Origin: a virus
Taxonomy: Duplodnaviria > Heunggongvirae > Uroviricota > Caudoviricetes
Reading direction: 5' to 3' (one strand)
IMG/VR virus record: IMGVR_UViG_3300048854_000273
Span: 43,413-107,412 of that record
DNA: 64,000 bases
Shown: positions 1 to 64,000 of the stretch, in pieces
Layout: every line of letters starts with the position of its first letter
How positions within the stretch are numbered: position 1 is the first letter of the stretch
The notes under the pieces: model-generated
Seen by the model: only the letters and a program-made list of their open reading frames with translations
Told to the model about the DNA's origin: nothing
Databases searched by the model: none
Translations under genes and position numbers: made by a program

Positions 1-635
1 TCGTCATCCCCTTCGTCGACCACGTCGTCATCAAGGTCGCTGACGTCTTCCTCGTTATCTGGCAGATCGTCCAGCTCGCTCTCGTCGCGCTCCCGAAGTG
101 CCTCGATCTGCTCGGCCGTGAGTTCGCTGATGACCAGCTCCGGCATGCCGTCTTCATCCATGCCGTCGTCCTTGTCGAGACCCAGCACGGCCCAGCGCTC
201 CTCGCGCGCCTTTTTCAGCACGGTCATGGCCGCGTCGAGCGACTTCAGGTTGTTCAGGACGGTGGAAAATGCGTGTCCCGCGGCCTTCGCCTGCAGGATT
301 TCGTTCCAAGAGAGCTTCGCGAGGCCCGAGGCCATCTTGTAGTGCTCCTCCTTGGTCTCCTTTATCCGGGCGGCCAGCACTGTCGCGTCGTCGATCGCTG
401 CTTTTTTGACTTCCGCCTTCACGGCAGCCGCGTGTTCTTCCTTACGGCAGCCGCGAACGGTGCCTTTGGCCTTGAAGTGGGTCGAGAAAGCGGACTTGTG
501 CTTGCCAAAACGGGTGGCGAGATCAACGAGCGTGACTTCACCCGACTCCCATAGCGCCTCGGCCTCCGCCCATTGCTTCGGGGTGAGGCGGGCGTGCTTG
601 CTCTTGGGTGCTACTGGTGCCGGAGCCTTCGTCAC
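1..635 (-). CDS. partial CDS running off window start; HTH-like DNA-binding protein, GTG start (633-635) after AAGGA RBS
   Basis: minus-strand translation VTKAPAPVAPKSKHARLTPKQWAEAEALWESGEVTLVDLATRFGKHKSAF... then acidic C-tail; absent from ORF track because non-ATG start and truncated. Confidence 0.45.
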   Translation of the reverse strand, partial: MTKAPAPVAPKSKHARLTPKQWAEAEALWESGEVTLVDLATRFGKHKSAFSTHFKAKGTVRGCRKEEHAAAVKAEVKKAAIDDATVLAARIKETKEEHYKMASGLAKLSWNEILQAKAAGHAFSTVLNNLKSLDAAMTVLKKAREERWAVLGLDKDDGMDEDGMPELVISELTAEQIEALRERDESELDDLPDNEEDVSDLDDDVVDEGDD

Positions 636-661
636 TGCCAATCCTTCTGGTTCGTTTTTTC

Positions 662-690
662 AAAAAAAAAGGGCGCGGAGGTTGGCGCCC
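662..690 (-). terminator. rho-independent-type hairpin GGGCGC..GCGCCC followed by U9 on minus strand
   Basis: stem 671-676/685-690, A9 at 662-670 on plus strand (U-run on minus transcript); lies between motif 752-765 and GTG start at 635. Confidence 0.5.
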
Positions 691-751
691 ATTCGGAGAC
701 AGAAAAACGAATCAGGGCTCCAATGTAGCCGCGGCCGCGGCATTTGTCAAC

Positions 752-765
752 AGTCAGTTTTGACT
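752..765 (+). promoter_or_regulatory. motif AGTCAGTTTTGACT
   Basis: overlaps the stop codon of 754..1146; followed 62 bp downstream (minus sense) by hairpin 662-690. Confidence 0.6.
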
Positions 766-1146
766 GTCCTCTCGCACAGCAATAAGCAATGCCGTCGCGC
801 GGGCAAGGTTTTCGTCAGATTGCGCAGACGTCTCCCTGGGTGTGCCATCGAGTTCGAAGCGACACACCCATCCCCCGCCCGGTTCGGGCATCACAGAGTG
901 CGGGATTTCGCGCTTAGCGAGCGCTTCTAGCGTGAGAGTCTCGCGTTCGCTGAACCGGGGTGCTGTAACCCAGTTGGTTTCGTCGGGATGGATGCCATTT
1001 TCCCAGCACTTGATGAGACCATCCTGGATTTCGACGAGGTAGCCGAGCGCAACCGCGATGGCTGCATCGAGCCTCAGTCTGTCTCTATCCACGGGGTCAG
1101 CCCAAGTTGGGTCCGCCTCGCATTCCCGGTATTCTTTATCTTTCAT
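754..1146 (-). CDS. hypothetical protein (130 aa)
   Basis: ORF with coding-like composition; last gene of minus-strand operon. Confidence 0.45.
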   Translation of the reverse strand: MKDKEYRECEADPTWADPVDRDRLRLDAAIAVALGYLVEIQDGLIKCWENGIHPDETNWVTAPRFSERETLTLEALAKREIPHSVMPEPGGGWVCRFELDGTPRETSAQSDENLARATALLIAVREDSQN

Positions 1147-1216
1147 TCTTTGTTTCTTTATTACTTATTACTTAATCTATACGGGAACGACTTGGGAGCC
1201 CAAGTGCGGACCCAAG

Positions 1217-1543
1217 TCAGGAACCCTCGAAAATCTCGTCGAGGAGTGAGTCTTCTTCTGAAGCAATGAATGCCGGACCCGGAGATGTCACGGGCGAGAC
1301 GACATAGCCGCGGCCTTCCTTCGTGATCGAGATCAGCACCCGCTTGCGGTCCCGGCGCTTCTCGGCCCCAGTCTTCTCAATGAGCCCATGCTTGATGAGA
1401 GCGCGGATCGAAAACTGGATAGACGCCTTCGTGGTCTCGTAGTTGATTCGCTCGATGACCTGGTCGAGATCGCACGCGGAGCCATCCGGGTTAGCCGCGG
1501 TAATCACGCGCAGCAGCTCGATCTGTTTGGTGGTCAGGTGCAT
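1217..1543 (-). CDS. MarR-type winged-helix transcriptional regulator
   Basis: IQFSIRALIKHGLIEKTGAEKRRDRKRVLISITKEGRGY resembles MarR wHTH recognition helix and wing. Confidence 0.55.
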   Translation of the reverse strand: MHLTTKQIELLRVITAANPDGSACDLDQVIERINYETTKASIQFSIRALIKHGLIEKTGAEKRRDRKRVLISITKEGRGYVVSPVTSPGPAFIASEEDSLLDEIFEGS

Positions 1544-2465
1544 TAAACGGTCCCCGCGAGCTTTGAGAGGTCGAGCGGCGCGTCCACCGGCTGGTTGTCA
1601 TACGCGAGCAGCGGAACGCGAGCGGGCAGCTCCCGCGGTGCTCCGAGATCGACGTCATAGTCCGGGTTGAGGTAGACGCCGTAGAGCGGGCTGGCGAAGA
1701 CCAGTTGCTGAAGTTGCTTGAGCAGCCAGCCCACTTCCATACCCTCAATGCGCTCCTGGGCGTCAAAGCGCTTGTTGCCCGACTTCTCGCGGCTCGAGTT
1801 GCGGAAATAAAAGGCCCGCAGCTCAGCCACACACTTCCCGCGGATGTGCGCGGGCATGGCGTTGATTTCTTCCATCACGCCGACATAGTCGGACGGCACC
1901 GATTCGAACCAGCGCCGGAACAGTTCGAGGCCCGATTTGTATTTGGCACTGGGCCGCGGCCGCACAAACCGCACACCCGCCTTGGCCGCGAATGGGTTGA
2001 ACTTCGACATGGACGACTGGAACTCCACGATGCTCGAGCCCGACAGGCGCATCATGAGGTTCTGCATCCGGTAAGCGATGCCGGCCCCGCGATACATGGT
2101 GTCCAGCACCAGGCGGCTGTTCGTGCAGGCGTTGTCGTTCAGCCAGTTCATCCGATACTTGTTGATGAGCTTGGTGTCCATCCCGTTCTGGTTGGGGCGC
2201 AGATGCTTGAACACTTCGTTGCGGCCCGAGGACAGCGCGGAGGACACCGTCATGACGCCCACTCCGATGGTCTGGTCGCGCAGCACGCACCGATAGAAAT
2301 TCGGCCCGAACGGCAGGTTCTCGGCTTTGTAGTGCAGCTCATGCAGCAGATCCCAGTCCGCCTTGGTGCCGCGTTCGACGTAAATCTCGGGCAGCAGTGA
2401 CAGGCTCACGCGGCCGACGTCGTGCCGCTCGATCAGGACGTCGGGGTTGTCAACGACGATCGCCA
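1543..2465 (-). CDS. hypothetical protein (~307 aa; start taken at MAIVVDNPDV)
   Basis: long ORF; upstream in-frame extension is Arg-rich and overlaps the neighbouring membrane-protein gene. Confidence 0.45.
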
Positions 2466-2734
2466 TTGCGTTTGCTTTCCATAAACCGTTGATAGAACCA
2501 GATGCTGGTTGCGATGCCTGAGCAGCCGCCGGCAGCGCTCGCGAGAAACGCATAGAGCGATCCTGACGCTGCCGCGTGGGCAAAGGTGAACTGACCCACG
2601 CTGATCCCGAAGGACGTCACCACGGACGCGAAATAGCGCCCCTGATTGACGTTCTTCGACTGCACACCGAGAAGAAACACCGACCCGAATGATGCGGCGA
2701 AAAGAATGAGCAGCGTGAGCCAGGTCATTCGCAT
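2450..2734 (-). CDS. small membrane protein (2 predicted TM segments)
   Basis: MRMTWLTLLILFAASFGSVFLLG... hydrophobic; ORF-track version 2450..3040 carries a spurious Arg-rich N-terminal extension. Confidence 0.45.
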   Translation of the reverse strand: MRMTWLTLLILFAASFGSVFLLGVQSKNVNQGRYFASVVTSFGISVGQFTFAHAAASGSLYAFLASAAGGCSGIATSIWFYQRFMESKRNGDRR

Positions 2735-3063
2735 GCCCGCGCGGCGGCTGAGAGCTCGGCCATCGACACGGACGACGCCGCGGTGCTCGCCAGCGTCGTA
2801 GTGTTTATGCAGGTGGGGCCGCCGATTACGCCCGTGAAACCGCCGGGTGTGAGGCCGATACCGACACCTCGCAGGTAGCCGTCGGGGCTGACCATTAGCG
2901 AGTCCTGCACCGTCTTCGGTCGATCGGCGGCCGGCTGCTTCTGTGCCGGCGCTGCGCCCACCTGACTCAGCTTGTCCCGAAGCTGTTCGCGCACGTCCAT
3001 GTTGATATCGGCGCCGCCGTCGAGGAACCCTTCGAGCCACCAGATGAATTGTTCGGGCGTCAT
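2725..3063 (-). CDS. hypothetical protein (112 aa)
   Basis: MTPEQFIWWLEGFLDGGADINMDVREQLRDKL...; ATGA start/stop coupling with the upstream small ORF. Confidence 0.45.
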   Translation of the reverse strand: MTPEQFIWWLEGFLDGGADINMDVREQLRDKLSQVGAAPAQKQPAADRPKTVQDSLMVSPDGYLRGVGIGLTPGGFTGVIGGPTCINTTTLASTAASSVSMAELSAAARACE

Positions 3064-3236
3064 ACGGCGTTCACCAGGATCGTGGTTGCGTTGGCGATGT
3101 CCAGATCGGACACACCACCGGTCGGCGGCAGGTCGTCATCGTCCCGGCGGTCCTTGCTGTCGACCATCTTGACGATCAGCGCCCAGAAAGCGAGCAGGCC
3201 GATGATGATCAGAGGCAGGGTCAGGCAAAGGTCCAT
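3060..3236 (-). CDS. small membrane protein (58 aa), not in ORF track (<60 aa)
   Basis: MDLCLTLPLIIIGLLAFWALIVKMVDSKDRRDDDDLPPTGG...; stop TGA overlaps next ATG; start 2 nt after thioredoxin stop. Confidence 0.4.
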   Translation of the reverse strand: MDLCLTLPLIIIGLLAFWALIVKMVDSKDRRDDDDLPPTGGVSDLDIANATTILVNAV

Positions 3237-3237
3237 G

Positions 3238-3588
3238 TCAGAACTCCAGTTTGAGTGCGGACTCGCCGAGTCCGAGTTCGCCGAAATACTCTTTCAGCGC
3301 GGCTTCGGTGCGGTCGCCCGAGAAGCGGCCCTTGGGCAGCCCGCCGTCGAGGGTGATGACTGTCGGAACCGCGCGCACGCCAAAGAGACCGGCCAGTTCC
3401 GGCTGATCACCGGCATCGACCACGGCGAGCGTGAAGCCCCACTCGTCGGCGAGTTTCGCGAGCTTGGGCTTGAGCTGCCTGCACGGGCCGCACCACGAGG
3501 CCGTGAAAACCACGACCACGGGCTCCTGCTGCGACTTTTCAGTGACGAAGTGGTCGAACGTTTCCTTCGTCGGGTTAATGACCGGCAT
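3238..3588 (-). CDS. trx: thioredoxin
   Basis: WCGPC active-site motif (ASWCGPCRQLKP) and thioredoxin fold spacing; start taken at MPVINPTKE. Confidence 0.85.
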   Translation of the reverse strand: MPVINPTKETFDHFVTEKSQQEPVVVVFTASWCGPCRQLKPKLAKLADEWGFTLAVVDAGDQPELAGLFGVRAVPTVITLDGGLPKGRFSGDRTEAALKEYFGELGLGESALKLEF

Positions 3589-4237
3589 CTTTGTATCCTT
3601 CGGGGGTGTAGGCGACCTCGATCTTTTCGCGGTAGCGCTTCTCGATGTAGACGGAAGGCGCCAAGTCCGCGCGCAGGTCGAGGTGAGTGGTAGCGACAAG
3701 CAGCGTCGCGCCGGCGGTGCGGGCGACCTTCTGCATGTTGAAAGCAATGACGCGGGCAGTGTCCCGGTCGACCACGGCGAGAAACTCGTCGGCAACCCAG
3801 ACCTTGGCGTTCGCTTCGATCAGCTTGGCGAGACGGAACCGGTAGCGCTGCCCGTCCGACAGCTCGGCGGGCTTGCGAATGAACAGGTAGGCGTCGTTCA
3901 GGCCCGCGATCGACAGGTATTTCAGCGCGTCGTTGGTGTCGGTGCCGATCTGGTTGATGAGCGGGCAGTCCTGGAACTGGATCTCATCGATATCGCACAC
4001 GGCGTCGCCGGCGGCCTTCATCTGCGCCTTCAGCTCTCGCAGGACTGTGGACTTTCCCGAGCCGGACTGGCCGGTCACGTAGACCACATCTCCCTGCTCG
4101 ATATCGATTGCCTGGTTGTCGAAAACGACGAATTCCTTGTCGTCCAGACCCAGCCCGAACGCTTCGGCGATCTCCAGCACGCGGTCGGTGCGCTCAACCG
4201 TCGCCGTGAAGCGCTTGTTCACCATGTATTGAGTCAT
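3575..4237 (-). CDS. ABC-transporter-type ATP-binding domain protein (stand-alone NBD)
   Basis: Walker A GQSGSGKST, ABC signature LSDGQRYRFRLA, Walker B VWVADEF, H-loop TTHLD; start taken at MTQYMVNKRF. Confidence 0.65.
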   Translation of the reverse strand: MTQYMVNKRFTATVERTDRVLEIAEAFGLGLDDKEFVVFDNQAIDIEQGDVVYVTGQSGSGKSTVLRELKAQMKAAGDAVCDIDEIQFQDCPLINQIGTDTNDALKYLSIAGLNDAYLFIRKPAELSDGQRYRFRLAKLIEANAKVWVADEFLAVVDRDTARVIAFNMQKVARTAGATLLVATTHLDLRADLAPSVYIEKRYREKIEVAYTPEGYKDAGH

Positions 4238-4557
4238 GCCGCAGCCTGCCTGTTGATCGACACCCACCAGACCATCGCATTGGGGTTGTCCTGCCATAGC
4301 AAACAGAGGCCGCGGGCGCCGAACAGCGTGAAGTCCTCTTCGTCGTTCTCGTCGCCCAGATCGAAGTAGTAGTGGATCGCGTGCATGGCCTCGTGCAGGA
4401 ACGTGTCCGCGAGATTCTGTGCGGTCTGGTCCGGCGCCACACGAATCTTGTGGTTCATCGGGTTCATGTGGCCGAACGAGCGCGAGGCGGTTGAGTCGCC
4501 GGCGTCCTCGATCTCCACCGCAAAGCGGAAGTGGCCGATCTTCAGCGATTTGGGCAT
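4234..4557 (-). CDS. HExxH zinc-metallopeptidase-like small protein
   Basis: FLHEAMHAIHYY motif; start taken at MPKSLKIGHF; the upstream part of the ORF-track frame is low-complexity. Confidence 0.45.
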   Translation of the reverse strand: MPKSLKIGHFRFAVEIEDAGDSTASRSFGHMNPMNHKIRVAPDQTAQNLADTFLHEAMHAIHYYFDLGDENDEEDFTLFGARGLCLLWQDNPNAMVWWVSINRQAAA

Positions 4558-4583
4558 ACCCCTGTAGGGGTCGTCCGCGCGCT

Positions 4584-4721
4584 TCAGTCGTCCGGCGTGA
4601 GAATCAGCGCGAGCAACACCAGTTCGTCGGCCGTCAGCTCGACTGGCTCGCGACGCCACGCCCACACGGCCGCCAGAGCGGCCAGAACCAGAAGTGTCAC
4701 CAGCAGCATTGGAATCGTCAT
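4584..4721 (-). CDS. very small membrane protein (45 aa)
   Basis: MTIPMLLVTLLVLAALAAVWAWRREPVELTADELVLLALILTPDD; alternative frame inside ORF-track 4234..4764. Confidence 0.3.
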   Translation of the reverse strand: MTIPMLLVTLLVLAALAAVWAWRREPVELTADELVLLALILTPDD

Positions 4722-4760
4722 CGCGGTCCTCGATTACGGCTTTGGGGTGGGTAAAGGTCT

Positions 4761-5411
4761 TCATGCGCTTGTCACTTCCTTTGCGTGAGCAACCAGCGCG
4801 TCGGCGCCGGTCAAACCTGTCTGGGATTCGATCGTTGCCATGAAGCGCGCAAGGTGACGCTCATCGCGGCCCGCGATGCTCTTGAAGCCCAGCACCTTGT
4901 CGAGCCGCACATCACGCGAATCGGTTTCCTCGACTGCCTTGGTTGCCGACTGAGCCTGCTCACGCACGACCACGTTCAGATCCTCGACGAACGGTGCGTC
5001 GTTGATTTCGCCCAGGTCCGCGGTCATGAACTCCAGCTCCTTCGCGTCGAAGATGCCTTCGAGGCTGACTTCAAGCGAGGCCAGTTCTTCCTGAAGCAGG
5101 CGCGCGTCGATCTCCGAGATCGCAACGCGGTTGTCGGCCAGACGCAGCGCCTTGGCTTCTTCCTTCGAGAGGTCATCGCGGACCACGACCGGAACGTGCT
5201 TCAGCACAGGTTCAAGTAGCGATGCGAGGCGCCGGCCGTGACCCGCGATGATCGTGCCGTCGGCTTCCGTGACGATCGCCGTGGTCCAGCCGAACGTGTC
5301 GATGGACTTTCTGATCTTGGCGATCTGCGCGGCGTCGTGGATCTTCGCGTTGCCCGCGTAGGGCTTCAGGAAGTCGATCGGCTTCAGTTGTGGCTTGAAT
5401 TCTTGACTCAT
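4761..5411 (-). CDS. ParB-like nuclease domain protein
   Basis: ParB/Srx N-terminal motif TIIAGHGRRLA. Confidence 0.65.
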   Translation of the reverse strand: MSQEFKPQLKPIDFLKPYAGNAKIHDAAQIAKIRKSIDTFGWTTAIVTEADGTIIAGHGRRLASLLEPVLKHVPVVVRDDLSKEEAKALRLADNRVAISEIDARLLQEELASLEVSLEGIFDAKELEFMTADLGEINDAPFVEDLNVVVREQAQSATKAVEETDSRDVRLDKVLGFKSIAGRDERHLARFMATIESQTGLTGADALVAHAKEVTSA

Positions 5412-5599
5412 GCTGCGACGGGCTCCAACCAGATCGTGTCTTCGTTTTCGGCCTTGTCGATCGCCTGCAGCTTGCGCAGGTCTTCGTCATAGCCATCGTC
5501 TTCGCCGTTGTGCTCGTAGTTCGAGCCCTCGTCGCAAGTTCTGCACTGGAACGGGTCGTATTCCAGATTCAGGCAGGTTCGGCAGAAAGCGAATTTCAT
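5408..5599 (-). CDS. small Cys-rich (zinc-ribbon-like) protein
   Basis: CRTC...CRTC pairs. Confidence 0.4.
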   Translation of the reverse strand: MKFAFCRTCLNLEYDPFQCRTCDEGSNYEHNGEDDGYDEDLRKLQAIDKAENEDTIWLEPVAA

Positions 5600-5600
5600 G

Positions 5601-5987
5601 TCAGACGATCACCCAGTCTTCAGCCAGCATGTCGGTCTGAGTTGGCACCCACGGGACTAACTTGTCGTCGGTTGTCTTGATGCAGACCCAGGGCAGCTCC
5701 GGCAGCTCGCCACCCTTACTGCTCGTCAGCAAGCAGCCCTGTGGGTCAAAAATTTCGAGCCACATGCCCTTGCCGTTCCATCCCGCGCGCGCGACTCGCT
5801 GGTCTAGCTTCACCGCGTCAATCGCTAGTCCAAACGTGAGACCATCAGCGGCGCGATAGGCTTTGTGGAACGTGTCAGCAGGTGACCAGCTCATGTAGCC
5901 GTCCTCGTATTGAACGGTGTAACCGTCGACGCCCTCACGGGCCTGCGGCTGTGCCTGGACGATCTTTGTGCCGATATAGCGCTTCAT
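5601..5987 (-). CDS. DUF2829-like protein
   Basis: ARAGWNGKGMWLEI matches the conserved GWNGKGM core of the phage-associated DUF2829 family (from memory). Confidence 0.5.
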   Translation of the reverse strand: MKRYIGTKIVQAQPQAREGVDGYTVQYEDGYMSWSPADTFHKAYRAADGLTFGLAIDAVKLDQRVARAGWNGKGMWLEIFDPQGCLLTSSKGGELPELPWVCIKTTDDKLVPWVPTQTDMLAEDWVIV

Positions 5988-6004
5988 GCGTCTATCCTTT
6001 AACC

Positions 6005-6018
6005 AGTCAGTATTGACT
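6005..6018 (+). promoter_or_regulatory. motif AGTCAGTATTGACT
   Basis: 17 nt upstream of the ATG of 5601..5987. Confidence 0.6.
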
Positions 6019-6021
6019 GTT

Positions 6022-6669
6022 TTAATGCGTAAGCAGATGGACCAGCGCGTTGCCAGCGTTGGTCAGGGAGTCGTCTTCGGTGAACCGCTGGGCCTTCATC
6101 GTGGACTCGATCAACTCCGTGATGGTGCTGACGTCCTCGACCGGAACCTTGAAGCGCATCACCTGGTGGGTCTGAACCGCCTTCTCTTTCGGGAGAACGC
6201 TCGGGCTCCCGTCATCGTCCGGTATGTCTAAATCATCCAGCGCTATATTTACTGACGAGAAGATCGACGCGAAATCAGCGTCGGTGTAGGGCATGAAGCT
6301 CGCGAGGTCATCGGGTGAGCCCAGACCTTCCAGAAGCTCCGCCAGGCGCAACGTGTCGTCGTTGCCGTAGCGGCCGTTGTCGACCAGGCTGATCTCTTTT
6401 GCCCGCTTGTCGTCAATGCGACCGAGGTTCGTCACCGGCACCTGCGATAGCTTCAAACGGATCGCTGCATCGCGCCGGTGTGCGCCGCCCAGGATCTCCA
6501 GTGAGCCGTCATCCAGTTCGCGAACGATGATCGGCTTGAAGAGGCCCAGGCGCGTGATGGACGCGTCAATCTTGGCCTCGTTCTCGGGGCTGACCACGTT
6601 CGTGTTCCAGCCGTTGTGCTTCAATCGCTCGGGCGCGATCTGCACCGACTGGAATGGGGTTTTGCTCAT
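6022..6669 (-). CDS. ParB-like nuclease domain protein
   Basis: LEILGGAHRRDAAIRL ParB-type motif; AGGA RBS; motif 6690-6703 lies 20 nt upstream. Confidence 0.65.
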   Translation of the reverse strand: MSKTPFQSVQIAPERLKHNGWNTNVVSPENEAKIDASITRLGLFKPIIVRELDDGSLEILGGAHRRDAAIRLKLSQVPVTNLGRIDDKRAKEISLVDNGRYGNDDTLRLAELLEGLGSPDDLASFMPYTDADFASIFSSVNIALDDLDIPDDDGSPSVLPKEKAVQTHQVMRFKVPVEDVSTITELIESTMKAQRFTEDDSLTNAGNALVHLLTH

Positions 6670-6689
6670 GAGGTTCCTGATAATTTGAT

Positions 6690-6703
6690 AGTCAGTTTTG
6701 ACT
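6690..6703 (+). promoter_or_regulatory. motif AGTCAGTTTTGACT in divergent region
   Basis: 20 nt upstream of 6022..6669 start and 37 nt upstream of helicase ATG. Confidence 0.6.
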
Positions 6704-6740
6704 TATACTACGCCTAACTTATCGATATGGCAACCAAGCT

Positions 6741-8297
6741 ATGACACGCGTCACGATCGCTTACAACGCCACCACCGCAAAGCTCCATGAGCCGGATCGT
6801 GCGATCAAGCTCGAAGTCCAGCGGCTGATCTCCTACAAGGTGTCGGGGGCGGACAAGACCGACGCATTCAAGCGCGGCGGCTGGGATGGCCGCAGCTCGT
6901 TCTTCGACTTCAGGAAGGGCACCTTCCCCGCCGGCTTCGTGCATCTTGTGACGGCGGGTCTGCGGCGCGCGGGGCATGAGGTGCTGCATGCGGCACGACC
7001 CGCACCCGAGCCGCTCGGGCCGTCCAAGCCGAAGATCGACAGCTTTCCCGACGACCCCCGCTACGACTATCAGCCCGAAGTGGTCGAGCGGCTCGTCAAG
7101 CATCGCCAGATCATCGCGCAGATCGCAACCGGCGGCGGCAAGTCCCGGATCGCGCGGCTTGCCTTCGCCCGTATCCGCCGCCCCACCCTGTTTCTGACGA
7201 CGCGCTCGATCCTCATGTATCAGATGAAGGACGCATTCGAAGAGATGGGCGTGAAGTGCTCGGTGCTTGGCGACGGTCAGTTCGGAACGGTCTCAGTCGA
7301 TGCCGACGGTGTCGAACGTCATTCTGTGAAGATGATGAGCGTTGGCATGGTTCAGACGCTCGTCTCGCGTCTTGCAGAACCGTGCCCGGATGATGACGTC
7401 GAAAAGCAGAACGAGCAGACACGCATCAGGAACAAGACGATCGCGTTGCTGGAAAAGTTCGAGTTCGTGATCGGCGAGGAAGCTCACGAGGCTGGCGGCA
7501 ACAGCTATTACGAGATCCTGCGCCACTGCAAGAACGCGCATTACCGCCTGGCCCTGACAGCGACGCCTTTCATGAAGGACGACGAGGAGTCGAACATGCG
7601 CCTGATGGCCGCGTTCGGCCCGATCGGTATCAAGATCAGCGAGAAGATGCTGATCGACCGCGGCATCCTGGCCACCCCCTGCTTCAAATACATCGAATTG
7701 CAGAACAAGCCGGCCAAGCTGTTCCGTGGCACCACCTGGCAAGCCGCCTATCGTCTGGGCATCGTGGACAACGCCGAGCGCAACGCTCATACCGTCTACG
7801 AGGCTCGCCGGGCGGCTGCGTTGAAGCAGCCGGTGATGATCCTGGTGCAGCAGACGCGCCACGGTGAGCTTTTACGGGAACAACTCGCCGCAAAGGGCGT
7901 GCGCGTTGAGTTTCTGCAGGGCGAAAACAAGCCGAAAGAGCGTAAAACCGCACTTGGCAAGCTCGCGAATGGCGAAACCGAGGTTCTGATCGGCACCACC
8001 ATCCTGGACGTCGGCGTGGACGTGCCGGCCGTTGGTTTGGTGATTCTTGCCGGCGGTGGAAAAGCGGAAGTTGCGCTTCGCCAGCGCATCGGACGCGGTG
8101 CCCGAGCGAAAAAGAAAGGCCCAAACCGGTTTCTGGTTGTGGACTTCAATGATCCGTGGAACTCGCACACTAAGGAGCATGCCCTGCAGCGCCGCGCGAT
8201 CGTTGATTCGACGCCGGGTTTCGCGGAGAACGTGTTGCCGGCTGGCGCCGACTTCGACTTCGTCAAACTCGGGTTTGCGACTCGCAAGGCTGCCTGA
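6741..8297 (+). CDS. superfamily-2 DNA helicase (DEAH-type, UvsW-like)
   Basis: Walker A IATGGGKSRIA, DEAH-like GEEAHE, motif III LTATPF, motif V LIGTTILDVGVDVP, motif VI QRIGRGAR. Confidence 0.85.
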   Translation: MTRVTIAYNATTAKLHEPDRAIKLEVQRLISYKVSGADKTDAFKRGGWDGRSSFFDFRKGTFPAGFVHLVTAGLRRAGHEVLHAARPAPEPLGPSKPKIDSFPDDPRYDYQPEVVERLVKHRQIIAQIATGGGKSRIARLAFARIRRPTLFLTTRSILMYQMKDAFEEMGVKCSVLGDGQFGTVSVDADGVERHSVKMMSVGMVQTLVSRLAEPCPDDDVEKQNEQTRIRNKTIALLEKFEFVIGEEAHEAGGNSYYEILRHCKNAHYRLALTATPFMKDDEESNMRLMAAFGPIGIKISEKMLIDRGILATPCFKYIELQNKPAKLFRGTTWQAAYRLGIVDNAERNAHTVYEARRAAALKQPVMILVQQTRHGELLREQLAAKGVRVEFLQGENKPKERKTALGKLANGETEVLIGTTILDVGVDVPAVGLVILAGGGKAEVALRQRIGRGARAKKKGPNRFLVVDFNDPWNSHTKEHALQRRAIVDSTPGFAENVLPAGADFDFVKLGFATRKAA

Positions 8298-8313
8298 AAC
8301 GTGCTACTTTGAT

Positions 8314-8327
8314 AGTCATTACTGACT
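8314..8327 (+). promoter_or_regulatory. motif variant AGTCATTACTGACT
   Basis: 12 nt upstream of ATG 8340. Confidence 0.45.
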
Positions 8328-8339
8328 ATGGAGCATTCA

Positions 8340-8530
8340 TGAAGCACGCCCTGATCCTGAACGTGATGATCGTCCTGGCCGTGGTGCTGGCGATCGTCGT
8401 TTCGCGCAGCCCGGTGCCGCTATTCGCGCTGTTCATGCTGCGGGAGTTTCCGTATGCGCTGATGGTGCCGCAGCCGCAGGTAGCGACCGATGACGGCGAG
8501 CCCCGGATCGGATTCACCGCCGCCGTCTAG
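8340..8530 (+). CDS. small membrane protein
   Basis: MKHALILNVMIVLAVVLAIVVSRSP... with GGAG RBS; motif variant 12 nt upstream. Confidence 0.4.
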
Positions 8531-8593
8531 TTGACCTGATCTGACAAATGCTTTGCCGTAAAATGGGTGCCCCTCACGGGCACCCCACTTTCG

Positions 8594-8633
8594 TTAGAAG
8601 AAAAAACGTCGTGACTATAATTTGCATGCAAAT
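8594..8633 (+). promoter_or_regulatory. sigma70-like promoter TTAGAA-16-TATAAT overlapped by perfect palindrome ATTTGCATGCAAAT (8620-8633) and GCAAAT repeats
   Basis: -35 at 8594-8599, -10 at 8616-8621, GGAG RBS at 8654, ATG at 8666. Confidence 0.5.
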
Positions 8634-8665
8634 GCAAATGCACGTTTTTCAATGGAGCATTATAG

Positions 8666-8935
8666 ATGGATCAGGACAAACAAACGCGCTACACGGTCGT
8701 CGTCGGTAAGCTCGCGCAGTCGCGACTCGCATCGATCGCCAAGCAGTTCAAGATCAGCCAGGGCGCCGTCATGGAGGTGATGATCGAGAACGTGGATGTC
8801 CAGGCGCTCGAGGAGCAGTTCAAGGCCCGGCGCGAGCTAAAGGTCCAGAGTCGCGGCAGCAAAAGCGAACTGATGAACACTCTCAAGGCTCTCACGCCCG
8901 AGCAGCGGGCCTATCTGGAAAGCCTGAAGGGGTAA
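8666..8935 (+). CDS. hypothetical protein (89 aa)
   Basis: clean ORF behind the sigma70-like promoter and RBS. Confidence 0.5.
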   Translation: MDQDKQTRYTVVVGKLAQSRLASIAKQFKISQGAVMEVMIENVDVQALEEQFKARRELKVQSRGSKSELMNTLKALTPEQRAYLESLKG

Positions 8936-8938
8936 AGC

Positions 8939-9319
8939 GTGCGTGCGCTGGTCTGTGGAGGTCGCGACTTTGTCGACCAGACATTTTGTAACTGGGCGCT
9001 CGACGCAATTCACTCACGGCGACCCATCACGCTTCTGATGGAGGGCGGAGCCCGCGGCGGCGATCGCTGTGCCCGGAACTGGGCAATCTCCCGCGGCGTC
9101 ACATATCGCACCTTCGACGCGGACTGGACAAGATACCGGCATCGCGCCGGCCCCATCCGAAACCAGCAGATGCTCGATGAAGGCTGCCCCGATCTCACGA
9201 TCGCCTTGCCAGGCGGCAAGGGCACGACCGACATGGTGCTGAAGTCACGGGCGGCTGGCGTAACGGTCAAGACACTCTGGCACCTCTACGAGTCCTATAA
9301 GACCGCAATGATTGCCTGA
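8939..9319 (+). CDS. DUF2493 / SLOG-family (YspA-like) protein
   Basis: MRALVCGGRDF...GGARGGDRCARNWA...GPIRNQQML...ALPGGKGTTDMV matches the DUF2493 pattern (from memory). Confidence 0.55.
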   Translation: MRALVCGGRDFVDQTFCNWALDAIHSRRPITLLMEGGARGGDRCARNWAISRGVTYRTFDADWTRYRHRAGPIRNQQMLDEGCPDLTIALPGGKGTTDMVLKSRAAGVTVKTLWHLYESYKTAMIA

Positions 9320-9354
9320 CCGACGTATCCTAGAGCGACACACAGGAGGTCGCC

Positions 9355-9549
9355 ATGATGAACGACAAGGAGTGGCAGGAAAAGGTCGTCGAGCGCGCGG
9401 AGACGTTCTGCCCGGAGTGTGGCTCGACGAACCTGACGATGGGGGCCTGTGCGATCGGCGCATGGACGGTCCACCAGGAATACGTCTGCAACGCCTGCCA
9501 GTTCGAATTCAAGGCGCTGTTCGGTCTGATCGGCGCCTACCCCACCTGA
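9355..9549 (+). CDS. small zinc-ribbon protein
   Basis: CPECGS...CNACQFEF. Confidence 0.45.
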   Translation: MMNDKEWQEKVVERAETFCPECGSTNLTMGACAIGAWTVHQEYVCNACQFEFKALFGLIGAYPT

Positions 9550-9550
9550 C

Positions 9551-9995
9551 TCAGAACTGCTCGTTCAGAAACGGCGCGAAGTGGTTCTGCACGTCCGTGA
9601 TGCGATTAAAGCACGGCCAGTATGCCTGGCCCTGCCCGCCTGACGATGACGCATACATGCCCCGGCACACGCCTTCGAGGGTAATCGTCGCGCCTGCCCC
9701 TGCATCGAGGTAGGTCGCGCGGAACGACGCCTCGCCGGTATGTGCGGGCAGATAGGTCTCGACCGCCGTGTCATCGGAGCGGCGCACCCGCATATCCGAG
9801 TTCTGTTCGACAAAGACCTTTGTGAGGCGCCACGTCTTCGCACACGCCGCTGCATCGGTGCAGGTGATGGTTGCCCGCTTCTGGATCACGGCAAGCGCCT
9901 GCTCGGCGTCGGTGTAATCCTTCTCTGTTTTGGCTTGCTCCGCCGGCGACGCGCAGCCTATGAGTGCGAGCGCAGCGAGCCCGATGACGATGGTC
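9551..9995 (-). CDS. lipoprotein (148 aa)
   Basis: MKATIVIGLAALALIGCASP signal peptide with LIGC lipobox; start taken at internal Met. Confidence 0.55.
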
Positions 9996-10153
9996 GCTTT
10001 CATGGTGTCGTTCTCCCCCGTTTTTGACGGTCGGATTATAGACAGCCTCAGCGCCGAAATGGGCAAGGTGTAAGGATTGCCCAACACCTACCCAACTATG
10101 GGGCGCGAGCGATTCGGGGTGGCTGTCTATATTCATTCGGTTACGACTGAATA

Positions 10154-10658
10154 TGAGGGCAGCATGATCGAAGAATGGCGGGATGTGGTGGGCGCAGCGG
10201 GTCTTTACGAGGTGTCGAACCTTGGGCGAGTGCGGAAGGACGGCGGTCGCGTCATGGCGACTCAGCGGGTCTCCAAAGACGACGCTCATCGACGGGCGCG
10301 CCTGACCATTGCCGATAAGCGCGTGAAGCGACTGGTTCACGTTCTTGTTCTGGAAGCGTTTGTCGGGCCGCGGCCGCTCGGAATGGAAAGTTGTCATGAC
10401 GACGACGACCCCGAAAACAACGCTCTCTCGAACCTGCGATGGGACACCTCGCTCGGGAACAAGCAGGACGCTCAGCGGAACGGTCGCACGGCTCGGGGTG
10501 AGCGCATTGCACAATCAACCCTCACAGAGGCTCAGGTGCGAAAGATCAAGTCGGCGGCCGGCAAGAGCGAGCGTGAACTGGCTCGTGAATTCGGCGTCAC
10601 GCGCGGGGCAATTCAGGGCGTGAAGCGCGGCACCACGTGGGCGTGGCTGGAAGTATAA
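10154..10658 (+). CDS. HNH homing endonuclease (NUMOD4 + HNH + C-terminal HTH)
   Basis: YEVSNLGRVR (NUMOD4), CHDDDDPENNALSNLRWDT (HNH), ...LAREFGVTRGAIQ (HTH); GAGGG RBS. Confidence 0.75.
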
Positions 10659-10986
10659 GGAGAGGGGCTCCTGGGCGGCCTGGATCTGTAAGGATGCGTC
10701 CTGGGGACCGGAAGTTCCACAAGGGAGGGCCATCAGCTCGACCGGGATTTTCTAGGACTTCGACTCTCCCGGTGGACGCGAATCGTCCGCGTCCAGTCAG
10801 CGCACGACAGCGCGCGCTATCGTGTTGTGTGTCGTGCGGTTCGCAATGCGTTTGCAGTCACGCGAGACCGCTTGTAACGCGCTATCGTGCGCATATGAAT
10901 ACAGACACAGCAGACCGCATGCGATCAGCAACAGAGACACGATCAGCAACAAATCGAACATACAACCCTCTCGAATGAGAACTGAG

Positions 10987-11002
10987 CGTTTCACGTGAAA
11001 CA
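10987..11002. promoter_or_regulatory. canonical parS centromere-like site CGTTTCACGTGAAACA
   Basis: 15/16 match to the chromosomal parS consensus TGTTTCACGTGAAACA; perfect 14-bp palindrome GTTTCACGTGAAAC. Confidence 0.6.
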
Positions 11003-11015
11003 CTCAGTTTTGACT
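11002..11015 (+). promoter_or_regulatory. motif ACTCAGTTTTGACT abutting parS
   Basis: read directly. Confidence 0.55.
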
Positions 11016-11023
11016 ATCTCTAG

Positions 11024-11770
11024 TTACACAGAAAAGAGCGCTTGCACTTTCTTAGCTGCGTTCGACTCAGTGAGCGTGATTGAGTCGTCTTTACGACCCT
11101 TCACGACGTTGCAAATGTTCATAAAGCGCAACATTTGACGCGTGCTAGATGCTTGCGTGCTTGCGGTTGACGGTTCGCACATTTTGAAGCTGCGCACCGC
11201 TTCGGTTTGCATATCTTCACTAAAGACAACTTTATTTGAGAGCGAGATTTGCGAACCGCGATTAGACAGCGCTTGCAACTTCGTCAGATTACGCAGAATA
11301 GCGACCGTGTAACCGTCAAATACTGACGTCATACCGCATGCGAGAGCAAACACCGCTTTACGGATCTTTTGCGCTGCATAGATAGCGATGTAGTCGTGTG
11401 CGCGTGCATCGCTAATGGCGTATTGGCGCGACAGCGCTTCAAAGTCAATTTCAAGCTCAATGCAACGCTCAATAGCGATCAGAGCATTACGACCGCTCAA
11501 AGCGCTCAATTCAGCGTTCATGTTCTTTTTGAAGTTATCGGACGGTGCATTCACAATGCGCGTTTTGATCGATTCGAGAATCAGCGTTTGCATGCGAACC
11601 GCTTTATCTGCATTCGATTCAGTTTGAACCGGTGCAGCGCTTTCAATCGTCGTTTCGACTGCGAGCGCTTCAACCGTTTGCACTTCGTCTCGCGTGAGCG
11701 TTTCGACAGCTTGAACCGGTGCGTTCTTACGTGCGCGCTTTGCTTTCGTGACGTTTGCTTGTGCGTTCAT
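11024..11770 (-). CDS. hypothetical protein (248 aa) in a low-GC island
   Basis: ORF with distinctly lower GC than neighbours; flanked by parS (10987) and a half-parS TGTTTCACGTG (11783-11793). Confidence 0.5.
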   Translation of the reverse strand: MNAQANVTKAKRARKNAPVQAVETLTRDEVQTVEALAVETTIESAAPVQTESNADKAVRMQTLILESIKTRIVNAPSDNFKKNMNAELSALSGRNALIAIERCIELEIDFEALSRQYAISDARAHDYIAIYAAQKIRKAVFALACGMTSVFDGYTVAILRNLTKLQALSNRGSQISLSNKVVFSEDMQTEAVRSFKMCEPSTASTQASSTRQMLRFMNICNVVKGRKDDSITLTESNAAKKVQALFSV

Positions 11771-11800
11771 TTTTCGACTCTCAAAGTGTGTTGTGTTTCA

Positions 11801-11814
11801 CGTGTCAGACAGTC
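11801..11814 (+). promoter_or_regulatory. motif AGTCAGTTTTTACT
   Basis: 30 nt upstream of 11024..11770 start; preceded by half-parS. Confidence 0.55.
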
Positions 11815-11982
11815 AGTTTTTACTGTCTGTCTCGCTACAACGTTGCAGCGAGTAGAGACAGTATGACGACATATGAAACACATGTAAATATCTTTCGCAC
11901 GTATTTTCTAGAGTCGTTACTGGAGTTGTTTTTGCGCGGAACCGCTTGCAGGGCCGCTCGGGCGGGTGTAGTGGCGAGGGCT

Positions 11983-12058
11983 GGATGAGGACGCTCCTCA
12001 GTCAGGCGGGTGGATGAGGATGATCCTTGTCCTAGGGCGTGGATGAGGACGCTCCTCA
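11983..12058 (+). repeat. three direct repeats GGATGAGGA(CGCTCCTCA) at 11983, 12012, 12041 (exact 29-bp period)
   Basis: read directly; non-coding stretch that also contains CCTAGG x3. Confidence 0.6.
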
Positions 12059-12182
12059 CCCTGAGCCGCCCTAGGCCACGCCACGACCTCGGGTAACGGC
12101 CTAGGAGCTTCCCCAAGGGCGGCCTTAAAAATCCCGAAAGCGTGTCGGCGGCCTCTCCCGTTCCGACACCCTGGCCCTACCC

Positions 12183-12368
12183 TCAATACGCCTCCATCAC
12201 ACCCAGACGGCCGTTGGTGCGGATCTGGGCACGCAGGTGGTTGATCTCGGCCTCCTCCTGCTGCATCTCCAGCCAGTCGATCAACTGGTGCGGCTTCATT
12301 CCGCGGTATTGGGTGATCGACGGCTCGGCAGCTTCAGTGTGGATTTCGACAGGGCGGAGGTTCATGGT
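12183..12368 (-). CDS. small hypothetical protein (~61 aa)
   Basis: MRTTMNLRPVEIHTEAAEPSITQYRGMKPHQLIDWLEMQQEEAEINHLRAQIR; motif 11 nt upstream. Confidence 0.35.
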   Translation of the reverse strand, partial: TMNLRPVEIHTEAAEPSITQYRGMKPHQLIDWLEMQQEEAEINHLRAQIRTNGRLGVMEAY

Positions 12369-12379
12369 AGTTCTCATTT

Positions 12380-12393
12380 CAGGGTTTAAGTCA
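12380..12393 (+). promoter_or_regulatory. motif AGTCAGTTTTGACT
   Basis: 11 nt upstream of ATG 12368. Confidence 0.6.
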
Positions 12394-12554
12394 GTTTTGA
12401 CTGTATGTGGTGATACGGAATTAACGGGTAGCCATGCGGAAGATGCCGTAGGCCGTCTTGTAGGCTTCGCGGGGCGAAGCACCGGCCCGGCGAGCTCCGA
12501 GATACGCGTCACGCTCGATGGGTCGCAGCGAGCGAAAGGCAGCAGCAAGGGCGC

Positions 12555-12714
12555 TCATGCGTGCTCTCCCGGTGTGCGGTGTGCGTCACCCTGCACCCGT
12601 TTGATGACCCAGAGCAGCCCGTCGATTGCCTTGACCCAGGCGAAGGTGATCACGGCACCGGCGAGGATGACGAGAAGGAACGCGCAGATCCACTGCAGGA
12701 GGTCTTCGTTGTTC
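12555..12714 (-). CDS. small membrane protein (~53 aa)
   Basis: MNNEDLLQWICAFLLVILAGAVITFAWVKAIDGLLWVIKRV. Confidence 0.35.
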
Positions 12715-12735
12715 ATGGCGTGTGTTTCGCTGTTG

Positions 12736-12781
12736 TGTGAGCGATCAGTATCTCGACCGCTCACAGGGCTTGTGGTGGGTA
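12736..12781 (-). promoter_or_regulatory. hairpin TGTGAGCG-n14-CGCTCACA followed by CAGGGCTTGTGGTGGGTA (copy 1 of paired element)
   Basis: 8-bp perfect inverted repeat immediately 3' of the stop of 12783..13124. Confidence 0.5.
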
Positions 12782-12782
12782 G

Positions 12783-13124
12783 TTAAGCGGCGCTCAGTTC
12801 GGGGATCAGCATCGGCAGGCTGGTGACGCACTCGGGGTCGCATTGCAGGGCAAACGCGTCGGCAAGGGGCACACCGCGGCGACGAAAGGCGTTCAACGTG
12901 GCACTGACGCAGGCTTCGAGGTGCTGGGCATCGCGGTAGCGATCACAGACGGGCATAAAGGACTCGACCGTGAGGGCGCTACCGTCAAGCGTGAGCTTTC
13001 CAATGCGCTGGCCCTGCGCGTCATTGACGACGAGCACACAGGCACCGTTCGTGCGCTGATGCAGGCGGTAAAGACGGGTGCGGTGAGTGCGGTAGGCTGC
13101 GCGCTGTGCGGGGGTCGTTGTCAT
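12783..13124 (-). CDS. hypothetical protein (113 aa)
   Basis: ORF with coding-like composition. Confidence 0.45.
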   Translation of the reverse strand: MTTTPAQRAAYRTHRTRLYRLHQRTNGACVLVVNDAQGQRIGKLTLDGSALTVESFMPVCDRYRDAQHLEACVSATLNAFRRRGVPLADAFALQCDPECVTSLPMLIPELSAA

Positions 13125-13148
13125 CGTGTGTCTGCGTCGTTTGTTAAG

Positions 13149-13192
13149 TGAGATTGCAGTGTCGCAATCTCATACAGGGCATGTGGTGGGTA
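13149..13192 (-). promoter_or_regulatory. hairpin TGAGATTGC-n6-GCAATCTCA followed by CAGGGCATGTGGTGGGTA (copy 2 of paired element)
   Basis: 9-bp perfect inverted repeat immediately 3' of the stop of 13205..13399; 18-mer 17/18 identical to copy 1. Confidence 0.5.
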
Positions 13193-13204
13193 TCGGCTCG
13201 GCTC

Positions 13205-13399
13205 TCAGGCGAGGGCGTGCAACTGGACTTCGTAGCTGCGGCCGATCATGGCGACCGGGTCGTCGACGTCGGCTTCGAGCGGGATCAGGACGGCGGGGAT
13301 CGCAGCTTCGGAAGGCAGGTCAGCGGGGAACGGGTAGGTCACGTCGCACACGAAGGTGTCGGTGGAGATGTCGTAGTCTTTGATCTTGATGGTCAGCAT
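13205..13399 (-). CDS. small hypothetical protein (64 aa)
   Basis: ORF; motif 13441-13454 lies 41 nt upstream. Confidence 0.4.
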   Translation of the reverse strand: MLTIKIKDYDISTDTFVCDVTYPFPADLPSEAAIPAVLIPLEADVDDPVAMIGRSYEVQLHALA

Positions 13400-13440
13400 T
13401 TCTGTTCTCGGTTGCGTCGCACGTCGCGACAGACATCATT

Positions 13441-13454
13441 ATTCAGTTTTGACT
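13441..13454 (+). promoter_or_regulatory. motif ATTCAGTTTTGACT
   Basis: 41 nt upstream of ATG 13399. Confidence 0.5.
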
Positions 13455-13499
13455 GTGGCTTTACTGTGGGAATCGGCTCGGCGTTTCCCTAGCTCCCTC

Positions 13500-13730
13500 T
13501 CCGTCGGCCTAGGACGATCCCCTTGGCCAGCTCCTGCATTCCCTCACCCTGACACCCGAGCCGGCCTAGGCTCATCACCAAAGGGCGGCCTAGGTCACCT
13601 CCCGATCCGCCCTCGGAAACGTCATAAGGGTGTCGGCCGCGGCTCCCGTTGCCTTGGTGCTCGGCCTAGGGCGAACCCCGTGGAGTCTTCTGAAACTTGG
13701 GTAGGTGTGTCGGCGACGGCGCCCGTTCTT
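13500..13730. repeat. non-coding repeat cluster: CGGCCTAGG x4 (13508, 13565, 13589, 13665) plus GTGTCGGC..CTCCCGTT x2 (13630-13650, 13707-13727)
   Basis: read directly; no convincing ORF. Confidence 0.55.
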
Positions 13731-14016
13731 ATACTTCCCATACAGCTACAATTCGACTAATGAAGGGGTTGGGTTGAAGCTCAGCGCAGATGTAATGGAA
13801 GCAACGATCATCAGTAGCTAGGCTCTCAACTCCAGTGGCCCCTCACTGTCTCCAGGCTCATCACCCGTCAACCCTTTCTCGCTACGTTCATGCCTTCCGT
13901 TCTGTCCGTCAGGCAACCGGCCCCCTTCAATGCCGGCATCGCTTCTGTCCTGTTTTCTTCCCGACGACCCAGGCAGGGGTCTCATAGTCTTGGAGCGGGG
14001 AGTGCTCTTGCAGCGG

Positions 14017-14030
14017 TAGGGATCATACTC
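14017..14030 (+). promoter_or_regulatory. motif ACTCAGTTTTGACT
   Basis: in the non-coding region 13760-14190. Confidence 0.5.
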
Positions 14031-14195
14031 AGTTTTGACTGTTGTCGTCAATGCAGGTTGGGAGGCAATGTGTAAGTGTTGGCGGGCGCGCAACGATTTT
14101 CGTCGCTGTATAGCTATACCGCCTCCCCTCTCCCCGCACCTTTACGTCTTATCCTTTCCATACCGTAAGCCGCACCCCTTGCCGGAGCCACTGCT

Positions 14196-14540
14196 ATGGA
14201 CTGGATATACATCTCCTACGTCGTCATGATCGCCGGCTTACTGGGGCTGATCTGGTCTACGTGGCAGCGTAGGGTGCGCTTTGCGGTTTATCACAGCATT
14301 CCTCCCCACCCGAATAAGGTGCCCAAGTCAGATGAGCTTGCCGATCTGAAACCCGAGCTGGCGGGGTCGCCTACTGTCGGGGATCGCGGAACAATTGCGA
14401 TGAGGATCTTCCTGACGGTCCTGGTAGCCATCGCCGCTCTCTACGGTATCTTCCTCGCCCACGATAGTGACCCTGCTGTAAAGGAATGGTCCTTCGGGGC
14501 TATCGGCACTCTGCTCGGCTTCTGGCTTAGACGGGATTGA
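14196..14540 (+). CDS. membrane protein (114 aa)
   Basis: two or three hydrophobic segments, high GC3. Confidence 0.4.
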   Translation: MDWIYISYVVMIAGLLGLIWSTWQRRVRFAVYHSIPPHPNKVPKSDELADLKPELAGSPTVGDRGTIAMRIFLTVLVAIAALYGIFLAHDSDPAVKEWSFGAIGTLLGFWLRRD

Positions 14541-14544
14541 GCGC

Positions 14545-14805
14545 TTACCAGCTCCCCTCACACCCTGTGGGTTCGTCCAGCCCCGGATCGAGGTATCTGA
14601 TCAGGCTGAAGTCGAATGGCTCGAACCCTGTGCCGATGATCATCTCGTCTGTCCAGTCTCGGTTCTCCAGTCCAGTGCCCCTGCGAAAGTCTCGGTCCCT
14701 TACCCAGCCTTCTGCCCAGTCCTTCCCTCTGCGGCTCCACTGGATCTCGAACCACTCAGCATTCTTGCGGCCGGTAACGCGGATCTTCACTGTGTTGCCC
14801 ATCAC
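14545..14805 (-). CDS. hypothetical protein (86 aa), C-terminus ...CEGSW
   Basis: ORF; ATGA overlap with the upstream gene. Confidence 0.45.
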   Translation of the reverse strand: MMGNTVKIRVTGRKNAEWFEIQWSRRGKDWAEGWVRDRDFRRGTGLENRDWTDEMIIGTGFEPFDFSLIRYLDPGLDEPTGCEGSW

Positions 14806-15047
14806 CAGGTCTCGCCGGCTGACTGCGGAATGTCCTTCGCGCCTGACTTGATCAATACGGCTCGGGAGACGTCGCTCATCCGGTGCCGGGTTCGACCTTC
14901 CATACTGTCGTCGCGGGAGCCTACGCGGACGTGGAATCCCTCGATCCGCATTTCTTCGCCTTCGGTGGTGTCGGGGTCGCCGTCGTATGCCATGACGATG
15001 TATTCGTCCTCGTTGCTGTCGTAACCGATGATCTCGATTGTTGCCAT
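14802..15047 (-). CDS. hypothetical acidic protein (81 aa), C-terminus ...AGETW
   Basis: ORF. Confidence 0.45.
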   Translation of the reverse strand: MATIEIIGYDSNEDEYIVMAYDGDPDTTEGEEMRIEGFHVRVGSRDDSMEGRTRHRMSDVSRAVLIKSGAKDIPQSAGETW

Positions 15048-15392
15048 TGGATTGCTCTCGCTATGTGTTGTCTGATTCTCTCGCGCGACTCATGGAATGT
15101 CTTCGGGGACCGGGATGGCTTCGACGCGTTTAAAGACGTTTTGAGCGGTCGGGCTCTTTAGATGCGCAGAGTCACGTCGAGCGTCTTTGTCGCGGTTTCT
15201 GACGCGTTCTAGACGGTTCCTGACGTGCTTTGTCTTGTTCGGTTCAGTGCTGCGATGCTTACTCAACCGGGCGTTGAGGTAGCTTATACATCGGGGCGGG
15301 TTGGCCTTATAGGGCGAGCCACGGTTTGTTGTTTACATTCAAAGACTTAGATCGTGCGGCCTAGGGCTCACGCCTTGGACGGCTAATTCAAC

Positions 15393-15415
15393 AAAAAGGC
15401 GCCATTTCTGGCGCC
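15393..15415 (-). terminator. rho-independent terminator GGCGCCA-tttc-TGGCGCC plus U5 (minus strand) after mazF
   Basis: perfect 7-bp stem; A5 on the plus strand precedes the stem. Confidence 0.6.
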
Positions 15416-15422
15416 CTTCGAA

Positions 15423-15761
15423 TCACAGATCGAGGATCATTTTCACCGCAAATTTAGCGGCATCAAGTTCTTCCTCTGTAGCCCGCTCCCCGTTGAACTT
15501 GAACTCCCTCGCCTTGAAGGAAAGCGTGGTTATCTGGTCGACAAGGGCAACGCCTGGACGTGCGAGACTGGACAGCGGAATCTCCGTCTCCCACCCGCGC
15601 ACCGTGGAGGTGATTGGCAGCCCAATGATCCGGCCGGTCAGTTCGTTTATGTCCTGCGGACTGAGCACTACAACGGCTCGATACCCGTCCTGTTCGTTAC
15701 CCTTGCTCGGCCCGATGTAGAGCCGAATAATGTCGCCAGCTTCCGGTATTCCGTTTTGCAT
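15423..15761 (-). CDS. mazF: MazF/PemK-family endoribonuclease toxin
   Basis: GDIIRLYIGPSKGNEQDGYRAVVVLSP...GVALVDQITTLSFKAR aligns with E. coli MazF (DLIWVDFDPTKGSEQAGHRPAVVLSP...GVALADQVKSIAWRAR). Confidence 0.8.
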   Translation of the reverse strand: MQNGIPEAGDIIRLYIGPSKGNEQDGYRAVVVLSPQDINELTGRIIGLPITSTVRGWETEIPLSSLARPGVALVDQITTLSFKAREFKFNGERATEEELDAAKFAVKMILDL

Positions 15762-15767
15762 TCGTAT

Positions 15768-16055
15768 TTACCATTTGTCGAATCGCGTTGGATCGTCGGA
15801 ACCCCCGAGTTCCGAACCCTGCGGCTCGCCAAAGTCGATCGTCTCATGCGGCACAAGCTGGCGATCACGGAGCTGCTGCAAATACCGCTCGCGTGAGAAC
15901 CTCCTAATTGCCTTGTGCGGACGGATCAATACCTTCCCGTCCTGCACTTCGACGTCTACCTCCTGACCCTCCGAGAACGCCACCTCACCGGCGACGCTCG
16001 CGGGAATCCGAACCGCAAGGCTATTACCCCAACGCTTCAGGGTTTGAATAGCCAT
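15768..16055 (-). CDS. mazE: MazE-type antitoxin (AbrB/SpoVT fold)
   Basis: MAIQTLKRWGNSLAVRIPASVA vs E. coli MazE VKRWGNSPAVRIPATLM; C-terminus DFGEPQ...RFDKW vs DWGEPKDKEVW. Confidence 0.75.
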   Translation of the reverse strand: MAIQTLKRWGNSLAVRIPASVAGEVAFSEGQEVDVEVQDGKVLIRPHKAIRRFSRERYLQQLRDRQLVPHETIDFGEPQGSELGGSDDPTRFDKW

Positions 16056-16166
16056 CAAACTCTCTCCATCAGTGACGCGACCGGGAGGAGCCCGGTTCCC
16101 CTTCGTCTTCGATCCCTCAGCACACACGTAAGGAAGCTACGTGTCATTTTTTTATGTTTATACATC

Positions 16167-16222
16167 GTTGATACAAGACCGATCATATACTTCGTTCGCA
16201 GGCGTGTCAACGTTGTATCAAC
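16167..16222 (-). promoter_or_regulatory. AT-rich mazEF promoter/operator region with inverted repeat GTTGATACAA ... TTGTATCAAC
   Basis: 10-bp arms at 16167-16176 and 16213-16222, upstream of mazE. Confidence 0.45.
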
Positions 16223-16281
16223 ATTGCCCAGGCGCCACCCTTCCCCTAGGCTACCACTGTATATCCATACAGCCCTAAGCC

Positions 16282-16557
16282 ATGCCCCTACCCAACTACT
16301 CCACCCCAACCATCAACGAGTTGCGGGCCTTGTGGCGCCTCCACGACGACCACGACATTCGTCGGCTCATTCTCGAAATCCAGCACCTGCGCGAGGTCCA
16401 GGAGGAAATCGAGTATCTGCGCTCTGTAACCGAGCGCGCGTGGAAGGCTGAGAACCTCGGCACGCTGGTCGCGCTTGAAAAGCTCCGCGTGCTGATGCAG
16501 TCGGAGCGTTCGAGACTGGGCATCCTGTCCGGGTTGCCGCCGACGCCGAAAGAATGA
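16282..16557 (+). CDS. hypothetical coiled-coil protein (91 aa)
   Basis: high GC3, non-repetitive sequence. Confidence 0.4.
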   Translation: MPLPNYSTPTINELRALWRLHDDHDIRRLILEIQHLREVQEEIEYLRSVTERAWKAENLGTLVALEKLRVLMQSERSRLGILSGLPPTPKE

Positions 16558-16558
16558 G

Positions 16559-16828
16559 CTACCACGTGCCGGCGTCCGGGTATCCAGCCGGCAACTCGAT
16601 CCTCTGCCTGGCGGTCGTGTAGAGCGCGTCAGCGACAGTCGAGCGGATTGCCGCGGATTCGCCATCCAGCTCCGCACAGACAAACCGCCGGGTTGCATAC
16701 AGGGACAGCTCCCTGCCTTCGCTGTCGAGCCATGCATTGAAGCGGTCGATCATTTCGTCGGTGATCCCGTCGAACTCGTCCATCACCAGCTCCCCAGGTC
16801 CGGGTAGCGCGGCGGGCGGGGCGGGCAC
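16559..16828 (-). CDS. hypothetical protein, C-terminus ...YPDAGTW
   Basis: ORF; C-terminal tail paralogous to the next gene. Confidence 0.4.
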   Translation of the reverse strand: MPAPPAALPGPGELVMDEFDGITDEMIDRFNAWLDSEGRELSLYATRRFVCAELDGESAAIRSTVADALYTTARQRIELPAGYPDAGTW

Positions 16829-17001
16829 AGCGACGACATGAGGCTGTAGGCCACGTTGTCGATCATCACGTAGCTCTCGCCTTCCATCTGCCTGCGCACA
16901 TAGTCGCGGGCCGCATCCATCACGTTTGCCCGTAGGTGGCGCCGGCGATGCTGCTCATAGCCATCGATCATGCTTTCGGCGATTTCCTCCCATTCAGTCA
17001 T
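16783..17001 (-). CDS. hypothetical protein, C-terminus ...YPDLGSW
   Basis: ORF. Confidence 0.45.
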   Translation of the reverse strand: MTEWEEIAESMIDGYEQHRRRHLRANVMDAARDYVRRQMEGESYVMIDNVAYSLMSSLCPPRPPRYPDLGSW

Positions 17002-17345
17002 GGCTTGTGCTCTGAGATCGAGTCGATTCGGTGGCTGACACTGACGGGCAACTCGGCCATCGTTGTCGCCTTCTTGCGGCCGCGCGGTTTAGGCGACTGC
17101 TTTTCTGGCATCGCCATGCTCACCGCGACACGCGCCTCAAGTGCTTTCGACCTGTGATAGTCCCGCGCGCCGTCATGGTCGTAAGGGAACAGGGTGTAGA
17201 GCGTGTTCGGGTCCGGCAGCAGGGCGACGTCGAGGACTAGGGTCATCGAGCCGTTCTCGTTGCACCAGAGTGCGCCGATCTTGCCCGAGCGCGCTTCCGT
17301 CACCTTGTTGAGCGCTTTGAGGATGAAGTCGGGGCTGCGGCTCAC
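16998..17345 (-). CDS. hypothetical protein (115 aa)
   Basis: ORF. Confidence 0.45.
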   Translation of the reverse strand: MSRSPDFILKALNKVTEARSGKIGALWCNENGSMTLVLDVALLPDPNTLYTLFPYDHDGARDYHRSKALEARVAVSMAMPEKQSPKPRGRKKATTMAELPVSVSHRIDSISEHKP

Positions 17346-17599
17346 AGCTTCGGCTCCCGCGCACGCATCATGGCGTCCGCCATCCGGTAGGCGAGCGCCG
17401 CGTATTCATCGACGTTCAGGGCGCTTCCCGGCAGCGTTCCGGTGATTGCCGCAATCGCGAACTTGTCGCGCAGCTTCTGGCGGGCGTCGAGCAGGTCACG
17501 AGTGGCGTGCATGTTCTCGCGCACGTATTCCACCGCGTCGCGGGTGTTGCAGCCGGCATTAATCAGCAGGTTCTTGACCTGAGTGTGGTCGAGTGGCAT
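17342..17599 (-). CDS. hypothetical protein (start taken at MPLDHTQ)
   Basis: ORF; N-terminal extension in the track is Gly/Arg-rich. Confidence 0.4.
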   Translation of the reverse strand: MPLDHTQVKNLLINAGCNTRDAVEYVRENMHATRDLLDARQKLRDKFAIAAITGTLPGSALNVDEYAALAYRMADAMMRAREPKL

Positions 17600-17904
17600 C
17601 AGTCCTCTCCCCGGTTTTTGCGATCCTCGTCGTCCAGGTCCACGTCCAGCACATTCCACAGTTCGACCGAGCACTCCTCGATCTCTAAACCCGCCGGCGA
17701 TACTCCAGGGTCCAGCAGTTGCTGGATGCAGTTTTCGAAATTGGGGCTACCATCTTCTTCCGTCAGATCCTCGCGCGCCGCTGGCTCATTCACGTAGAAC
17801 GGCCGACCATCGGGCCCAGGCAGCATCGCGCTTGCGACGGCCGCCTCCAGCATTGCCTTCTCGTCGACCACCTTGACGGTCATCGTTATGTCGAACGTCC
17901 GCAT
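17599..17904 (-). CDS. hypothetical acidic protein (101 aa)
   Basis: ORF. Confidence 0.45.
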   Translation of the reverse strand: MRTFDITMTVKVVDEKAMLEAAVASAMLPGPDGRPFYVNEPAAREDLTEEDGSPNFENCIQQLLDPGVSPAGLEIEECSVELWNVLDVDLDDEDRKNRGED

Positions 17905-17922
17905 TCACTCCTCCATTGAAAA

Positions 17923-17991
17923 CTCATGGCTGGCGTCTACCGTTTCGCCACCGACAGACGCCAGCCATGAGGGCACTGCCGAAGCAGTGCC
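17923..17991 (-). promoter_or_regulatory. tandem hairpins: 16-bp stem CTCATGGCTGGCGTCT/AGACGCCAGCCATGAG then GGCACTG/CAGTGCC
   Basis: between genes 18001..18519 and 17599..17904; on the minus transcript the large hairpin is followed by UUUU. Confidence 0.45.
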
Positions 17992-18000
17992 GGTCCCGAG

Positions 18001-18519
18001 TTAGTGAGTGGTCGGATGGGTCTTGCCCGCGTGCTCGCGGATCGCGTTGAAGATCGCCTCAGCGAACTCTTCCGGGCTGGCATCGGCCCGCATGCTGATG
18101 CTGCCGATCGGCACGAACTTGAAGCCAAGCGTTTCGTGCGAGCTTGCCGGCTGCTCGGCCATGCCCTTCAGTTCCGCGAAGCCGGCCTCGTCGCGCTGCT
18201 CGGAGAATGAGCGCACGGCCGCCTCCTGGTTAGCGCGACGCTCGTTGAGGAATTCCTGGATGGTCTGCGGGCTCGGCGCGGGATTGACTGGCTCGCGGCT
18301 AGTCATCTCCAGGCGTTCGACTTCGATGCCCAACGCCTCACGCACGGATGCATCAATAGTGCCCACCCCTTCAGCCAGCATGGCGATGTGTTGGAGCGAC
18401 AGCGTGGCCTTGCCAGTCATCACGGCTTCGAGCGCGAGCGACGCAACGACGCCGTTCAGGCTTTTCGTGGCTACGCTCAGGTTCGTCAGGATGGGCGCGT
18501 TCGAGATCGTTTTGCTCAT
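18001..18519 (-). CDS. hypothetical protein (172 aa)
   Basis: ORF. Confidence 0.5.
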   Translation of the reverse strand: MSKTISNAPILTNLSVATKSLNGVVASLALEAVMTGKATLSLQHIAMLAEGVGTIDASVREALGIEVERLEMTSREPVNPAPSPQTIQEFLNERRANQEAAVRSFSEQRDEAGFAELKGMAEQPASSHETLGFKFVPIGSISMRADASPEEFAEAIFNAIREHAGKTHPTTH

Positions 18520-18605
18520 GTGGTGGTGCTCCTTGTAAGTTGCGCTTCGTTGCGCGGTTTCGATATGTGTATTGTCGCGAGCAGTTCGCGGGGTTAGTCG
18601 GTGGG

Positions 18606-18803
18606 TTAGTCGGTTCCCGACGCGTTACCCTTGCTCGACGGCGACAGGACGTAGCCGCCTCGCCGATCCTTTGCCTCCATAGCTTCTGCAAGGCTGGCGA
18701 ACCGCTCGACGCAGGCGTGGTGATCCAGGCCATCCTCGACGAGCGTCCACTTCGTTTCGTGCCAGAGCCGGACAGGCGCCTGTTGCTGGTGCCAAGTGCT
18801 CAT
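18606..18803 (-). CDS. small hypothetical protein (start taken at MSTWHQQQ)
   Basis: ORF. Confidence 0.35.
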   Translation of the reverse strand: MSTWHQQQAPVRLWHETKWTLVEDGLDHHACVERFASLAEAMEAKDRRGGYVLSPSSKGNASGTD

Positions 18804-19087
18804 TGCGCCGCCATGAAGACCCACCAGTTGCCTTCTTCCTTCGTGATGCCGTAGGCAGTGGCGTCCTGGATATTGCTGAAGGGGCCGATGACCTCAAAGC
18901 CTTCGAGGATGGGATCGCCGCGCAGCAGGAAGGCGCGGCCGTCGCGGTCCTCGATGCCGCCTTCCGGCGTGGCGATTTCAATGACCTCCGGGCCATCGAT
19001 CCCGTCCTTCTCGGCGTGGGCGATCGGCCCAGTGATGGTGAAGCCGCCGCTGAAGGTGCCTTCAACGATTAGGTAAAGTTTTTCCAT
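18800..19087 (-). CDS. hypothetical protein (95 aa)
   Basis: ORF. Confidence 0.45.
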   Translation of the reverse strand: MEKLYLIVEGTFSGGFTITGPIAHAEKDGIDGPEVIEIATPEGGIEDRDGRAFLLRGDPILEGFEVIGPFSNIQDATAYGITKEEGNWWVFMAAQ

Positions 19088-19182
19088 GACTGCCTCTGTT
19101 ATTCATCAAACCACTCGATCTGACACCACAGGACTTCCGCCAAAGTGATGAACACCACCTCGTCAGTCTCCCGCCCGCGTTC

Positions 19183-19347
19183 CTAGACGACCAGCCCAAT
19201 GCCGCCGTCGACCAACGCCGTTGCGTGGTCGCTCAACACGGTGCCCACGATCTTGCGACCGTAGCGGATGGTGACATTCAAGCAGAACGCCCGGTCGGCG
19301 TTGCCTTCACGCTCCGTATGCCGCAAGGCGGCGAGGACTGCGCTCAT
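19183..19347 (-). CDS. small protein (54 aa), not in ORF track
   Basis: MSAVLAALRHTEREGNADRAFCLNVTIRYGRKIVGTVLSDHATALVDGGIGLVV; GAGGT RBS 5 nt upstream. Confidence 0.35.
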   Translation of the reverse strand: MSAVLAALRHTEREGNADRAFCLNVTIRYGRKIVGTVLSDHATALVDGGIGLVV

Positions 19348-19417
19348 TTCTACCTCTACGTGTTATTTTCGACATATTTATTTGTCGTAACGAATGTGGA
19401 ATGGATGCGGGAATAAT

Positions 19418-19431
19418 ACTCAGTTTTTACT
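19418..19431 (+). promoter_or_regulatory. motif ACTCAGTTTTTACT
   Basis: AT-rich divergent region 19350-19630. Confidence 0.5.
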
Positions 19432-19540
19432 ATTCTTAGCAAGAGCATAGGCCATCTTATCTTTCGAAATCATGCAGTTTTGTTGCCTTTAAGCTGAACA
19501 CCGTGGTCCCGCTTGGTGCGACGATCTTCGCACGCTAGTG

Positions 19541-19554
19541 TGTCAGTATTGACT
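19541..19554 (+). promoter_or_regulatory. motif TGTCAGTATTGACT
   Basis: 76 nt upstream of the (+) ATG at 19631. Confidence 0.5.
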
Positions 19555-19630
19555 GATCGATAATTTGCGCATACCGATCATTCTGTGATACGTCCTCCCT
19601 GCTACACTTCGGTTTTCCGAGGAGGATGTA

Positions 19631-19942
19631 ATGAGCTGGAACATTTATAAGATTGCACGGCCGTCCAACGAGCTTAATTGGCTGCGCACGTCGACAGAGG
19701 TGATTGAACGCGCAGCCGCGGATCGCGATTTTCTGGTTGCGATTGTTGAGGCTGAGTTGGATGCAGCATTTGCTGCTGCTAAAGAGGCAGGTTGGGACGG
19801 ACAAATGGACGAGGAGCCTCACGCCTTCGTGCTTCCCGCGTCGGACGAGTTCAGGTTTGGTTTTGTATGGACCTGCACAGATATCGAGCGACCGCTGATC
19901 GTGGCTTCGCCACTCCCCCTTCCCTGGCTGGAGAATCTCTAA
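19631..19942 (+). CDS. hypothetical protein (103 aa); paralog of next gene
   Basis: MSWNIYKIARP... vs MAWHIYRMPLG...; GAGGAGGA RBS. Confidence 0.5.
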   Translation: MSWNIYKIARPSNELNWLRTSTEVIERAAADRDFLVAIVEAELDAAFAAAKEAGWDGQMDEEPHAFVLPASDEFRFGFVWTCTDIERPLIVASPLPLPWLENL

Positions 19943-20235
19943 TGGCGTGGCACATTTATCGCATGCCATTGGGCGCGTTCACGCAGGTTGTGGGCGCTTA
20001 TCAAGGCGCCTGGTCGCCGCCCCTGCAGGATACGTTTGAGCAGGCCATTGTCGCGGCGTCGCACCACCACGTGGAAGTTGATCCGAGTGCCAACGCGCAG
20101 ATCGTTCCAGTGGTTGATCTGGATGACAGCCGATTGACCATGTTTGTCACGACCGACACCAAGGGTCGCCAAGTCATGATGTCGGAGAACGATTTGCCCT
20201 CTTTCGCTGCTTTCAAGGTTGGCGTGTCGTTCTGA
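19942..20235 (+). CDS. hypothetical protein (97 aa); TAATG coupling to previous gene
   Basis: start taken at MAWHIYRM. Confidence 0.5.
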   Translation: MAWHIYRMPLGAFTQVVGAYQGAWSPPLQDTFEQAIVAASHHHVEVDPSANAQIVPVVDLDDSRLTMFVTTDTKGRQVMMSENDLPSFAAFKVGVSF

Positions 20236-20253
20236 CCTAGGCCGGCGCTGTGC

Positions 20254-20281
20254 AAAAAAAAAGGGGCGACCGAAGTCGCCC
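20254..20281 (-). terminator. hairpin GGGCGAC-cgaa-GTCGCCC with A9/U9 run (minus-strand terminator)
   Basis: A9 at 20254-20262 then stem 20264-20281. Confidence 0.5.
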
Positions 20282-20346
20282 TAAACGTAAAACACACACT
20301 TCGGAGTTGCAACCTGCGGACGCCAACTCCTACGCCTTATGTCCTG

Positions 20347-20688
20347 TTACCAGCGCACACCCGTCGGCGTGCTGGGTTTGTCACCACCCACAACCGCAAC
20401 CGCCTCCGGGGTAAGCAGGCTCGGCGCCACGCGCCACTTTGCCGTCTCAAGCTGATTGCCGTCCGGGCCAATCTCGGTGCAGTTGGCGGTTTTGACGTTG
20501 ATCTTGTCCACGACCACCATCACCTTGCGGCCGTTGCGATTCACGAACCAGGCCTTGCCACCGATCCGCAGCCGTGAGCCCGCCTCCATCTGCTTCTGGG
20601 ACTGGCGGTAGCGCAACACGGACACGATGTGGGTATTCATGTCGCGAAGGGTTTCGGTCGAGAGGGCGTTGAGTTTCGAAAGATCCAT
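20347..20688 (-). CDS. hypothetical protein (start taken at MDLSKLNAL)
   Basis: ORF; direct repeat CCGGCTGTCA x2 at 20723-20746 upstream. Confidence 0.45.
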   Translation of the reverse strand: MDLSKLNALSTETLRDMNTHIVSVLRYRQSQKQMEAGSRLRIGGKAWFVNRNGRKVMVVVDKINVKTANCTEIGPDGNQLETAKWRVAPSLLTPEAVAVVGGDKPSTPTGVRW

Positions 20689-20781
20689 GATTGCCTCGAA
20701 AAGCGATTGTTCAATATGGAAGCCGGCTGTCAACAACCGGCTGTCAGATTGAGGGAGGGCTTGCGCCCTCCACCCACCGCA

Positions 20782-21747
20782 TTAGAGGCCGAGTTCCAAC
20801 TTCGCCTTTGCGAGAATCAGGCTGTCCGGGTTCGCGATCATGCGGCCCTTCTCGCGCTTGGTGACCCGCAGCATCGGCAGGAGCATGAACATCTGGTTGG
20901 CTTGCGAGGCAGCCGTGCCCTTGCTATACGGCTTGGCAAGCAGGTTCTGCTGCAGGTTGCCCTTCTCACCCGACGTGATCTCTCCGTCCTTCGCCAGCAC
21001 CTCGAACGTGCGCTTCATCACCTCGTTAAGCGATCCGCCGTTCTTCAGCCAGCCGAACAGTTGCACGGCCTTCTCCGACACCTTCTTGGCGAGACCGTCG
21101 ATCTCGGCAAGCACCGCGTCCTGCTTCGCCTTCAGTGCTGCTTCGTCGAGCTCCGCGTCGGCCAGCTCCAGCACCAAGAACTCGCTGGCCTTCTCGCCCA
21201 GCTTCGAGGCAACCTTCTGCGACTTGGAGAGCACGACGTGACGCTCGCTCGGGTCAGCTTTCGGGCGGCCTTTGCCCTTCTTTTCGCCCGCCTCGCTGGC
21301 TTCGCTCGGCTTGTCGGCTTCGCTGCCCGACGCATGAGCGCCCTGTTCCGCATACGCTTTCGCGGTGGCTTCGGCAATCGCCGCTTGAAGCGCGACGTCA
21401 TCGAAGTCGGCATCCGGGATCGGGCGGTGCTTCACTGGCGCGGCGTCGACCGGGGTGGCGTCAGTCGGCGCGACTTCTACCGGCAGCTCGGCAAGCGCCG
21501 CGTCCAGCTCGGCTTCAACGGCAATCTCTGCGGCTGCGGCTTCGACGACAGGCTCGATGGCGGCTTCAATTGCCGGCTCGATGATCGCCTCTTCCAGAAT
21601 CTCGTCGGGTGCTGCGCCGATCGTCACTTCACCGCCGTCGTCCAGCTCCAGCAGCAGATCGTTCAGAACTGCGTTTTCATCCACCGTGCCGGCGCTCAGC
21701 GCTTCCACGACCGTTGCCATCTTCACTGCATTGGTTTTGCGTGCCAT
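20782..21747 (-). CDS. hypothetical protein with Ala/Glu-rich acidic N-terminal half (start taken at MARKTNAVKM)
   Basis: ORF. Confidence 0.5.
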   Translation of the reverse strand: MARKTNAVKMATVVEALSAGTVDENAVLNDLLLELDDGGEVTIGAAPDEILEEAIIEPAIEAAIEPVVEAAAAEIAVEAELDAALAELPVEVAPTDATPVDAAPVKHRPIPDADFDDVALQAAIAEATAKAYAEQGAHASGSEADKPSEASEAGEKKGKGRPKADPSERHVVLSKSQKVASKLGEKASEFLVLELADAELDEAALKAKQDAVLAEIDGLAKKVSEKAVQLFGWLKNGGSLNEVMKRTFEVLAKDGEITSGEKGNLQQNLLAKPYSKGTAASQANQMFMLLPMLRVTKREKGRMIANPDSLILAKAKLELGL

Positions 21748-22048
21748 TTTTGAATCTCCGAATGTATGAAAAAAGTGTGTTATCGCTGCAACGTTTCTAA
21801 TGCTACGGATCAATCAGAGGATTTAAAACTGACTGCTTAAAAGTTCCCGCTGACCGTCTTTTGCTGCTGTCTCGCGTTCGTTGCTGCGATGTATGAATAT
21901 TAAAGATTGACTGTTGGAGTCGTGGTGGGCAACGGCAAGGAAATGCAGGCGCTTTTCGGTGAATGAGCGAGCGCGTGCGGCGCGCGCGAATAGCACGCGT
22001 GGTGAGGGGTGTGGTCAGGCTAGAATGGGCGCTTTTAAGGAGACCAAG

Positions 22049-22279
22049 ATGAAATACAACTACACCTTTTTCCTTCGGAAGAACCCCGGAGTCGATCAAG
22101 AGATTTGCTCAGTTGACACGCCGGCGCCGCTGCCTCATTTGGCGGTGGGTCAAAAGGTTCTGATCGGGCCGGACGACGTCAATCTGGGTTTCTACATGGT
22201 TCGAGAAATCATGACGGTCACCTACCCCGGCGCCGACGCTATTGGCGCTAGCGTAATGGTCGACGAGGCGTTGAAATAA
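22049..22279 (+). CDS. small protein in a low-GC island (76 aa)
   Basis: AAGGAG RBS; followed by a terminator-like hairpin. Confidence 0.5.
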   Translation: MKYNYTFFLRKNPGVDQEICSVDTPAPLPHLAVGQKVLIGPDDVNLGFYMVREIMTVTYPGADAIGASVMVDEALK

Positions 22280-22302
22280 AAAAGCGCCCGAAGGCGCCTT
22301 TA
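22277..22302 (+). terminator. hairpin GCGCC-cgaa-GGCGC flanked by an A-run and CTTT
   Basis: read directly. Confidence 0.45.
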
Positions 22303-22303
22303 G

Positions 22304-23218
22304 TTACTGCAGCCCGATCGCCTTTCGGTAGGCGATCAGATCGAGGGGTTTGCGGCCAACGTCCTTGGCCTTCTCGTAGCGCAGGTCCGGGTTCTTGAGC
22401 CACGCCTCGACGACGCCCAGGACCACGTCACGGATTTTCTTCTGTGACGTGCCGTTACCCCAGCCGTCCTGCTTCATCACCAGCAGCCACTGCGCGAGCC
22501 CTTCGACCGCGTCATAGCCGCTCTCGCCCTTGGTGCCGCGGCCCTCGACGAACGCTCGCCAGAACCCAAGCACCGGCTCGCCATGCTTGCGATACGTGAT
22601 CAGGAAGATGGACGTAACCGGGTTGATAAACTGCGTGCGCTTCACGTCCAGCTCGTCCAGCGCCATTAGCTCCGTCGCCCAGAAGCCTGCGCGCTCACCT
22701 CGGTCGGTGATGGCCGCGGGTGTGATCGGCGTGAGTGCGGCCGAGAACCGCATGTCCTTGCAGTAGCTGGACTGGAACTCGAGCCCGAGCATGCGGCACG
22801 CGCCATAGACCTTGTCCGTTACAGTCTCCACAGCTGCCGCGCTGTCGTAGAACGAGTAGAGGGTGCGGGCGTGGGCCAGGTTCTCCACTTTGTGGACCGT
22901 GACTAGCAGCTTGTCTGGTGCCGGCGCGCGTCCCTCACGCCAGAGCAGATCGCGGCTGTGGCCGTTGATCTTGACGAGCGATCCGTCCGGCAGGCGTGCG
23001 GCGTGGACCTCGCGGTGCGGCGAAGCGTAGGTCTGCATGTGCCTCTCGATCCGACCTGCATGCTTCTCTGTGTCACGCTGGACGTCGATCGCCGCGACGG
23101 TTGCCCATTCGGCGGGCGTCATCAGCAGGATTTCCAGATCCTCGGGGATCGCATTACTGTGGAGTTTTACGCCAGCCGACGTCGGCTGCACTGAAACTAG
23201 GGTGTGCTTAATGTTCAT
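22304..23218 (-). CDS. hypothetical protein (304 aa)
   Basis: ORF with coding-like composition. Confidence 0.5.
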   Translation of the reverse strand: MNIKHTLVSVQPTSAGVKLHSNAIPEDLEILLMTPAEWATVAAIDVQRDTEKHAGRIERHMQTYASPHREVHAARLPDGSLVKINGHSRDLLWREGRAPAPDKLLVTVHKVENLAHARTLYSFYDSAAAVETVTDKVYGACRMLGLEFQSSYCKDMRFSAALTPITPAAITDRGERAGFWATELMALDELDVKRTQFINPVTSIFLITYRKHGEPVLGFWRAFVEGRGTKGESGYDAVEGLAQWLLVMKQDGWGNGTSQKKIRDVVLGVVEAWLKNPDLRYEKAKDVGRKPLDLIAYRKAIGLQ

Positions 23219-23374
23219 TGGATAGTCCTCAAATGGCCTAATCGGCCTGCACGCGCGGCCGCATAGAAAGTGTAGTGGCCTTGGGATTTAAGACTACCAG
23301 GATCGTGGCACAAAGGCACGCCATACAAAGGGAAAAGGCCGAGGGGTAACGCCAAGGACGGCCGAGGGAGCAGC

Positions 23375-23412
23375 CTTAAAACCCGATAGAAGTGTCGGCC
23401 GCCGCTCCCGTT
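23375..23412. repeat. copy of CCTTAAAA..GTGTCGGCCGCCGCTCCCGTT element (compare 12123-12162)
   Basis: read directly; non-coding stretch 23220-23430. Confidence 0.5.
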
Positions 23413-23431
23413 TCCAGGAGCAGCGTTGACA

Positions 23432-23620
23432 TTATCCTTCCGACTTCATGTGGCCGTTCTCGATCAGCCACTCTTCAATGTCGCCCTCCGCCGTCGAACA
23501 GGCGCGCCGATAGGAGGCGAACGAGTCGTCTCCAAAGCGGCGCGTGTGCATCAGATTGCTCTTGAGCCGCTTCAGGAGCTCGACGGCGCTTTTTTTGAGT
23601 TCGTCGTCCGGCATCACCAA
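23432..23620 (-). CDS. small hypothetical protein
   Basis: ORF. Confidence 0.4.
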   Translation of the reverse strand: MVMPDDELKKSAVELLKRLKSNLMHTRRFGDDSFASYRRACSTAEGDIEEWLIENGHMKSEG

Positions 23621-24063
23621 GCTCCTACATCGTCGTCCACTTCAGTGGTCGGCCGGTTCGGGTCATCCGGCACCGCCGGCACCAAGACGTTGCCCTCCTC
23701 GACCAGCTCCTCCTCGCCGGTGACGCCGTTCGTCTCCATGTGGCTTTCGGTCCAGTCGACGAGGAACTTCTCGTATGCCTTCAGCGCTTCGCTCTCTTCC
23801 GAGAACGTCTTGCCGTGCATGATCGGGTCTTCACGCGTGACGCCTGAGCTGTCGTAGTTCCAGACACTGATCATGAAAAGTGCCCACGTGTCGCGCCACG
23901 AATTAGTCGGGTCCGTGACACGGCCAGTCCATTCCAGCGTCACGCGCACGCTGCCGTTGTCGAACTCCTTGAGCATCGTGTAGGCCGCGTCTGCACGCTT
24001 TGCCTTCCACAGATCCTTCGAAATCGCGTCGCCTTCGCGATCGTAGTAGCCAATCTTTGCCAT
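23614..24063 (-). CDS. hypothetical protein, C-terminus ...DDDVGAW
   Basis: ORF. Confidence 0.45.
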   Translation of the reverse strand: MAKIGYYDREGDAISKDLWKAKRADAAYTMLKEFDNGSVRVTLEWTGRVTDPTNSWRDTWALFMISVWNYDSSGVTREDPIMHGKTFSEESEALKAYEKFLVDWTESHMETNGVTGEEELVEEGNVLVPAVPDDPNRPTTEVDDDVGAW

Positions 24064-24064
24064 C

Positions 24065-24379
24065 TCAGTCCTGTTCCTTTAGCCAGTTAAATCGCGTCGG
24101 CTTGCCGGCCAGAATCGCCTCGAATTCGCCAATGTCATCCCACCAGGAATGCATCGAGCCAACCTTTCCGGCATGCTGCCGCATCATCTTCGTGGCTGCC
24201 TTCAACGCGTTCTGCAGGCGCAGCACGTGGTCGTAGGCCGCGACGCGTTCAAGCGGCAGATCGTGGCGTTCCAGCAGCACGCGGGCGCGGCGCACCTGAT
24301 CCGCGTGGTTCGCCTTCCAATGATCGCGCTCCTTTATGAGCGAAACGACCCGCTGCTCTAGCTCCTCGATCCGGTTCAT
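24065..24379 (-). CDS. hypothetical protein (start taken at MNRIEELEQ)
   Basis: ORF. Confidence 0.45.
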   Translation of the reverse strand: MNRIEELEQRVVSLIKERDHWKANHADQVRRARVLLERHDLPLERVAAYDHVLRLQNALKAATKMMRQHAGKVGSMHSWWDDIGEFEAILAGKPTRFNWLKEQD

Positions 24380-24469
24380 CACTCCACCCCAAGATACTGG
24401 GCCGACAGGCGGAGGACTTCCTCCGTTGACAGTTCCGTGTGCTGCATGCAGGCGTCCGCAGGCGCTTCG
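24380..24469 (-). CDS. possible tiny Cys-containing ORF (coordinates approximate)
   Basis: MFFEAPADACMQHTELSTEEVLRLSAQYLGVE; TGATG coupling to the downstream gene; weak RBS. Confidence 0.2.
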
Positions 24470-24548
24470 AAGAACATTTCGCAATGTCCCGGCTCCGCCT
24501 GTCTCGCGCGGCGATAGCCACACGTGCTGCAATTATTTGGATTGGTTT

Positions 24549-24770
24549 TCAAATGACCTCCACTGTTGCTACTGCTGTTTTTTGAATAAAGACCTGTCGC
24601 GCTTTGCCGCCGCCGACGGTCGTGCAGGCGACTTCCATCATCAGGCAGTCACCGCAGTCCTGTTCGAGCTTGCCGAGCAGCTTTTCGCCGCTGAACAGTT
24701 GGATATGCAGGCGGGGCTTCTGCCCGACCGGCACGCGGGCATACCGGAGCGCGAGGCTGACTGCGTTCAA
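24549..24770 (-). CDS. small hypothetical protein
   Basis: ORF. Confidence 0.4.
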   Translation of the reverse strand: MNAVSLALRYARVPVGQKPRLHIQLFSGEKLLGKLEQDCGDCLMMEVACTTVGGGKARQVFIQKTAVATVEVI

Positions 24771-25162
24771 AGCCCCTCCTCGCTGATTGCGGCGTTGATC
24801 GCGGCCGCATACCCACCGCTTGCGATGACAAGCGCCGCGTCCTTGCGGAATCCGCCGCGCGGAACCACAGGAGCCGCAGTCGGCGCCTCGATCACTTCGA
24901 ACTCGTGCGCCGCCGTGCTTCCTTCATTCGAGCGGAAGCGGGTGAGGCTGATCACACGCAGGGTCTGCCGGTAATAGCCGAGCGGCAGCGCCTCGAGCCA
25001 GGCTTCAATCTGCTCCTCAGTGGCACTGGTGCGCGCCGCGTTGAGGACCGGGTTCATGATCCGGTCCATCGTTCTGAAAAGATCCTCGCGCTCCTCAAAG
25101 GACTTGAACTGGAGCTGCTCGGTCGAGAGATGGACGACACGGAGTTGCGGAAGCGTCAGCAT
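24767..25162 (-). CDS. hypothetical protein (start taken at MLTLPQL)
   Basis: ORF. Confidence 0.45.
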   Translation of the reverse strand: MLTLPQLRVVHLSTEQLQFKSFEEREDLFRTMDRIMNPVLNAARTSATEEQIEAWLEALPLGYYRQTLRVISLTRFRSNEGSTAAHEFEVIEAPTAAPVVPRGGFRKDAALVIASGGYAAAINAAISEEGL

Positions 25163-25164
25163 GC

Positions 25165-25635
25165 TCACTCCCCCGAGACCGGAAAATGCCACGCGCCAGA
25201 GTGTTCGGTGGCGGGATTCGGGTAGTTCTTCGTGGTCAGCAGTTTGCGCATCCGGTCGGCGAACTCGTCAAGGCTACGAGCGCCGCACCCCAAGCCAGAA
25301 AGGTGGTCGAAATCGCTCTGGATCACACGGGCAAGACCCGGTTCCAGTCCGGTCATGGCGTGGAAATTCTCGCGTCCGATAACTCGCGCCAAGTCAGCGG
25401 TATCGCCGCCTAGCTTGCGACGCGATGCAACATGGTCCAGTTGCTCGTCCGTGAAGAAAGTGCCGATTGCGCACATGCAGGAAGTGCCGTCCCGGCGCTT
25501 GCAGCGATATGTGGCATGTGCAGCCGCACTGATCCGACCGGTGTCCAGATCCTGCAGGATCTTTTTGATGGCGTCGTGCTTCGTGGCCGGCACGATGTGA
25601 CCGTTGATGTTGATGACGTTGTAAGCGCGGGGCAT
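25165..25635 (-). CDS. hypothetical protein (start taken at MPRAYNV)
   Basis: ORF. Confidence 0.45.
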   Translation of the reverse strand: MPRAYNVININGHIVPATKHDAIKKILQDLDTGRISAAAHATYRCKRRDGTSCMCAIGTFFTDEQLDHVASRRKLGGDTADLARVIGRENFHAMTGLEPGLARVIQSDFDHLSGLGCGARSLDEFADRMRKLLTTKNYPNPATEHSGAWHFPVSGE

Positions 25636-25859
25636 GTGCCTCTCCGTGTTTGATTGCGTTGATGTAATTGTCTCGACCCGACGATGGGGAAACTGCGGGA
25701 ACACGCGCTCCCGGAATGGGTTGCCGCTTACTGCAATCTGTTCGTGTAGCGAGCGATCGACAGGTCGTTTTGGGTCTTCATGTCGGCGATCGGATCGGAG
25801 ATCACCAGCGAGCCATCTGAGGGGCGCACCATCAGGTTTGCGCTGTGAATGTCCAACGC

Positions 25860-26369
25860 TCAGCCAGCATCGATCCTGTGGACGAAGTCGTGCAGATCGC
25901 CAAAGGCGAATTGCAGTGAATCAGGCAGGCTCTCGTCCTGCGACAGCTCCTCGATTGCAAGACACAGAGCTTGGCGCGTGCTGACGCCACCGAATGAGCG
26001 GGTCATCATGTGATGTGACGTATGCTTCGTGGTGCGCTTGGCAATTTTTCGGGCAAGGCTGCGCAGCTCTCCCGTTTTCGGCAGCTTCTCCAGCTTCTCG
26101 CACTCGAACAGATAAAGCGGCTCGCCCCAGACCTCGCCCACCTCACCGTGGTTGTAGACCATGCGGGTGAAGTGATCGCCCTTCAGCCCCATCACGACGT
26201 CGCAGGCCATCGAATAGGCGTGCTTGTCGAGCGTGAGCTTGAGGACGGTTTTGTCGTTGTCGAATACAGCCGAAAATGCACCGCGCGCCATGACCTTTTT
26301 ACCGATGATTGCTTCGTGTTGGCGGGCAGCCTTGACGCCCGCATCGCTCAAACGTAGAGCCTTAAACAT
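25860..26369 (-). CDS. hypothetical protein (169 aa)
   Basis: GGAGGTG RBS; motif 27 nt upstream. Confidence 0.5.
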   Translation of the reverse strand: MFKALRLSDAGVKAARQHEAIIGKKVMARGAFSAVFDNDKTVLKLTLDKHAYSMACDVVMGLKGDHFTRMVYNHGEVGEVWGEPLYLFECEKLEKLPKTGELRSLARKIAKRTTKHTSHHMMTRSFGGVSTRQALCLAIEELSQDESLPDSLQFAFGDLHDFVHRIDAG

Positions 26370-26396
26370 TGCACCTCCAGAACGACTTGCTTAGAT

Positions 26397-26410
26397 AGTC
26401 AATTGTGACT
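26397..26410 (+). promoter_or_regulatory. motif AGTCAATTGTGACT
   Basis: 27 nt upstream of ATG 26369. Confidence 0.55.
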
Positions 26411-26429
26411 GTCTGAGTCTGGATAGTAT

Positions 26430-26443
26430 AGTCAGTTTTTACT
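26430..26443 (+). promoter_or_regulatory. motif AGTCAGTTTTTACT
   Basis: second copy in the same divergent region. Confidence 0.55.
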
Positions 26444-26581
26444 ATCATTAAACACGGTTTTTCGCGCGCCGTTGCTCTGCTGCGACTACTGACGTCAACC
26501 GCTTGATGTGGCGGGCTTAGAACGCGCTATGATCGCGCTCCAGAGACCGTGAAATTATCAAAACAGAGCATCGGGGAAAAT

Positions 26582-26959
26582 ATGAGAAAGATCGCTTTGG
26601 CAATGGCATTGCTGACTAGTGCTGCGACGGCGAGCGCTACGGATTGGACACTCCTAGGTAGGAGCGACAACAGCGTTCTCTACGTCGCGATGGACAAGCT
26701 CGAATATCGAGGCAACACGGTCGTATTTTGGGACAAGCAGATATATGGAAAACCCGTAACTATCGGCCCTTACACGTATCTATATTCAGTCGCAAAGGAA
26801 GAACTTTCATGCACCGAGAGTAAATTTCGGTCCCTGACGACTTCCATCTATTCGGCGGCTGGCGAAGTTCAGAGCACGTTTAATACAACCAACTGGTTCG
26901 ACATTCCGCCAGACACAATGATGGAAAAGGTTGCCACTACCCTGTGTCGGCCACAGTAA
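26582..26959 (+). CDS. secreted protein (signal peptide), paralog A, low GC
   Basis: MRKIALAMALLTSAATASATDWTLL... Confidence 0.55.
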   Translation: MRKIALAMALLTSAATASATDWTLLGRSDNSVLYVAMDKLEYRGNTVVFWDKQIYGKPVTIGPYTYLYSVAKEELSCTESKFRSLTTSIYSAAGEVQSTFNTTNWFDIPPDTMMEKVATTLCRPQ

Positions 26960-26970
26960 GGAGGGGGGTG

Positions 26971-27354
26971 ATGAAAAGGCAAGCTCTCGGGCTAGCGTTG
27001 CTTGGCTTTGTTGGGTTCGCCCATGCGACCGACTGGATGCTTTATGCCAAGACCGACAATGTGTCGGTATTCGTGGCCGCCGATCGAATTACTCGCGAAG
27101 ACAAATACGCGGAAACATGGCAAAAATGGGTCTTTAATAAGCCGCAAAGCTATAACGGCAAGGCCTACAACTATTCCATAGAGCAAGTCAGCGTCTACTG
27201 TGACGCGGCTGGCTACTCAACTCGCGTTCATGCCGTGACTACCTATAAAACGAAAGGGCAGCCCGTCGCTTCTGCTACTGCGGCTGGCGAATGGACAACA
27301 GTGATCCCGGATTCCATCGGCGAGGCGGTGGCTATGGCTATCTGCAAGCAATAA
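26971..27354 (+). CDS. secreted protein (signal peptide), paralog B, low GC
   Basis: MKRQALGLALLGFVGFAHATDWMLY...; AAGGAGGGGGG RBS. Confidence 0.55.
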   Translation: MKRQALGLALLGFVGFAHATDWMLYAKTDNVSVFVAADRITREDKYAETWQKWVFNKPQSYNGKAYNYSIEQVSVYCDAAGYSTRVHAVTTYKTKGQPVASATAAGEWTTVIPDSIGEAVAMAICKQ

Positions 27355-27383
27355 AAAAGAAGGGCGACTCATCGTTCGCCCTT
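27353..27383 (+). terminator. hairpin GGGCGA..TCGCCC with A-run before and TTT after (bidirectional-type)
   Basis: read directly after the paralog pair. Confidence 0.5.
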
Positions 27384-27420
27384 TAAACACACGCCGTCTT
27401 GCGACAGCGTCCAGCTTTCT

Positions 27421-27618
27421 TCACTTCGGCAGACAGACCGCCTTGACGCGAGGAATATGGAGTAGGCCTTCCTCTTTTGCCTGCTCGATGATCGCGTTGC
27501 GCGCTTCCTGCCCCGCCTTCATACACGTCAGGAAAGACCCGAATTCTTGCATCTTGGTCGTTGAACGAATGTCGGGCGTCAAACATAGCACGGTCAGAAT
27601 CAGGACGTAGGCTTGCAT
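27421..27618 (-). CDS. small hypothetical protein (start taken at MQAYVLIL)
   Basis: ORF. Confidence 0.35.
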   Translation of the reverse strand: MQAYVLILTVLCLTPDIRSTTKMQEFGSFLTCMKAGQEARNAIIEQAKEEGLLHIPRVKAVCLPK

Positions 27619-27884
27619 TGCGCCTCCAGCTCGGCGATCCGCGCCTTCAACTGCTCGTTTTCCTTCTTGAGGTTCGTCACGTAGTTGCCGTAGCCGCCTG
27701 TGACGCGGCCGCACTCAGGGCTGCCGCAGATGAAGTCGCAGGTTTCCCACAACGTGCCGTTCGTCTGCACTTCCTTGCTGCGCAAATCCTTCTTCGAGAA
27801 CTGACGCCAGAGTCTGCTCGGCGCCGTGATGATGGTTTGCACCATGATCCGGCCTTCCGAACCGCAGTGAGGGCATTTAAGCAT
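27600..27884 (-). CDS. zinc-ribbon protein with C-terminal coiled coil
   Basis: MLKCPHCGSEG...CDFICGSPEC...LKKENEQLKARIAELEAQ. Confidence 0.45.
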   Translation of the reverse strand: MLKCPHCGSEGRIMVQTIITAPSRLWRQFSKKDLRSKEVQTNGTLWETCDFICGSPECGRVTGGYGNYVTNLKKENEQLKARIAELEAQCKPTS

Positions 27885-28083
27885 CCGCCCCTCCACGCTT
27901 GCTATAGCCGAATGCGAAGCACCACTTGCCGACAATCAAACGCCAGAAGGACTCGCCCTGCCCGTTGACGACACGTGCGAGGCCAAACGCGTGATACTGT
28001 CGGCTGCACGCGCCATCTTTCGGGCTGACTTTGCGGTCATACCACCGTCGTGCGCCACCGTGTCCGTGTGCCTTCCTGATGAT
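27877..28083 (-). CDS. small hypothetical protein (ATGA coupling)
   Basis: MIIRKAHGHGGARRWYDRKVSPKDGACSRQYHAF... Confidence 0.4.
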   Translation of the reverse strand: MIRKAHGHGGARRWYDRKVSPKDGACSRQYHAFGLARVVNGQGESFWRLIVGKWCFAFGYSKRGGADA

Positions 28084-28502
28084 CATTGGACACCGCCCTT
28101 CGCGACCAGGAAAACGGCCAGCAGAAGCGCGAACGATAGGGCAGCCGACAGATCCACTCGCTTCGCCCATAGCCGAGCCTTCAGCTTCCTGATTTCCGAC
28201 TCCTTGATGGCGAACCACTGCTCGCGGGTTGCCAGGTAGCCGCAGTCGTCCGGTGTTGCTCGGCGAAACGTGCCGACATTTAGGGAGCTTCCCAGCCCGA
28301 CGCGGGCGGACTCACCCGGCCGGTTGTTCAGCGATACACCACCTACAAAGTCACCGATGTGCGGGTTATTGACCATCAGCAGATCGCCAACGTGCTGCGA
28401 TTGCTTATCCGGGGCATGCCGGAAAAAGGCGATTTCCGTTGCGACGATCTGGTCGCCCGCTTTCAATTCGCGTCGCAATGCTTCGCCGTCCGTTTTGCTC
28501 AT
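28083..28502 (-). CDS. hypothetical protein with C-terminal TM segment (start taken at MSKTDGE)
   Basis: ORF; ORF-track N-terminal extension is Arg/Gln-rich. Confidence 0.45.
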   Translation of the reverse strand: MSKTDGEALRRELKAGDQIVATEIAFFRHAPDKQSQHVGDLLMVNNPHIGDFVGGVSLNNRPGESARVGLGSSLNVGTFRRATPDDCGYLATREQWFAIKESEIRKLKARLWAKRVDLSAALSFALLLAVFLVAKGGVQ

Positions 28503-28717
28503 TGCGAGACCTCCTTGAGTGGAATGCCGAAGAACGCGGACGCCTGCTCCGCAGTCCAGCGGTTGCGATCTTCGCGACCTTCGAGCTTCTTCCTGTCGTT
28601 CTCGCAAGCGTGGTAGATCTTCGTGGCGAGATTGATCTTGCCGTCGACCAGAGCCTGGTGCATCTGGCTGCCGGGCGCGGCCCACGTGTCCTTGAACTTG
28701 ATGGATTTGCTGTTCAT
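28499..28717 (-). CDS. small hypothetical protein (start taken at MNSKSIKF)
   Basis: ORF. Confidence 0.45.
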   Translation of the reverse strand: MNSKSIKFKDTWAAPGSQMHQALVDGKINLATKIYHACENDRKKLEGREDRNRWTAEQASAFFGIPLKEVSQ

Positions 28718-29088
28718 GCCAGCACCTTTTCGACCAACGCTGACGCTGCATCGTAGCTCTCGTCCGACACGTAGCTCAGTTCGCCATAGCCGCTGACCGA
28801 GTAGCCGATCAGTTGCGCGAACTGAGCCCGGTCCTCGTCCGTGAAGTCCTGCATGCCGATCTGGCTGAGGTTGATGCCGCCATTGTCGAGCAGGTAGCGC
28901 ACGATCGGGTTCGCCTTGAAACGGACGGCGCCGTGTTCGTCCTTGACAACTGGCTGCATCGGCAGCGGCGGCACCGCACCGCGGCGTTCCCAACCGTCAC
29001 CGAATGCCGCACGTAGCACCGTCGAACCGTAAAGACCGTCCTTGCGTAGGTCGGCGACCCACTGTTCAATCGCTTCGTCTTTGGTCAT
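28714..29088 (-). CDS. hypothetical protein (124 aa)
   Basis: ORF. Confidence 0.45.
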   Translation of the reverse strand: MTKDEAIEQWVADLRKDGLYGSTVLRAAFGDGWERRGAVPPLPMQPVVKDEHGAVRFKANPIVRYLLDNGGINLSQIGMQDFTDEDRAQFAQLIGYSVSGYGELSYVSDESYDAASALVEKVLA

Positions 29089-29498
29089 GACCTTCCCTTC
29101 GCGCTTAACGGCGCCGCCGGCGCGTCTTGCCAGTGCGTGACAAAGCTCTCACGCGTGCCGTGAACTCGCCAGAAGCGCTTTTCGTGGTCGTAGAAGCCAA
29201 GACGGATACCCCAACCGCCGCCCTTTCGTGCTTCGTTGTCGAGCAGCCCGCAGTGACCGTTGAGGAACACAATGACTTCACGCTCGTCGTTCGGCACCTC
29301 GACGTCCGCGTCGGTCCAGCCCTCCTTCGGCGCGGCGGGAGTGCCAATCAAAGCGCGCGATTGCTCCTTCGCCAGCTCGAACACCTTCTTCAGCATGTCC
29401 GAGTCGAACATGGTCCGCTCCTTCACGTGCATGATGAGGAAGGTCGGATCGCAGCGCTCGATGAACTCCAGCTCCTTGCGTTGTTCGGGCGTCATCAT
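29085..29498 (-). CDS. hypothetical protein (137 aa)
   Basis: ORF. Confidence 0.45.
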   Translation of the reverse strand: MMTPEQRKELEFIERCDPTFLIMHVKERTMFDSDMLKKVFELAKEQSRALIGTPAAPKEGWTDADVEVPNDEREVIVFLNGHCGLLDNEARKGGGWGIRLGFYDHEKRFWRVHGTRESFVTHWQDAPAAPLSAKGRS

Positions 29499-29926
29499 GT
29501 CGGCTCTCCTTCCGGCGTCGGCACGAAAAGCGGGTCGGCACCGATGTAGCAGTCGTCAGGCGCGTCGGGCCACTCGCGGCGACACGCTTCGAAGTTGCCT
29601 TCGTTCCAGCATTCGAGGAATTGCAAACCGTCGTCGCCATGACCCGCATCGATCGCATATTGGATCGCTGCGACGGCGGGGTTCGTCTGCGCCTCCGCAC
29701 TGAGCATCTCCAGCGCTTCGTCCATAGCCTTCTTCGCCATGCACGTGTCCACCGTCGCGGCGACGGTGTGCTGCTTGCTTCCGAGTCGAACCGCGGCCGC
29801 TTCCAGCATCGTGCGGGCATGACCACCGACACCGTGCGGAACTAGCGCGCCCTTCGCGTCCAGATCGAGCAGCGCTGCGATAGCGCTGATCAGTTTGGCG
29901 TTGTCGCCCTTGAATTGATCTTTCAT
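29495..29926 (-). CDS. hypothetical protein (143 aa)
   Basis: ORF. Confidence 0.45.
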   Translation of the reverse strand: MKDQFKGDNAKLISAIAALLDLDAKGALVPHGVGGHARTMLEAAAVRLGSKQHTVAATVDTCMAKKAMDEALEMLSAEAQTNPAVAAIQYAIDAGHGDDGLQFLECWNEGNFEACRREWPDAPDDCYIGADPLFVPTPEGEPT

Positions 29927-29935
29927 CCTCGCCTC

Positions 29936-30034
29936 TTACGGAATGCATAAATCGTGACCGCCATCGTCGCTACCGCTCCAACAATGACGCCGGTGAAAAA
30001 GACCTCGACCACGTGGCCGAGCGTGCAAAACATC
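29936..30034 (-). CDS. possible tiny membrane peptide (32 aa)
   Basis: MFCTLGHVVEVFFTGVIVGAVATMAVTIYAFR. Confidence 0.25.
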   Translation of the reverse strand, partial: DVLHARPRGRGLFHRRHCWSGSDDGGHDLCIP

Positions 30035-30039
30035 GTCAA

Positions 30040-30399
30040 TTACTGTTCCTCGAATCGTTGCCAGCCAGTGAGACAGACCTTTCCCAAACTCGGGTCGCCG
30101 TCCTGAATGATCTTTTGCAGCCCCTCGATATCCTCGACGCCCGCGATCGGACGCTCCCGCAACATTGCGACCCATCCGCTACCGTTCCGGGTGGGACTGG
30201 AGAACGAATAGGAGACGAAATAAAGCGTGCGCGTCTCGCTCTCGACCGGCGTCTCTGCGCCCTGAACGCCCTTGAGGTGTTTCCACGCCTCGTAGGCAAA
30301 CGTCCGCGAGTATTCAGTGCCGCCCGATCGCATGAACTGCCCGTGATCGAGCCACCACTTATCGAAGTCGGGCAGATCGGTTTTCGTCCAGCCGCTCAC
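30040..30399 (-). CDS. hypothetical protein (119 aa)
   Basis: ORF. Confidence 0.45.
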   Translation of the reverse strand: MSGWTKTDLPDFDKWWLDHGQFMRSGGTEYSRTFAYEAWKHLKGVQGAETPVESETRTLYFVSYSFSSPTRNGSGWVAMLRERPIAGVEDIEGLQKIIQDGDPSLGKVCLTGWQRFEEQ

Positions 30400-30977
30400 G
30401 CTGCCAGTCCCATCGCACTCACGCGATCACGGAACGCTTCGGGCAGCACCCAGACACCGCGCTTCAGCGCCTCGAAGAAACAGGCCATCATCCGTTCGAC
30501 GTCATACTCGGCTGCGTGAGCGGCCGCCAGGTCATACGGAATGCCGAGTGCGAAGCAAAGCTCGCCAAGACGCGGGTATTTGCCGTCAGGACAGGCCCAA
30601 CGCGACTCGCTCATGGTGTCCCAGCCATCGACGTCGGGAATCGGCACACCGGCCTCCGTGAACTCAGAGATCAGAAACTCCAGATCGAACGCGATGTTGT
30701 GGGCGATGATCAGGTGGCTCTCGCTCACGCGGCGATGCACTTCCGGCGCGATATCGCGGAATTTGGGCTTGCCAACGAGGTCCGAGTAGGCGATGCCGTG
30801 AACCTCCTGGGCGCCGGCACTGATCGCGCGCTCCGGGTCCACGCGCTCGACGTATTTGTCGACCAGCCTGGCCGTCGCGAAGTCGTAGGTCAGCAGAGCG
30901 ATTTCGATGATCTTGTCGCCCCTCTCCACGCTCACGCCTGTGGTCTCGGTGTCGAAGCCCGTAACGAGAATGGTCAT
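30396..30977 (-). CDS. DnaQ-like 3'-5' exonuclease (DEDDh proofreading family)
   Basis: Exo I FDTETTG, Exo II HNIAFDLEFL, Exo III HAAEYDVE. Confidence 0.8.
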   Translation of the reverse strand: MTILVTGFDTETTGVSVERGDKIIEIALLTYDFATARLVDKYVERVDPERAISAGAQEVHGIAYSDLVGKPKFRDIAPEVHRRVSESHLIIAHNIAFDLEFLISEFTEAGVPIPDVDGWDTMSESRWACPDGKYPRLGELCFALGIPYDLAAAHAAEYDVERMMACFFEALKRGVWVLPEAFRDRVSAMGLAA

Positions 30978-31366
30978 GCCGCCACCGCTTTCGCTTTCGC
31001 GATTTCTGCCTGCAACTTCAGGACGTAATCCTTCACCTGACCGCCGTCGTGCTCCTCTTTCTGCCCCAAGTTCAGCAGATAGGCGCCTTCCGGCAGCTCG
31101 CGTCGATTGACGAGATCCTGGAATGCGATGCTCGGTCGGATCAGGCCGGTGATCGCGGACAACTCGTCTTGCAGCTCCTTCGCCTCCAGCTCCGACAGAT
31201 CACCCTGCACGAAGCGACCCACTTGCTTGAGCGATTCCTGTCCACGACCCGCGACCGCGAGATACAGGCCTTCCTTCTTGTGGACCTTGCGCAGCAACGC
31301 CTCGACGTCATCGATCTGCACCTGTAAAGCCTTGACCACCTTCGTTTCGATCAGCAACGTTGCCAT
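30974..31366 (-). CDS. hypothetical protein (start at MATLLIETK with AAGGAG RBS)
   Basis: ORF; 30-bp perfect inverted repeat containing the motif lies 43 nt upstream. Confidence 0.5.
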   Translation of the reverse strand: MATLLIETKVVKALQVQIDDVEALLRKVHKKEGLYLAVAGRGQESLKQVGRFVQGDLSELEAKELQDELSAITGLIRPSIAFQDLVNRRELPEGAYLLNLGQKEEHDGGQVKDYVLKLQAEIAKAKAVAA

Positions 31367-31400
31367 CGATTTCTCCTTCAACGGGTTGAACACTTAAACT

Positions 31401-31430
31401 AGATACATAGTCAGTTTTGACTATGTATCT
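31401..31430 (+). promoter_or_regulatory. motif AGTCAGTTTTGACT (31409-31422) embedded in a 13-bp-arm perfect inverted repeat AGATACATAGTCA/TGACTATGTATCT
   Basis: read directly; 43 nt upstream of ATG 31366. Confidence 0.65.
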
Positions 31431-31462
31431 ATGTTAAAAGCTCAACACTGGAATGTGTTCGG

Positions 31463-32290
31463 CTACTTGATGTTCAGCATCGTGTTGCCACTCTGGCCGA
31501 TCACCATCGTGCAATGCTCGTTCGAGGCACACGACTGCAACGCGAGGTTGTATTCGTGCTGAAGGAATGCGGGCGTCAACGTTTTCTGGAGCTGGTCGTT
31601 GGCATTCGCCTGGCCCTCTGCGCGAATCTTGGCGATCTCGGCGTCCTTGTGCGCGACCTGGGCCTGGTTTTCCTTCTGCGCCAGTTGCTGCTGGGCGAGC
31701 ACGGTCTGCTGGATAGCCTGGTCGATGGTCGGGTCCGTCTGGATCTTTCGCACGACCACGCGAGTGACAACGAAGGTGCCCTTCACGGATGGATCGGCAT
31801 CGAGCGCGGCCTGTGTGGCGGCCTTAATATCGACTTCCAGATCGGCGCGCTTCTGGTTCAGGTCCAGGCTGTCGAACTTGGGCACCGCGTCGTAGATCGC
31901 CGCTTTGGCAAGGTTGGACACGAGGTTGTAGCCGGGTCGATAAAAGTTCTCGCCCTCGATGCCGATCGACTGGCCCGCGTGGGTCGACACATATTTCGCC
32001 ACGGTGCCGGGAACGGCGCGGTAATAGACCGTGACTTCCAGATCCTTCAGCAAGAGCTTGTCCTTCGCGCGCGGCATCAGGTCGTTCAGGTCGATGGACG
32101 TTTCCTTGACCGTGTAGTGGTCGACGTGACTGAACACCGCGACGTAGACGCCCTGACCTTCTTCCTGCTGGCTGACGTCGCCCATCGTGGTGCGCACGCC
32201 GACTTCGCCCGTGTTGATCACGCCACCGCAACCCGAGAGGCCCATCGTCAGTGCCAGCGCCGTGATGGCGCCGAGAAGCAATCGTTTCAT
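31463..32290 (-). CDS. SPFH/band-7 (HflC/prohibitin-like) domain lipoprotein
   Basis: MKRLLLGAITALALTMGLSGCGG lipobox; band-7 core then Gln/Ala-rich coiled coil. Confidence 0.65.
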   Translation of the reverse strand: MKRLLLGAITALALTMGLSGCGGVINTGEVGVRTTMGDVSQQEEGQGVYVAVFSHVDHYTVKETSIDLNDLMPRAKDKLLLKDLEVTVYYRAVPGTVAKYVSTHAGQSIGIEGENFYRPGYNLVSNLAKAAIYDAVPKFDSLDLNQKRADLEVDIKAATQAALDADPSVKGTFVVTRVVVRKIQTDPTIDQAIQQTVLAQQQLAQKENQAQVAHKDAEIAKIRAEGQANANDQLQKTLTPAFLQHEYNLALQSCASNEHCTMVIGQSGNTMLNIK

Positions 32291-32304
32291 GTGTGTCGTT
32301 CCTT

Positions 32305-32502
32305 TTAATGTCGTTCGACCGTAATTGCGAGTGCCAGAATCGTCACGGTCAGACCGATCGAGGCAAGAGCGAGGAAAGCTCTCAAAAGAATTCGACGCAC
32401 CCGCTCGCGGCTCTTGAAGAACGGTGTCGAGGTAGCAAGCCACCCGATGCCGTAGAGCCCGCACGCGAGCAGAAGCGCCACGAAGAAGGCGCGGGCGAGC
32501 AT
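32305..32502 (-). CDS. small membrane protein upstream of the SPFH gene (NfeD-like partner?)
   Basis: two hydrophobic helices; overlaps the SPFH gene start. Confidence 0.4.
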   Translation of the reverse strand: MLARAFFVALLLACGLYGIGWLATSTPFFKSRERVRRILLRAFLALASIGLTVTILALAITVERH

Positions 32503-32505
32503 GGC

Positions 32506-32862
32506 TTACTGGACGGTGACCGGCGGCTGAGCGAGATCAGCAGCCAGTTGCTGAGCCTTTTCTGCGCCAAGCGCTTCCGTCAGGTCCGCGACGAATCCAT
32601 CTGGGTCCGACTTGGCACGTTGCGGCAGAATCGCGCGCAGTTCGTCGGCGTTGTCGAGCAGGAATGCCGCCAGCGTCGCCACCGTGACTTCATCCAGATA
32701 GGCGAGGTGCGGGTTCGGATCGCTCGTGGAGAAGGCTTCGGTGATCAGGTTTTGCAGATCGCTCAAGCGGTCCACGTGCTTCTGATGCTGGTGCGCGGCC
32801 TTCTTGTCGGTGAACACCTGGCCATCGGTGGTTTCGTAGGACGCAACGCGCTTGATCTTCAT
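32506..32862 (-). CDS. hypothetical protein (118 aa)
   Basis: ORF; motif 27 nt upstream. Confidence 0.45.
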   Translation of the reverse strand: MKIKRVASYETTDGQVFTDKKAAHQHQKHVDRLSDLQNLITEAFSTSDPNPHLAYLDEVTVATLAAFLLDNADELRAILPQRAKSDPDGFVADLTEALGAEKAQQLAADLAQPPVTVQ

Positions 32863-32889
32863 GAAAAACTCCTTCGTTTGTTGAATGCT

Positions 32890-32903
32890 AGTCAGTTTTG
32901 ACT
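32890..32903 (+). promoter_or_regulatory. motif AGTCAGTTTTGACT
   Basis: 27 nt upstream of ATG 32862. Confidence 0.6.
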
Positions 32904-32932
32904 GACGCTATTAAAACAAGAAAAAGCAGGGG

Positions 32933-33310
32933 TTACAGCAGAGTTGCAGCGGCGGATTTGACATCGCCGAACTCGATCCGGTTGATATGTGCGAGCGGCA
33001 CATAAAAGCGGCAGCTCGACTTGATCAGATGGCCATTCACCGTTACAGGCGCTTCGCGACCACACAGGACAACGGCGACTTCGTGCTGTGCAGGATCAGC
33101 CGTGCGCTTGACGTTGTAGGTGTCGATCTTGATCACGGCGCCTGCCGGAATGGTGACGTCGTGTGTGGGCTGGTCGTAATAGTCCTTCGTTGCCCGCAGC
33201 TTCAACGCGTTGGACAGCGCCTTGCAGTGCCAGTCCTGCTTGAACGTCAGGTTCCAGTCTGCCGCGAGCGTGAGGCGGGTGCCCGTCGCGGGTATGAAAA
33301 GTCGTGTCAT
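32933..33310 (-). CDS. hypothetical protein (start taken at MTRLFIP)
   Basis: ORF. Confidence 0.45.
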   Translation of the reverse strand: MTRLFIPATGTRLTLAADWNLTFKQDWHCKALSNALKLRATKDYYDQPTHDVTIPAGAVIKIDTYNVKRTADPAQHEVAVVLCGREAPVTVNGHLIKSSCRFYVPLAHINRIEFGDVKSAAATLL

Positions 33311-33750
33311 TGAATTACCACTCCATTGTCCATTGCTGCCTTGATGTTTTCCTCGTAGGCCACGCGCTCGAATGCCTTCTTCATGGCCTTGAGTTGCGTG
33401 AGCGTCGGCTTCACCTTTGCGTTGTGATAGGCGATGCCGTCTAGCCAAGAGCGCAAACGCTTCTCGTCCATTGCGTCGCGGATTCGCGGCGTCATCTTGA
33501 CGAGTTGCAGCCCGTAGCTGCGGCCAACTTCACGCCCATCGGCGCGCCGGAATCGCATTTCCCGGTTGTAATCCGTCTTGCCAATGATCTGCGTGCTCGT
33601 CAGGCGCTCCACCGTGAACAATGTATAGTCGGCATTGCCCGTGATGACCGCGCCCTGTCCCGGTTGCAGTGAGCGCAGCCAAAGGTTGTATTCGCTGCGC
33701 TCTCGCTCCTGTCTTTCGAAATAAGTTTCTTCCATCACCAGCTCCCCCAT
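33307..33750 (-). CDS. hypothetical protein (147 aa)
   Basis: ORF. Confidence 0.45.
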   Translation of the reverse strand: MGELVMEETYFERQERERSEYNLWLRSLQPGQGAVITGNADYTLFTVERLTSTQIIGKTDYNREMRFRRADGREVGRSYGLQLVKMTPRIRDAMDEKRLRSWLDGIAYHNAKVKPTLTQLKAMKKAFERVAYEENIKAAMDNGVVIQ

Positions 33751-34379
33751 CCGTTATCGGTCAGCACTTCCGTGCGTTGCGCGTCCATGCGCTCCTGCTC
33801 GGTCTTCGCGAATTCGGCATCGTCGCGCTCCTTGCGGTGCTCGGGCGTCTCGTTCAGCACCATGTTCGCGGGCTGGAAGTTACCCACAAAGCTCGGGTAA
33901 TAGTCGTCGGTGTTGGAGGTGCCGAACTCGATCACGGTCTTGCCCGTCACCTCATCCACCAGCTCAACGAGGTCGCTTTTGTAATACCCCGCCTCTCCCC
34001 TCCTGCCAGTCACTTTCACCGGCAAGAAGCGGTTCGTGATCTTGGTGCCCTTCGTCAGAGCCAGTCTGTTCAGCGAGGATCTATAGCCATCGCTCGGGTC
34101 TTCGATCGCCGTGTAGCAGTTGCCGTTCAGCACAAACGAGAAGTGGGTGGACTCCTCGCCGGACCCGTAACTAGTCTTCAGACGGACCTGTTCCTGCCCC
34201 ACGCCCGTCAGCTCGAACGTCTTGCCGACAAACCAGTCCAGATCCACCTCGCCTGTGTCTTCGCCCGAGAACGCCGACCGGACTTCGACCTCGTCGTCGA
34301 CCTCCTGCAGCAGTTCAGGTAGTTTCACCTCCGTCAACGTCAGCTTCTTTCCCATTTCCTCATCCATATCGCGCGGCAT
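33735..34379 (-). CDS. hypothetical acidic protein (214 aa), C-terminus ...DNGWGSW
   Basis: ORF. Confidence 0.45.
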   Translation of the reverse strand: MPRDMDEEMGKKLTLTEVKLPELLQEVDDEVEVRSAFSGEDTGEVDLDWFVGKTFELTGVGQEQVRLKTSYGSGEESTHFSFVLNGNCYTAIEDPSDGYRSSLNRLALTKGTKITNRFLPVKVTGRRGEAGYYKSDLVELVDEVTGKTVIEFGTSNTDDYYPSFVGNFQPANMVLNETPEHRKERDDAEFAKTEQERMDAQRTEVLTDNGWGSW

Positions 34380-34391
34380 TACTGTTCACCA

Positions 34392-34814
34392 TCAAAATGG
34401 AGTCAGATCGTCCTCGTCGTTGACGAGCACTGAGTTCGCCGCGTAGACAGCCTTGAACGCTCTGCAAGCAGCCCCGCACGCACGTCCAAACCTGCCAAGT
34501 CGCATCGCTAGCGCTATCTGCCGACGGCGAGCCCATCGCACGATTGCGTAGCTCGAAAGCTGATACTCAATCCATGCAATGGTGTCCTCGTATTCGATGC
34601 CTCCCAAACCTCGCGGCAATTCGCCGGCCCAGATGATCGTGGCCGGGAAAGTGTCTTTCGTGTAGTGGACGAGCAGCGAGCCATCCGTCAGCGTGAAGTC
34701 CCAGGAGCCGTTGATGACGTGCCCGGTGATCTCGCGCCCTTTGACGTTTCGCACTTCACACAACAGGCTGACGTTCTTACCCTTGCCGATCGCGAAGTAG
34801 TCGCCGCGAATCAT
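34392..34814 (-). CDS. hypothetical protein (140 aa)
   Basis: ORF. Confidence 0.45.
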   Translation of the reverse strand: MIRGDYFAIGKGKNVSLLCEVRNVKGREITGHVINGSWDFTLTDGSLLVHYTKDTFPATIIWAGELPRGLGGIEYEDTIAWIEYQLSSYAIVRWARRRQIALAMRLGRFGRACGAACRAFKAVYAANSVLVNDEDDLTPF

Positions 34815-34816
34815 GA

Positions 34817-35440
34817 TTAGGCGACGGCTACCAGACCACCCGAGACAGGCGCACTCTTGATTACGCCGACCTTGATGCCCGCAGCCTTCAGTGCAGCGTT
34901 CAAATCACCCACCGGCAAAGCCGGGAGCATCGGCTTCGGCGCGGTGACTTCAGCCGGCAGGAACCCTTCGACCTCAGGCCACATGTCGATCAGCTTATTG
35001 AGGGACGTGGTCGAGTAGACGGTTCGCTTAAGGCTTGCCTTCAAGTCGCCGACCTTGTTGTCGAGCACGACCTTGTCTTCCATGATTTCTCGGTATTCCG
35101 CGTGGAGCGCGTCGTTGTCGATTGTCAGGCTGCTGCTGCGTCCCGGAAACGGCACAACCCGCGACAGATCCATCGAACTCAGCGAGTCACGGTAATAGCC
35201 AGTCTTCGGATCTTTGAAGGTGATGTGACAAACGTTCGACAGATTCAGGAACTCGTCCGGCGCCAAACGCGCGGCCTTTTCCTGCGCCGGAGACACGACG
35301 AAGCGATAGCACTTGTCGGCCAGCTTTACGAGGCGTTTCTTGTGCTGCTGAAATTCTTTCTCGAAAGCCCCTTTCATGGCGTTTTCGGTGATTTTGTCTC
35401 GCATAAAGTTGGACAGCTTTACATTACTCGTCATAGTCAA
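34817..35440 (-). CDS. hypothetical protein (207 aa)
   Basis: ORF. Confidence 0.45.
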   Translation of the reverse strand: MTMTSNVKLSNFMRDKITENAMKGAFEKEFQQHKKRLVKLADKCYRFVVSPAQEKAARLAPDEFLNLSNVCHITFKDPKTGYYRDSLSSMDLSRVVPFPGRSSSLTIDNDALHAEYREIMEDKVVLDNKVGDLKASLKRTVYSTTSLNKLIDMWPEVEGFLPAEVTAPKPMLPALPVGDLNAALKAAGIKVGVIKSAPVSGGLVAVA

Positions 35441-35871
35441 AACTCCTTGTAGCCGTTTGCCTGCAACGCGCGAGGCACGGCGGTTGAAAAGAATTCCTGG
35501 GCCTTCTTCGTCGAGTCGAGGGTCTTGTCATGGCGCTTTCCGCTCTTGAGAAACGTAATCGCCACATCCTCCTGACCGACGATCCACTCCGCCGTGACCA
35601 GGCGGTCATCGTCCTTATGCGCAAACACGCGCTTGAGAACCAGCGGCTCTTTCGGGCACTGCTCCTGCGCCGCGGTGATCAGGTCGATAAAGTCCTTCTT
35701 CAGCAGGCCCGATACGGTCATGAACAGGACGTCGATGCCGACGCTGAACTGGTCCGCCGTCATGCGTCCCTGATCGACCGAGTAGCACAGCCACTCCAGC
35801 GTTTCGAACGCTTTACGGTCGATCTCTTCCTGGAGGGTTGGAACGTCAGTTTTGACTATCGCAGCACGCAT
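35437..35871 (-). CDS. hypothetical protein (144 aa); motif copy encodes residues IVKTD near the N-terminus
   Basis: AAGAGG RBS 8 nt before the ATG at 35871; alternative start MTADQ at 35763. Confidence 0.4.
   Translation of the reverse strand: MRAAIVKTDVPTLQEEIDRKAFETLEWLCYSVDQGRMTADQFSVGIDVLFMTVSGLLKKDFIDLITAAQEQCPKEPLVLKRVFAHKDDDRLVTAEWIVGQEDVAITFLKSGKRHDKTLDSTKKAQEFFSTAVPRALQANGYKEF
35844..35857 (+). promoter_or_regulatory. motif CGTCAGTTTTGACT (inside the first codons of 35437..35871)
   Basis: read directly. Confidence 0.45.
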
Positions 35872-35943
35872 GCCGAAAACCTCTTAAATGCTCGCGCAAC
35901 GTTGCGCTCAGAAAGAATCTTATAGATTGTCGTCAGGGAAAAC

Positions 35944-35957
35944 AATCAGTTTTGACT
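35944..35957 (+). promoter_or_regulatory. motif AATCAGTTTTGACT
   Basis: 72 nt upstream of ATG 35871. Confidence 0.5.
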
Positions 35958-35980
35958 GTTCCCTGACGATTTACCACAAC

Positions 35981-36610
35981 TCAGTGCAACATCGCACCCG
36001 CTTCGACTTCCGCGTGCATCAGTTGCAGCGTGCGAGCCTCGCCCCGCTTCACCGCATACTCGACCGCCTCGATCCGCTCCTTTAGACCCGTCATCTTGCG
36101 CGGGATGTAGAAGTGGATCGGCTTGACCCTCTCATCCACTGTGAAGCCGAGGATGAGCGAATTCAAATGCTCGATGTAGGCAGCATTTGCGACCGCCTTG
36201 CCCTCCGCCGCGATGATCGGAATACCGGGCTGCACCAGCATCAGAATCCCGAAGCGCCGGTTGGTCACGTCGATGCACTTCTGAACGTAACGCGCAAAGC
36301 GCCCCTGGTCTTCCTCCGCAACTCGGTCGTTGATCGCTTCGGCCATCGTGTAGGCGATCATGTCCAGCGGTGTGCGGTCGGTGATGACGTCCTCACCCGC
36401 ATGCTCACCGTAAATGCGGTCGATACGTTCCAGAATCTTCTCCTGGTGAGCCAACCGCTCGGCGAACGTGTGCTCCCTCGTCAGATCAAAGCCAAGATCG
36501 CGGTTGATGGCGCTGACCGACGTTTCGAGGAACGTGCTGCCGGACTTCAACGCGTAGCCCTTCGCCAGCGTTGTCTTCCCAGTCCGGTGGGCGCCACACA
36601 GACCGATCAT
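35981..36610 (-). CDS. P-loop NTPase, putative (d)NMP/nucleoside kinase-like
   Basis: Walker A GAHRTGKTTLA; start taken at MIGLCGAH; the track's N-terminal extension is Arg-rich. Confidence 0.55.
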   Translation of the reverse strand: MIGLCGAHRTGKTTLAKGYALKSGSTFLETSVSAINRDLGFDLTREHTFAERLAHQEKILERIDRIYGEHAGEDVITDRTPLDMIAYTMAEAINDRVAEEDQGRFARYVQKCIDVTNRRFGILMLVQPGIPIIAAEGKAVANAAYIEHLNSLILGFTVDERVKPIHFYIPRKMTGLKERIEAVEYAVKRGEARTLQLMHAEVEAGAMLH

Positions 36611-37284
36611 TACGCCACCGCTTCCTGAGCCGCGCCTTCTTCCAGCAGCACGCGCTCGGCGACGACGTCGCGATTGACCGCCGCATTCGGGTCGAACGCG
36701 CCTTTCTGATAGCGGCCTGCCTTTTTGTCGTTCAGCTTGTTGATGTTGGCGAAATTGCACTGCTCGCGGGTGTAGCCGAGCACGTCGAGCGCGACCTCGC
36801 CATACCACGACGAGTCGCCCTGTTCTTCCAGCAGGTTGACCTTGTCCACCTGCTGACCCAGTAGCGTCGGCACGATGCCCTCGATGAATTCGCCAGCTTC
36901 AGTGAATTGGCCGATCGCTGCGTGCAGCAGGCGCAGGTCCACGCCGTCCGCGCTGAGACTCTTCGCCACCTCTTCCGGCAGGTTCTGCATGAAGAAGTGA
37001 ACGTCCTGCGGATCGCGGTAGCGACCAGTGCTGACCGGGAATTTCAGCGACTCGGCGGTTGCCTGCACGACGGCGATCGCTTCGAGCATTTTCTTCTGGT
37101 CCATGTCGCGACCGTAGTAGATGGCGCGCTTGACCTGATCGAGCGCTGTGCTTGCGGCGATTGCCATGTTCAGCGCAACCAGCAAGGTGGCCGGGCCGAA
37201 GTTCAGGGCTGTCGGCCGGCTTTCGGTCGAGAGAACGGCGGTGCGGTAGTCGGCGTTGTTCAGGGTGGTTTGTGCTTGCGTCAT
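36610..37284 (-). CDS. MazG-like nucleoside-triphosphate pyrophosphohydrolase
   Basis: AIGQFTEAGEFIEGIV and LLEEQGDSSWYG match the MazG/HisE EExxE and EExGDxxWY motifs (from memory). Confidence 0.55.
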   Translation of the reverse strand: MTQAQTTLNNADYRTAVLSTESRPTALNFGPATLLVALNMAIAASTALDQVKRAIYYGRDMDQKKMLEAIAVVQATAESLKFPVSTGRYRDPQDVHFFMQNLPEEVAKSLSADGVDLRLLHAAIGQFTEAGEFIEGIVPTLLGQQVDKVNLLEEQGDSSWYGEVALDVLGYTREQCNFANINKLNDKKAGRYQKGAFDPNAAVNRDVVAERVLLEEGAAQEAVA

Positions 37285-37304
37285 GTAGTGATACTCCTTC
37301 GGTG

Positions 37305-37637
37305 TTACAGAATGGGTGAAAAGAAATGCGCCAGAAGCGCGGCAATGGCAAAAGAACTGATCGCCGGCATAACTACGTCCAGCACCATGTAGGCTTCCCA
37401 CTGCCAGGGGAACCAGCCCACGGTCCAGGAATCGACGTGACTCTCATCAGCAGCGAGGAAGGCGATTTCCGCTTCCAGCTTCTTGCGGCTCCAATACCAG
37501 ACCACTACCGCCAGCGCTCCGAACCAGAAGCTCTGGCTCAGAAGCGTGACGGGCGTCTGGATCAGGAGCCCCTCAAAGCAGTGCGAGAGGGACATGCGCC
37601 AGCGAGCGCCCTTGATCCAGTTCAGGATCGAATTCAT
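37305..37637 (-). CDS. membrane protein (110 aa)
   Basis: multiple Trp-rich hydrophobic segments. Confidence 0.45.
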   Translation of the reverse strand: MNSILNWIKGARWRMSLSHCFEGLLIQTPVTLLSQSFWFGALAVVVWYWSRKKLEAEIAFLAADESHVDSWTVGWFPWQWEAYMVLDVVMPAISSFAIAALLAHFFSPIL

Positions 37638-37936
37638 GCGGCGAGTCGGACCGGATCAGCAGGAGCTTCGGGTGCCGGCACGGGCGCTTCGGACGGCGTG
37701 CCAACGACTGCGGCGAGCTTGTCGGCAATATCGCTTGCGCGCTGGGCTTCAGCTTCCGAGGCAGCAGCCATTTCGCTGTGCGCCTCGACAGCGGCCTTGT
37801 GTTCGTCGGCCTTCAGTGAGTGATGCTCGGCCACATCCTTCAGCTTCGCGATCGTGTCGTGGAATGCCGACATAACGCCGTCGACGGTCTTGGTCAGGGT
37901 GGGTTCGTTGCCCAGAATGTTCGAAAAGAAGCTCAT
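37634..37936 (-). CDS. hypothetical protein (100 aa)
   Basis: ORF. Confidence 0.45.
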   Translation of the reverse strand: MSFFSNILGNEPTLTKTVDGVMSAFHDTIAKLKDVAEHHSLKADEHKAAVEAHSEMAAASEAEAQRASDIADKLAAVVGTPSEAPVPAPEAPADPVRLAA

Positions 37937-37963
37937 GCCTTTCTCCTTCAGTGTGTGATTGGT

Positions 37964-38140
37964 TCAACCGAAAGTGGCGCGGGTGACGACGCCATTTTCA
38001 ATAGTCAGGTTGCAGCGGTGAAACACGACGTCGGCGGTGATCAGCCCCGCTTTTCCGTCCTGGCTCACGATGCGATAGGTCTTGCCGGCCTGCCGCAATG
38101 CCTTGATCGCTTCCTTCTCGGTCAGCCCGACGAGCTTCAT
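37964..38140 (-). CDS. small hypothetical protein (start taken at MKLVGLTEKE)
   Basis: ORF; ATGA overlap with the thyX stop. Confidence 0.4.
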   Translation of the reverse strand: MKLVGLTEKEAIKALRQAGKTYRIVSQDGKAGLITADVVFHRCNLTIENGVVTRATFG

Positions 38141-39036
38141 GCGGCCGCCTCGAATTCGACGCGTTCGCGGAACTGGCGCCAACCGAAGAAGTTCTTCGAC
38201 TGCGCGGCCGCATGGGCCATCGGATACGCCTGATGCTCTGTCGGCGATGCGTGCAGCGGGCGCGAACCCACCAATCGGTCGTAAAGCTCCAGATCCTTCT
38301 CGATCTGCGGAGCTTGGCCGTCGTGCGTCAGGTAGCTCACGCGGGCGCAGCGGGCCACCGACAGCTTCGCCGCGATCTCCGGCTCCTGCATGTAAATGAG
38401 GCGCTCGTTGTCGCTCACATACGGCAGGTGCCAGTTGAATGCGTCAGTGCGGTCCAGCTTGCGCTGCTCGGGCAAACTGCGGCCCATTGCGGCACTCATT
38501 TGCATCGCAAGTTCGTGGATCTCCGGCTGTGCATCTTCGTGGGCGCGCAGCTCGAAGAAGTTATCCCACTCCGTCGCCGTCACGATGGTCTGCATCCACT
38601 GGAATGGCTCGAGGAGACGGTTGACGACCTGCTTGTGGTAGCCCGCCTTGTTCATGGCTTCCGCCACTTCCGCTGCGCGGTGCGCCGCTTCGATCCACGC
38701 TTCCTGAATCGTGAACTGCTGATCGAAGCCGGTGAACAGGTTGTCGGTCGGCGCGTCCACATTGGCGTATTCGAACAACATGACGGGAGCGTCATGCTCC
38801 TCGCGCGCCTGCATGCCCGGCTGGTTCTTACCCCAGTGGACCGGCATCGCAGGGTCGTTGCGCACCTGCTCGATCATCTTGGCGACCGGAATTGCGCGGC
38901 TCGAGCTGGCATTGCGGCTGAAGACCCGGTGCGTCATCACTTCGCCGTGAATGAATCGCGGATACTTCAACTGGAACGTCGTCAGGCGCTTGCCGGCCGG
39001 GCTGATCGAGTCCTCGATGACTTTTGCGCTGATCAT
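38137..39036 (-). CDS. thyX: FAD-dependent thymidylate synthase ThyX
   Basis: ThyX signature RHRx7S: MTHRVFSRNASSSRAIP. Confidence 0.85.
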   Translation of the reverse strand: MISAKVIEDSISPAGKRLTTFQLKYPRFIHGEVMTHRVFSRNASSSRAIPVAKMIEQVRNDPAMPVHWGKNQPGMQAREEHDAPVMLFEYANVDAPTDNLFTGFDQQFTIQEAWIEAAHRAAEVAEAMNKAGYHKQVVNRLLEPFQWMQTIVTATEWDNFFELRAHEDAQPEIHELAMQMSAAMGRSLPEQRKLDRTDAFNWHLPYVSDNERLIYMQEPEIAAKLSVARCARVSYLTHDGQAPQIEKDLELYDRLVGSRPLHASPTEHQAYPMAHAAAQSKNFFGWRQFRERVEFEAAA

Positions 39037-39584
39037 TACCGGCGTCCTCCAAAGCTCGAACGGCTGCTGTAGCTGCTGCTCGAATAGGAGCTGCGGCTGC
39101 TGTAGCTGCCCGAGTAGGAGGTCGACGGGCGCGACGTGTAGCCCGAATAGGCTGCGCGGCTCGTCGTGCTGCTGTAGGCCGGTGCGGAGTAGCTCGGGCG
39201 GGGCGCGACGACTGGAGCGGCAGCCGTCGTGTTCACCGTCTTGTTGATCGTCACGTTCTTGGTGACGTTCTGAACCACGTTGCGCTGCGGTGTCGGCGCG
39301 CTGTTGATGTAGTGGTGCTCGACGCGCGAGGAACCGCCACCGCTCATCAGGTGACCCATCAGCATGCCGGTCAGGAAACCGTCATGCGCGGGTGCTGCCT
39401 GAACCACGACAGCCGGCGGCGCCGCGTAGATGGGTGCGACGCCTTGAGCCACCATCGGTGCGGCTACTTGCGCCGGCTGCTGCACGTAGGCGACGTCGTC
39501 GTGGCGACTGCACGAAGCAATCACACACAGAACAGCGAATCCACCCAGCGAAGCAATGGCGATGCGTTTCATTTTGGTGTTCAT
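39036..39584 (-). CDS. lipoprotein with Ser/Tyr-rich low-complexity C-terminus
   Basis: MNTKMKRIAIASLGGFAVLCVIASCS lipobox; AGAGGAAA RBS; leader hairpin 39613-39630 between motif and RBS. Confidence 0.5.
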   Translation of the reverse strand: MNTKMKRIAIASLGGFAVLCVIASCSRHDDVAYVQQPAQVAAPMVAQGVAPIYAAPPAVVVQAAPAHDGFLTGMLMGHLMSGGGSSRVEHHYINSAPTPQRNVVQNVTKNVTINKTVNTTAAAPVVAPRPSYSAPAYSSTTSRAAYSGYTSRPSTSYSGSYSSRSSYSSSSYSSRSSFGGRR

Positions 39585-39657
39585 GTTTCCTCTAACGTAA
39601 GGATCGAAACTGCCCCGGTAGCGACCGGGGCTTAGTTACTGCTGACAAATAAATTAT

Positions 39658-39671
39658 AGTCAGTTTTTACT
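39658..39671 (+). promoter_or_regulatory. motif AGTCAGTTTTTACT
   Basis: between the nrdB stop and the lipoprotein gene; followed by leader hairpin 39613-39630. Confidence 0.55.
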
Positions 39672-39699
39672 ATCATTCGACGACAAAATAAACCGGGCT

Positions 39700-40695
39700 T
39701 CAGTCTTCCCAGTCGTCAAGCGTGCCGACGGCGTAATCGCCCACTTTCGCTTCAAAAAAGTTGGACTCTTCGCCTTCGCTGAACTTCTTGAACCACGGCA
39801 CTGGCGACTTCACGCCAGGGAACAGTTCCGGCAACCCGATTTCGTGCGCGTGCTCGTTGGCCGTCGCCTGCAGAAAGCCCGTCACAATTGGCGCGGTGAG
39901 CCCCAGCATGCCCTTGCTGACGCTGTAGGCGCCCCACTTCGCTTCCAGGTCAACGGCGTCGCGCAGCAGGAACTCCGCGTCCCTCCAGAACTGTGCGTCG
40001 TAGAGCTCCGGTCGCTCCCGCCGGTTCGTCTGGTGCATCAGCTTGAACAGCTTCAGGTGGTTCCGCTCGTCCCGGTGAATCAGCTTCACACTGTCAGCGC
40101 TGCCAGTCATTTTTCCGTTACGTGCGAGTGCATAGAACACGAGGAACGCGCTGTAGAAGTAGATCCCCTCCAGAGCGACGTTTGCGACAAGTGAGCGCGC
40201 AAACTGCGCGGGCGTCTGTTCGCCGGCGAGGACGCGCGACTGCTTGAGGATATGTTCGTTCTTGGCCGCCAGCATGCCGTCGCGTTCAAAGCGCATGTAG
40301 ACCGCCATCGGATCAGCCGACACCGTCTCCACCATTTCGCTGTAGGCATCCACGTGCAGCGCCTCCTCGTAGCGCTGGCGCATGATGCACATTTCCACTT
40401 CTGGCGACGTGATGCACGACTCGATGTTCGCGAGGCTGTGGAGCTGGATGCCGTCGAGGTTGGAAGCGAACGACAGGGCGCTGTCGTAGGCGAAACGCTC
40501 ACCCTCGGTCAGGCGGGTGCGGTAGCAGGGGCCGTCCTCGGTCAGATCGGTCTCGTGGAGATCCCAATTGGCCGCCTTCATGGTCTTCCACATGTCGCGC
40601 GCCCACTTGTGCTTGGCGGGCGAGATCGCCATTAGATCCGATCTGGGTCCGAAAGCGAGCCGGCGGTCGTTAATAATCTGGGCGTGGTTACTCAT
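39700..40695 (-). CDS. nrdB: ribonucleotide reductase class I small subunit (R2/NrdB-like)
   Basis: ferritin-like di-iron motifs EEALHVDAYSE, VALEGIYFYSAF, IHRDERNH. Confidence 0.85.
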   Translation of the reverse strand: MSNHAQIINDRRLAFGPRSDLMAISPAKHKWARDMWKTMKAANWDLHETDLTEDGPCYRTRLTEGERFAYDSALSFASNLDGIQLHSLANIESCITSPEVEMCIMRQRYEEALHVDAYSEMVETVSADPMAVYMRFERDGMLAAKNEHILKQSRVLAGEQTPAQFARSLVANVALEGIYFYSAFLVFYALARNGKMTGSADSVKLIHRDERNHLKLFKLMHQTNRRERPELYDAQFWRDAEFLLRDAVDLEAKWGAYSVSKGMLGLTAPIVTGFLQATANEHAHEIGLPELFPGVKSPVPWFKKFSEGEESNFFEAKVGDYAVGTLDDWED

Positions 40696-40982
40696 GCTGC
40701 AGCTCCTGGCTGTGGGGTAATGGCGATCATGGCGTCACGTGCGCGAGCCCCGTGATCAAAGCCCTGATCAGCATAAAAGACGAGGGCGTCACCCATACGC
40801 TGCAACACGCTCATGGGCAGCGTCACGCGCGGATCGCGGATCAGGGGCTCGCCTTTCGGGATAATCTGCTCGCCGCGGGCCGGCGGCTGGGGCGCAGCAG
40901 GGGCGCCGCTATCGAGCGCTTGTGGGTGGCGATCTTCGGCCCTCATCGCGCGCGGCGGGAAGCTCAATACTTTGGCTGACAC
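40692..40982 (-). CDS. hypothetical protein (96 aa), apparent GTG start
   Basis: ORF between nrdA and nrdB; preceded by terminator-like hairpin 40995-41013 and motif 41024-41037. Confidence 0.35.
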   Translation of the reverse strand: MSAKVLSFPPRAMRAEDRHPQALDSGAPAAPQPPARGEQIIPKGEPLIRDPRVTLPMSVLQRMGDALVFYADQGFDHGARARDAMIAITPQPGAAA

Positions 40983-40994
40983 TGTATTCTCCGG

Positions 40995-41013
40995 AAAAAG
41001 CCCCGCACGGGGC
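40995..41013 (-). terminator. hairpin GCCCCG-ca-CGGGGC followed by U5 on the minus strand (downstream of nrdA)
   Basis: read directly; possible attenuator between nrdA and downstream genes. Confidence 0.45.
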
Positions 41014-41023
41014 GGGGGTTTAT

Positions 41024-41037
41024 ACTCAGTTTTGACT
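41024..41037 (+). promoter_or_regulatory. motif ACTCAGTTTTGACT
   Basis: 7 nt after the nrdA stop; followed by hairpin+U5 40995-41013. Confidence 0.55.
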
Positions 41038-41043
41038 GTTTTA

Positions 41044-43305
41044 CTACTGACAGCTTTCGCAGTTGGGGTTGTCGATGGAGCAAAGCGTGACTTCCTGCTC
41101 CATGACGTCCACGACCGGCGTTGCTGCCTGCGGCGCGGTTTCTTCTTTCATCTGGACCGACTCGGTGCGCAGGTAGTAGGTCGTTTTCAGACCTTCCTTC
41201 CACGCCATAATGTAGAGCGCCGAGAGCGCTTTACCCTTGGTGCCGGCCTTGATCCATATGTTGGTCGACTGCGCCTGGTCGATCCACTTCTGACGACGCG
41301 CGGCTGCCTTGACGATCCACTCGGGCGCGACCTCAAAGACCGTCTTGACCTTGTAGCCGGGCGCCGCATGACGCAGGCTCGGTGCGATCACCAGGAACTT
41401 GCCACCCATGTTCTTCTTCGAGTGATGCAGTTCGAAGTTCGGCTCGATGCAGGGCGACACGCCGATGATGTTGCTGATCGTGGCGGTGGGTGCAATCGCC
41501 ATCGTGTTGCTGTTGCGCATGCCGTAGGTCATCACGCGGTGACGCAATTCGTCCCACTGCGAGCCAAGCGTGGTCGACCGATCGCGGGCTGTGTCGATCG
41601 GCAGGATGCCCAGCGACCATTTGGACCCAGCGAACGTGCTGTAGGCGCCACGATCACGTGCCAGGTCGCACGACGCGTGGATCGCCTCATACGAGAGGCG
41701 TTCTAGCAGCAGGTCATTCAGCACGAGACACGATTCTGATTCCCAATCGATGCCCTTTTGCGCCATCAGGTCGCTCAGACCCATTAGACCCAGGCCCACC
41801 GGGCGGTGACGCATGTTGGCGGCCTTTGCGCGGTCGCTCGGGTAGAAGTTAATGTCGATCACATTGTCCAGCATGCGCATCGCCGTTTTCACCACACGGC
41901 TGAACCGTGCCCGTTCATCGAACGGGTTCACCTTGGCGACGTTCACCGAGCCGAGATTGCACACGAACGTTTCCTCGGGCGAGTTGTTCAACGCGATCTC
42001 GGTGCACAGGTTGGTGTTGTGGATCACACCGACATGGCTTTGCGGATTGCGCCGGTTCATTTCGTCCTTGAAGCAGATCCACGGATTGCCTGTTTCGAAC
42101 AGGGCAACCAGCATCTTGCGCCACAGCTCGACCGCCGGGATTTCAGCCACATACTGGCCGGCAGCTTCCAGCTCCTCGTAGCGCTTCTTGAACGCCTCGC
42201 CATAGAGTTCATGCAGTTCCGGGTAGGCGTGCGGATCGAACAGGCGCCACATGCCCTTCTGCTCGACGCGCTCCATGAACAGGTCGGGAATCCAGTTGTT
42301 CGGGAAAATGTCCGGCGTGCGTTCGTGGTCGTCGCCCGTGTTTTTCTTCAGGTCCAGGAACGCGAGGATATCCGGGTGCCAGGTCTCGAGATTCGGCGAG
42401 AACGAGCCCTTGCGCTTGCCACCCTGATTCACTGCCACCGCGGTGTCGTTGTAGACCTTCAGATACGGCACGACGCCCGAACTCTGGCCGTTGGTGCCCT
42501 TGATGTGTGCGCCCTTGCCTCGCACCGGCGTCCAGTCGGTGCCGATGCCGCCCGCGTATTTGGAGAGCAGCGCGCACTCGGTGATCGCGCCATAGATCGA
42601 GTCGAAGGGGTGGTCGCCCGGTTCCGCCACGATCTGGTCGCCCACCATGTTTCCGTAGCAGGACGACATTTGCTGGTGCAGCGTGCCCGAGTTGAACAGC
42701 GTCGGCGTCGAGGACATGAATTCGAACTGCGACAGGACGTTGTAGAACTCGATGGCGCGCAGCGTTGGGTTATCTTCGCGCAGCGCGAGGCCCATCGCGA
42801 CCCGCATGAAGAAGTGCTGCGGCATTTCCATGATGCGGCCGTCCGGCGTCTCACGGATGAAATACCGGTCAGCCAGCGTCTGCAAGCCCAGATAGTCGAA
42901 CTGGTCGTCGCGCTCGGGTTGGATCGCACCTTCAAGTATCCACAGGTCAAATCGCCCGTCGACCAACTCCGGCGTGAGCTTGTCGTAGGCGACCGCATCG
43001 GCGAGGTAGACGTGCAGCGGCGGGTAGTCGATCGAGCCGACCGACTCCTTGAACATCTGCTGTTTAAGCAGGCGCGCGGCGACGTATGTGTAGTCCGGCG
43101 ATTCGAGACTGATCAGGCCGCCCGCCGCGAGGATCGTGGCGCGGTGGATCTGTTCGGTGCTCATGCCGTCGAACAGCATGTCGCCGACACTGGTTTCAAG
43201 TTCGGACTGAGCGACGTCCAGGCCGGAGCAGGCCCAGGCGACACACTTCTGGATTTTGGCGATATCGAGCGGTGCGCGCGATCCGTCGCGCTTTGTGACT
43301 TGCAT
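41044..43305 (-). CDS. nrdA: ribonucleotide reductase class I large subunit (NrdA) with N-terminal ATP-cone
   Basis: ATP-cone MQVTKRDGSRAPLDIAKIQ...; 753 aa; C-terminal CESCQ Cys pair. Confidence 0.9.
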   Translation of the reverse strand: MQVTKRDGSRAPLDIAKIQKCVAWACSGLDVAQSELETSVGDMLFDGMSTEQIHRATILAAGGLISLESPDYTYVAARLLKQQMFKESVGSIDYPPLHVYLADAVAYDKLTPELVDGRFDLWILEGAIQPERDDQFDYLGLQTLADRYFIRETPDGRIMEMPQHFFMRVAMGLALREDNPTLRAIEFYNVLSQFEFMSSTPTLFNSGTLHQQMSSCYGNMVGDQIVAEPGDHPFDSIYGAITECALLSKYAGGIGTDWTPVRGKGAHIKGTNGQSSGVVPYLKVYNDTAVAVNQGGKRKGSFSPNLETWHPDILAFLDLKKNTGDDHERTPDIFPNNWIPDLFMERVEQKGMWRLFDPHAYPELHELYGEAFKKRYEELEAAGQYVAEIPAVELWRKMLVALFETGNPWICFKDEMNRRNPQSHVGVIHNTNLCTEIALNNSPEETFVCNLGSVNVAKVNPFDERARFSRVVKTAMRMLDNVIDINFYPSDRAKAANMRHRPVGLGLMGLSDLMAQKGIDWESESCLVLNDLLLERLSYEAIHASCDLARDRGAYSTFAGSKWSLGILPIDTARDRSTTLGSQWDELRHRVMTYGMRNSNTMAIAPTATISNIIGVSPCIEPNFELHHSKKNMGGKFLVIAPSLRHAAPGYKVKTVFEVAPEWIVKAAARRQKWIDQAQSTNIWIKAGTKGKALSALYIMAWKEGLKTTYYLRTESVQMKEETAPQAATPVVDVMEQEVTLCSIDNPNCESCQ

Positions 43306-43345
43306 GTAATGCCCTTCTGGTTCGGTTGGCGGGGTGAGGATAATA

Positions 43346-43359
43346 AATCAGTTTTGACT
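43346..43359 (+). promoter_or_regulatory. motif AATCAGTTTTGACT
   Basis: 40 nt upstream of the nrdA ATG. Confidence 0.55.
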
Positions 43360-43380
43360 GTTACTCTATATGAGCCGAAA

Positions 43381-43914
43381 TTACCAGGCGTCGCCGGCAG
43401 CAGTCACGGGCTGGTCGCGATTGATCGGTGATGTGCTGACGGGCGCAGGGGACGGCTGCGTCATGTATTGGCTCTGGAAGTCTTCCGGCGACAGATAGCG
43501 CATCGCGTCGGCATCGTGGTTGTGCCAGTCAGTCCAGTCATGGGGCCGGCCCGTCGAGGCGGGATTAGGCACGGCGATCATCTTGACCATGCCGTCCAGA
43601 CCCTTGACCTCTTTCCAGCGCAGCGTGGGCCGCTCCTCATGCGGGCAGGCTTTGGGCGTGGCACACGACGCGTCGAGCGTCGTTTCCATGGTCGCCATGG
43701 AGACATGACGGTCGAGCTTGATCTTGCCGCATTCAACGCAGTCGGCGCAGCCTGCACTGAGCAATGCATCGGCGACTCTCTGCATCTCGCGGCGCTCGCG
43801 CGCAAGGGCGGTTAATCCCAAGGTCTCAACTTGGCTGATCGGCATGCGAAAGCGCGTGTTTTTGAGCAGGGTCTTTTTGCGTTCAGCAATAGAATGATCG
43901 GCGAAGGCGCCCAT
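43381..43914 (-). CDS. hypothetical Cys-rich protein (177 aa)
   Basis: ORF; motif 39 nt upstream. Confidence 0.45.
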   Translation of the reverse strand: MGAFADHSIAERKKTLLKNTRFRMPISQVETLGLTALARERREMQRVADALLSAGCADCVECGKIKLDRHVSMATMETTLDASCATPKACPHEERPTLRWKEVKGLDGMVKMIAVPNPASTGRPHDWTDWHNHDADAMRYLSPEDFQSQYMTQPSPAPVSTSPINRDQPVTAAGDAW

Positions 43915-43953
43915 GAAACTCTCCAGGAAACGAACTGACTACACGCTAAGTAT

Positions 43954-43967
43954 AGTCAGTTTTTACT
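43954..43967 (+). promoter_or_regulatory. motif AGTCAGTTTTTACT
   Basis: 39 nt upstream of ATG 43914. Confidence 0.55.
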
Positions 43968-43987
43968 ATCCTAATAGCTACGGGAAC

Positions 43988-44572
43988 TTAGGCGGCCGCC
44001 CGAAGACCCCGCATTAACGCAATGGCCTGCTTGAGTTGATCCGTTTTCAGGCCAGCCTCGATTGCGCCGATCGCATCTGCCAGATGCTCGTTGGCCGCAA
44101 CCGGCACCATCTGCCCGGCCCGTTTCGTGAGCAGCCAGTTGGCAGTCGGAAACTTATTCATCGCCCACTCGATCATTTCGTCTTTTGTGCCCGACTTGTA
44201 GCCGGTGCCGGCGAGCTTCACCTCCGACGGCGTGACCTGGATGAGCGGGATGGGACATGCCGCCAGGACGCCCACACAGACCCCATACGAGGCCATTGCG
44301 CGCGCCGACTGCGACCCCACGGGAACTTCAGCGATCGCCAGGGTTGCGCCTTTGCAGGCCTCGATCATGCCTTCGTAGAGGGCGCGGGCGCGCTCAAGAT
44401 CCTCCGAGTTCTTGCGCACCGTCTTTTTGAGCTTCTTGTCCTTCTCGTTCTCGGTTTTCACCAGCACCAGCTCGTCCACCATGTAAAGCATGGTGGCGGG
44501 GTCGAGGGTGGCTTTGGCGAAGCCGAAGTTCGAGAGGCTCGGGTCCATACCGATGATTTTCAGGCCGTTCAT
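43988..44572 (-). CDS. RuvC-like Holliday junction resolvase (RNase H fold)
   Basis: LKIIGMDPSLSNFGFA resembles RuvC ILGIDPGSRVTGYGV; start taken at MNGLKII. Confidence 0.5.
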   Translation of the reverse strand: MNGLKIIGMDPSLSNFGFAKATLDPATMLYMVDELVLVKTENEKDKKLKKTVRKNSEDLERARALYEGMIEACKGATLAIAEVPVGSQSARAMASYGVCVGVLAACPIPLIQVTPSEVKLAGTGYKSGTKDEMIEWAMNKFPTANWLLTKRAGQMVPVAANEHLADAIGAIEAGLKTDQLKQAIALMRGLRAAA

Positions 44573-44811
44573 TTGTCCGCATACCCCCAAAGTTCATACA
44601 CTGCCGCGTTGTAGAGTTGCACCTGCCAACCGCGGCCCCGGTAAATGTCCACACCCAGCACCGTGCGGCGCGGGCGTCCTATGCCGACGAGGAAGGAGCG
44701 CTCAACCACGTTGATCGTTACGGCGCCGAACGGAGCCTCGACCAGCACGCATTCCTTGTCGTATTGCGAGGCCTTCCAACCTTCAGGGAGTTCGATCGGG
44801 AGCTTCACCAT
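44569..44811 (-). CDS. hypothetical protein (80 aa)
   Basis: ORF. Confidence 0.4.
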   Translation of the reverse strand: MVKLPIELPEGWKASQYDKECVLVEAPFGAVTINVVERSFLVGIGRPRRTVLGVDIYRGRGWQVQLYNAAVYELWGYADK

Positions 44812-45572
44812 GATCCAAACCCCTCGTATAGCTTCATTGCGCCGGCATTGCGCGCTATTTCGTTCTGCCGTGATGCCTGCGCGGCCAGCTCCTCCTTCTG
44901 CTCGAGGACGTCTTTCAACGTTTCACGCAAATAGGTCGTAAAGCCAGCCCCGAACACTTTCGCGCACTGCTTCTCCGGCACTTCGAGGTATTCGAAGTCG
45001 CTCGGATCGGTCGGCCTGAGCATGATTAGCGTCTGCCCTTTCTTGCCGATATACGCGCTCGATGGCCGGAAATCCTCACCGCCGATGAACGCGGTGTTCC
45101 GATATTCCTTGCCCTTCTTCGTGATCAGCTTCATCGGGGCGGTAAGACTGAACGCCTGCGGCGACTGGGCAAACGCATCGCCGTATTGCGCGACAAGGTC
45201 CGCGAGTTGCGCGTCCATGTCAGTGCCCGCTGGTGCTTCCATGTAGTCCTCCATCTGTTTTGGGGTGAGAGGGGTGTGGGTGTATTGCCGGATCGGATTT
45301 GCGATCGGCTTGGGCTTGCCGTATTTCGGCGGCTTACCCTGCTTGACCAGCAACTCGTCGACGTAGCCTTCATGGCCGCCACCGTGCCGACTCGCGTCCT
45401 CGCTGTTGTAGCCGGTGATCATGAGATCAGCCATCGACGACTTGCCAGCGCGCCGCGGTGTCAAGATCACCTTCTCAATGAGACGCCCCGACGTGTCGTA
45501 GCGGCTTGCGCCGGCGCTCTCGATCAGCTTTTCGAGAACACCAGGCGTCGAGTAGGGCAGCTTAGAAGCCAC
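44805..45572 (-). CDS. hypothetical protein (255 aa), C-terminus ...YEGFGSW
   Basis: ORF. Confidence 0.45.
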   Translation of the reverse strand: MASKLPYSTPGVLEKLIESAGASRYDTSGRLIEKVILTPRRAGKSSMADLMITGYNSEDASRHGGGHEGYVDELLVKQGKPPKYGKPKPIANPIRQYTHTPLTPKQMEDYMEAPAGTDMDAQLADLVAQYGDAFAQSPQAFSLTAPMKLITKKGKEYRNTAFIGGEDFRPSSAYIGKKGQTLIMLRPTDPSDFEYLEVPEKQCAKVFGAGFTTYLRETLKDVLEQKEELAAQASRQNEIARNAGAMKLYEGFGSW

Positions 45573-47508
45573 GTTCCGTCGCTCCGCTGACCTTCGTGAT
45601 GCCGCCGGCCTTCTCGGCCACGATCACGTTGTCAATCCAATCCCCGAGCGCGTTATGGCTGATCACCAGCACCGTGCCGCGCTCGCGTGCCTTGCGTTCA
45701 AGAATAGTCATCAGACGCTCCAGACCGGCGTCATCAAGCGCGTGGTCGATCTCGTCACCGATCCACAGGTTGATCGGCTTCGACGCGCGGGTCGCCACCA
45801 TGTCCTGCAGTGCCATCGACGATGCGACGCGCGCCTTGCGCTTTTCACCGCCCGACAGACCGGCGAAGGACTTCGCGCCCTTGTCGTTCGTGACCTCGAT
45901 GTTGAACTTCTCCTTCAGTTCGCCCTTCGCGGTCTTGGCAAGCGTGTTCCAGGTCGCGTGAATGTTCCCGTCTGCCAGCACGCCCAGGTAATCGCTCGTC
46001 TGGTCGTTCAGGATCGGCGTCACAGTGTCGAGAATGTGGGCGCGCACACCGGCGGGGCCGAACACCTTCACCGCGAGATCGGCCAGCTCCTTCGCCTTGT
46101 CAGACTGGAACAACGCGTCCTCTGCATCGCCGACGCGCTTTTCCACCTTCTCGCGCTTCTCGCGCCGGTCGGCTTCGATCTTGACCCAGGGGTTCTCCGC
46201 TTCCAGGTGGGCCTTCGCCGCCTTCTTCAGCGCGTCGATCTGTGCGGTCAGCGTCGATTGCTGCCGCTTGTATGCGCGAACCGTGTTCAGGGTGGCGTTC
46301 GTCGCGGTCACGTCGCGCGCCACTTCAGATACGTCAGTCATTGACGCTTTGTAAGTTGCGGCGCTCTCTTGCAGCGTTTTGAGTTCTTCCTGTTTTGCGC
46401 GAATCCGACCGACGAGCGGCACCAGTTCGGCCTTCGTTTCGCCGAGTCGCTTGGTGCGGGCCGTCTTCGCCGCTTCGAGGTCGTGTTCGCAATACGCCTT
46501 CCCACACTCGCCACACGGTTTGCCGATCTGCGACTCGATCTCGGCGAGACCCTTCTGCTGCACTTCCAGGTTCCGTTTGCCCGCCGCGAGCGTTGCCATG
46601 TCGGAGGCGATCTCGCGCTCCTTTGCCGACACAGCGGAGTTGCGCACGTCGAGGATCTTCTGCTCGCCCTTTTGCGCATCCAGCTTCGTCTGGAGACCGG
46701 CAATCTTGGTTACGAGGTCCGCCTCGTCCGGTTCGGCACCCAGCAGCGCCCCGACCTTCGCAAGTTCCGCCGTGATCGGAGGCACTTTTGCCAGTTCGGT
46801 GCGCGCTTTGTCCTTGCGTTGCGACTCGAACAGCGCCTTCTGTTCCTCAGCCGCCTTCAGCTCATCCTCACTCGCCGTGAGCGCGGTCTTAGCGTTCGTC
46901 AGCTCGTTGGCCGCGATGTTGCGTGCGCTGTCGGCGTCGAGGGCACGTTTGCGGGCTTCTGCATAGGCTTCGGACAGCACTTCGACGCCGGCCGCTTCCT
47001 CGATCAAGAGCTTGAGTTGCTTGTCGGTCATGCCGGGCAGGTCGGGCATCTTTTCCTGTCCCGCATAGACGGCAGCCGTGAACACCTCCTTTGACGAGCC
47101 GATGATCTTCTCGACCACCTTCTGCGTCTCCTTGTCGGTGCCCTTCGTCAGGTCCAGATTGCCGGTCGGCAGGATCTGCTTGGCGATCAGCGCGTTCTTG
47201 ATCTCCTTCGACTTTCGGCCGCGCGAGATTTCGAACAGATCGGCGCCGTCTTCCACCGTCACGCTCACGTGACAGTCTTTGCCGACCGTTTCGTTGATCA
47301 CGTCGTCGCCTGACACGCCACGTGCGGTTTCGCCGTAAAGCACCCAGAACAGTGCGTCGACGATGGAAGACTTTCCGGCGCCGTTGCTCTTGGCAGAGGG
47401 GTCGTCGTTGTTCACGCCCTGGATGAGAATCAGACCGCGGCTGTCGAGGTCGATCTGCGCCTCACCGATCGTGAGGAAATTCCTGATTGAAAGTCGTTTA
47501 AAGTCCAT
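45562..47508 (-). CDS. sbcC: SbcC/Rad50-like ATPase (T4 gp46-like)
   Basis: Walker A NGAGKSSIVDAL, long coiled coil with zinc-hook CGECGKAYCEHD, signature LSGGEKRKARVA, D-loop LWIGDEIDHALD. Confidence 0.85.
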   Translation of the reverse strand: MDFKRLSIRNFLTIGEAQIDLDSRGLILIQGVNNDDPSAKSNGAGKSSIVDALFWVLYGETARGVSGDDVINETVGKDCHVSVTVEDGADLFEISRGRKSKEIKNALIAKQILPTGNLDLTKGTDKETQKVVEKIIGSSKEVFTAAVYAGQEKMPDLPGMTDKQLKLLIEEAAGVEVLSEAYAEARKRALDADSARNIAANELTNAKTALTASEDELKAAEEQKALFESQRKDKARTELAKVPPITAELAKVGALLGAEPDEADLVTKIAGLQTKLDAQKGEQKILDVRNSAVSAKEREIASDMATLAAGKRNLEVQQKGLAEIESQIGKPCGECGKAYCEHDLEAAKTARTKRLGETKAELVPLVGRIRAKQEELKTLQESAATYKASMTDVSEVARDVTATNATLNTVRAYKRQQSTLTAQIDALKKAAKAHLEAENPWVKIEADRREKREKVEKRVGDAEDALFQSDKAKELADLAVKVFGPAGVRAHILDTVTPILNDQTSDYLGVLADGNIHATWNTLAKTAKGELKEKFNIEVTNDKGAKSFAGLSGGEKRKARVASSMALQDMVATRASKPINLWIGDEIDHALDDAGLERLMTILERKARERGTVLVISHNALGDWIDNVIVAEKAGGITKVSGATERGF

Positions 47509-48573
47509 TTATGCCTCCACCGCACGAACTGAATCGAGGATTGCCTGACATGCCTTCGCGACTTCGGCTTCGCGTGCATGCCCTAGCGTCTTGACGTAAT
47601 CACCCACCGAAGCGTCGAGCGTCGCGCCTGACTTGATTGCCGCTGCTCCGCCACGCGTCGGTGCCGTGGTGTTCTTCTGGACGTTCAACACGACGCCTTT
47701 CGCGCCGGCCTCGATCAGGAACTCGCGCAGCGCGGCGACTTCTTCCATCTTTGCCGTGTGGATGGACGCACGCACGTAATTTCCGTCCACGATCAGCGGC
47801 ACTTCGCTCGGATCGGTCGAACCGTCGATCTCCACGAACTCCGGTGCGTGCGACTTCATCCAGCGCACGTCCGTGTCCGACACGATCAGGAAGCCCGACT
47901 TCGCGCCCACGTCCGACCAGGTCTGCGGGGTAAGCGAGCCGATGCTGTAGACGCCGCCACCGAAGTCCTTGTTATGGTGATAGTGGCCGCAGAAGATGCG
48001 CCGGAAGCCGAGCGACTGGAGATAGCCCGCGTCGAGTCCGTGCGGCGGGATGCCCGCGATCACACCGTCAACCGGCGCGTGAAGCATCAGATCGCAGGCA
48101 CCGCGGTCTGCCGAGTCGATAGACTCGATCTGCTTTTTCAGCCCATCGATCGACGGGTTCCAGGGGATCATGGCAACGTCATCCGACGCAGCGAGTCCGC
48201 CAAAGTTGAAATCGTTGATCACCTTGCAGCCGATGCCTTCGAGCGCTGTAATGGCACTCGACACGCGGTTCGCTTCCTTCGATTCAAGGTCGTGGTTGCC
48301 GGCGAGGATCACGATACGCACGCCGCTGTCGATGATCTTCTTGTAGGTGTCGATCGTCGGATTTAGGACCGACGGCGCGATAGAGCCGCGCACGTGGAAC
48401 AGGTCGCCGCAGTGGTAGATCGTGTCGCCGCCGAGCGTCTGCACGGTAGCCGCGCAACGCAGCGTCTCGTCGAGGATCATCTGCAGACGGGTGTTGATCC
48501 CGCGCTCATTGGTCGTCGCGAACGCGCTCCAATTGTGGTGATGGGTGTCACTGATAATGCCATACGGCTTCAT
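47509..48573 (-). CDS. sbcD: SbcD/Mre11-like nuclease (T4 gp47-like)
   Basis: calcineurin-like phosphoesterase motifs GDLFHVRG, GNHD, GHYHHN; GGAGGAA RBS. Confidence 0.85.
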   Translation of the reverse strand: MKPYGIISDTHHHNWSAFATTNERGINTRLQMILDETLRCAATVQTLGGDTIYHCGDLFHVRGSIAPSVLNPTIDTYKKIIDSGVRIVILAGNHDLESKEANRVSSAITALEGIGCKVINDFNFGGLAASDDVAMIPWNPSIDGLKKQIESIDSADRGACDLMLHAPVDGVIAGIPPHGLDAGYLQSLGFRRIFCGHYHHNKDFGGGVYSIGSLTPQTWSDVGAKSGFLIVSDTDVRWMKSHAPEFVEIDGSTDPSEVPLIVDGNYVRASIHTAKMEEVAALREFLIEAGAKGVVLNVQKNTTAPTRGGAAAIKSGATLDASVGDYVKTLGHAREAEVAKACQAILDSVRAVEA

Positions 48574-48582
48574 GATTCCTCC

Positions 48583-48596
48583 AGTCAGTTTTGACT
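48583..48596 (+). promoter_or_regulatory. motif AGTCAGTTTTGACT forming the whole spacer between the SleB-like stop and the sbcD RBS
   Basis: minus-sense read: TAG-TGTAGAT-AGTCAAAACTGACT-GGAGGAATC-ATG. Confidence 0.65.
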
Positions 48597-48603
48597 ATCT
48601 ACA

Positions 48604-49008
48604 CTATTTGAAAAAGACGTGGTTTCCTGTTGCGTAGACCCGCGTCATGTCCTTGTCCCACACCGGATGCACCCACTTCGTGTGGTAGTAGGTCGCACCC
48701 TGCGTAAAGTCCTGCGCCTTCCCCTTCAGGGTCACATACGCGACCGCGCGGGCCAGTCGCCATGCGTTCTCGTCGCGGGGCAGCGCCTGGTTCGTGATCG
48801 TCCAGCCGTGCTTGTGGCGTTTGACGAGGCCGTTTGTCCATGAGAACTGCTTGGGCGCCATTACTACTCCGCAAACCTTTTTCTGGTCGCCTTCTGCGCG
48901 GTTCATCGTCGTCATTGCGACCGCCAGTTGCCCGGCGACCGGTTCGCCGCGAGCTTCGTGGAAAACGTTTAGTGCGAGACACAGAAAGGCGCTTGCTAGT
49001 AGCATCAA
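48604..49008 (-). CDS. SleB-family cell-wall hydrolase (secreted)
   Basis: signal peptide then ALNVFHEARGEPVAGQLAVAMTTMNR and YYHTKWVHPVW, typical of SleB/Hydrolase_2. Confidence 0.6.
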   Translation of the reverse strand: MMLLASAFLCLALNVFHEARGEPVAGQLAVAMTTMNRAEGDQKKVCGVVMAPKQFSWTNGLVKRHKHGWTITNQALPRDENAWRLARAVAYVTLKGKAQDFTQGATYYHTKWVHPVWDKDMTRVYATGNHVFFK

Positions 49009-49049
49009 AACTCCATCAATTCACTCACAATTGTCATTATACAATCATC

Positions 49050-49063
49050 AGTCAGGGATGACT
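49050..49063 (+). promoter_or_regulatory. motif spacer variant AGTCAGGGATGACT
   Basis: half-sites kept, spacer changed; 41 nt upstream of the SleB-like ATG. Confidence 0.5.
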
Positions 49064-49064
49064 G

Positions 49065-49445
49065 TTATTTCAGTTTCATCGCCGAAGCGATTCCCTTCGT
49101 TGTCTTGCCAGGATTGTGGCGAAAACGAATCAGCGGAAGTCCTCTTTGTCGCGTGTCGCCCCAGTGAGGAAACGAATGAGGATCATCAAAGAAATCTTCA
49201 ACAAGTGTGAGATACAACCTCCACGACTTACCGGTCGTTTTGACGCCGATATACTTGATCCCCTTCAGCCGGCATTCTTCGAGCGTCGCCACGTCGATGC
49301 ACCACGCATTCATCTTGTGGTAAATCTCGCGCGACTTTCGTGAAGCGATGTAGCAGGCGCGGCCACTGTCGAGGTAGTGCCACCACCCATAAAATTTGCC
49401 ATTGCGACTGTGGATGTAGCGGTTCGTCATCAGAAGCCGCCCCAC
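49065..49445 (-). CDS. hypothetical protein (126 aa)
   Basis: ORF. Confidence 0.4.
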   Translation of the reverse strand: MGRLLMTNRYIHSRNGKFYGWWHYLDSGRACYIASRKSREIYHKMNAWCIDVATLEECRLKGIKYIGVKTTGKSWRLYLTLVEDFFDDPHSFPHWGDTRQRGLPLIRFRHNPGKTTKGIASAMKLK

Positions 49446-49762
49446 TCGCCATACTGCTCGGTCTTGTGGACGTCCTCGAGTTCCTCCTCTACCTGCCGGA
49501 GGGTTGCCTCAACACGCTCCTGCCGGCGCGCGCGCTTCGCTGCCTTGCCGACCAGCCTGTCGCGGCGCTTCGTCGCGCCCTTCTCACGCTGCTCCGGTTG
49601 CTCGATATCCTTCTGACCGCCCTTTCCATTGAGCATTCGACCATATCCGGCTTCATAGAAATCCCAACCAGCCCACTCAGATGCCGGAGCCTTCATTGCA
49701 GCGTCCCGCTCACCGCTGATTCGATCCCAGCGATTCCGTTCACGTGAATAGTCTTGACGCAT
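49430..49762 (-). CDS. hypothetical basic protein, C-terminus ...YGEWGGF
   Basis: ORF. Confidence 0.4.
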   Translation of the reverse strand: MRQDYSRERNRWDRISGERDAAMKAPASEWAGWDFYEAGYGRMLNGKGGQKDIEQPEQREKGATKRRDRLVGKAAKRARRQERVEATLRQVEEELEDVHKTEQYGEWGGF

Positions 49763-50121
49763 CAGAACGCTCCCCAGCCCGAATCACTGTAGAGCGCCTC
49801 GCGCTGTGCTTGCTCTTGTTCACGTGCGCGTTTCTCGGCACGCTTCTCTGCGGTGTATTCGTCCGGCAGCAGGTAGGAATAGCGCTCAAGCTCGGGCAGG
49901 TCGATGATCTTGTCGAGAATCGCCGTCATCAGAGGCGCCGAAAAGTTGACGCGGACAGGTCGTTGCGGGTGGTCCGCCACTTCCTTATCGAGCAGCCACA
50001 CGAGGTAGCCGGGCTGCTTTTCCAGCAGATAGGCGACATCCCTTCCCTTGTTCTTGCCGAACGGCACGAAGGAGTCGAGATCGAGGTTGTAGGTCGCGAA
50101 CTTGGTCAAAACGCACCCCAC
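49762..50121 (-). CDS. DUF3820-like (ExoX C-terminal-type KGxxL..YLxWL) protein, C-terminus ...SGWGAF
   Basis: FGKNKGRDVAYLLEKQPGYLVWLL. Confidence 0.5.
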   Translation of the reverse strand: MGCVLTKFATYNLDLDSFVPFGKNKGRDVAYLLEKQPGYLVWLLDKEVADHPQRPVRVNFSAPLMTAILDKIIDLPELERYSYLLPDEYTAEKRAEKRAREQEQAQREALYSDSGWGAF

Positions 50122-50462
50122 TCGCTACCGTAGCCGGCGAATGCGACGGTTGTGGCCTGGGCCATGACCGCTTCGGTAACGACCGCGGCTTCCTCGATCT
50201 GGATCTTGGCTTCGCGCTTCATGGCGGCAAAGTCAGGCGGCGTCTTCGTCCAGTTGCGATACCGGCCGCTACCGTCCTTCTGCACCCAGCGGTCAAGCGC
50301 ATCATTCACGTCCTGATCGAAGAACGCCTGCCGCTTGGTTTTGAGCGTCTCGTCGCGTAGCCAACAAAGGTAGCCAGGCTCGACCGTAATCAGCCGCCCG
50401 ATCTCCTTGTCTTTGTGCTTGCCGAAGTTCAGCTTGTCGCTGCGGCCATTCCCTTCATTCAT
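50106..50462 (-). CDS. DUF3820-like protein (tandem paralog), C-terminus ...SEWGAF
   Basis: FGKHKDKEIGRLITVEPGYLCWL. Confidence 0.5.
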   Translation of the reverse strand: MNEGNGRSDKLNFGKHKDKEIGRLITVEPGYLCWLRDETLKTKRQAFFDQDVNDALDRWVQKDGSGRYRNWTKTPPDFAAMKREAKIQIEEAAVVTEAVMAQATTVAFAGYGSEWGAF

Positions 50463-50809
50463 TCAAGCCTCCGTAGGTAAATCACGGTCGTTTTCTTCGT
50501 GGGCGTCGCAATATGCGGCCCGTTGATCTTTTGCAGCAGCGCATACAGCCGGTCTGCGTTCTGCCCATCCGGCGAGTCCAGCTCCGTATGGTTCGACGCG
50601 GCGTGCTGCGCACACATTTCGGCGAGTCGGCCCACTTCGACCTTCTCGACAACTGCTTTGCCAAACACCTCACGAGCCTTCGAGTCCATCAGGAAGACCT
50701 GCTCGCCCTGTGTCAGGTGCTTGGCGTAGAAGCCGCCAATTCGAAACGTGTTGAATGAACCTTCTGTGCCGACGATCGGCGGGATGAAATCAATAACGCG
50801 CGTAGCCAT
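50459..50809 (-). CDS. hypothetical protein (116 aa)
   Basis: ORF. Confidence 0.45.
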   Translation of the reverse strand: MATRVIDFIPPIVGTEGSFNTFRIGGFYAKHLTQGEQVFLMDSKAREVFGKAVVEKVEVGRLAEMCAQHAASNHTELDSPDGQNADRLYALLQKINGPHIATPTKKTTVIYLRRLE

Positions 50810-50866
50810 CTGAACCCCCTTCTGTTGACGTGTAAGTCAAGTATAGAAAGGGGCCAGAAAGGGCTA

Positions 50867-51943
50867 TCAGGCGGCTGCCGCTACGGGAGCGATGGGTGTT
50901 TCGAACTCGGTTTCGATCGCCTTCGACGGCAGGAACTTCAGCAGTTCGGCGCGGGTGCCTTCTGCATTGATCTTTGCTGCGAGCACCTTCGGCTGATACT
51001 TCTTGCCGTCGATCCAAGTCACCCACGACTTGTCGCCCGTGATCAGCTTGTTCTCGATCAGGAATTCCAGCGTGCTGTATGCCGGGTCGAAGCGGGCCAC
51101 GTCGTTCTCGTCAAACATCATGCGCAGCGCGGCCTTCTTAAAGGGCTTGGTGAGCTTCGACTTGACCACGTGAATCTTCACGTTCTGGCCGATGAACTCC
51201 TTGCCGCCCTTCACTTCGGCCATGATTTTCTCGCGGGCGAGGGACAGACGGGCCGTCGCGTAGAACTCCATCGCGGAACCGCCAGGCGTTGTCGTCGGAT
51301 CGCCGAACATCACGCCGATCTTGGTGCGGATCTGGTTCAGGTAGACCAGCGTCGCGTTGGTATCTTCCGCGTGCTGCGCCATCACCTTGAGCGTCGTGGA
51401 CGTCACGCGCGAGAGCGCCGACGTGTCGTTCATGGTCAGCTCGTCAATGCCGCGTTCCTTGCCCTTGCTGTCGACCAGCATCGACTTTGGGATGGCGGAG
51501 GCGATCGAGTCGGAGATCACGAGGATCGGTGCGTCGGCGGGGATCGCACCCGACGAGCGGATCGCGTGAATCGCCTTCGCGGCGATGGTGTTGCCTTCTT
51601 CCCAGGTGCGCGGCTTAACGTAGATCCAGAAGGGCCGGTCGGTCTTGAGACCAAACTGTTGGGCCAGGCCCACGTCGAAGGAGCGCTCATAGTCAACGAA
51701 GATGGCGCAGCCGCCCATACGCTGGGCTTGCACCATCCATTCGGTCGCCATCGCGGTCTTGCCCGACGAGGAACCGCCGAACACTTCAACCATCCGGCCA
51801 TACGGCAGACCGCCGTCGTAGCGACCCGAGATCGCGTGGTTCAGCGGCGGGTAGCCGGTATCGATGAACTGGGTCACCGCTTGGTCGGCGTGGTTCTCGC
51901 CGATTGCCTTGTCGAGTGCGTCACACAAATCGGCAATGCTCAT
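50867..51943 (-). CDS. recA: RecA-family recombinase (UvsX/RecA-like)
   Basis: Walker A GGSSSGKTAMA; LVYLNQIRTKIGVMFGDPTTTPGGSAMEFYATARLSL aligns with E. coli RecA [37 protein letters not shown]. Confidence 0.85.
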   Translation of the reverse strand: MSIADLCDALDKAIGENHADQAVTQFIDTGYPPLNHAISGRYDGGLPYGRMVEVFGGSSSGKTAMATEWMVQAQRMGGCAIFVDYERSFDVGLAQQFGLKTDRPFWIYVKPRTWEEGNTIAAKAIHAIRSSGAIPADAPILVISDSIASAIPKSMLVDSKGKERGIDELTMNDTSALSRVTSTTLKVMAQHAEDTNATLVYLNQIRTKIGVMFGDPTTTPGGSAMEFYATARLSLAREKIMAEVKGGKEFIGQNVKIHVVKSKLTKPFKKAALRMMFDENDVARFDPAYSTLEFLIENKLITGDKSWVTWIDGKKYQPKVLAAKINAEGTRAELLKFLPSKAIETEFETPIAPVAAAA

Positions 51944-51960
51944 GATGTTTTCCTTGAGAA

Positions 51961-51974
51961 CGTCAGTTTTGACT
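51961..51974 (+). promoter_or_regulatory. motif CGTCAGTTTTGACT
   Basis: 17 nt upstream of the recA ATG. Confidence 0.55.
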
Positions 51975-52027
51975 GTTGCTATGTCTATTGAAACATAACG
52001 ACGAAGGGGTTAAAACGGTGGCTGCTG

Positions 52028-52984
52028 CTATGCCCGAAACGGAGCAGTCCAAGCACGCATGTCGCGCAGGATGCTGAAGAACGAGAGCTCCTCGCAGACC
52101 TCAACGAACTTGTCCTCGTCGAACTTGCCGACGATGACTCGCATGTCCTCGCGCTGCGGCTTCTCAACTTTCAGGAGTTGCATCAGCTTCAGGTTACGGG
52201 CGAAAATCTTGCGGCCTTCAGGCGACGCGAGATTCTTGTGATACTTATATTTCGGGACGAAGTCGCCGCTGTCGACGCGCTTCCAGAAGTTGCGAACCGA
52301 TCCGAACTCGGCAATGAACTCCGGCGCGCGCCCGTCACCGATCCCACCCACGCCGCTGATCACGTCGGACGTATCGCCCACGAGACACTTGCCTTCGAGG
52401 AACGCATACGGTGTCGGGTAGCCGGTCTTGTCCATCAGGTTGGCGAGCGTGAAGCGCTTGTCGTCGTCCCGGTGGTCCTGCCACTCGACGTTGCGGCGAA
52501 CCAGTTGCGCCCAGTCCTCGTCGCCCGTCAGCAGTTCGATCTCATTCTCGGGGTTCTTGGACAGCTCGCCAACGAAGTAGCCCGCCATGTCGTCGGCTTC
52601 GTGCTTCATTGCCGTCACCTGACGAACGCCCAAGTGCTGCAGGGCGCGTTCGATGTAGGGGCGCTGCTTCTTGTAGGACTCGCGCTCGATCACCTTCTTG
52701 GCATCGTTCTCGCGGTTGGACTTATAGAGCGGGTGCAACGCGAAGCGCCATTCCGCACGGCCATCCCACAGCGTCATCGGTGTGTAGTTGGGCCGGCGAC
52801 GAATGGCGTTACGCACCGAGCGGATCGTGCCGAAGATAGCTTGGGTTTCGAGTTCGCCAGAGCGTAGCTTGGTGCCGCGGTGTGCCGCATGCCCCACGCT
52901 ATTGCCGTCGATCAAAAGGGTCTTGCTCACTTCTCTCTCCACGTGGACGAAAAAAGGGCTGGCACCCGAGAGCGCCAGCCCCAA
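52028..52984 (-). CDS. 5'-3' exonuclease / flap endonuclease (Pol I 5'-nuclease, T4 RNase H-like)
   Basis: N-terminal LLIDGNSVGHAAHRG like the Pol I 5'-nuclease domain; acidic metal-binding clusters. Confidence 0.75.
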   Translation of the reverse strand: MGLALSGASPFFVHVEREVSKTLLIDGNSVGHAAHRGTKLRSGELETQAIFGTIRSVRNAIRRRPNYTPMTLWDGRAEWRFALHPLYKSNRENDAKKVIERESYKKQRPYIERALQHLGVRQVTAMKHEADDMAGYFVGELSKNPENEIELLTGDEDWAQLVRRNVEWQDHRDDDKRFTLANLMDKTGYPTPYAFLEGKCLVGDTSDVISGVGGIGDGRAPEFIAEFGSVRNFWKRVDSGDFVPKYKYHKNLASPEGRKIFARNLKLMQLLKVEKPQREDMRVIVGKFDEDKFVEVCEELSFFSILRDMRAWTAPFRA

Positions 52985-53000
52985 GCGGGCCGGTTACTGC

Positions 53001-53840
53001 TTACGTGCCGGTCGCTTCGAGGTCGCCCAACAGATCGTCGAGTTCCTCGTTCAGTGCGACGCTTGCGCCTGCCGGCGTTGCGTCCACCTTCGCGCTGCGT
53101 AGTTCCAGCTCACGCAGTTCGTCATCGCCGTCCAGCTCCGGTGCTGCGAGCGACTTCGGCTTGTCTGCGGACGACGTTGCAGCCGGCAGCAGTCCTGCGA
53201 CCGAGCTGATCGCGGAGATCGCGCGACGGGTTTGCTCCTCGTTTTCCTGGGTGACATACTCATCCAGGTTGTGGAGCTTGCCAGCCGTTCCCGCCGGCAG
53301 CGTGTAGGTCTTCGGCGAAACCTGAACGGTGTATTTCGTGTTCAAGCCCTTGCCGTCACGCTGGATCACCACGATCTGCGGCGCCACCGGATCGAACAGC
53401 TTTTCGCCCCACTCCTCGATCGTGTCCACAAGTTGCGTGAACGCCGACTTGCCGAGTTCGTAGATGACCGGGTCCGCGCCGGTCGGGCCGTCGATATCGA
53501 TGACGTTCAGGACGAAGCCCTGCTTCGACTTCGCACCCTTCAGCAGCTCCACCGTTTCGTCGTCGCTCGTCACGCGCATCGCCTTGTTCAGCGATTCACA
53601 TGCCGCGCACGGTTTGCCGAACGTGGCTTCAGCACACGGAATCACCGCCTGGATTTCGCCGGCGGAATTCTTGATGAAGTGCTGACCCCACTCGTGGAAG
53701 AACTGCTGCTCCTCGCCCTTGCGCCAACCGCCGAGAACAACGATCTTGTTCGTGCCGGGACGCGGCTTGACCGTCTTTTCCTTCGGTTTGAGCGCAGCCT
53801 TCTTGGCTTTCATCAGGCTCATCAGTTTGCTTGTATCCAT
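53001..53840 (-). CDS. T4 gp32-like single-stranded DNA-binding protein (alternative GTG start at 53918)
   Basis: basic N-terminus; zinc ligands H..C-x8-C-x2-C (HEWGQHFIKNSAGEIQAVIPCAEATFGKPCAAC); acidic C-tail LDGDDELRELEL...; AAGGA RBS before the ATG at 53840. Confidence 0.6.
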   Translation of the reverse strand: MDTSKLMSLMKAKKAALKPKEKTVKPRPGTNKIVVLGGWRKGEEQQFFHEWGQHFIKNSAGEIQAVIPCAEATFGKPCAACESLNKAMRVTSDDETVELLKGAKSKQGFVLNVIDIDGPTGADPVIYELGKSAFTQLVDTIEEWGEKLFDPVAPQIVVIQRDGKGLNTKYTVQVSPKTYTLPAGTAGKLHNLDEYVTQENEEQTRRAISAISSVAGLLPAATSSADKPKSLAAPELDGDDELRELELRSAKVDATPAGASVALNEELDDLLGDLEATGT

Positions 53841-53947
53841 CTTTTTTCCTTTTTCCAGTTTTCTTTTGATCGTAGAGAGATGCCTTTTAGACAACGCGGT
53901 GTGGTGCTGATGCTTCACCGCGTCATCGTTTCAGCAAGAAAGATTAT

Positions 53948-53961
53948 AGTCAGTTTTGACT
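53948..53961 (+). promoter_or_regulatory. motif AGTCAGTTTTGACT
   Basis: 29 nt upstream of the GTG at 53918 (107 nt upstream of ATG 53840) of the SSB gene. Confidence 0.6.
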
Positions 53962-53979
53962 ATCCTTCGACAGGCAAAA

Positions 53980-55014
53980 TTACCCGTTTGATACTCGTGC
54001 AGCGTTCACAGCCCGATTTGCCAGATTTTCGCGTTCGGCCTGGGCCGCCATGATGCGTGCCTGTCCCTTGCTCTCGTCGCGGCGATCGGCACCCAACTGG
54101 ATGATCATGTCGCGGCGATCCGACAGCGCGAACACGCAGGACTTCGCCACCGCGGCGATCGATTCAGCCTCGATCACAAGCTGCTTGCCTGCAATCCAGC
54201 GCGGGTCGATCTTGACCATGTTCTCGACAGCCTTCTCGGTCACCTTCTCGCCCGACGTCACGAGCGCCTTGCGATGCTCGTCGTAGATTTTTGCCTCGCG
54301 CACTTCAAAGCGGGTCTTGATGCTTGAGGCCTGCGCTTCCGCACGTGCGGCACGTGCACCGTAAAAAGCACGCAAACTGGCTTGCTGCATCATGCAATCG
54401 TCCAGATTGTTTTCCGTGACCTGCATGTCTGCTTTAAAGCTGTCCACGTCGATGTAGTAGTCGAGCGCAGCCGCTGCTTTCTTCGCCTTCGCGATGGCTG
54501 CGACTTCCTCTTCCTCTATCGATGACTTCGTCGGGGCCGGTGCGGGTGCGGGTGCTACAGGCTCAAGTTCTTCTGCGGGCGGGTGCGGCATCGTCAAGGT
54601 CTCGGCCGGTTCGGTCGATTCTTCGTCCCACGGTGGCGTGGCGGGCGGTGCGACTGTGCCCGATTCGATCTCCGCTTCGAGCGCCGCGAGTTCGTCGTCC
54701 ACGTTCGATTCGTCAGCGACCGGTGCTGCCAGCGGAGTCGGTGCGGGAGCCGCCAGCACGACCGTCGTGCCCTCTTCTTCCAGAACGATCAGATCCTCAT
54801 CCGACAGCGTCAGATCGGCTTCAACCGGGGTAGATGCCGGTGCCTCATCAAGTTCGTCCAGACCTTCCAGCTCGTCACTGGTCGGCTCGGGTGTGGCAAC
54901 GACGGGGGTCTTCTTTGGCGCGGGGGCTGCGGCCGGCACCCCGGTCGCTTCTTCCAGCTCCAGCATCAACGAATCGAGTTCATCATCCGGCACCGGGATT
55001 TCGGGGGTTGTCAT
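53980..55014 (-). CDS. hypothetical protein, acidic Pro/Ala-rich N-terminal half plus conserved C-terminal domain (possible recombination mediator)
   Basis: ORF; GAGGAG RBS; sits between the SSB and dnaE genes. Confidence 0.45.
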   Translation of the reverse strand: MTTPEIPVPDDELDSLMLELEEATGVPAAAPAPKKTPVVATPEPTSDELEGLDELDEAPASTPVEADLTLSDEDLIVLEEEGTTVVLAAPAPTPLAAPVADESNVDDELAALEAEIESGTVAPPATPPWDEESTEPAETLTMPHPPAEELEPVAPAPAPAPTKSSIEEEEVAAIAKAKKAAAALDYYIDVDSFKADMQVTENNLDDCMMQQASLRAFYGARAARAEAQASSIKTRFEVREAKIYDEHRKALVTSGEKVTEKAVENMVKIDPRWIAGKQLVIEAESIAAVAKSCVFALSDRRDMIIQLGADRRDESKGQARIMAAQAERENLANRAVNAARVSNG

Positions 55015-55078
55015 GTCTGCTCCTCAGTAAGAACTGTTCTTCACGCGTCGAGTATAGCGACGCGCGACAGGGTTTTGC

Positions 55079-55092
55079 ACTCAGTTTTGACT
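55079..55092 (+). promoter_or_regulatory. motif ACTCAGTTTTGACT
   Basis: 6 nt after the dnaE stop; followed by hairpin 55044-55064 then GAGGAG RBS of 53980..55014. Confidence 0.55.
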
Positions 55093-55098
55093 ATTGCC

Positions 55099-58000
55099 TC
55101 AGTTAAGACAATCAGCCACCTTTTCAAATACGGCTGCCAGGATCTCGGCCTTCGATGTGTCGAACAGGATCTGCTGCGCGTTAATGCCGCACACGATGCT
55201 CGCGTCCAACGTCTTGTCGAAGATCACCTTGCCGGCGAGTTCGGCCGTGCCGCCCTTGATGCCCGGCACGAAGTGCTTGATCGACGCCGAGCCAAGCGCC
55301 ACGATCACCGCGGGCTTGATCAGCTCCAGCTCGCGCTGAAGGAAGCCCTTGCAGCCGTTGATCTGGGCGTTCGAGAGGAACTTGTCGCTCTTTTTCGCCT
55401 TGACCAGCGACGTGTAATAGCCCTCTGCCGGATTGAGTCCCGCCTGCTTGATCGCTTCCTTGATGAAGTCGGCCGCATCCCCTTCAAGCATCTTGTCGGC
55501 CTTCTCCTCCTGCCAGCTCGGACAGTCGGACACGACCATGAACTTAACCGTGTGCTTGGCTCGCACAGTCGGGTGTGGCTGACCCGCCAGATCGCAGCCC
55601 TCGCAGTTCTTGTATTCCTGCACGAGGCTGATCACCTTTGCACGCAGGAACGTTTCTTTCAGGTCTGTCGTGCGATCGGCCTTCACGCTGTCGATGATGA
55701 GGCCGCCCATCAGTTCGGTCTGTTCACGGCGTCGGTCCGGGTGTCGCGCAGGTTTTGCCCCTGGTTGCAGCGGCACGAGGGCGCCGACTTTATCCAGCCC
55801 ATCGCGGACCTTGCTGTTGACCTTCGAGCCCTTTGCTTCCGTGATGTTCAGGAACTCATCCATGTCCTTGAACGTGCCGCCGTTCTGGCGCCGCAGCTCC
55901 ACAATGCGCAGTGCCGTGTTCTCGGAGATACCCTTCACGGCCGAGAACGGCGCGAGCAGGTGGTTGTCGTCGGGAATCGTGAAGCGCTCGCGCGACAGGT
56001 TGATATCGGGCGGCAGCACTTCGATGCCGAACTCACGCGCTTCCTCAACGAGACTCGGCAGCTTTTCTTCCTTCACGATCGACATGCAGGCGGCGAAGTA
56101 TTCCGCCGGGTAGCGCACGCGCACCCACATCGTCCAGTAGGAGATGAGCGAATACTCCACCGCGTGCGAGCGGTTGAAACCGTAGCCTGCAAAGGCTTCG
56201 ATCTTGTCGAACAGCTTGCCGGCGGGGATTTCGTCCATGCCCGACTTGGCGAGACAGCCGTCGACCCACTTCTGTCGCATTTCGGCCATCTTGTCCTTGT
56301 CCTTCTTGCCCATCGCTTTGCGCAGGTGATCCGCTTCAGCGCGCGTAAAGCCCGCCAGATCGACCGCCACCTGCATGACCTGTTCCTGATAGACGATGAC
56401 GCCGTAGGTGTCCTTTAGCGCCGCCTCCATGTTCGGATGATCGTAGTAGACAGACTTGGCACCTTGCTTGATCTGGATGAAGTCGTCCATCAGCCCCGAG
56501 TCCATTGGACCTGGCCGGTAAAGCGCGGTCGCGGCGGTTACGTCCTCGAACGTGAGCAGCCCACCCATCGCGAGATTGCGCAGCAGTGCCTTCATGCCGC
56601 CCGAGTCGAACTGGAACACGCCGGTTGTGTCACCCTTGCCGAACGCAGCCATAATGTCTGGCTCCTCCAGCGGCAAGTCCAGGTAGTCGATTTTCTTGCC
56701 GTGCCGCTCCCCGATGTAGGTCTTGGCAATCTCCAGCACGTCGAGCGTGGAGAGCCCCAGAATATCCATCTTGACCAGGCCCCAGTCCTCGACGACGCGC
56801 TTGTCCCAGTTCACGACCGGCGACTCGCCGCGCGTTTCAACGACTGCCCGGTTGATCAGCGGCTCGCCTGCGACAACCACACCGGCTGCGTGCTGCCCGA
56901 ACGAACGCATGGCCCCTTCGAGCTTGAGCGCATGGCCCCAGACCTCCGGGTGGGTGTCACGGAACTTCTCCAGGTCAGCAACCGCCTTCGCCGCTTCGGT
57001 GAGCGTGAAGGAGTTGCCGTGCTCTTTCGGCACGAGCTTGGTCGCGGCCAGGTCCAGGTTCGACAGACCCCACACGCGCCCCGTGTCGCGCAGCGCCGAT
57101 GCAGAGGCGAGCGTCGAGAAATTGGAGATGCCGGCGACGCGGTCGGCGCCGTATTTGCCGGTCAGATATTCAATCACCAGATGGCGCTTGCTCGACATGA
57201 AGTCCAGGTCAGCATCGGGCAAATCCAGACGCTCGGGATTGATGAAGCGCTCGAACAGGAGGTTGAAGCGGATCGGATCCACGTCCGTGATGCCGAGCAG
57301 ATACGCAACGAGCGAGCCGCCGACCGAACCGCGGCCTGGCCCGACGATAATGTCGTTCGCCTTCGCCCACATGACAAGGTCTTCGACCAGCAGGAAGTAG
57401 CCGGCGAAGCCCATTTTCTTGAGCACGCCCAACTCATACTGGAGCCGCGTCTTGTATTCAGGCATGAGCGACACGGGCGGCAGATAGCCGAGCACCGGAT
57501 ACGTGAAGCGCCGCTTCCAGCCCTCAATGCACTTCCTGCCAAGCGTGACGAACTCGTTCTCGGCCATTGCGGGCAGCGAGACCGGGTGTTTCTTGAACTC
57601 GTAGCCGCACTTCGCCGCGAGCTTCTCGACGTTGGTCAAGCCAGCCAGCCACAGATGTGGCTCATGCACGCCGTAGAACCGCTTCACGCGTGTGGCGGCC
57701 GCCTTCAGCCGCTCGATGACGTGCTTGGGCTCGGCGAAACCAAAGTCGCGCACGTGCTGGATGGGTCGATACGAGACGTCCATCTTCGTGTTCGACGTCA
57801 CTGCGCCCAGCACGTCCAGGCTGTCCGCGTCGGTGTTCTCGCGATAGAGCGTCGGATAGTTGACGATCGTCTGGACTTCGTGGACGCGCGCGGCCTTCAG
57901 CGCTTCGGCGTTCAGAGTGTCGAATAGCGGCGTGTTGATCGGGACGAGCTCCACCAAAAAGTCGTCCCTGAACGTCATGTTCAGCCGTAGCGCGATATCG

Positions 58001-58464
58001 AACGCTTCCGGGTGGTGGAACAGGTTGAAGAAGTCGCCCGTTGTCACCACGACGCCTTCGAGCTTCAACACGTCCTCGAGCCCGACGCGCGACACGTAGT
58101 AGAAGTAGTCCGGCGAGTTCGCTTTCGACAGCAGCTTGATCAGTCCGGCGACACCGCGCTCGTCCTTCGCATACACCTTCAGGGTGTAGCCGCGGTTCGG
58201 CTTTTCCTTCTCGCCCGACGCCTTCGGCGGCTTGCGGTAGGTGGGATCGTCGACCACGCGCACCGCACATCCGATGATCGGCTTGATGCCGGCTTTCTTC
58301 GCGCGCTGCGAGAAATCGACCATCGCGTGCAGGCTCATTTCATCGACGAGGGCGACGGACTCGTAGCCCAGCTCCTTCGCCTTGCTGACGATATGGTCGA
58401 CCTGCAAGAGTGACTTGCCGATCGAAAAGTCGGAGCGCACCGCGAGGGCATGTCCGAGATTCAT
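55099..58464 (-). CDS. dnaE: DNA polymerase III alpha subunit (DnaE-type, PHP + Pol-beta-like palm)
   Basis: 1121 aa; N-terminal PHP domain; conserved DnaE blocks (GPGRGS, LLFERF, YRPGPM). Confidence 0.9.
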   Translation of the reverse strand: MNLGHALAVRSDFSIGKSLLQVDHIVSKAKELGYESVALVDEMSLHAMVDFSQRAKKAGIKPIIGCAVRVVDDPTYRKPPKASGEKEKPNRGYTLKVYAKDERGVAGLIKLLSKANSPDYFYYVSRVGLEDVLKLEGVVVTTGDFFNLFHHPEAFDIALRLNMTFRDDFLVELVPINTPLFDTLNAEALKAARVHEVQTIVNYPTLYRENTDADSLDVLGAVTSNTKMDVSYRPIQHVRDFGFAEPKHVIERLKAAATRVKRFYGVHEPHLWLAGLTNVEKLAAKCGYEFKKHPVSLPAMAENEFVTLGRKCIEGWKRRFTYPVLGYLPPVSLMPEYKTRLQYELGVLKKMGFAGYFLLVEDLVMWAKANDIIVGPGRGSVGGSLVAYLLGITDVDPIRFNLLFERFINPERLDLPDADLDFMSSKRHLVIEYLTGKYGADRVAGISNFSTLASASALRDTGRVWGLSNLDLAATKLVPKEHGNSFTLTEAAKAVADLEKFRDTHPEVWGHALKLEGAMRSFGQHAAGVVVAGEPLINRAVVETRGESPVVNWDKRVVEDWGLVKMDILGLSTLDVLEIAKTYIGERHGKKIDYLDLPLEEPDIMAAFGKGDTTGVFQFDSGGMKALLRNLAMGGLLTFEDVTAATALYRPGPMDSGLMDDFIQIKQGAKSVYYDHPNMEAALKDTYGVIVYQEQVMQVAVDLAGFTRAEADHLRKAMGKKDKDKMAEMRQKWVDGCLAKSGMDEIPAGKLFDKIEAFAGYGFNRSHAVEYSLISYWTMWVRVRYPAEYFAACMSIVKEEKLPSLVEEAREFGIEVLPPDINLSRERFTIPDDNHLLAPFSAVKGISENTALRIVELRRQNGGTFKDMDEFLNITEAKGSKVNSKVRDGLDKVGALVPLQPGAKPARHPDRRREQTELMGGLIIDSVKADRTTDLKETFLRAKVISLVQEYKNCEGCDLAGQPHPTVRAKHTVKFMVVSDCPSWQEEKADKMLEGDAADFIKEAIKQAGLNPAEGYYTSLVKAKKSDKFLSNAQINGCKGFLQRELELIKPAVIVALGSASIKHFVPGIKGGTAELAGKVIFDKTLDASIVCGINAQQILFDTSKAEILAAVFEKVADCLN

Positions 58465-58501
58465 CGTTTCTCCTTGTGTGATTCGATCAGCGTCTATTGT
58501 T

Positions 58502-59218
58502 TCAAGCAGACGCAGGGGTTAGCGTCAGGACACCGTCGTTTTCGACGGCAATCTCGAAGCGCGTGAAAATCGGCCAAGCCATGCCCACGTGGGACGCGGC
58601 GGTCGAGTCGCCCCAGTCAAGCGCGTTGACCAGGCACTGCTTCAGAGCGCTTCTAGTCGTGCCACCCGCGATGAGTGCGTCACAGATAACGCGCATGAAT
58701 TCTGGCTTGATCTGAGCGAACGGATTCACGCCGGCCGGTAGCTCTTTGCGCATTGCGTCTAGCAAACCGTGCTTGATAAAGCGCAGCGCGTGTTCGGCGG
58801 ATTTCTTCGGCAGGGTCGCGATCAGGGTGGCCTCCGCCTCGCTCACGCCGAAGGTGACGGTCTCCACCTTCGTGCGGCGCTGGACCTGCGCGGGGACGAC
58901 CGGCCTGGCCGGCTGGGCCGCCACCACCTCGTCATCTTCCTGGGCGGCCATCTGTTCGGCCACCGATGGTGAGGTTGTCTGTGCAGCCGGCGTCGTGCGT
59001 TGGATCACCTGCTTCTTGCGGGCGGCCTCGTGCCGACGCAGCAGGTCGCTCACGTTGATCGTGGCCTGGATTGCTTCAAGGGTCTTCACCGAAGCGCCAG
59101 CACAGTCACCAAAGGCGCCACACTGCTGGCACACGCCAGAGTCGTGGCTGAATACGCTAGCAGCAGCAAAGCAGGCCGGTGCGGCGGCAGGTGCGGTGAC
59201 GTTCTCAAACAACTGCAT
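58502..59218 (-). CDS. hypothetical protein with N-terminal H-x4-C-x2-C cluster (possible zinc anti-sigma-like partner)
   Basis: SHDSGVCQQCGAFGDC; immediately downstream of the sigma-factor gene. Confidence 0.4.
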   Translation of the reverse strand: MQLFENVTAPAAAPACFAAASVFSHDSGVCQQCGAFGDCAGASVKTLEAIQATINVSDLLRRHEAARKKQVIQRTTPAAQTTSPSVAEQMAAQEDDEVVAAQPARPVVPAQVQRRTKVETVTFGVSEAEATLIATLPKKSAEHALRFIKHGLLDAMRKELPAGVNPFAQIKPEFMRVICDALIAGGTTRSALKQCLVNALDWGDSTAASHVGMAWPIFTRFEIAVENDGVLTLTPASA

Positions 59219-59227
59219 GGTGATTCC

Positions 59228-59875
59228 TCAAAGAGTGTCGATAATGCGGCGCACTTCCTGGGCCGCTGCTGCCATGTCGCGCGTGCCGACGTCCTTCTTC
59301 ACCAGGCGAATGAACTTGCAGATGAAGCCGATGTTGACGCCGGCGGCGCACCGCGTGCGAATGCCGATGCTGCGGCTGTAATCGCAGTGCGCCTGGTTCT
59401 TCCTGATCTCCTCCAGCAGCGCGGCCGGTGGGCTCACGATCCACTCTACGATCAGCGCCGCGAGCGGGCTCATGCCCTGCACCGCCTTCTCGATCTGGAG
59501 CGCGCACTGTTGCCGGTCCAGAATTTCCTCCGGCGTCATCGCATCGCTCGGGACGGTTTCTAGAAGGTTGGAGCTTTCGTCGTCGCCCATGCCCTCGATG
59601 CTGAACACGCCGTTCTCGCGCTCCTCCTCACTGCTCTCAGCCTTGCGGTTGATGCGGTTGTAGGCTGCGGTGCCGAAATATGTGGTGAAGGCGAAGCCCT
59701 TGCTCGGGTCAAACTTCGCGTGCGCCAGCAGGAAGGCTTCACGAACGTCGGCGAACACGTCGTCGTATTGGGTGGAAGCCTCCAGGTCCAGGAGACGCCC
59801 ATAGCACTTGCGTGCTATCTGGTGGACGAATCCCAGATTCCCCTGGTAGCACTCGACAATGTCGGCGCTATACAT
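59228..59875 (-). CDS. RNA polymerase sigma-70-family factor (regions 2 and 4; ECF-like size)
   Basis: region 2: YQGNLGFVHQIARKCYG...FDPSKGFAFTTYFGTAAYNRINR; C-terminal HTH-like region; 215 aa. Confidence 0.65.
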   Translation of the reverse strand: MYSADIVECYQGNLGFVHQIARKCYGRLLDLEASTQYDDVFADVREAFLLAHAKFDPSKGFAFTTYFGTAAYNRINRKAESSEEERENGVFSIEGMGDDESSNLLETVPSDAMTPEEILDRQQCALQIEKAVQGMSPLAALIVEWIVSPPAALLEEIRKNQAHCDYSRSIGIRTRCAAGVNIGFICKFIRLVKKDVGTRDMAAAAQEVRRIIDTL

Positions 59876-59881
59876 GGTCGA

Positions 59882-61066
59882 TTAAGCCCCGAAGATGCGT
59901 TGCGAGAGGCCGTCGCAGACTTCGCGATCCACTTTCGACAGCTTGTTGATGAAGGACAGTTGCAGCCCCTGGCGCCACGAACCGCGCTTCATGCCAATCT
60001 TTGCCGCATAGATCAGCGTGCGCGGCGAGATCACGTCCGAAATCTTCGCGCCGTCGTAGGCTTCACGAACCAGCGAGGCGAAGTCGACCAGCTTGTCGGC
60101 GTCGTCCGAGTGGAGACCCACACGCTTCTGCAGGATCAGGCTCTCGAAATTTTTCTTCATGTATTGCTTGTGGATGACCATGCCGAAGCGGTCATAGTTG
60201 GCGCTGTTCTGGAGTGACGTGCCCTGATAGAGGCCCGTTTCGTCGCCCGAACCATTGGTGTTGCCGGTCGCGACGAAGCGGAAGTTCGCGTGCGGCTTGA
60301 TGATCCGGTTGGCAGCGTCCGCTTCCTTGATGATCAGCGGCTTGCCTTCGAGAACGGCCTGATACACCGACAGCACAGACGGCAGCGCGAAGTCGTATTC
60401 GTCGGCGGCATAAACCCAGCCGTGCTTCATGGCGAGCGGCAACGGTCCCAGCTCGAACTGGGTCGAGCCATCTTTCACCGTCCACTGCCCCACGATGTGA
60501 CTTTCTTCGGTGTTGACGGTGTGCTGGACGCGCATCGTGGCGCGACCGGTGCGGGCGCAAATCTGGTCATAGAGCTCCGACTTGCCCGATCCCTTGTGGC
60601 CCCAGACATAGCACGGGATGGACATTTCGAGCGCGAGGATCACGTTCTTCAGCTCGTCCACGTCATAAACGTAGTCGTCCGAGATCACCGGCACCATGTC
60701 GGGATCAGCCGGCGTGGCAATCACGCTGATCGGAATCGGCTCTTTCTTCGAGGACAGGGCGGCAGCGACCTTGCCCAGACCAAACACTTCATGGAACGGC
60801 GCCTTCGTCACCGTGCCGGCGGGCATCAGGGCGGTCACGCTGGCAACCGCGGTGCCTGCCATTGCAACGGGGGCGGGGGCAGCCGCCGCGCGCTCTTGAC
60901 GCTTGCGTTCGAGCTGGGCGAGCGCGAGGTCCGAGAGCAACGGCGCAGCGGGGTATTGCGCCTTGTAATCATCCACCGAAACTTCAGGGTGATCGTCCTT
61001 CAGATGCTTCTGCATCACGTGGACCTGCGCACCGCAAATTTCGCACTTGATCTTGGCATCGCTCAT
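59882..61066 (-). CDS. CobS/MoxR-like AAA+ ATPase (AAA_5) with N-terminal zinc finger
   Basis: Walker A GHKGSGKS, Walker B VYAADEYD; N-terminal CEICGAQVHVMQKHLKDDH. Confidence 0.65.
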   Translation of the reverse strand: MSDAKIKCEICGAQVHVMQKHLKDDHPEVSVDDYKAQYPAAPLLSDLALAQLERKRQERAAAAPAPVAMAGTAVASVTALMPAGTVTKAPFHEVFGLGKVAAALSSKKEPIPISVIATPADPDMVPVISDDYVYDVDELKNVILALEMSIPCYVWGHKGSGKSELYDQICARTGRATMRVQHTVNTEESHIVGQWTVKDGSTQFELGPLPLAMKHGWVYAADEYDFALPSVLSVYQAVLEGKPLIIKEADAANRIIKPHANFRFVATGNTNGSGDETGLYQGTSLQNSANYDRFGMVIHKQYMKKNFESLILQKRVGLHSDDADKLVDFASLVREAYDGAKISDVISPRTLIYAAKIGMKRGSWRQGLQLSFINKLSKVDREVCDGLSQRIFGA

Positions 61067-61152
61067 GTTTTTCTCTCCGAGAGTGAGTTATTACTGACTG
61101 CAGCAACGTTGCTGCGATATGAGAATGATAAAGAAGACCGCTCGGGAATACT

Positions 61153-61166
61153 ACTCAGTTTTTACT
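61153..61166 (+). promoter_or_regulatory. motif ACTCAGTTTTTACT
   Basis: between the cobT-like stop and the cobS-like start. Confidence 0.5.
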
Positions 61167-61189
61167 GTTCTCAAGCGGCAAAAAAAATG

Positions 61190-63202
61190 TCAGCCAATCA
61201 GCAGCGAGCGCAACTCCTTCATCACGCGTGAGGGCAGCTCCGACACGTTGTTAATGATCATGTGGCGCTTGTAGAACTGTTTAACGGCCTCAGACTGGAT
61301 GCCAATGCCGACGACGCGCACCCCTGCCTTCTCGATGTTCACCACCGTGTCCTTCAGGTGCTGGAATACCGCCGCACCGCCGCCATCACAGGCGGGTGCG
61401 CCATCGGACAGGACGATCATGATCTTGCCCGCCTCGCGACGCTGCATGAGGCGTCGGGCGGCAATCTCGATGCACTCGCCATCGACGTTATTGCGCAACG
61501 TGTTGCAGTTCGGCAGCCAGCCAAAGCGATTGCGCACTTCGGTGGACTGCATGCGCTCGTTGAAGGATTTCAGGATCGGCATGTAGAGGCTTTCCGTTCG
61601 GCTGAACCGCTTGCCAAGACGCTTCTCCTCCTTCTCCATCTTTTCTTCATCCACGATGTTGCCAGTGGTGAAGCAGATGGTCTCGGACTTGATGTTCAGG
61701 CGATCGAGGACCGAGGCGAGCGCATATCCCGCCTGCGCCGCCGTGTGGATCTTGCTACCCCACATCGAGCCCGACATGTCGATCACCAGCTCCACCGCAA
61801 CATCCTTGCTGGTTGACTCATGCTTTTTTCGGAACACACGCGCGTCGCCTACTGCCAGCCGTGACAGGTTGCCACTGTGCAGACGTCCGGAGCGGCGGCC
61901 GTTCTCCCAGACAGAGAGCGAACGCGCACTGATGGCACGCTCCAGATCCTTCTGGAGTGGCGCGACCATGTGGTCGACCTCGTCACTGAGCTTCTTGGTC
62001 ATTTCTGGCTTGAAGCCGGAACCCAAGTGCAGCGGCTCGATGACGTCGTTGTCCTTCGTGTAGACCAGGTATTGCGCCCCTTTCGCCGCCTCGATCGCGT
62101 CGTTGGTGATCAGACGTGACATGGTTTCGTCAAAGCCGTTGGCGGTTTCCTTGTCGAGAGCGGCGAGAAAACCCGACGAATCACCGGTGTTGACGTCCTC
62201 GTCATCCTCCCCCGACGGCTCATCGTCGTCGGATTCCGACTCAGCATCGTCCTCACCGTCCTCACCTTCTTCATCTTCCTCGCCGGATTTGGCTTCTTCA
62301 CCTTCCCCGCCGGCCCCGCCGCTTTCCTCGCCCTCGCCCTCGCCCTCGCCCTCGCCCTCGCCTTCTTCGGAGCCTGAGCCGGACTTGCCACCCGGCAGAC
62401 CTGCGCCGGATTCCTCCTCGCTCTCCTCGTCGCTTTCTTCCTCCGACTCCGGCTTTGGCCCGCTCTTTCCCATCGACGGCTTGCCGGAGCTTGCCTTCGA
62501 CCGGGATTTGGCTTTCTTAGGCTTCGGAGGCGCGGCACCGCCGCCAGCCCCACCGCTCGTCGCACGACCGAGCGCGGTCATCACTTCCTGTGCGAGCGTC
62601 ACGGCGTCGCCTGTGGTCGGGCAGTTTGCAATCTTGGACGCGAGGTGCTCGATCTTGTCGACCTCGTCGGCGATCGCTTCCTGCATGTCCGGGTGATCAG
62701 TGAGCCACTGCTTGAAAATGTGCTGTCCGGCCATCGCTCGCAGCGCCGGCACCATCACCAATGCCTTGACGCCGTTCACGTCGCCCTTCTTGGCAGCTTC
62801 GCGAATCTGCGGCTTGACGTATTTGTCTAGGAAGAACTGGCCCGTCACGGCAATGTTGTGACCCGAACCCTGGAAGCGCTTGGCCATCTCCCGCTCGATA
62901 CGGGTGTCCTCGATGATGTTGACCATGTTGTGCAGGCTCGGGTCGCGAATCGCGTTCATCGCCTTGAAGTCGGTGAACAGGATATGTGCGACCTCATGGT
63001 CGAGAAAGCCCTGAATTGCCGCGCATAGCTCATCGCTGGCGTTATCCGGCAGATACGGCAGATTGACGTGCGCGGGTTCACCGTTGGCCCCAGGCTGGAC
63101 GTATGCGCTGATGCCGCGCTGCGTGACCGTGATGCCCTTGCCCGCCAGCATCTGCGTAATCGTGACTACCGCCTCACGCAGAACAAATACTCGTTCGTTC
63201 AT
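61190..63202 (-). CDS. CobT-like von Willebrand factor A domain protein with internal acidic (EGEGEG) region
   Basis: C-terminal VWA MIDAS VIDMSGSMWGS; central poly-acidic block; paired with the upstream AAA+ gene. Confidence 0.65.
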   Translation of the reverse strand: MNERVFVLREAVVTITQMLAGKGITVTQRGISAYVQPGANGEPAHVNLPYLPDNASDELCAAIQGFLDHEVAHILFTDFKAMNAIRDPSLHNMVNIIEDTRIEREMAKRFQGSGHNIAVTGQFFLDKYVKPQIREAAKKGDVNGVKALVMVPALRAMAGQHIFKQWLTDHPDMQEAIADEVDKIEHLASKIANCPTTGDAVTLAQEVMTALGRATSGGAGGGAAPPKPKKAKSRSKASSGKPSMGKSGPKPESEEESDEESEEESGAGLPGGKSGSGSEEGEGEGEGEGEGEESGGAGGEGEEAKSGEEDEEGEDGEDDAESESDDDEPSGEDDEDVNTGDSSGFLAALDKETANGFDETMSRLITNDAIEAAKGAQYLVYTKDNDVIEPLHLGSGFKPEMTKKLSDEVDHMVAPLQKDLERAISARSLSVWENGRRSGRLHSGNLSRLAVGDARVFRKKHESTSKDVAVELVIDMSGSMWGSKIHTAAQAGYALASVLDRLNIKSETICFTTGNIVDEEKMEKEEKRLGKRFSRTESLYMPILKSFNERMQSTEVRNRFGWLPNCNTLRNNVDGECIEIAARRLMQRREAGKIMIVLSDGAPACDGGGAAVFQHLKDTVVNIEKAGVRVVGIGIQSEAVKQFYKRHMIINNVSELPSRVMKELRSLLIG

Positions 63203-63220
63203 CCTTGCACCTCACTATGT

Positions 63221-63234
63221 AGTCAAAATTGACT
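63221..63234 (-). promoter_or_regulatory. motif in reverse orientation AGTCAAAATTGACT
   Basis: 18 nt upstream of the cobT-like ATG (63202). Confidence 0.55.
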
Positions 63235-63274
63235 GAATAAGTGAATCATAAACGCGCGCTCACGGGAGCGCAAT

Positions 63275-63288
63275 AGTCAGTTTTGACT
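63275..63288 (+). promoter_or_regulatory. motif AGTCAGTTTTGACT
   Basis: preceded by hairpin GCGCTC-acgg-GAGCGC (63255-63272). Confidence 0.55.
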
Positions 63289-63347
63289 TATCTAAGTGGC
63301 GATAAAAAAGGGCGACTTTCGTCACCCTTTCTCAGGGGCAGCAGGAG

Positions 63348-63575
63348 CTAAGAGAGCATTGCCGCAGTGATGATTACCGCTCCTCCACCGTCAGTGTTGA
63401 CCATCATCAACACCCCGAGAACAGGGTGAATCACTTTACTGATTGATGCTGAGCCCAGATCGATCGCGCCGACCGTCTCGCCTTCGCCGAGGACTTCTGA
63501 AAAGCGATCCAAGTCGACCATCTCACCGAATGCATGTTGTTTTGCACTATTGGCCATAGAACCCACCGTCACCAT
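63348..63575 (-). CDS. small hypothetical protein
   Basis: ORF, weak. Confidence 0.3.
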   Translation of the reverse strand: MVTVGSMANSAKQHAFGEMVDLDRFSEVLGEGETVGAIDLGSASISKVIHPVLGVLMMVNTDGGGAVIITAAMLS

Positions 63576-63626
63576 CTGATTCTCCAGAAACGTCGAACAC
63601 GTTATGTTGTCTTACGCACACATTAT

Positions 63627-63640
63627 AGTCAGTGTTGACT
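63627..63640 (+). promoter_or_regulatory. motif AGTCAGTGTTGACT
   Basis: read directly. Confidence 0.5.
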
Positions 63641-63728
63641 ATCGAAAGCAAATAGCCGAAACCGCTAGACGTCCCGCACCCGGTCGGGCGAGAGTCCTTT
63701 GCCTGCGGCGTAGCTCTTCAAACCATAT

Positions 63729-63742
63729 TGTCAAAATTGACT
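63729..63742 (-). promoter_or_regulatory. motif reverse-orientation variant TGTCAAAATTGACT
   Basis: read directly. Confidence 0.45.
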
Positions 63743-63774
63743 GTTACCCAAGTAATTGGTAGTCTGCGCGTGAC

Positions 63775-63788
63775 AGTCAAGTTTTACT
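63775..63788 (+). promoter_or_regulatory. motif variant AGTCAAGTTTTACT
   Basis: read directly; 75 nt upstream of the (+) gene ATG. Confidence 0.4.
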
Positions 63789-63793
63789 GATTG

Positions 63794-63838
63794 GCGTCTA
63801 TAATCGACGCAAGAAATCAATTGCGGGACGTCCCGCAA
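63794..63838 (+). promoter_or_regulatory. inverted repeat GCGTC-TATAAT-c-GACGC (63794-63810) and 18-bp perfect palindrome TTGCGGGACGTCCCGCAA (63821-63838) upstream of the (+) gene
   Basis: TATAAT at 63799-63804; half-repeat GACGTCCCGCA also at 63668-63678. Confidence 0.5.
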
Positions 63839-63862
63839 GACCCAAACAAGGAGGTTTATAAA

Positions 63863-64000
63863 ATGGTAAAGAAAGATACCGCCATGTCGGTGGCAGACTA
63901 CTTCTCGAATCAGGTCGCAGCCAATCAGAAAACTCTTGCCGGCCTAAGCAATGACATCGGTGGCGCACTCCGACCCAATGTTCTGTCGATGATCTCCAAC
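63863..64000 (+). CDS. partial CDS running off window end (MVKKDTAMSVADYFSNQVAANQ...)
   Basis: strong RBS AAGGAGG 8 nt upstream. Confidence 0.5.
   Translation, partial: MVKKDTAMSVADYFSNQVAANQKTLAGLSNDIGGALRPNVLSMISN

Follow-up and report, generated by a model that had tools for sequence, protein, structure and literature searches.

Does the repeated succession of a short motif, a GC-rich hairpin and a start codon in this phage DNA reflect a single regulatory device? The preliminary description of the window (the whole stretch of 64,000 nucleotides analysed here) had reported four such arrangements, which we call loci 1 to 4, and all of them were found precisely where it had placed them (Table 1). 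The four loci are not one device. Their recurrence is real, and many lineages share two such sites of the late region, but motif and hairpin form no fixed unit, their register being variable, and their pairing is not enriched in the window. As an explanation of the whole we favour, with moderate confidence, operators embedded in promoters, accompanied by separate hairpins, with a late-gene switch at locus 1.

The motif, AGTCA-N4-TGACT, is a 14-bp palindrome of 5-4-5 structure for which an extension to 7-4-7 is often seen. When two mismatches or fewer were allowed, the window contained 33 matches, 29 of which lie on the minus (gene) strand; the expectation was 0.59 matches. The motif is conserved throughout a large family of temperate phages of ~105-120 kb encoding DnaE, and comparison of these relatives revealed constant half-sites and variable spacers family-wide. 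In 27 of 29 copies, the asymmetric spacer AAAC has the same orientation as transcription. A symmetric dimer leaves this orientation unexplained, and we attribute it to a putative common ancestry, or gene conversion, of whole cassettes.

The position of the motif relative to promoter hexamers was analysed on 209 non-identical sites from the window and its relatives. At nine window sites and 34 sites in relatives, TAnnnT follows the motif at offset -1 or 0. At 48 sites in the relatives, a TTGACA-like hexamer begins at offset -1 and TAnnnT at offset 22, while at 18 and 14 sites TAnnnT precedes the motif by 3 and 7 nt, respectively. The motif thereby takes up the spacer of 17-18 bp that separates -35 from -10 (class A), adjoins the -35 on its upstream side or overlaps that edge (class B) or covers the start site (class C). 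TTG was present at 16-18 bp spacing in 28 of the 51 sites of class A, compared with 0-11 sites at control spacings; in the window it accompanies just three of the nine class A copies, most of which have a poor -35. Upstream of the portal gene, many lineages carry TTGACA, 3-4 nt, the palindrome and then TAnnnT, the ATG following 7-8 nt past the -10 and having no SD before it, as in a leaderless mRNA. These fixed registers, the leaderless geometry and the TTG spacing together indicate that the hexamers behave like real promoter elements. Judged by its sequence context, the motif is a DNA palindrome in promoter register, not an RNA signal coupled to hairpins, and the pattern is compatible with an operator inside host sigma-70-type promoters. 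About ten of 29 copies have no recognisable in-register hexamer, and some lie merely 9-20 nt from a start codon (48583, 51961, 6005); copies without such a hexamer must act otherwise (as a roadblock) or be relics. All start sites given below are predictions from the hexamers, 6-8 nt downstream of the -10.

The hairpin was found in the minimum-free-energy fold of the motif-to-start segment at all four loci. In comparison with shuffled sequence, the fold was clearly better only at loci 3 (z = -2.7) and 4 (z = -2.2), the values for loci 1 and 2 being z = -1.2 and z = -0.5. Strong hairpins (-10 kcal/mol or better, with a start in the interval -10 to +50 relative to the motif) follow 6 of 29 sites in the window, against 3.3 +/- 1.7 for random positions (P ~0.10). 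They are present in 6 of 13 intergenic gaps with a motif versus 8 of 20 gaps without one, and five window copies have the hairpin upstream of the motif rather than after it. Within the window, the succession of motif and hairpin does not exceed chance. From the motif to the start of the hairpin, the distance is +61, +6, +26 and +11 nt at loci 1, 2, 3 and 4, respectively. Across the family, hairpin starts peak 0 to +9 nt past the motif, and in ~12 lineages the design of locus 2 recurs downstream of the major head gene, as a conserved series of motif, TAGAAT and terminator. The hairpins look mostly like terminators or stem-loops of neighbouring genes, and only locus 1 resembles a real terminator-based switch.

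Table 1. Features of the four loci and of the putative control region
Feature	Position	Strand	Remark
Locus 1 motif AGTCAAAACTGACT, operator-like	752..765	-	2 nt upstream of -35
Locus 1 sigma-70-type promoter TTGACA (750-745)-N17-TACATT (727-722)	722..750	-	near-consensus hexamers
Locus 1 intrinsic terminator GGGCGC-caacctcc-GCGCCC (690-671) + U9 (670-662)	662..690	-	within terS-like leader
terS-like gene	3..635	-	GTG 635, SD AGAAGGA 648-642; runs off window
Locus 2 motif AGTCAAAACTGAGT (41037-41024) + -10-like TATAAA (41024-41019), 1-nt overlap	41019..41037	-	sequence match
Locus 2 terminator-like hairpin CCCCGC-cccgt-GCGGGG (41017-41001) + U5 (40999-40995)	40995..41017	-	fold
Locus 3 motif AGTAAAAACTGACT (39671-39658) overlapping -10 TATAAT (39658-39653)	39653..39671	-	sequence match
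Locus 3 stem-loop GCCCCGG-tcgcta-CCGGGGC	39612..39631	-	5' UTR, weak U tail, no real U-run
Locus 4 motif AGTCAAAACTGAGT adjoining weak -35-like GTGCAA/TGCAAA	55079..55092	-	sequence match
Locus 4 hairpin CGCGTCG-CTATACT-CGACGCG	55044..55064	-	loop = -10 TATACT (55056-55051)
Phage sigma-70-family protein	59228..59875	-	region 2 match only
Switch region	63627..63788	both	motif copies 63775-63788(-), 63729-63742(+), 63627-63640(-)
Cro/CI-type HTH gene, divergent, truncated by window end	63863..64000	+	candidate motif-binding repressor

Two of the hairpins had been described as looking like terminators upstream of the gene they precede. This held for locus 1, where the module of promoter, leader and terminator is conserved in 37 diverse relatives; the -10 keeps its T, A and final T throughout these, and the terminator stem covaries through compensatory changes. 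The terS-like gene is the first of the packaging and structural operon, and in the relative L034 it is followed by the terL, portal, scaffold and major head genes. The TGA inside the motif is the stop codon of ORF 754-1146, and the promoter spacer holds a further palindrome, GCCGCGGCCGCGGC (741-728). From the predicted start site (~715-719), a leader of about 30 nt separates the promoter from the terminator, which has a conserved UCUCC box just 5' of it and CUCC in its loop. This is plausibly the geometry of a late operon under antitermination or attenuation control. Transcripts from the late terS promoter would end as an RNA of ~50-58 nt unless termination were overridden, and the locus may thereby act as a late-gene switch through either mechanism.

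Locus 2 does not suit a leader attenuator. Relatives L006-L008 keep the hairpin although the motif is absent there, so that the terminator belongs to nrdA. The hairpin, for which an alternative form GCCCC-gtgc-GGGGC exists at 41013-41000, begins 2 nt past the -10-like hexamer, and the predicted start (41011-41013) falls inside its 5' arm. Downstream lie the SD GGAG (40992-40989) and the GTG 40982 of ORF 40692-40982 (96 aa), which is conserved among relatives. Neither the window nor the relatives have the final T of the -10-like hexamer (TATAAA, TATCTC, TACCTC), and this motif copy may be no promoter at all. Re-initiated RNA would begin within the stem and carry at most a short 5'-terminal hairpin.

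The -10 of locus 4 begins 22 nt past the motif and is bracketed by the stem. The predicted start (~55042-55044) falls where the 3' arm ends, so the hairpin is not in the transcript of that promoter; it would fold only in dnaE read-through RNA, as an attenuator or 3' stabiliser. There is no U-run, and the SD GAGGAG (55025-55020) and ATG 55014 follow. The -10 is placed in the loop in three lineages whose stems differ, L013 having the same stem with a TACAAT loop and L014 a different stem with a TATGAT loop.

At locus 3, where the predicted start is ~39646, GACTATAAT is conserved in L010-L012, while L006-L008 have variant motifs followed by TATAAT or TATACT. Seven relatives retain the stem, with a freely varying loop. 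A small SD-sequestering hairpin comes next (UCCUU 39603-39599 with GAGGA within 39593-39587), before ATG 39584. The conserved stem-loop of this 5' UTR may weakly attenuate nrdB read-through or act as a stabiliser. The general proposal of attenuation, antitermination or RNA-stability structures in leaders was thus retained for locus 1, as a plausible terminator switch, and for locus 3, as a possible stability structure, and was abandoned for loci 2 and 4; none of loci 2, 3 and 4 fits a leader attenuator.

The window is the leftward early and replication arm of a temperate, DnaE-encoding phage of ~110 kb, whose host is probably Paraburkholderia; a homologue sits in a 450-kb Paraburkholderia MAG contig. 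In the switch region, the motif copy 63627-63640(-) is followed by TATAAT and has TTGCTT 18 nt upstream, constituting the first leftward promoter. The closest relative, L101, has the same three-site layout, with motif copies flanking one promoter on both sides. Its orthologue of the CI-like HTH gene is full-length (135 aa) and adjoins genes for a second HTH_3 protein, an excisionase-like protein and a tyrosine integrase. The motif would most likely be the operator of a phage HTH repressor, silencing dozens of prophage promoters. The hairpins would be separate elements sharing the same short intergenic spaces, and together they would make up composite promoter/operator/stem-loop cassettes similar to the PeSLs considered below.

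A reading in which motif and hairpin form one leader-RNA regulatory unit at all four loci, with attenuation relieved by a phage factor, can draw on the two hairpins with U-runs just before a start codon, on the good fit of locus 1 and on the motif-then-terminator order conserved after the major head gene of relatives. It appears improbable, given a motif-hairpin register that differs at each locus, predicted starts lying inside the hairpin (locus 2) or past it (locus 4), a locus 2 hairpin that survives without the motif, the lack of hairpin enrichment beside the motif in the window and the lack of a U-run at loci 3 and 4. The same window counts (strong hairpins near random expectation, similar proportions of gaps with and without motif, five upstream hairpins) would suit the absence of any functional link, the four loci being coincidental neighbours in intergenic DNA where promoter/operator copies and terminators are common. 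Chance of this kind is very improbable in our view, as the exact juxtaposition is conserved in many lineages (the -10 abutting the terminator past the major head gene, the -10 in the hairpin loop downstream of dnaE, the promoter-leader-terminator module before terS) and hairpin starts have their family-wide peak directly after the motif.

We give a small but appreciable chance to the motif being a phage-specific promoter element for the sigma-like protein (59228-59875) or an activator, with the hairpins as 5'-terminal mRNA stabilisers. This sigma-70 region-2 protein, encoded in the window and syntenic with the annotated sigma factor of Rhizobium phage B1VFA, could read part of the sites; the motif core is conserved better than the adjacent hexamers, many window copies having no good -35; copies are co-oriented with genes; and the class B motif is centred at ~-41.5 in relatives, a classical activator position. 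However, near-consensus class B promoters (TTGACA-N17-TAnnnT) should need no activator, and the first leftward promoter, next to the repressor-like gene, already bears the motif. All three registers are within the RNA polymerase footprint, which suits a repressor, whereas only one suits an activator. Copies in the switch region lie on both strands and flank one promoter on both sides, and half-sites differ between lineages in the manner of immunity specificities, which we also counted against a promoter element. Action in RNA, as a stem-loop or processing site (AGUCA-AAAC-UGACU) whose cleavage leaves the GC hairpin as a 5' protector, would agree with the potential to fold into 5 bp and a tetraloop, often extended to 7-11 bp, with the location between stop codon and RBS and with several copies too near a start codon for ordinary promoters. 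We consider it extremely unlikely. Two recurrent variants, C4>A (AGTA...TGACT, n=8 copies) and C13>G (...TGAGT, n=6), break pairs without compensation, so the motif is no RNA hairpin; the -10/-35 register and the portal leaderless geometry are DNA-level properties; copies of opposite orientation occur in the divergent control region; and a search of Rfam gave no match.

For the favoured arrangement of operators in promoters beside separate hairpins, the closest known analogue is the PeSLs (promoter-early stem-loops) of T4-type phages (Arbiol et al. 2010, PMC2839356; Comeau et al. 2014, PMC4122927). Their stem-loop lies between the -35 and -10, overlaps either box, or is found upstream or just past the -10 before the start, and has been read as a terminator or attenuator of upstream-derived transcription (PMC2839356). 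As in PeSLs, a sigma-70-like promoter is combined with a stem-loop in repeated intergenic cassettes between an upstream stop codon and a downstream SD and ATG, and PeSL subclasses are matched by loci 2 and 4 and by copies 63275 and 752 (palindrome in the spacer). By contrast, the present gene set is temperate, DnaE-encoding and siphovirus-like, unlike that of T4-type myoviruses; conservation centres on a palindromic, operator-like 14-mer instead of on promoter boxes with an AT-rich upstream region, and the stems share no sequence. No evidence of PeSL-type gene shuffling or mini-circles was found in these phages.

Late control in lambda, at PR'-tR', relies on antitermination by Q, with a leader of 194 nt and a Q-binding element between the -35 and -10. 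Locus 1 likewise has a strong promoter and, after a short leader, an efficient intrinsic terminator directly before late genes, and only a short RNA would be made by default. Its leader is ~50-58 nt rather than 194 nt, and its palindrome is upstream of the -35 rather than between the hexamers. No pause-inducing -10-like element was identified at locus 1, and a search for an antiterminator, through which read-through would be controlled, found none and no Q homologue, the ORF just upstream having a different fold.

Other repressor sites distributed genome-wide are the C1 operators of phage P1 and the conserved inverted repeats of Streptomyces phage phiC31. Mycobacteriophage L5 and cluster A phages have operators and 'stoperators', which are asymmetric and monomer-bound (PMC9283540). 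The present motif resembles all of these in having dozens of 13-17 bp copies throughout the genome of a temperate phage, in promoters and short intergenic spaces, co-oriented with transcription and with a repressor gene beside a site cluster. The putative operators differ from those of L5 in their 5-4-5 palindromy, and most copies here are exactly in promoter-hexamer register; hosts and proteins are unrelated, and binding and repression are here predicted from the sequence.

In E. coli, the ompA leader is a 5'-terminal stem-loop that stabilises the mRNA. A similar RNA is predicted at locus 2 and at the major-head-gene site of relatives, where transcripts starting 6-8 nt past the -10 would open with a GC hairpin. 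In the window, ~16 nt separate the locus 3 hairpin from the predicted 5' end, a distance too great for the classical effect, whereas in L006-L008 the hairpin lies ~5 nt from the predicted start.

The preliminary description had singled out four minus-strand sites at which a repeated 14-bp palindrome (AGTCA-N4-TGACT, the motif) is followed by a hairpin and then a start codon, and had read them as one recurrent arrangement. Every element was found where it had been placed (loci 1 to 4 in the table). At each of the four loci the minimum-free-energy fold of the motif-to-start segment contained the hairpin, and stability was clearly above that of shuffled sequences only at loci 3 and 4 (z of -1.2, -0.5, -2.7 and -2.2 for loci 1 to 4). 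Two of them had been likened to intrinsic terminators, and a terminator scan indeed returned those of loci 1 and 2, each a GC-rich stem-loop with its U-run (6 GC pairs and U9, and 5-6 GC pairs and U5, respectively). The scan listed neither the locus 3 nor the locus 4 hairpin, where a U-run is absent and the tails read AGUUUCGA and UGAAGAAC. Within the window, the pairing of motif and hairpin was not above chance. A strong hairpin (-10 kcal/mol or better) began -10 to +50 nt after the motif in 6 of 29 copies, against 3.3 +/- 1.7 for random positions (P about 0.10), and strong hairpins occurred in 6/13 intergenic gaps with a motif versus 8/20 gaps without. At five copies the hairpin lies upstream of the motif, in the conventional terminator-then-promoter order, for instance at 63334-63303 ahead of the copy 63288-63275. 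The motif-to-hairpin distance also differs at each site (+61, +6, +26 and +11 at loci 1 to 4). Our verdict is that motif, hairpin and start represent four different juxtapositions and not one mechanism. A hairpin after a promoter-like motif should not automatically be taken for an attenuator; the reading depends on where the start site lies with respect to the stem. All start sites, as well as termination and binding, are treated here as predictions.

Positions of the four loci, of the switch region and of related features (window positions unless a relative is named)
Feature	Position	Strand	Details
Locus 1 (terS leader), motif	765-752	-	AGTCAAAACTGACT, then GT
Locus 1, promoter	TTGACA 750-745; TACATT 727-722	-	17 nt between hexamers; predicted start near 715-719
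Locus 1, hairpin, U-run, start codon	690-671; 670-662; 635	-	GGGCGC-caacctcc-GCGCCC; U9; GTG
Locus 2 (after nrdA): motif, hairpin, U-run, start codon	41037-41024; 41017-41001; 40999-40995; 40982	-	AGTCAAAACTGAGT; CCCCGC-cccgt-GCGGGG; U5; GTG
Locus 3 (nrdB side): motif, hairpin, start codon	39671-39658; 39631-39612; 39584	-	AGTAAAAACTGACT; GCCCCGG-tcgcta-CCGGGGC; ATG
Locus 4 (after dnaE): motif, hairpin, start codon	55092-55079; 55064-55044; 55014	-	AGTCAAAACTGAGT; CGCGTCG-ctatact-CGACGCG; ATG
Cro/CI-type HTH gene, start only	63863-64000	+	window end; divergent from leftward early operon
Divergent control region, HTH gene versus early operon	63600-63870; L101:4330-4980 (relative with HTH switch region)		three motif copies, both strands
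Sigma-70-family protein, 215 aa	59228-59875	-	matches region 2 only
Portal upstream site	L034:11911-11965 (relative with late operon)		orthologous sites in relatives L037, L040, L041, L055, L060, L070
PeSL-like stem-loop in spacer	copies 63275, 752		
PeSL-like stem-loop bracketing -10	copy 55079		
PeSL-like stem-loop just after -10	copy 41024		also, in relatives, the site that follows the major head gene
PeSL-like stem-loop enclosing whole motif	copies 31409, 35944, 11811		

The motif itself is far from random. Allowing up to two mismatches, 33 matches were found in the window where 0.59 are expected, 29 of them on the minus strand; these 29 co-oriented copies in 64 kb are joined by further copies in the late region of relatives. 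Since the copies are many, genome-wide, located in promoters or short intergenic spaces and co-oriented with transcription, they have the distribution of a repressor operator network. Among 209 non-identical copies, promoter hexamers were found at few exact offsets. TAnnnT begins at the last base of the motif or directly after it (class A, in which the motif fills the -35/-10 spacer), or a TTGACA-like hexamer begins at that last base with TAnnnT 22 nt after the motif (class B, in which the motif abuts or overlaps the upstream edge of the -35), or TAnnnT precedes the motif by 3 or 7 nt. TTG was present at 16-18 bp spacing in 28 of 51 class A copies, compared with 0-11 at control spacings. The -35 is weak in most window copies, and about ten motif copies have no hexamer in register, some of these lying 9-20 nt from a start codon. 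The clearest case is found upstream of the portal gene, where many lineages carry TTGACA, 3-4 nt, the 14-bp palindrome and TAnnnT, the palindrome filling the 17-18 bp spacer. In many lineages the portal ATG follows the -10 hexamer by 7-8 nt, with no Shine-Dalgarno sequence, which suggests that the portal mRNA would be leaderless; because this geometry makes sense only if the hexamers are real -10 elements, we take them as such. We take the motif to be an operator-like palindrome inside host sigma-70-type promoters.

Three other identities were considered for the motif. Its halves, AGTCA and TGACT, are complementary, as in an RNA hairpin, but the frequent substitutions, to A at position 4 and to G at position 13, are uncompensated, and the conserved feature is therefore not an RNA stem. 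A promoter for a single-subunit (T7-like) RNA polymerase was suggested by the resemblance of ACTGACTATA to T7 and SP6 promoters; the -35/-10 registers speak against it, and no such polymerase was found in the window or in the last 50 kb of the annotation of Rhizobium phage B1VFA. Matches to UvsX, gp46/47-like, Nrd and CobST proteins first suggested a T4-like phage with a MotA-box analogue. The window products comprise NrdA, NrdB, SbcCD-like, UvsX-like recombinase, CobT/CobS-like, ParB-like and UvsW-like helicase proteins, together with a DnaE-type polymerase. This polymerase ruled out the T4-like reading, as did the nearest annotated phages, Rhizobium B1VFA and RHEph10, Stenotrophomonas phages and Pseudomonas 'nickie'-like phages, to which its amino-acid identity is only about 45%. 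The operator reading is retained, and the binder is most likely a phage HTH repressor; here we infer both the binding protein and the repression. Across the phage family the half-sites are constant and the four central bases vary between phages, in distant relatives even between copies of one genome, and the palindrome frequently extends to 7-4-7. Some lineages have altered half-sites at orthologous positions, such as AGTCACACGTTACT or AGTCGTAGCTGAC, and such changes would resemble the behaviour of immunity specificities. In the window lineage an asymmetric AAAC spacer is co-oriented with transcription, which we tentatively attribute to common descent or to homogenisation of whole cassettes. 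The motif is in any case a real and interesting family-wide operator/promoter signature.

A candidate repressor gene adjoining a cluster of sites was found at the window end, where the HTH gene flanks the three-copy divergent region. In the closest relative, which has a CI-like HTH gene, the 135-aa HTH orthologue precedes a second HTH_3 protein, an excisionase-like protein and a tyrosine integrase. The three-copy divergent region recurs in this relative, as does the layout of one downstream promoter flanked by two motif copies. Megablast against the phage collection revealed no close nucleotide match, while IMG/VR contains many relatives of 105-113 kb, some with 70-80% nucleotide identity, and a homologous region sits in a 450-kb contig of the Paraburkholderia metagenome-assembled genome GCA_047605525.1. 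The HTH/integrase neighbourhood and this contig indicate a temperate phage whose host is probably Paraburkholderia. Gene direction is almost entirely leftward in the window, and the GC content is about 60%. Ahead of the HTH gene, a -10-like TATAAT forms the loop of a small hairpin (GCGTC-tataat-cGACGC, 63794-63810). The 215-aa sigma-70-family protein has a syntenic counterpart in B1VFA, where an annotated sigma factor lies two genes upstream of dnaE, and the late promoters here resemble ordinary sigma-70 promoters.

At locus 2, the motif shares one nucleotide with a -10-like TATAAA and the terminator stem starts 2 nt past this hexamer. A start 6-8 nt after TATAAA, near 41011-41013, would therefore fall inside the 5' arm of the terminator, so that the geometry of a leader attenuator, in which the terminator comes after the operon's own start and before the first gene, does not apply. 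The layout is unchanged in relatives that carry the motif. Three relatives without the motif at this place (NrdB 86-91% identical) still have a terminator hairpin separating nrdA from its downstream neighbour, which indicates that the hairpin belongs to nrdA and not to the motif. As the final T is absent from the hexamer, in the window and in relatives, the locus 2 copy may serve as an operator only, with no active promoter. About 12 lineages have kept the same design downstream of the major head gene: a good -10 (TAGAAT or TATAAT) follows the palindrome, the terminator starts 0-2 nt later, and a Shine-Dalgarno sequence and ATG come next. In such a design transcripts from upstream would terminate, and those of the embedded promoter would start within the stem, carrying at most a short 5'-terminal hairpin.

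The start is placed differently at loci 3 and 4. At locus 3 the motif shares one nucleotide with TATAAT, an overlap kept in relatives, and the start is predicted near 39646, which puts the GC stem-loop 16-35 nt into the transcript. The stem is retained in seven relatives, with a loop free to vary and a weak U tail. The locus 3 hairpin is predicted to be a genuine 5'-UTR structure that might weakly attenuate nrdB read-through or else act on stability or translation. Additional small hairpins, in which a pyrimidine stretch further upstream pairs with the Shine-Dalgarno sequence, were noticed at 39587-39603 (-), UCCUU with GAGGA, and at 55020-55035 (-), GUUCUU with AGGAGC; the former is conserved in three relatives (L010-L012). 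At locus 4 the hexamer directly 3' of the motif is poor (TGCAAA), and a TATACT 22 nt past the motif, in the class B register, forms the hairpin loop, with the start predicted at the end of the 3' arm, near 55042-55044. One relative (L013) has an identical stem with TACAAT in the loop, another (L014) an unrelated stem with TATGAT in the loop, and in more distant relatives 9-bp inverted repeats enclose the whole motif and -10. This enclosure of the -10 across lineages with different stems argues that the structure is selected. With a start after the stem, it cannot be part of the RNA of its own promoter as predicted, and would fold only in dnaE read-through RNA, or possibly in DNA.

The geometry of a leader attenuator was found at locus 1 only. 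Here about 30 nt of leader separate the predicted start from the terminator stem; with the last U of the U9 at 662, the transcript made by default would be about 50-58 nt long. The gene that follows encodes a terS-like DNA-binding protein, and the closest relative then has terL, portal, scaffold and major head protein genes, which places locus 1 at the head of the packaging/structural operon. Thirty-seven diverse relatives keep the promoter-leader-terminator module ahead of terS. Across these 37 aligned sequences, three -10 positions (the T, the A and the final T) never vary, and the GGGCG/CGCCC core and U-run are likewise invariant. Compensatory changes maintain the stem (C-G to U-A in 8 sequences, G-C to A-U in 2), all other pairs being invariant; for the stems of loci 2-4, only length and identity vary between lineages. 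A UCUCC box precedes the stem, and CUCC is found in the loop in most lineages.

The preliminary description had proposed attenuation, antitermination or RNA-stability structures in leaders. As a leader mechanism this does not fit loci 2 and 4, and at locus 3 a weak attenuator or a stability element is one option; antitermination or attenuation is a reasonable hypothesis for the terS leader only. In phage lambda, PR' is an operon's own promoter that must read through a terminator, tR'. The same would be required at locus 1, where the idea of antitermination or attenuation is well founded. A Q homologue or other antiterminator factor was not found by Pfam, PHROGs or a fold search of the adjacent 130-aa ORF, whose AF2 model (pLDDT 83) gave as best match the phage protein 1r7l, with a weak likeness to dsRNA-binding folds and none to Q proteins. 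The leader yielded no conserved alternative fold, the consensus keeping only the terminator. A long-range helix flanking the terminator was seen when the single sequence was folded and was lost from the nine-relative consensus. In many lineages the leader begins with a sequence resembling the 3' arm of the terminator. No Rfam family matched at gathering score; a match to isrK at 666-741 (-), with 13.5 bits against a cut-off of 50 (E = 0.8), is probably just the terminator. In the module the operator is joined to a near-consensus promoter, the leader has two CUCC boxes and the terminator carries U7-10; at least 37 lineages keep this module, within an uncharacterised family of DnaE-encoding temperate phages of 105-120 kb. 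It is conceivable, if rather unlikely, that the module constitutes a previously undescribed late-gene switch, working by processive antitermination or through RNA, without a recognisable Q, within a genome-wide network of palindromic operators in promoter spacers. The conserved terminator offers a direct handle on late-gene switching in this family. The 130-aa ORF, at 754-1146, ends in D-S-Q-N-stop, encoded by the motif (GAC AGT CAA AAC TGA, 754-765, -), so that the operator overlaps a coding end; this C-terminus is kept in close relatives.

Outside the terS leader, the cassettes are compact promoter/terminator packing of a known kind. The closest parallel is provided by the promoter-early stem-loop cassettes (PeSLs) of T4-type phages, repeated intergenic elements with a sigma-70-like promoter and a stem-loop (PMC2839356; PMC4122927). 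The PeSL stem-loop is located in the spacer, over either box, upstream, or just after the -10, and has been read as a terminator or attenuator of upstream transcription (PMC2839356). Here too, a repeated intergenic element with sigma-70-like -35/-10 boxes, the -35 being weak in many window copies, lies between a stop codon and a Shine-Dalgarno sequence and ATG, and the stem-loop is variable in position within or beside the promoter. In contrast to PeSLs, which lie in hyperplastic T4-type regions and mediate shuffling or mini-circle formation, the cassettes belong to an unrelated, non-T4 phage with DnaE, an integrase and a siphovirus-like late operon, and their conserved core is an operator-like palindrome. 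By analogy, the cassettes would work like PeSLs while falling outside that set. Cluster A mycobacteriophages also have many co-oriented sites, but their operators/stoperators are asymmetric and monomer-bound (PMC9283540), unlike the symmetric motif. Taken as a regulatory map, host-type promoters that share a single palindromic operator, an interleaving of terminators and promoters, and leaderless expression of at least one structural gene would describe a large temperate phage family mostly known from metagenomes. The operator/promoter set could yield compact repressible promoters for Burkholderia-type hosts.

Several minor features were noticed around the motif. At 31400-31431, 35939-35964 and 11807-11830 (-) the palindrome extends beyond the 14-mer, with a stem of up to 11 bp and the motif at its apex, as expected either of an operator of greater length or of a hairpin with the motif inside it. 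At 43933-43961 and 10981-11010 (-), an inverted copy about 12-16 nt downstream pairs with the 3' half of the motif (AACTGACTA...TAGTCAGTT and AACTGAGT...GCTCAGTT), matches the C/G variant at motif position 13 and leaves the -10 region in the loop. The 10-bp palindrome GCAACGTTGC occurs three times where 0.26 are expected (31354-31363, 35896-35905, 61103-61112), each time intergenic or near a gene start and close to a motif copy, with a near-copy around 11840. CACGTGAAAC occurs downstream of each of two neighbouring motif copies, at a similar distance (10988-11001 and 11795-11804, -), its first occurrence making the perfect palindrome GTTTCACGTGAAAC; it is not enriched window-wide when one mismatch is allowed. 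A palindrome GCGTC-N-GACGC apparently shared around the -10 at 55045 and 63794 was discarded, as 3 were found against 2.1 expected. The leftward arm is broken up by an opposite-strand gene block (6741-10658, +) with the UvsW-like helicase and several small ORFs, and a motif-like plus-strand copy (8314-8327) lies directly 5' of a start codon. Finally, a very stable intergenic hairpin with no motif nearby was found at 17923-17971 (-; -36 kcal/mol, stem of about 20 bp, then UUUU), with a second hairpin (17972-17991) immediately upstream.

Follow-up and report, generated by a model that had tools for sequence, protein, structure and literature searches.

A 14-bp palindrome, AGTCA-N4-TGACT (AGTCANNNNTGACT), recurs between the genes of the 64-kb window (the whole stretch of DNA analysed), which comes from an SSU5-like siphophage or phage-plasmid, probably of a Burkholderiales lineage. 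We favor, with moderate confidence, the reading that these copies are double-stranded DNA operators through which a phage-encoded XRE-type helix-turn-helix (HTH) dimer represses the plasmid-prophage genome-wide. The reading is built on motif statistics, conservation, fixed registers relative to promoter hexamers, an adjacent HTH gene, and covariation between that protein and the site, from which we infer that the HTH protein is the binder, in dimeric form, and that its effect is repression, not activation. No description of this palindrome was found in the literature searched.

Distribution and conservation of the palindrome

The window holds 14 exact matches to AGTCA-N4-TGACT against 0.04 expected, and 31 matches to AGTCAGTTTTGACT with up to two mismatches against 0.27 expected, the latter count being reached in none of 100 shuffled windows. 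Addition of the copies at 49050 (exact half-sites, spacer GGGA) and 63775 (three mismatches) brings the total to 33 (Table 1), in agreement with the approximately 32 copies of the preliminary description. Twenty-five of the 31 copies lie mostly in intergenic DNA, which by crude gene calls makes up 10.7% of the window (binomial p = 2e-19), and most of the six "coding" copies are at stop codons or within over-extended ORF starts. The earlier statements that the element is almost exclusively intergenic and marks operon starts are thus sound: an intergenic excess, and not an equal frequency in coding DNA, was counted, and the element found there is real and strongly non-random. Other details required adjustment. 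The T-rich spacer does favor the plus strand, but in 27 of 31 copies rather than about 29 of 32, and the four reversed copies precede plus-strand genes or lie within the divergent control region at 63.2-63.8 kb. Similarly, the distance from motif to next start codon ranges from 9 to about 116 nt rather than 9-70 nt, and the inverted repeat around the 31409-31422 core has 14-bp arms (31400-31413 and 31418-31431), not the 13-bp arms at 31401-31430 originally described.

Table 1. Palindrome copies and two candidate reader genes in the 64-kb window. Registers I and II are defined in the text; SD, Shine-Dalgarno sequence.
Positions	Strand	Feature	Context
752..765	-	Perfect copy, AGTCAAAACTGACT in gene orientation; putative operator immediately upstream of a sigma-70-type -35	TTGACA at motif positions 16-21, 17 nt, TACATT 39-44
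6005..6018	-	AGTCAATACTGACT	ATG of 5601-5987 (Tad2-like) 17 nt on; SD 6 nt after motif
6690..6703	-	Perfect copy, divergent intergenic region	20 nt before ParB/Noc-like gene 6022-6669 (-); plus strand reads TGACT-TATACT, 37 nt before helicase 6741-8297; syntenic counterpart in B1VFA at 49723
8314..8327	+	AGTCATTACTGACT, co-oriented with plus-strand gene	ATG 8339 at 11 nt; TACTTT upstream at -9..-4
11002..11015	-	AGTCAAAACTGAGT	Adjoins parS-like CGTTTCACGTGAAACA at 10987-11002
11811..11824	-	AGTAAAAACTGACT	ATG 11770 at 40 nt; 5-bp outer stem CAGAC/GTCTG
12389..12402	-	Perfect copy	Small ORF start 11 or 23 nt on
13441..13454	-	AGTCAAAACTGAAT	ATG 13399 at 41 nt
14027..14040	-	AGTCAAAACTGAGT, Register I	Last motif T opens TATGAT
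19418..19431	-	AGTAAAAACTGAGT, Register I	Last T opens TATTAT; ATG 19347 at 70 nt
19541..19554	-	Weak copy AGTCAATACTGACA, function doubtful	Overlaps 3' end of ORF 19535-19969
21821..21834	+	Weak copy ATTTAAAACTGACT, left half degenerate, function doubtful	Upstream of ORF 21914-22279 (+)
26397..26410	-	AGTCACAATTGACT, second operator of putative pair	ATG 26369 at 27 nt; at about +8..+21 of promoter made with copy 26430
26430..26443	-	AGTAAAAACTGACT, Register I	Last T opens TATACT
31400..31431	-	Perfect core 31409-31422 in inverted repeat	ATG at 42 nt, SD AAGGAG
32890..32903	-	Perfect copy, Register I	Last T opens TAGCAT; ATG 32862 at 27 nt
35844..35857	-	AGTCAAAACTGACG	At or inside 5' end of ORF 35437-35871; gene start uncertain
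35944..35957	-	AGTCAAAACTGATT with outer stem CGTCAGGGAAC...GTTTTCCCTGACG	ATG 35871 at 72 nt
39658..39671	-	AGTAAAAACTGACT, Register I, TGACTATAAT	ATG 39584 at 73 nt
41024..41037	-	AGTCAAAACTGAGT	Between RNR-alpha stop 41044 and terminator-like hairpin 41001-41017; last T opens TATAAA
43346..43359	-	AGTCAAAACTGATT	TATTAT at motif position 15; RNR alpha (41044-43305) ATG at 40 nt
43954..43967	-	AGTAAAAACTGACT, Register I	Last T opens TATACT; ATG 43914 at 39 nt
48583..48596	-	Perfect copy adjoining sbcD SD, TGACTggaggaatcATG	Start at 9 nt; TAGTGT upstream at -10..-5; SD adjacency kept in relatives
49050..49063	-	Exact half-sites, AGTCATCCCTGACT in gene orientation	TATAAT 9 nt past motif; upstream of cell-wall hydrolase gene 48604-49008
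51961..51974	-	AGTCAAAACTGACG	recA-like 50867-51943 ATG at 17 nt
53948..53961	-	Perfect copy, Register I, TGACTATAAT	Upstream of gp32-like SSB 53001-53918; TGACTATAAT kept at orthologous site in relatives
55079..55092	-	AGTCAAAACTGAGT, Register II	TGCAAA at positions 14-19, 17 nt, TATACT 37-42; ATG 55014 at 64 nt; orthologous site in >15 relatives
59228..59875	-	ECF-like sigma factor gene, rival reader, not favored	Pfam Sigma70_r2 27.8 bits; NCBIfam sigma70-ECF superfamily
61153..61166	-	AGTAAAAACTGAGT, Register II, apex of longer hairpin	TATCAT at position 37; upstream of CobS-like 59882-61066
63221..63234	+	AGTCAAAATTGACT	cobT ATG (63202, minus strand) at 18 nt; at about +4..+17 of promoter TTGCGC-17-TATGAT made with copy 63275
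63275..63288	-	Perfect copy just upstream of -35	TTGCGC at positions 16-21, 17 nt, TATGAT 39-44
63627..63640	-	AGTCAACACTGACT, Register I, TGACTATAAT, faces HTH gene	ATG 63575 at 51 nt
63729..63742	+	TGTCAAAATTGACT, HTH regulator control region	Right half is -35 TTGACT, 17 nt, TAGTCT 63760-63765
63775..63788	+	AGTCAAGTTTTACT, HTH regulator control region	10 nt, then TATAAT 63799-63804; arrangement recurs in L087, L027 and L002
63863..64000	+	XRE/HTH_3-type regulator gene, 5' part (46 codons), candidate palindrome binder	Runs off window end

The half-sites and their spacing are fixed and the spacer sequence is variable. Exact half-site matches confirm that spacer variants keep the half-sites, and the original reasoning that such a pattern points to a dimeric DNA-binding protein is upheld. 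A search of related phage genomes, as had been suggested, showed the palindrome to be family-wide, with 161 copies of AGTCA-N4-TGACT in 80 related loci (1.3 Mb) compared to 0-7 copies for each alternative half-site spacing of 0-9 nt in the same loci. In these relatives the sole spacer preference is a central T7-A8 step, and at orthologous intergenic sites the palindrome is kept and the flanks have diverged. Fixed spacing combined with a variable spacer is characteristic of a pair of HTH units placed in adjacent major grooves. Variant half-sites, AGTAA and AATCA, are found in other lineages, and SSU5, nickie, and BUCTxx99, each examined over a 43-kb region, lack the palindrome.

Position relative to promoter hexamers

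The palindrome occupies sharp registers relative to sigma-70-type hexamers. In Register I the last T of the motif doubles as the first T of the -10, placing the centre at -18.5, and in Register II it doubles as the first T of the -35, placing the centre at -41.5. TAnnnT begins at motif position 14 in 65 of 330 copies, 51 of which have at least five of six matches to TATAAT, and a second peak at position 37 (52 of 330) is found where positions 14-19 read TTGnnn followed by a 17-bp spacer. Background is 0-5 per offset and the mirror-side controls gave 24 and 6; most of the position-37 peak is contributed by two orthologous sites, the promoters of cobS and p344. No canonical -35/-10 promoters were found on the gene strand, and Register I promoters have a good -10 with no recognizable -35. 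Copies such as 48583 adjoin a Shine-Dalgarno sequence, and the -10 upstream of them is weak. At most copies, the predicted transcription start is downstream of or inside the element.

A similar arrangement is seen in Rhizobium phage B1VFA, where the variant TA-AGTAA-N4-TTACT-TA is present in 33 copies across early, middle, and late modules alike, and therefore cannot define a temporal class. Some of these copies fill the -35/-10 spacer of 17 bp in TTGCAA/TACAAT promoters; the others follow a CGCTATAAG -10-like box by 3-5 nt and cover the start site. At early promoters the start falls within the left arm of the palindrome.

It is possible, if unlikely, that the same site, probably bound by the same protein, serves activation, in which case the palindrome would define a phage-specific class of promoters that redirects host RNA polymerase, substituting for the missing -35 at Register I and acting as a class II CRP/FNR-type site at -41.5. 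The good -10 without a -35 at Register I agrees with this possibility, as do the centre at exactly -41.5 at two conserved promoters and the fixed one-base overlap with the hexamer, which suggests a defined sigma contact; a parallel for Register I is found in the late promoters of P1, where a 9-bp inverted repeat bound by Lpa replaces the -35. Register I promoters might thus need an activator instead of being repressed, and the sharpness of the registers, with their shared T, exceeds the needs of simple occlusion. However, a single activator is unlikely to serve centres at -18.5, -27.5/-29.5, -41.5, and about +7 alike, the palindrome in B1VFA either fills the spacer of promoters whose -35 and -10 are already near consensus or covers the start site, and the motif is found in modules of all three classes. 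Several registers that overlap the core promoter are a better fit to repression than to activation.

The element is asymmetric in its variants. In gene orientation, one-mismatch variants replace C4 by A six times and C13 about nine times by one of G, T, and A, with no alteration of the mirror positions G11 and G2 and no compensation in the opposite half-site, and the AAAC spacer is strand-polarized in the window's lineage. A symmetric dimer alone explains neither the unequal degeneracy of the half-sites nor the polarity of the spacer. The source may be overlapping promoter constraints, such as the A-tract described at -21..-18 of promoters (PMC7229825); in relatives, however, spacers at Register I sites are no higher in AT content than elsewhere.

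The preliminary description also raised the phage ECF-like sigma factor (59228-59875), for which the palindrome would be a promoter element. Its gene is next to dnaE in the window, B1VFA, and most relatives, the gene strand lacks canonical sigma-70 promoters, and neither the sigma gene nor the palindrome is present in SSU5 or nickie. Nevertheless, we regard this proposal as improbable, as a dyad whose 4-bp spacer is free is not the kind of site that a monomeric factor reads, and ECF promoters consist of two blocks 16-17 bp apart, the second of which is not conserved here. Furthermore, the single dyad block is found in several registers against ordinary TATAAT and TTGnnn hexamers, Stenotrophomonas phage BUCTxx99 has a sigma-like gene (Sigma70_r2) without the palindrome, and the separate one-strand motifs of B1VFA, CGCTATAAG and TTAAGCTTGCAA, look more like promoter specificity elements.

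An RNA stem-loop acting in polycistronic transcripts, as a processing site, 5'-end stabilizer, terminator/antiterminator, or translational operator, would account for the dyad symmetry, the 14-bp arms at 31400-31431, and the several copies that adjoin a Shine-Dalgarno sequence, and the cobT-cobS copy (61153) is indeed at the apex of a longer hairpin with an outer stem that covaries among relatives and a U-rich stretch thereafter. This role is quite improbable, however. The stem sequence is conserved without covariation and the loop sequence is free; a 5-bp stem can form as RNA in only 14 of 31 copies, with a median MFE of -3.1 kcal/mol and uncompensated variants; and flank complementarity above control comes almost wholly from one orthologous site. 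Moreover, the element is upstream of the inferred start at Registers I and II, B1VFA early promoters start inside the left arm, and an Rfam search found no match for the element. The RNA stem or processing site once considered is therefore not favored, nor is a translational element, given the variable distance to the start codon.

A candidate reader and its covariation with the site

Returning to the operator reading, the truncated HTH protein encoded at the window's right end, which the preliminary description overlooked, is the best candidate to bind the palindrome. Its full-length homologues run to about 138 aa, and the Pfam HTH_3 score is above the cut-off in B1VFA_128 (30.1 bits) and sub-threshold in other homologues. 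This divergent HTH_3/XRE gene has three putative operators in its control region (63.6-64.0 kb). HMM searches found homologues in 58 loci and none in SSU5, nickie, or BUCTxx99, of which 43-kb regions were searched and which all lack the palindrome; in L016, L018, and L035, the palindrome is present with no homologue within 10 kb of dnaE.

The identity of one residue, two before the recognition-helix Asn at the start of that helix and picked from the alignment afterwards, tracks the half-site. With K or R (28 loci), half-site position 4 is C in 264 cases versus 22 others, and with N, T, or S (18 loci) it is C in 74 versus 90 others, mostly A (Mann-Whitney p = 6e-8, ignoring phylogeny and with the residue chosen after viewing the alignment). 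Locus L094, with PSQN, has the half-site AGTGA, and L003, with STPN, has gained AGTAA halves within the K clade.

Proposed silencing of the plasmid prophage

Relatives are separate 96-118 kb contigs in isolate genomes, indicating that they live as plasmid prophages, a lifestyle for which a global repressor is required; the isolate B1VFA forms plaques, and its lysogeny is only inferred (PMC12509600). The regulator acting through these operators is probably that repressor. The HTH dimer would read the palindrome as double-stranded DNA at an operator built into nearly every promoter and always within the RNA polymerase footprint, whether upstream of the -10 (-18.5), upstream of the -35 (-41.5), at intermediate registers, or over the transcription start. 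Because of this placement, bound protein would keep host RNA polymerase off about 30 promoters together, a master off-switch keeping the roughly 110-kb plasmid prophage silent, and its release would free all operons.

Dispersed sites could also have a part in maintaining or replicating the plasmid, either as iterons or as the centromere of the ParB_N/Noc-like protein (6022-6669), whose gene adjoins copy 6690. A precedent is KorB of IncP plasmids, a global regulator of the ParB family whose palindromic sites are dispersed. We find such a role highly improbable, given that a separate canonical parS-like sequence is present, that the sites keep a fixed relation to promoter hexamers and gene direction, and that SSU5 has iterons of another repeat, clustered at repA.

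For the operators proposed here, comparable arrangements are the C1 operators of P1, the stoperators of L5, and the KorA/KorB global regulators of IncP plasmids. The likeness to stoperators and start-associated sequences drawn initially is useful as a working analogy but not as family membership, since those sequences are asymmetric and the palindrome is dyad-symmetric. If the operator reading is true, one protein switches the whole phage genome on or off.

Distribution of the palindrome and the family that carries it

The palindrome AGTCA-N4-TGACT, 14 bp in length, is far more frequent in the window than expected. Exact matches to AGTCANNNNTGACT number 14 against 0.04 expected, and matches to AGTCAGTTTTGACT with up to 2 mismatches number 31 against 0.27 expected, a count that 0 of 100 shuffles came near; addition of the copies starting at 49050 (spacer GGGA) and 63775 brings the total to 33 sites in 64 kb. 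Nearly all genes of the window lie on the minus strand, and in gene orientation the palindrome reads (A)(T/C)-AGTCAAAACTGACT-(A/G)T, an orientation found in 27/31 copies, with the reversed copies lying before plus-strand genes or within the divergent region at 63.2-63.8 kb. By crude gene calls, 25 of the 31 copies fall in the intergenic DNA that makes up 10.7% of the window (p = 2e-19), and the repeated intergenic palindrome claimed in a preliminary description of this DNA is borne out, as is its proposal that the element concentrates outside coding DNA. Other particulars of that description needed adjustment: the estimate of about 32 copies agrees with the 33 sites, while polarity of the T-rich spacer holds at 27/31 and not about 29/32; a long inverted repeat is present, with arms of 14 bp and not 13; and the distances from copy to next start codon begin at 9 nt as described and extend to 116 nt and not 70 (9, 11, 17, 17, 20, 23, 27, 27, a cluster at 39-42, then 51-116 nt).

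An 8-kb query had no megablast match among GenBank phages, and the phage was therefore identified through its proteins, which include DnaE fused to a uracil-DNA-glycosylase (UDG) domain, CobT, a CobS-like ATPase, an ECF-like sigma factor, SbcCD, RNR alpha and beta, ThyX, RecA, a 5'-3' exonuclease, a gp32-like SSB, a helicase, and a ParB/Noc-like protein. Among GenBank phages, DnaE is most similar to that of Rhizobium phage B1VFA, Rhizobium phage RHEph10, Stenotrophomonas phage BUCTxx99, and Pseudomonas phage nickie (41-45% at the amino acid level), with Salmonella phage SSU5 at 37%. A Paraburkholderia MAG (90%) comes closest among species-representative genomes, and more distant relatives are separate contigs of 96-118 kb in isolates of Massilia, Magnetospirillum, Faunimonas, Ancylobacter, Roseospira, Paracoccus, and Phyllobacterium; relatives were recovered as contigs of about 110 kb from isolates of Burkholderiales and many Alphaproteobacteria. 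The window and its relatives are a plasmid-prophage family, a view to which parA, parB, and repC also led the authors of the B1VFA announcement (PMC12509600).

Several further features of the window are collected with the palindrome copies in the table. The UDG superfamily domain of DnaE (Pol III alpha) is C-terminal (residues 972-1070), the fusion is kept in relatives, and phrog_405 spans its full length. The ParB/Noc-like protein has a ParB_N domain with a GGAHRR box and aligns to Noc over residues 25-198; its gene is divergent from the helicase gene, a synteny common to B1VFA genes 074-076. A near-canonical chromosomal parS abuts copy 11002, and together with a parS half-copy that follows copy 11811 it flanks a gene of atypical codon usage (GC3 0.53). 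A second, apparently non-coding repeat family of 8 members lies within longer stretches that also resemble one another (ggcggcctagg..., ccttgg...). The leader of the gp32-like SSB gene is conserved in relatives downstream of a TGACTATAAT promoter and holds a mini-ORF of 3 codons (ATG ACG CGG TGA) that overlaps the GTG start; by analogy with T4 gene 32, this leader may serve translational autoregulation. A tandem pair of adhesin E-like (PF16747) genes on the opposite strand, in DNA of low GC (0.54), has the look of a moron, and a terminator-like hairpin comes after the pair. The proteins encoded next to the sigma gene (238 aa and 344 aa) had no informative database matches, and neither Rfam nor tRNA scanning found anything in the window.

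Palindrome copies and other features of the window (copies are named by their start coordinate)
Feature	Position	Strand	Remarks
Register I copies	63627, 53948, 43954, 39658, 32890, 26430, 19418, 14027		8-9/31 in total
Register II copies	55079, 61153
Register II + 2 nt copies	752, 63275
Site pairs around two promoters	26430/26397, 63275/63221
Copy 63627	63627		Register I for leftward operon
Copy 63729	63729		gives -35 TTGACT, 17 nt, TAGTCT for rightward HTH gene
Copy 63775	63775		10 nt, then TATAAT; arrangement common to related loci L087, L027, L002
HTH ORF	63863, off window end	+	SD AAGGAGG; sequence MVKKDTAMSVADYFSNQVAANQKTLAGLSNDIGGALRPNVLSMISN
Long inverted repeat	31400-31431
Tad2-like (anti-Thoeris) domain protein	5601-5987	-	Pfam PF11195, E = 2.8e-23
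ParB/Noc-like protein	6022-6669	-
parS-like site	10987-11002		CGTTTCACGTGAAACA, 1 mismatch to TGTTTCACGTGAAACA
Gene between parS-like site and half-copy	11024-11770
parS half-copy	11794-11809		CACGTGAAAC
Second repeat family	12070-12105, 13506-13670, 15358, 20236		GGCCTAGG / CCTAGGCC
Adhesin E-like gene pair	26549-27354	+
Terminator-like hairpin	27360-27383
gp32-like SSB gene	53001-53918
SSB leader	53919-53947		GCTGAAACGATGACGCGGTG
DnaE	55099-58464	-
cobS-leader hairpin	61098-61113		GCAGCAACGTTGCTGC
Further copies of CAACGTTG	11838, 16208, 31355, 35897

Conservation as a probable protein site on DNA

Search of related phages, which the preliminary description had proposed, found the palindrome family-wide: 80 IMG/VR loci around dnaE (1.3 Mb) hold 161 copies of AGTCA-N4-TGACT, against 0-7 copies for each other spacer length within 0-9. 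The half-sites are symmetric, and in relatives the spacer sequence is free save for a preferred central T7-A8 step, with a conserved 5' flank of a-T-A/C; in the window lineage, spacer and flanks are polar (27/31), and the near-invariant, strand-polarised AAAC spacer is common to loci L087 and L001. The 5-N4-5 layout is retained with an AGTAA half-site in B1VFA, locus L017, and a Halomonas locus, and with AATCA in Roseospira and Phyllobacterium. At orthologous intergenic sites the flanks diverge and the palindrome stays. SSU5 is without the 5-N4-5 palindrome and has a few TAAGTA-N2-TACTTA dyads (for example at 15156 and 29082 of its locus), which combine the B1VFA half-site with a spacing that is 4 bp less. 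The SSU5 repeat CACTACAGTG was considered as an analogue of the palindrome and rejected, as it represents iterons at repA.

An inverted repeat of this kind might instead act as an RNA stem or processing site, as the preliminary description had suggested, and the folding data speak against it. Only 14 of the 31 window copies form a 5-bp stem (median MFE -3.1 kcal/mol), one-mismatch variants disrupt pairing without compensation, and there is no Rfam match, none of which fits a structured RNA or intrinsic terminator; an RNA stem is a very improbable explanation of the element. Contiguous extension of the arms into the flanks averages 0.65 pairs against 0.54 in the control, and is thus not above it. 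Offset outer stems are enriched (37 versus 15.8 +/- 3.6), but almost all derive from the orthologous cobT-cobS site, and a general long hairpin was therefore rejected. The cobT-cobS site is the only one with an outer stem that covaries among relatives, and a U-rich stretch follows it; this hairpin is read as a terminator for cobT that incorporates the operator, and not as the general role of the palindrome, which by these sequence comparisons behaves like a protein site on DNA. A separate hairpin, GCAGCA-N4-TGCTGC, lies in the cobS leader with a conserved stem and a loop that varies across relatives, and is also found in loci L002, L004, L027, L005, L012, and L040.

Position relative to promoter hexamers

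When 330 copies from the window and its relatives were scanned in gene orientation for TAnnnT, two offsets stood out. In Register I, found in 65/330 copies, TAnnnT begins at motif position 14 (51 of these match TATAAT at 5 or more of 6 positions), such that the palindrome ends on the T that opens the -10 and the dyad is centred at -18.5; there is no recognisable -35, and a T-rich tract lies at about -46 to -39. In Register II, found in 52/330 copies, mainly of the orthologous cobS and p344 promoters, TAnnnT begins at position 37 and positions 14-19 read TTGnnn followed by a 17-bp spacer, such that this final T opens the -35 and the centre is at -41.5. The background is 0-5 per offset, with minor peaks at 15-16, 19, 23, 25, and 38-39, and mirror-image controls for positions 14 and 37 gave 24 and 6, which places the hexamers on the gene side. 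In the window, the short-distance copies 48583, 8314, and 6690 have a weaker TAnnnT at -10 to -2, and a scan for consensus sigma-70 promoters and terminators showed no enrichment and no complete promoter on the gene strand.

B1VFA was read whole, and carries 33 copies of TA-AGTAA-N4-TTACT-TA over 122 kb, in every module including the structural genes. One group of copies follows a -10-like CGCTATAAG box that ends 3-5 nt upstream, with the start site inside the palindrome and the SD immediately after; the three short-distance window copies may be of this type, and a few copies, such as 48583, could act as transcription roadblocks. In the second group, the palindrome occupies the 17-bp spacer between TTGCAA and TACAAT. 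A window counterpart of the CGCTATAAG motif was sought, and none was enriched. Besides the palindrome, B1VFA has two motifs confined to one strand, namely the -10-like gCGCTATAAg, which occurs about 20 times on the plus strand only, and TTTAAGCTTGCAA, which precedes structural operons; these may be true promoter-class elements, possibly sigma-specific, on which the palindrome is superimposed.

The palindrome is always within the RNA polymerase footprint, and at several positions within it, a placement more in keeping with an operator than with a promoter specificity element. Recognition by the phage sigma factor, as the preliminary description had put forward, is very improbable: the element is one dyad block, whereas an ECF promoter needs two asymmetric blocks 16-17 bp apart, and BUCTxx99 has a sigma-like gene without the palindrome. 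Activation by the HTH protein encoded at 63863, acting from the same site, would suit Register I promoters without a -35 and the -41.5 centre, which is the classical class II position, but the palindrome occurs in many registers and the B1VFA promoters are already complete, and we regard an activator, the main rival of the repressor reading set out below, as unlikely. It has been shown that an A-tract at -21 to -18 can activate -10 elements without a -35 (PMC7229825). As an account of the AAAC spacer in the window lineage this is a possibility only, the Register I spacers of relatives being no more AT-rich, and no reading fully explains the polarity of that spacer together with the asymmetric degeneracy of the half-sites.

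A candidate reader and its known counterparts

The protein encoded from 63863 is, on its sequence, an XRE/HTH_3 protein. Full-length homologues in relatives are about 138 aa; B1VFA_128 scores above the Pfam HTH_3 cut-off (30.1 bits) and the L087 and L054 homologues below it, and PHROGs matches are to transcriptional regulators and repressors. The gene is divergent from a leftward operon, with three palindrome copies in its control region (63627, 63729, and 63775), and no other HTH regulator was found among the approximately 60 window proteins with Pfam, NCBIfam, and PHROGs. A profile HMM recovered homologues in 58 loci and none in the 43-kb regions of SSU5, nickie, and BUCTxx99, from which the palindrome is also absent; loci L016, L018, and L035 carry the palindrome, and no homologue was found within 10 kb of their dnaE. 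No similarity to B1VFA_129 could be detected in the 75-aa protein that faces the HTH gene. In locus L042, of a clade without the AGTCA palindrome, a dense CTAGCTAG / GCTAGATAGC repeat array at 3260-3740 lies upstream of the HTH gene and could be the operator or iteron region of that clade.

Helix 3 has a conserved Asn at its start, and the residue two positions before this Asn covaries with position 4 of the half-site. Where it is K/R (28 loci), position 4 is C in 264 instances and another base in 22; where it is N/T/S (18 loci), the corresponding counts are 74 and 90, the latter mainly A. Locus L094 (PSQN) has the half-site AGTGA, and L003 (STPN), inside the K clade, has acquired AGTAA halves. 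The association (Mann-Whitney p = 6e-8) is suggestive of a joint change in specificity, and only suggestive because it carries no phylogenetic correction and the column was picked once the alignment had been inspected. It is chemically reasonable that Lys/Arg would contact the G of the C:G pair.

The reading we somewhat favour is that the palindromes are dispersed operators of the candidate HTH protein, which would serve above all as master repressor of the plasmid prophage: it would bind palindromes at promoters genome-wide and occlude RNA polymerase at about 30 of them, thereby silencing the prophage. That the sites serve partition or replication is very improbable. A broader proposal, and a rather doubtful one, is that all regulation in this family of phage-plasmids of about 110 kb is encoded by one small HTH protein and a single 14-bp dyad. 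Because the dyad sits in exact registers, the protein would repress with the centre at -18.5 or over the start site and activate, class II-like, at -41.5; its concentration alone would set the lysogeny switch and temporal order, and a single K/R to N/T/S change before the recognition helix would create the immunity groups AGTCA, AGTAA, and AGTGA.

In their working, the closest analogues are the P1 C1 regulon, L5-type stoperators, and IncP KorA/KorB, with the P1 late promoters closest to Register I. C1 operators are scattered at the promoters of separate operons in the P1 plasmid prophage; they are asymmetric 17-mers, and C1 is not XRE-type. The likeness lies in a plasmid prophage with one (here, candidate) regulator for dispersed operators and a regulator gene in a region with its own operators (in P1, an immunity region), but the present sites are 5-N4-5 dyads and more numerous, and in B1VFA they extend to the late structural operons, a class that depends on Lpa in P1. 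P1 has 45 transcription units with C1 as primary repressor, and 11 late promoters in which a -10 is joined to a conserved, Lpa-bound inverted repeat that replaces the -35 (PMC10695390). Register I likewise combines a -10 with an inverted repeat and no -35; unlike the single register of those activator-dependent promoters, however, the palindrome is also placed at -41.5, at -29.5, in the spacer of complete promoters, and at the start site, and no Lpa homologue was seen among the approximately 60 window proteins by Pfam, PHROGs, or NCBIfam.

The stoperators of cluster A mycobacteriophages, about 30 per genome, are polar sites in short intergenic gaps that are read by the immunity repressor (L5 gp71) and vary in sequence between immunity groups; they are asymmetric 13-mers, bound by a monomer, that block elongation away from promoters. 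The resemblance to stoperators noted in the preliminary description holds for the dispersed, intergenic distribution of some 30 short sites; it is partial for polarity, as spacer and flanks are polar in the window lineage while the half-sites are symmetric and the spacer is free in relatives; and it fails on dyad symmetry and on the many positions locked to -10 and -35 hexamers. Likeness to the start-associated sequences of cluster K was also discarded, the distance to the start codon (9-116 nt) not being fixed. IncP (RK2) KorA and KorB coordinate repression from palindromic operators across the replicon, at the -10 or just upstream of the -35, with 7 and 12 sites respectively, and KorB is ParB-type; palindromic operators repeated across one replicon, some at the -10 and some just before the -35, are shared, but the Kor proteins are of other families, on plasmids and not phages, and have fewer sites. 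With the CI-Cro systems of lambdoid phages, 434, and P22, the window shares dyad half-sites one helical turn apart at fixed spacing, overlap with core promoters, an adjacent and divergent HTH_3-type gene, and several operators between divergent promoters, whereas lambdoid phages keep their operators to one or two immunity regions and the present ones are genome-wide. The asymmetric sites and different proteins of the stoperator, start-associated, and C1 families place the palindrome outside them, and by protein type it is predicted to be an XRE-type operator system.

The literature searched gave no description of the palindrome or of lysogeny control in the SSU5-like family, nor of the route by which these widespread phage-plasmids are silenced or induced. 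The palindrome is real and clean, if conceptually unsurprising, and offers a clear natural case of operator-promoter overlap in fixed registers, with a possible one-residue/one-base change in specificity. Promoters and operons of the family can be annotated by a simple rule based on the palindrome, the half-site variant may predict immunity groups, and because nearly every promoter carries the dyad and a candidate regulator gene can be named, the proposed system is directly testable.
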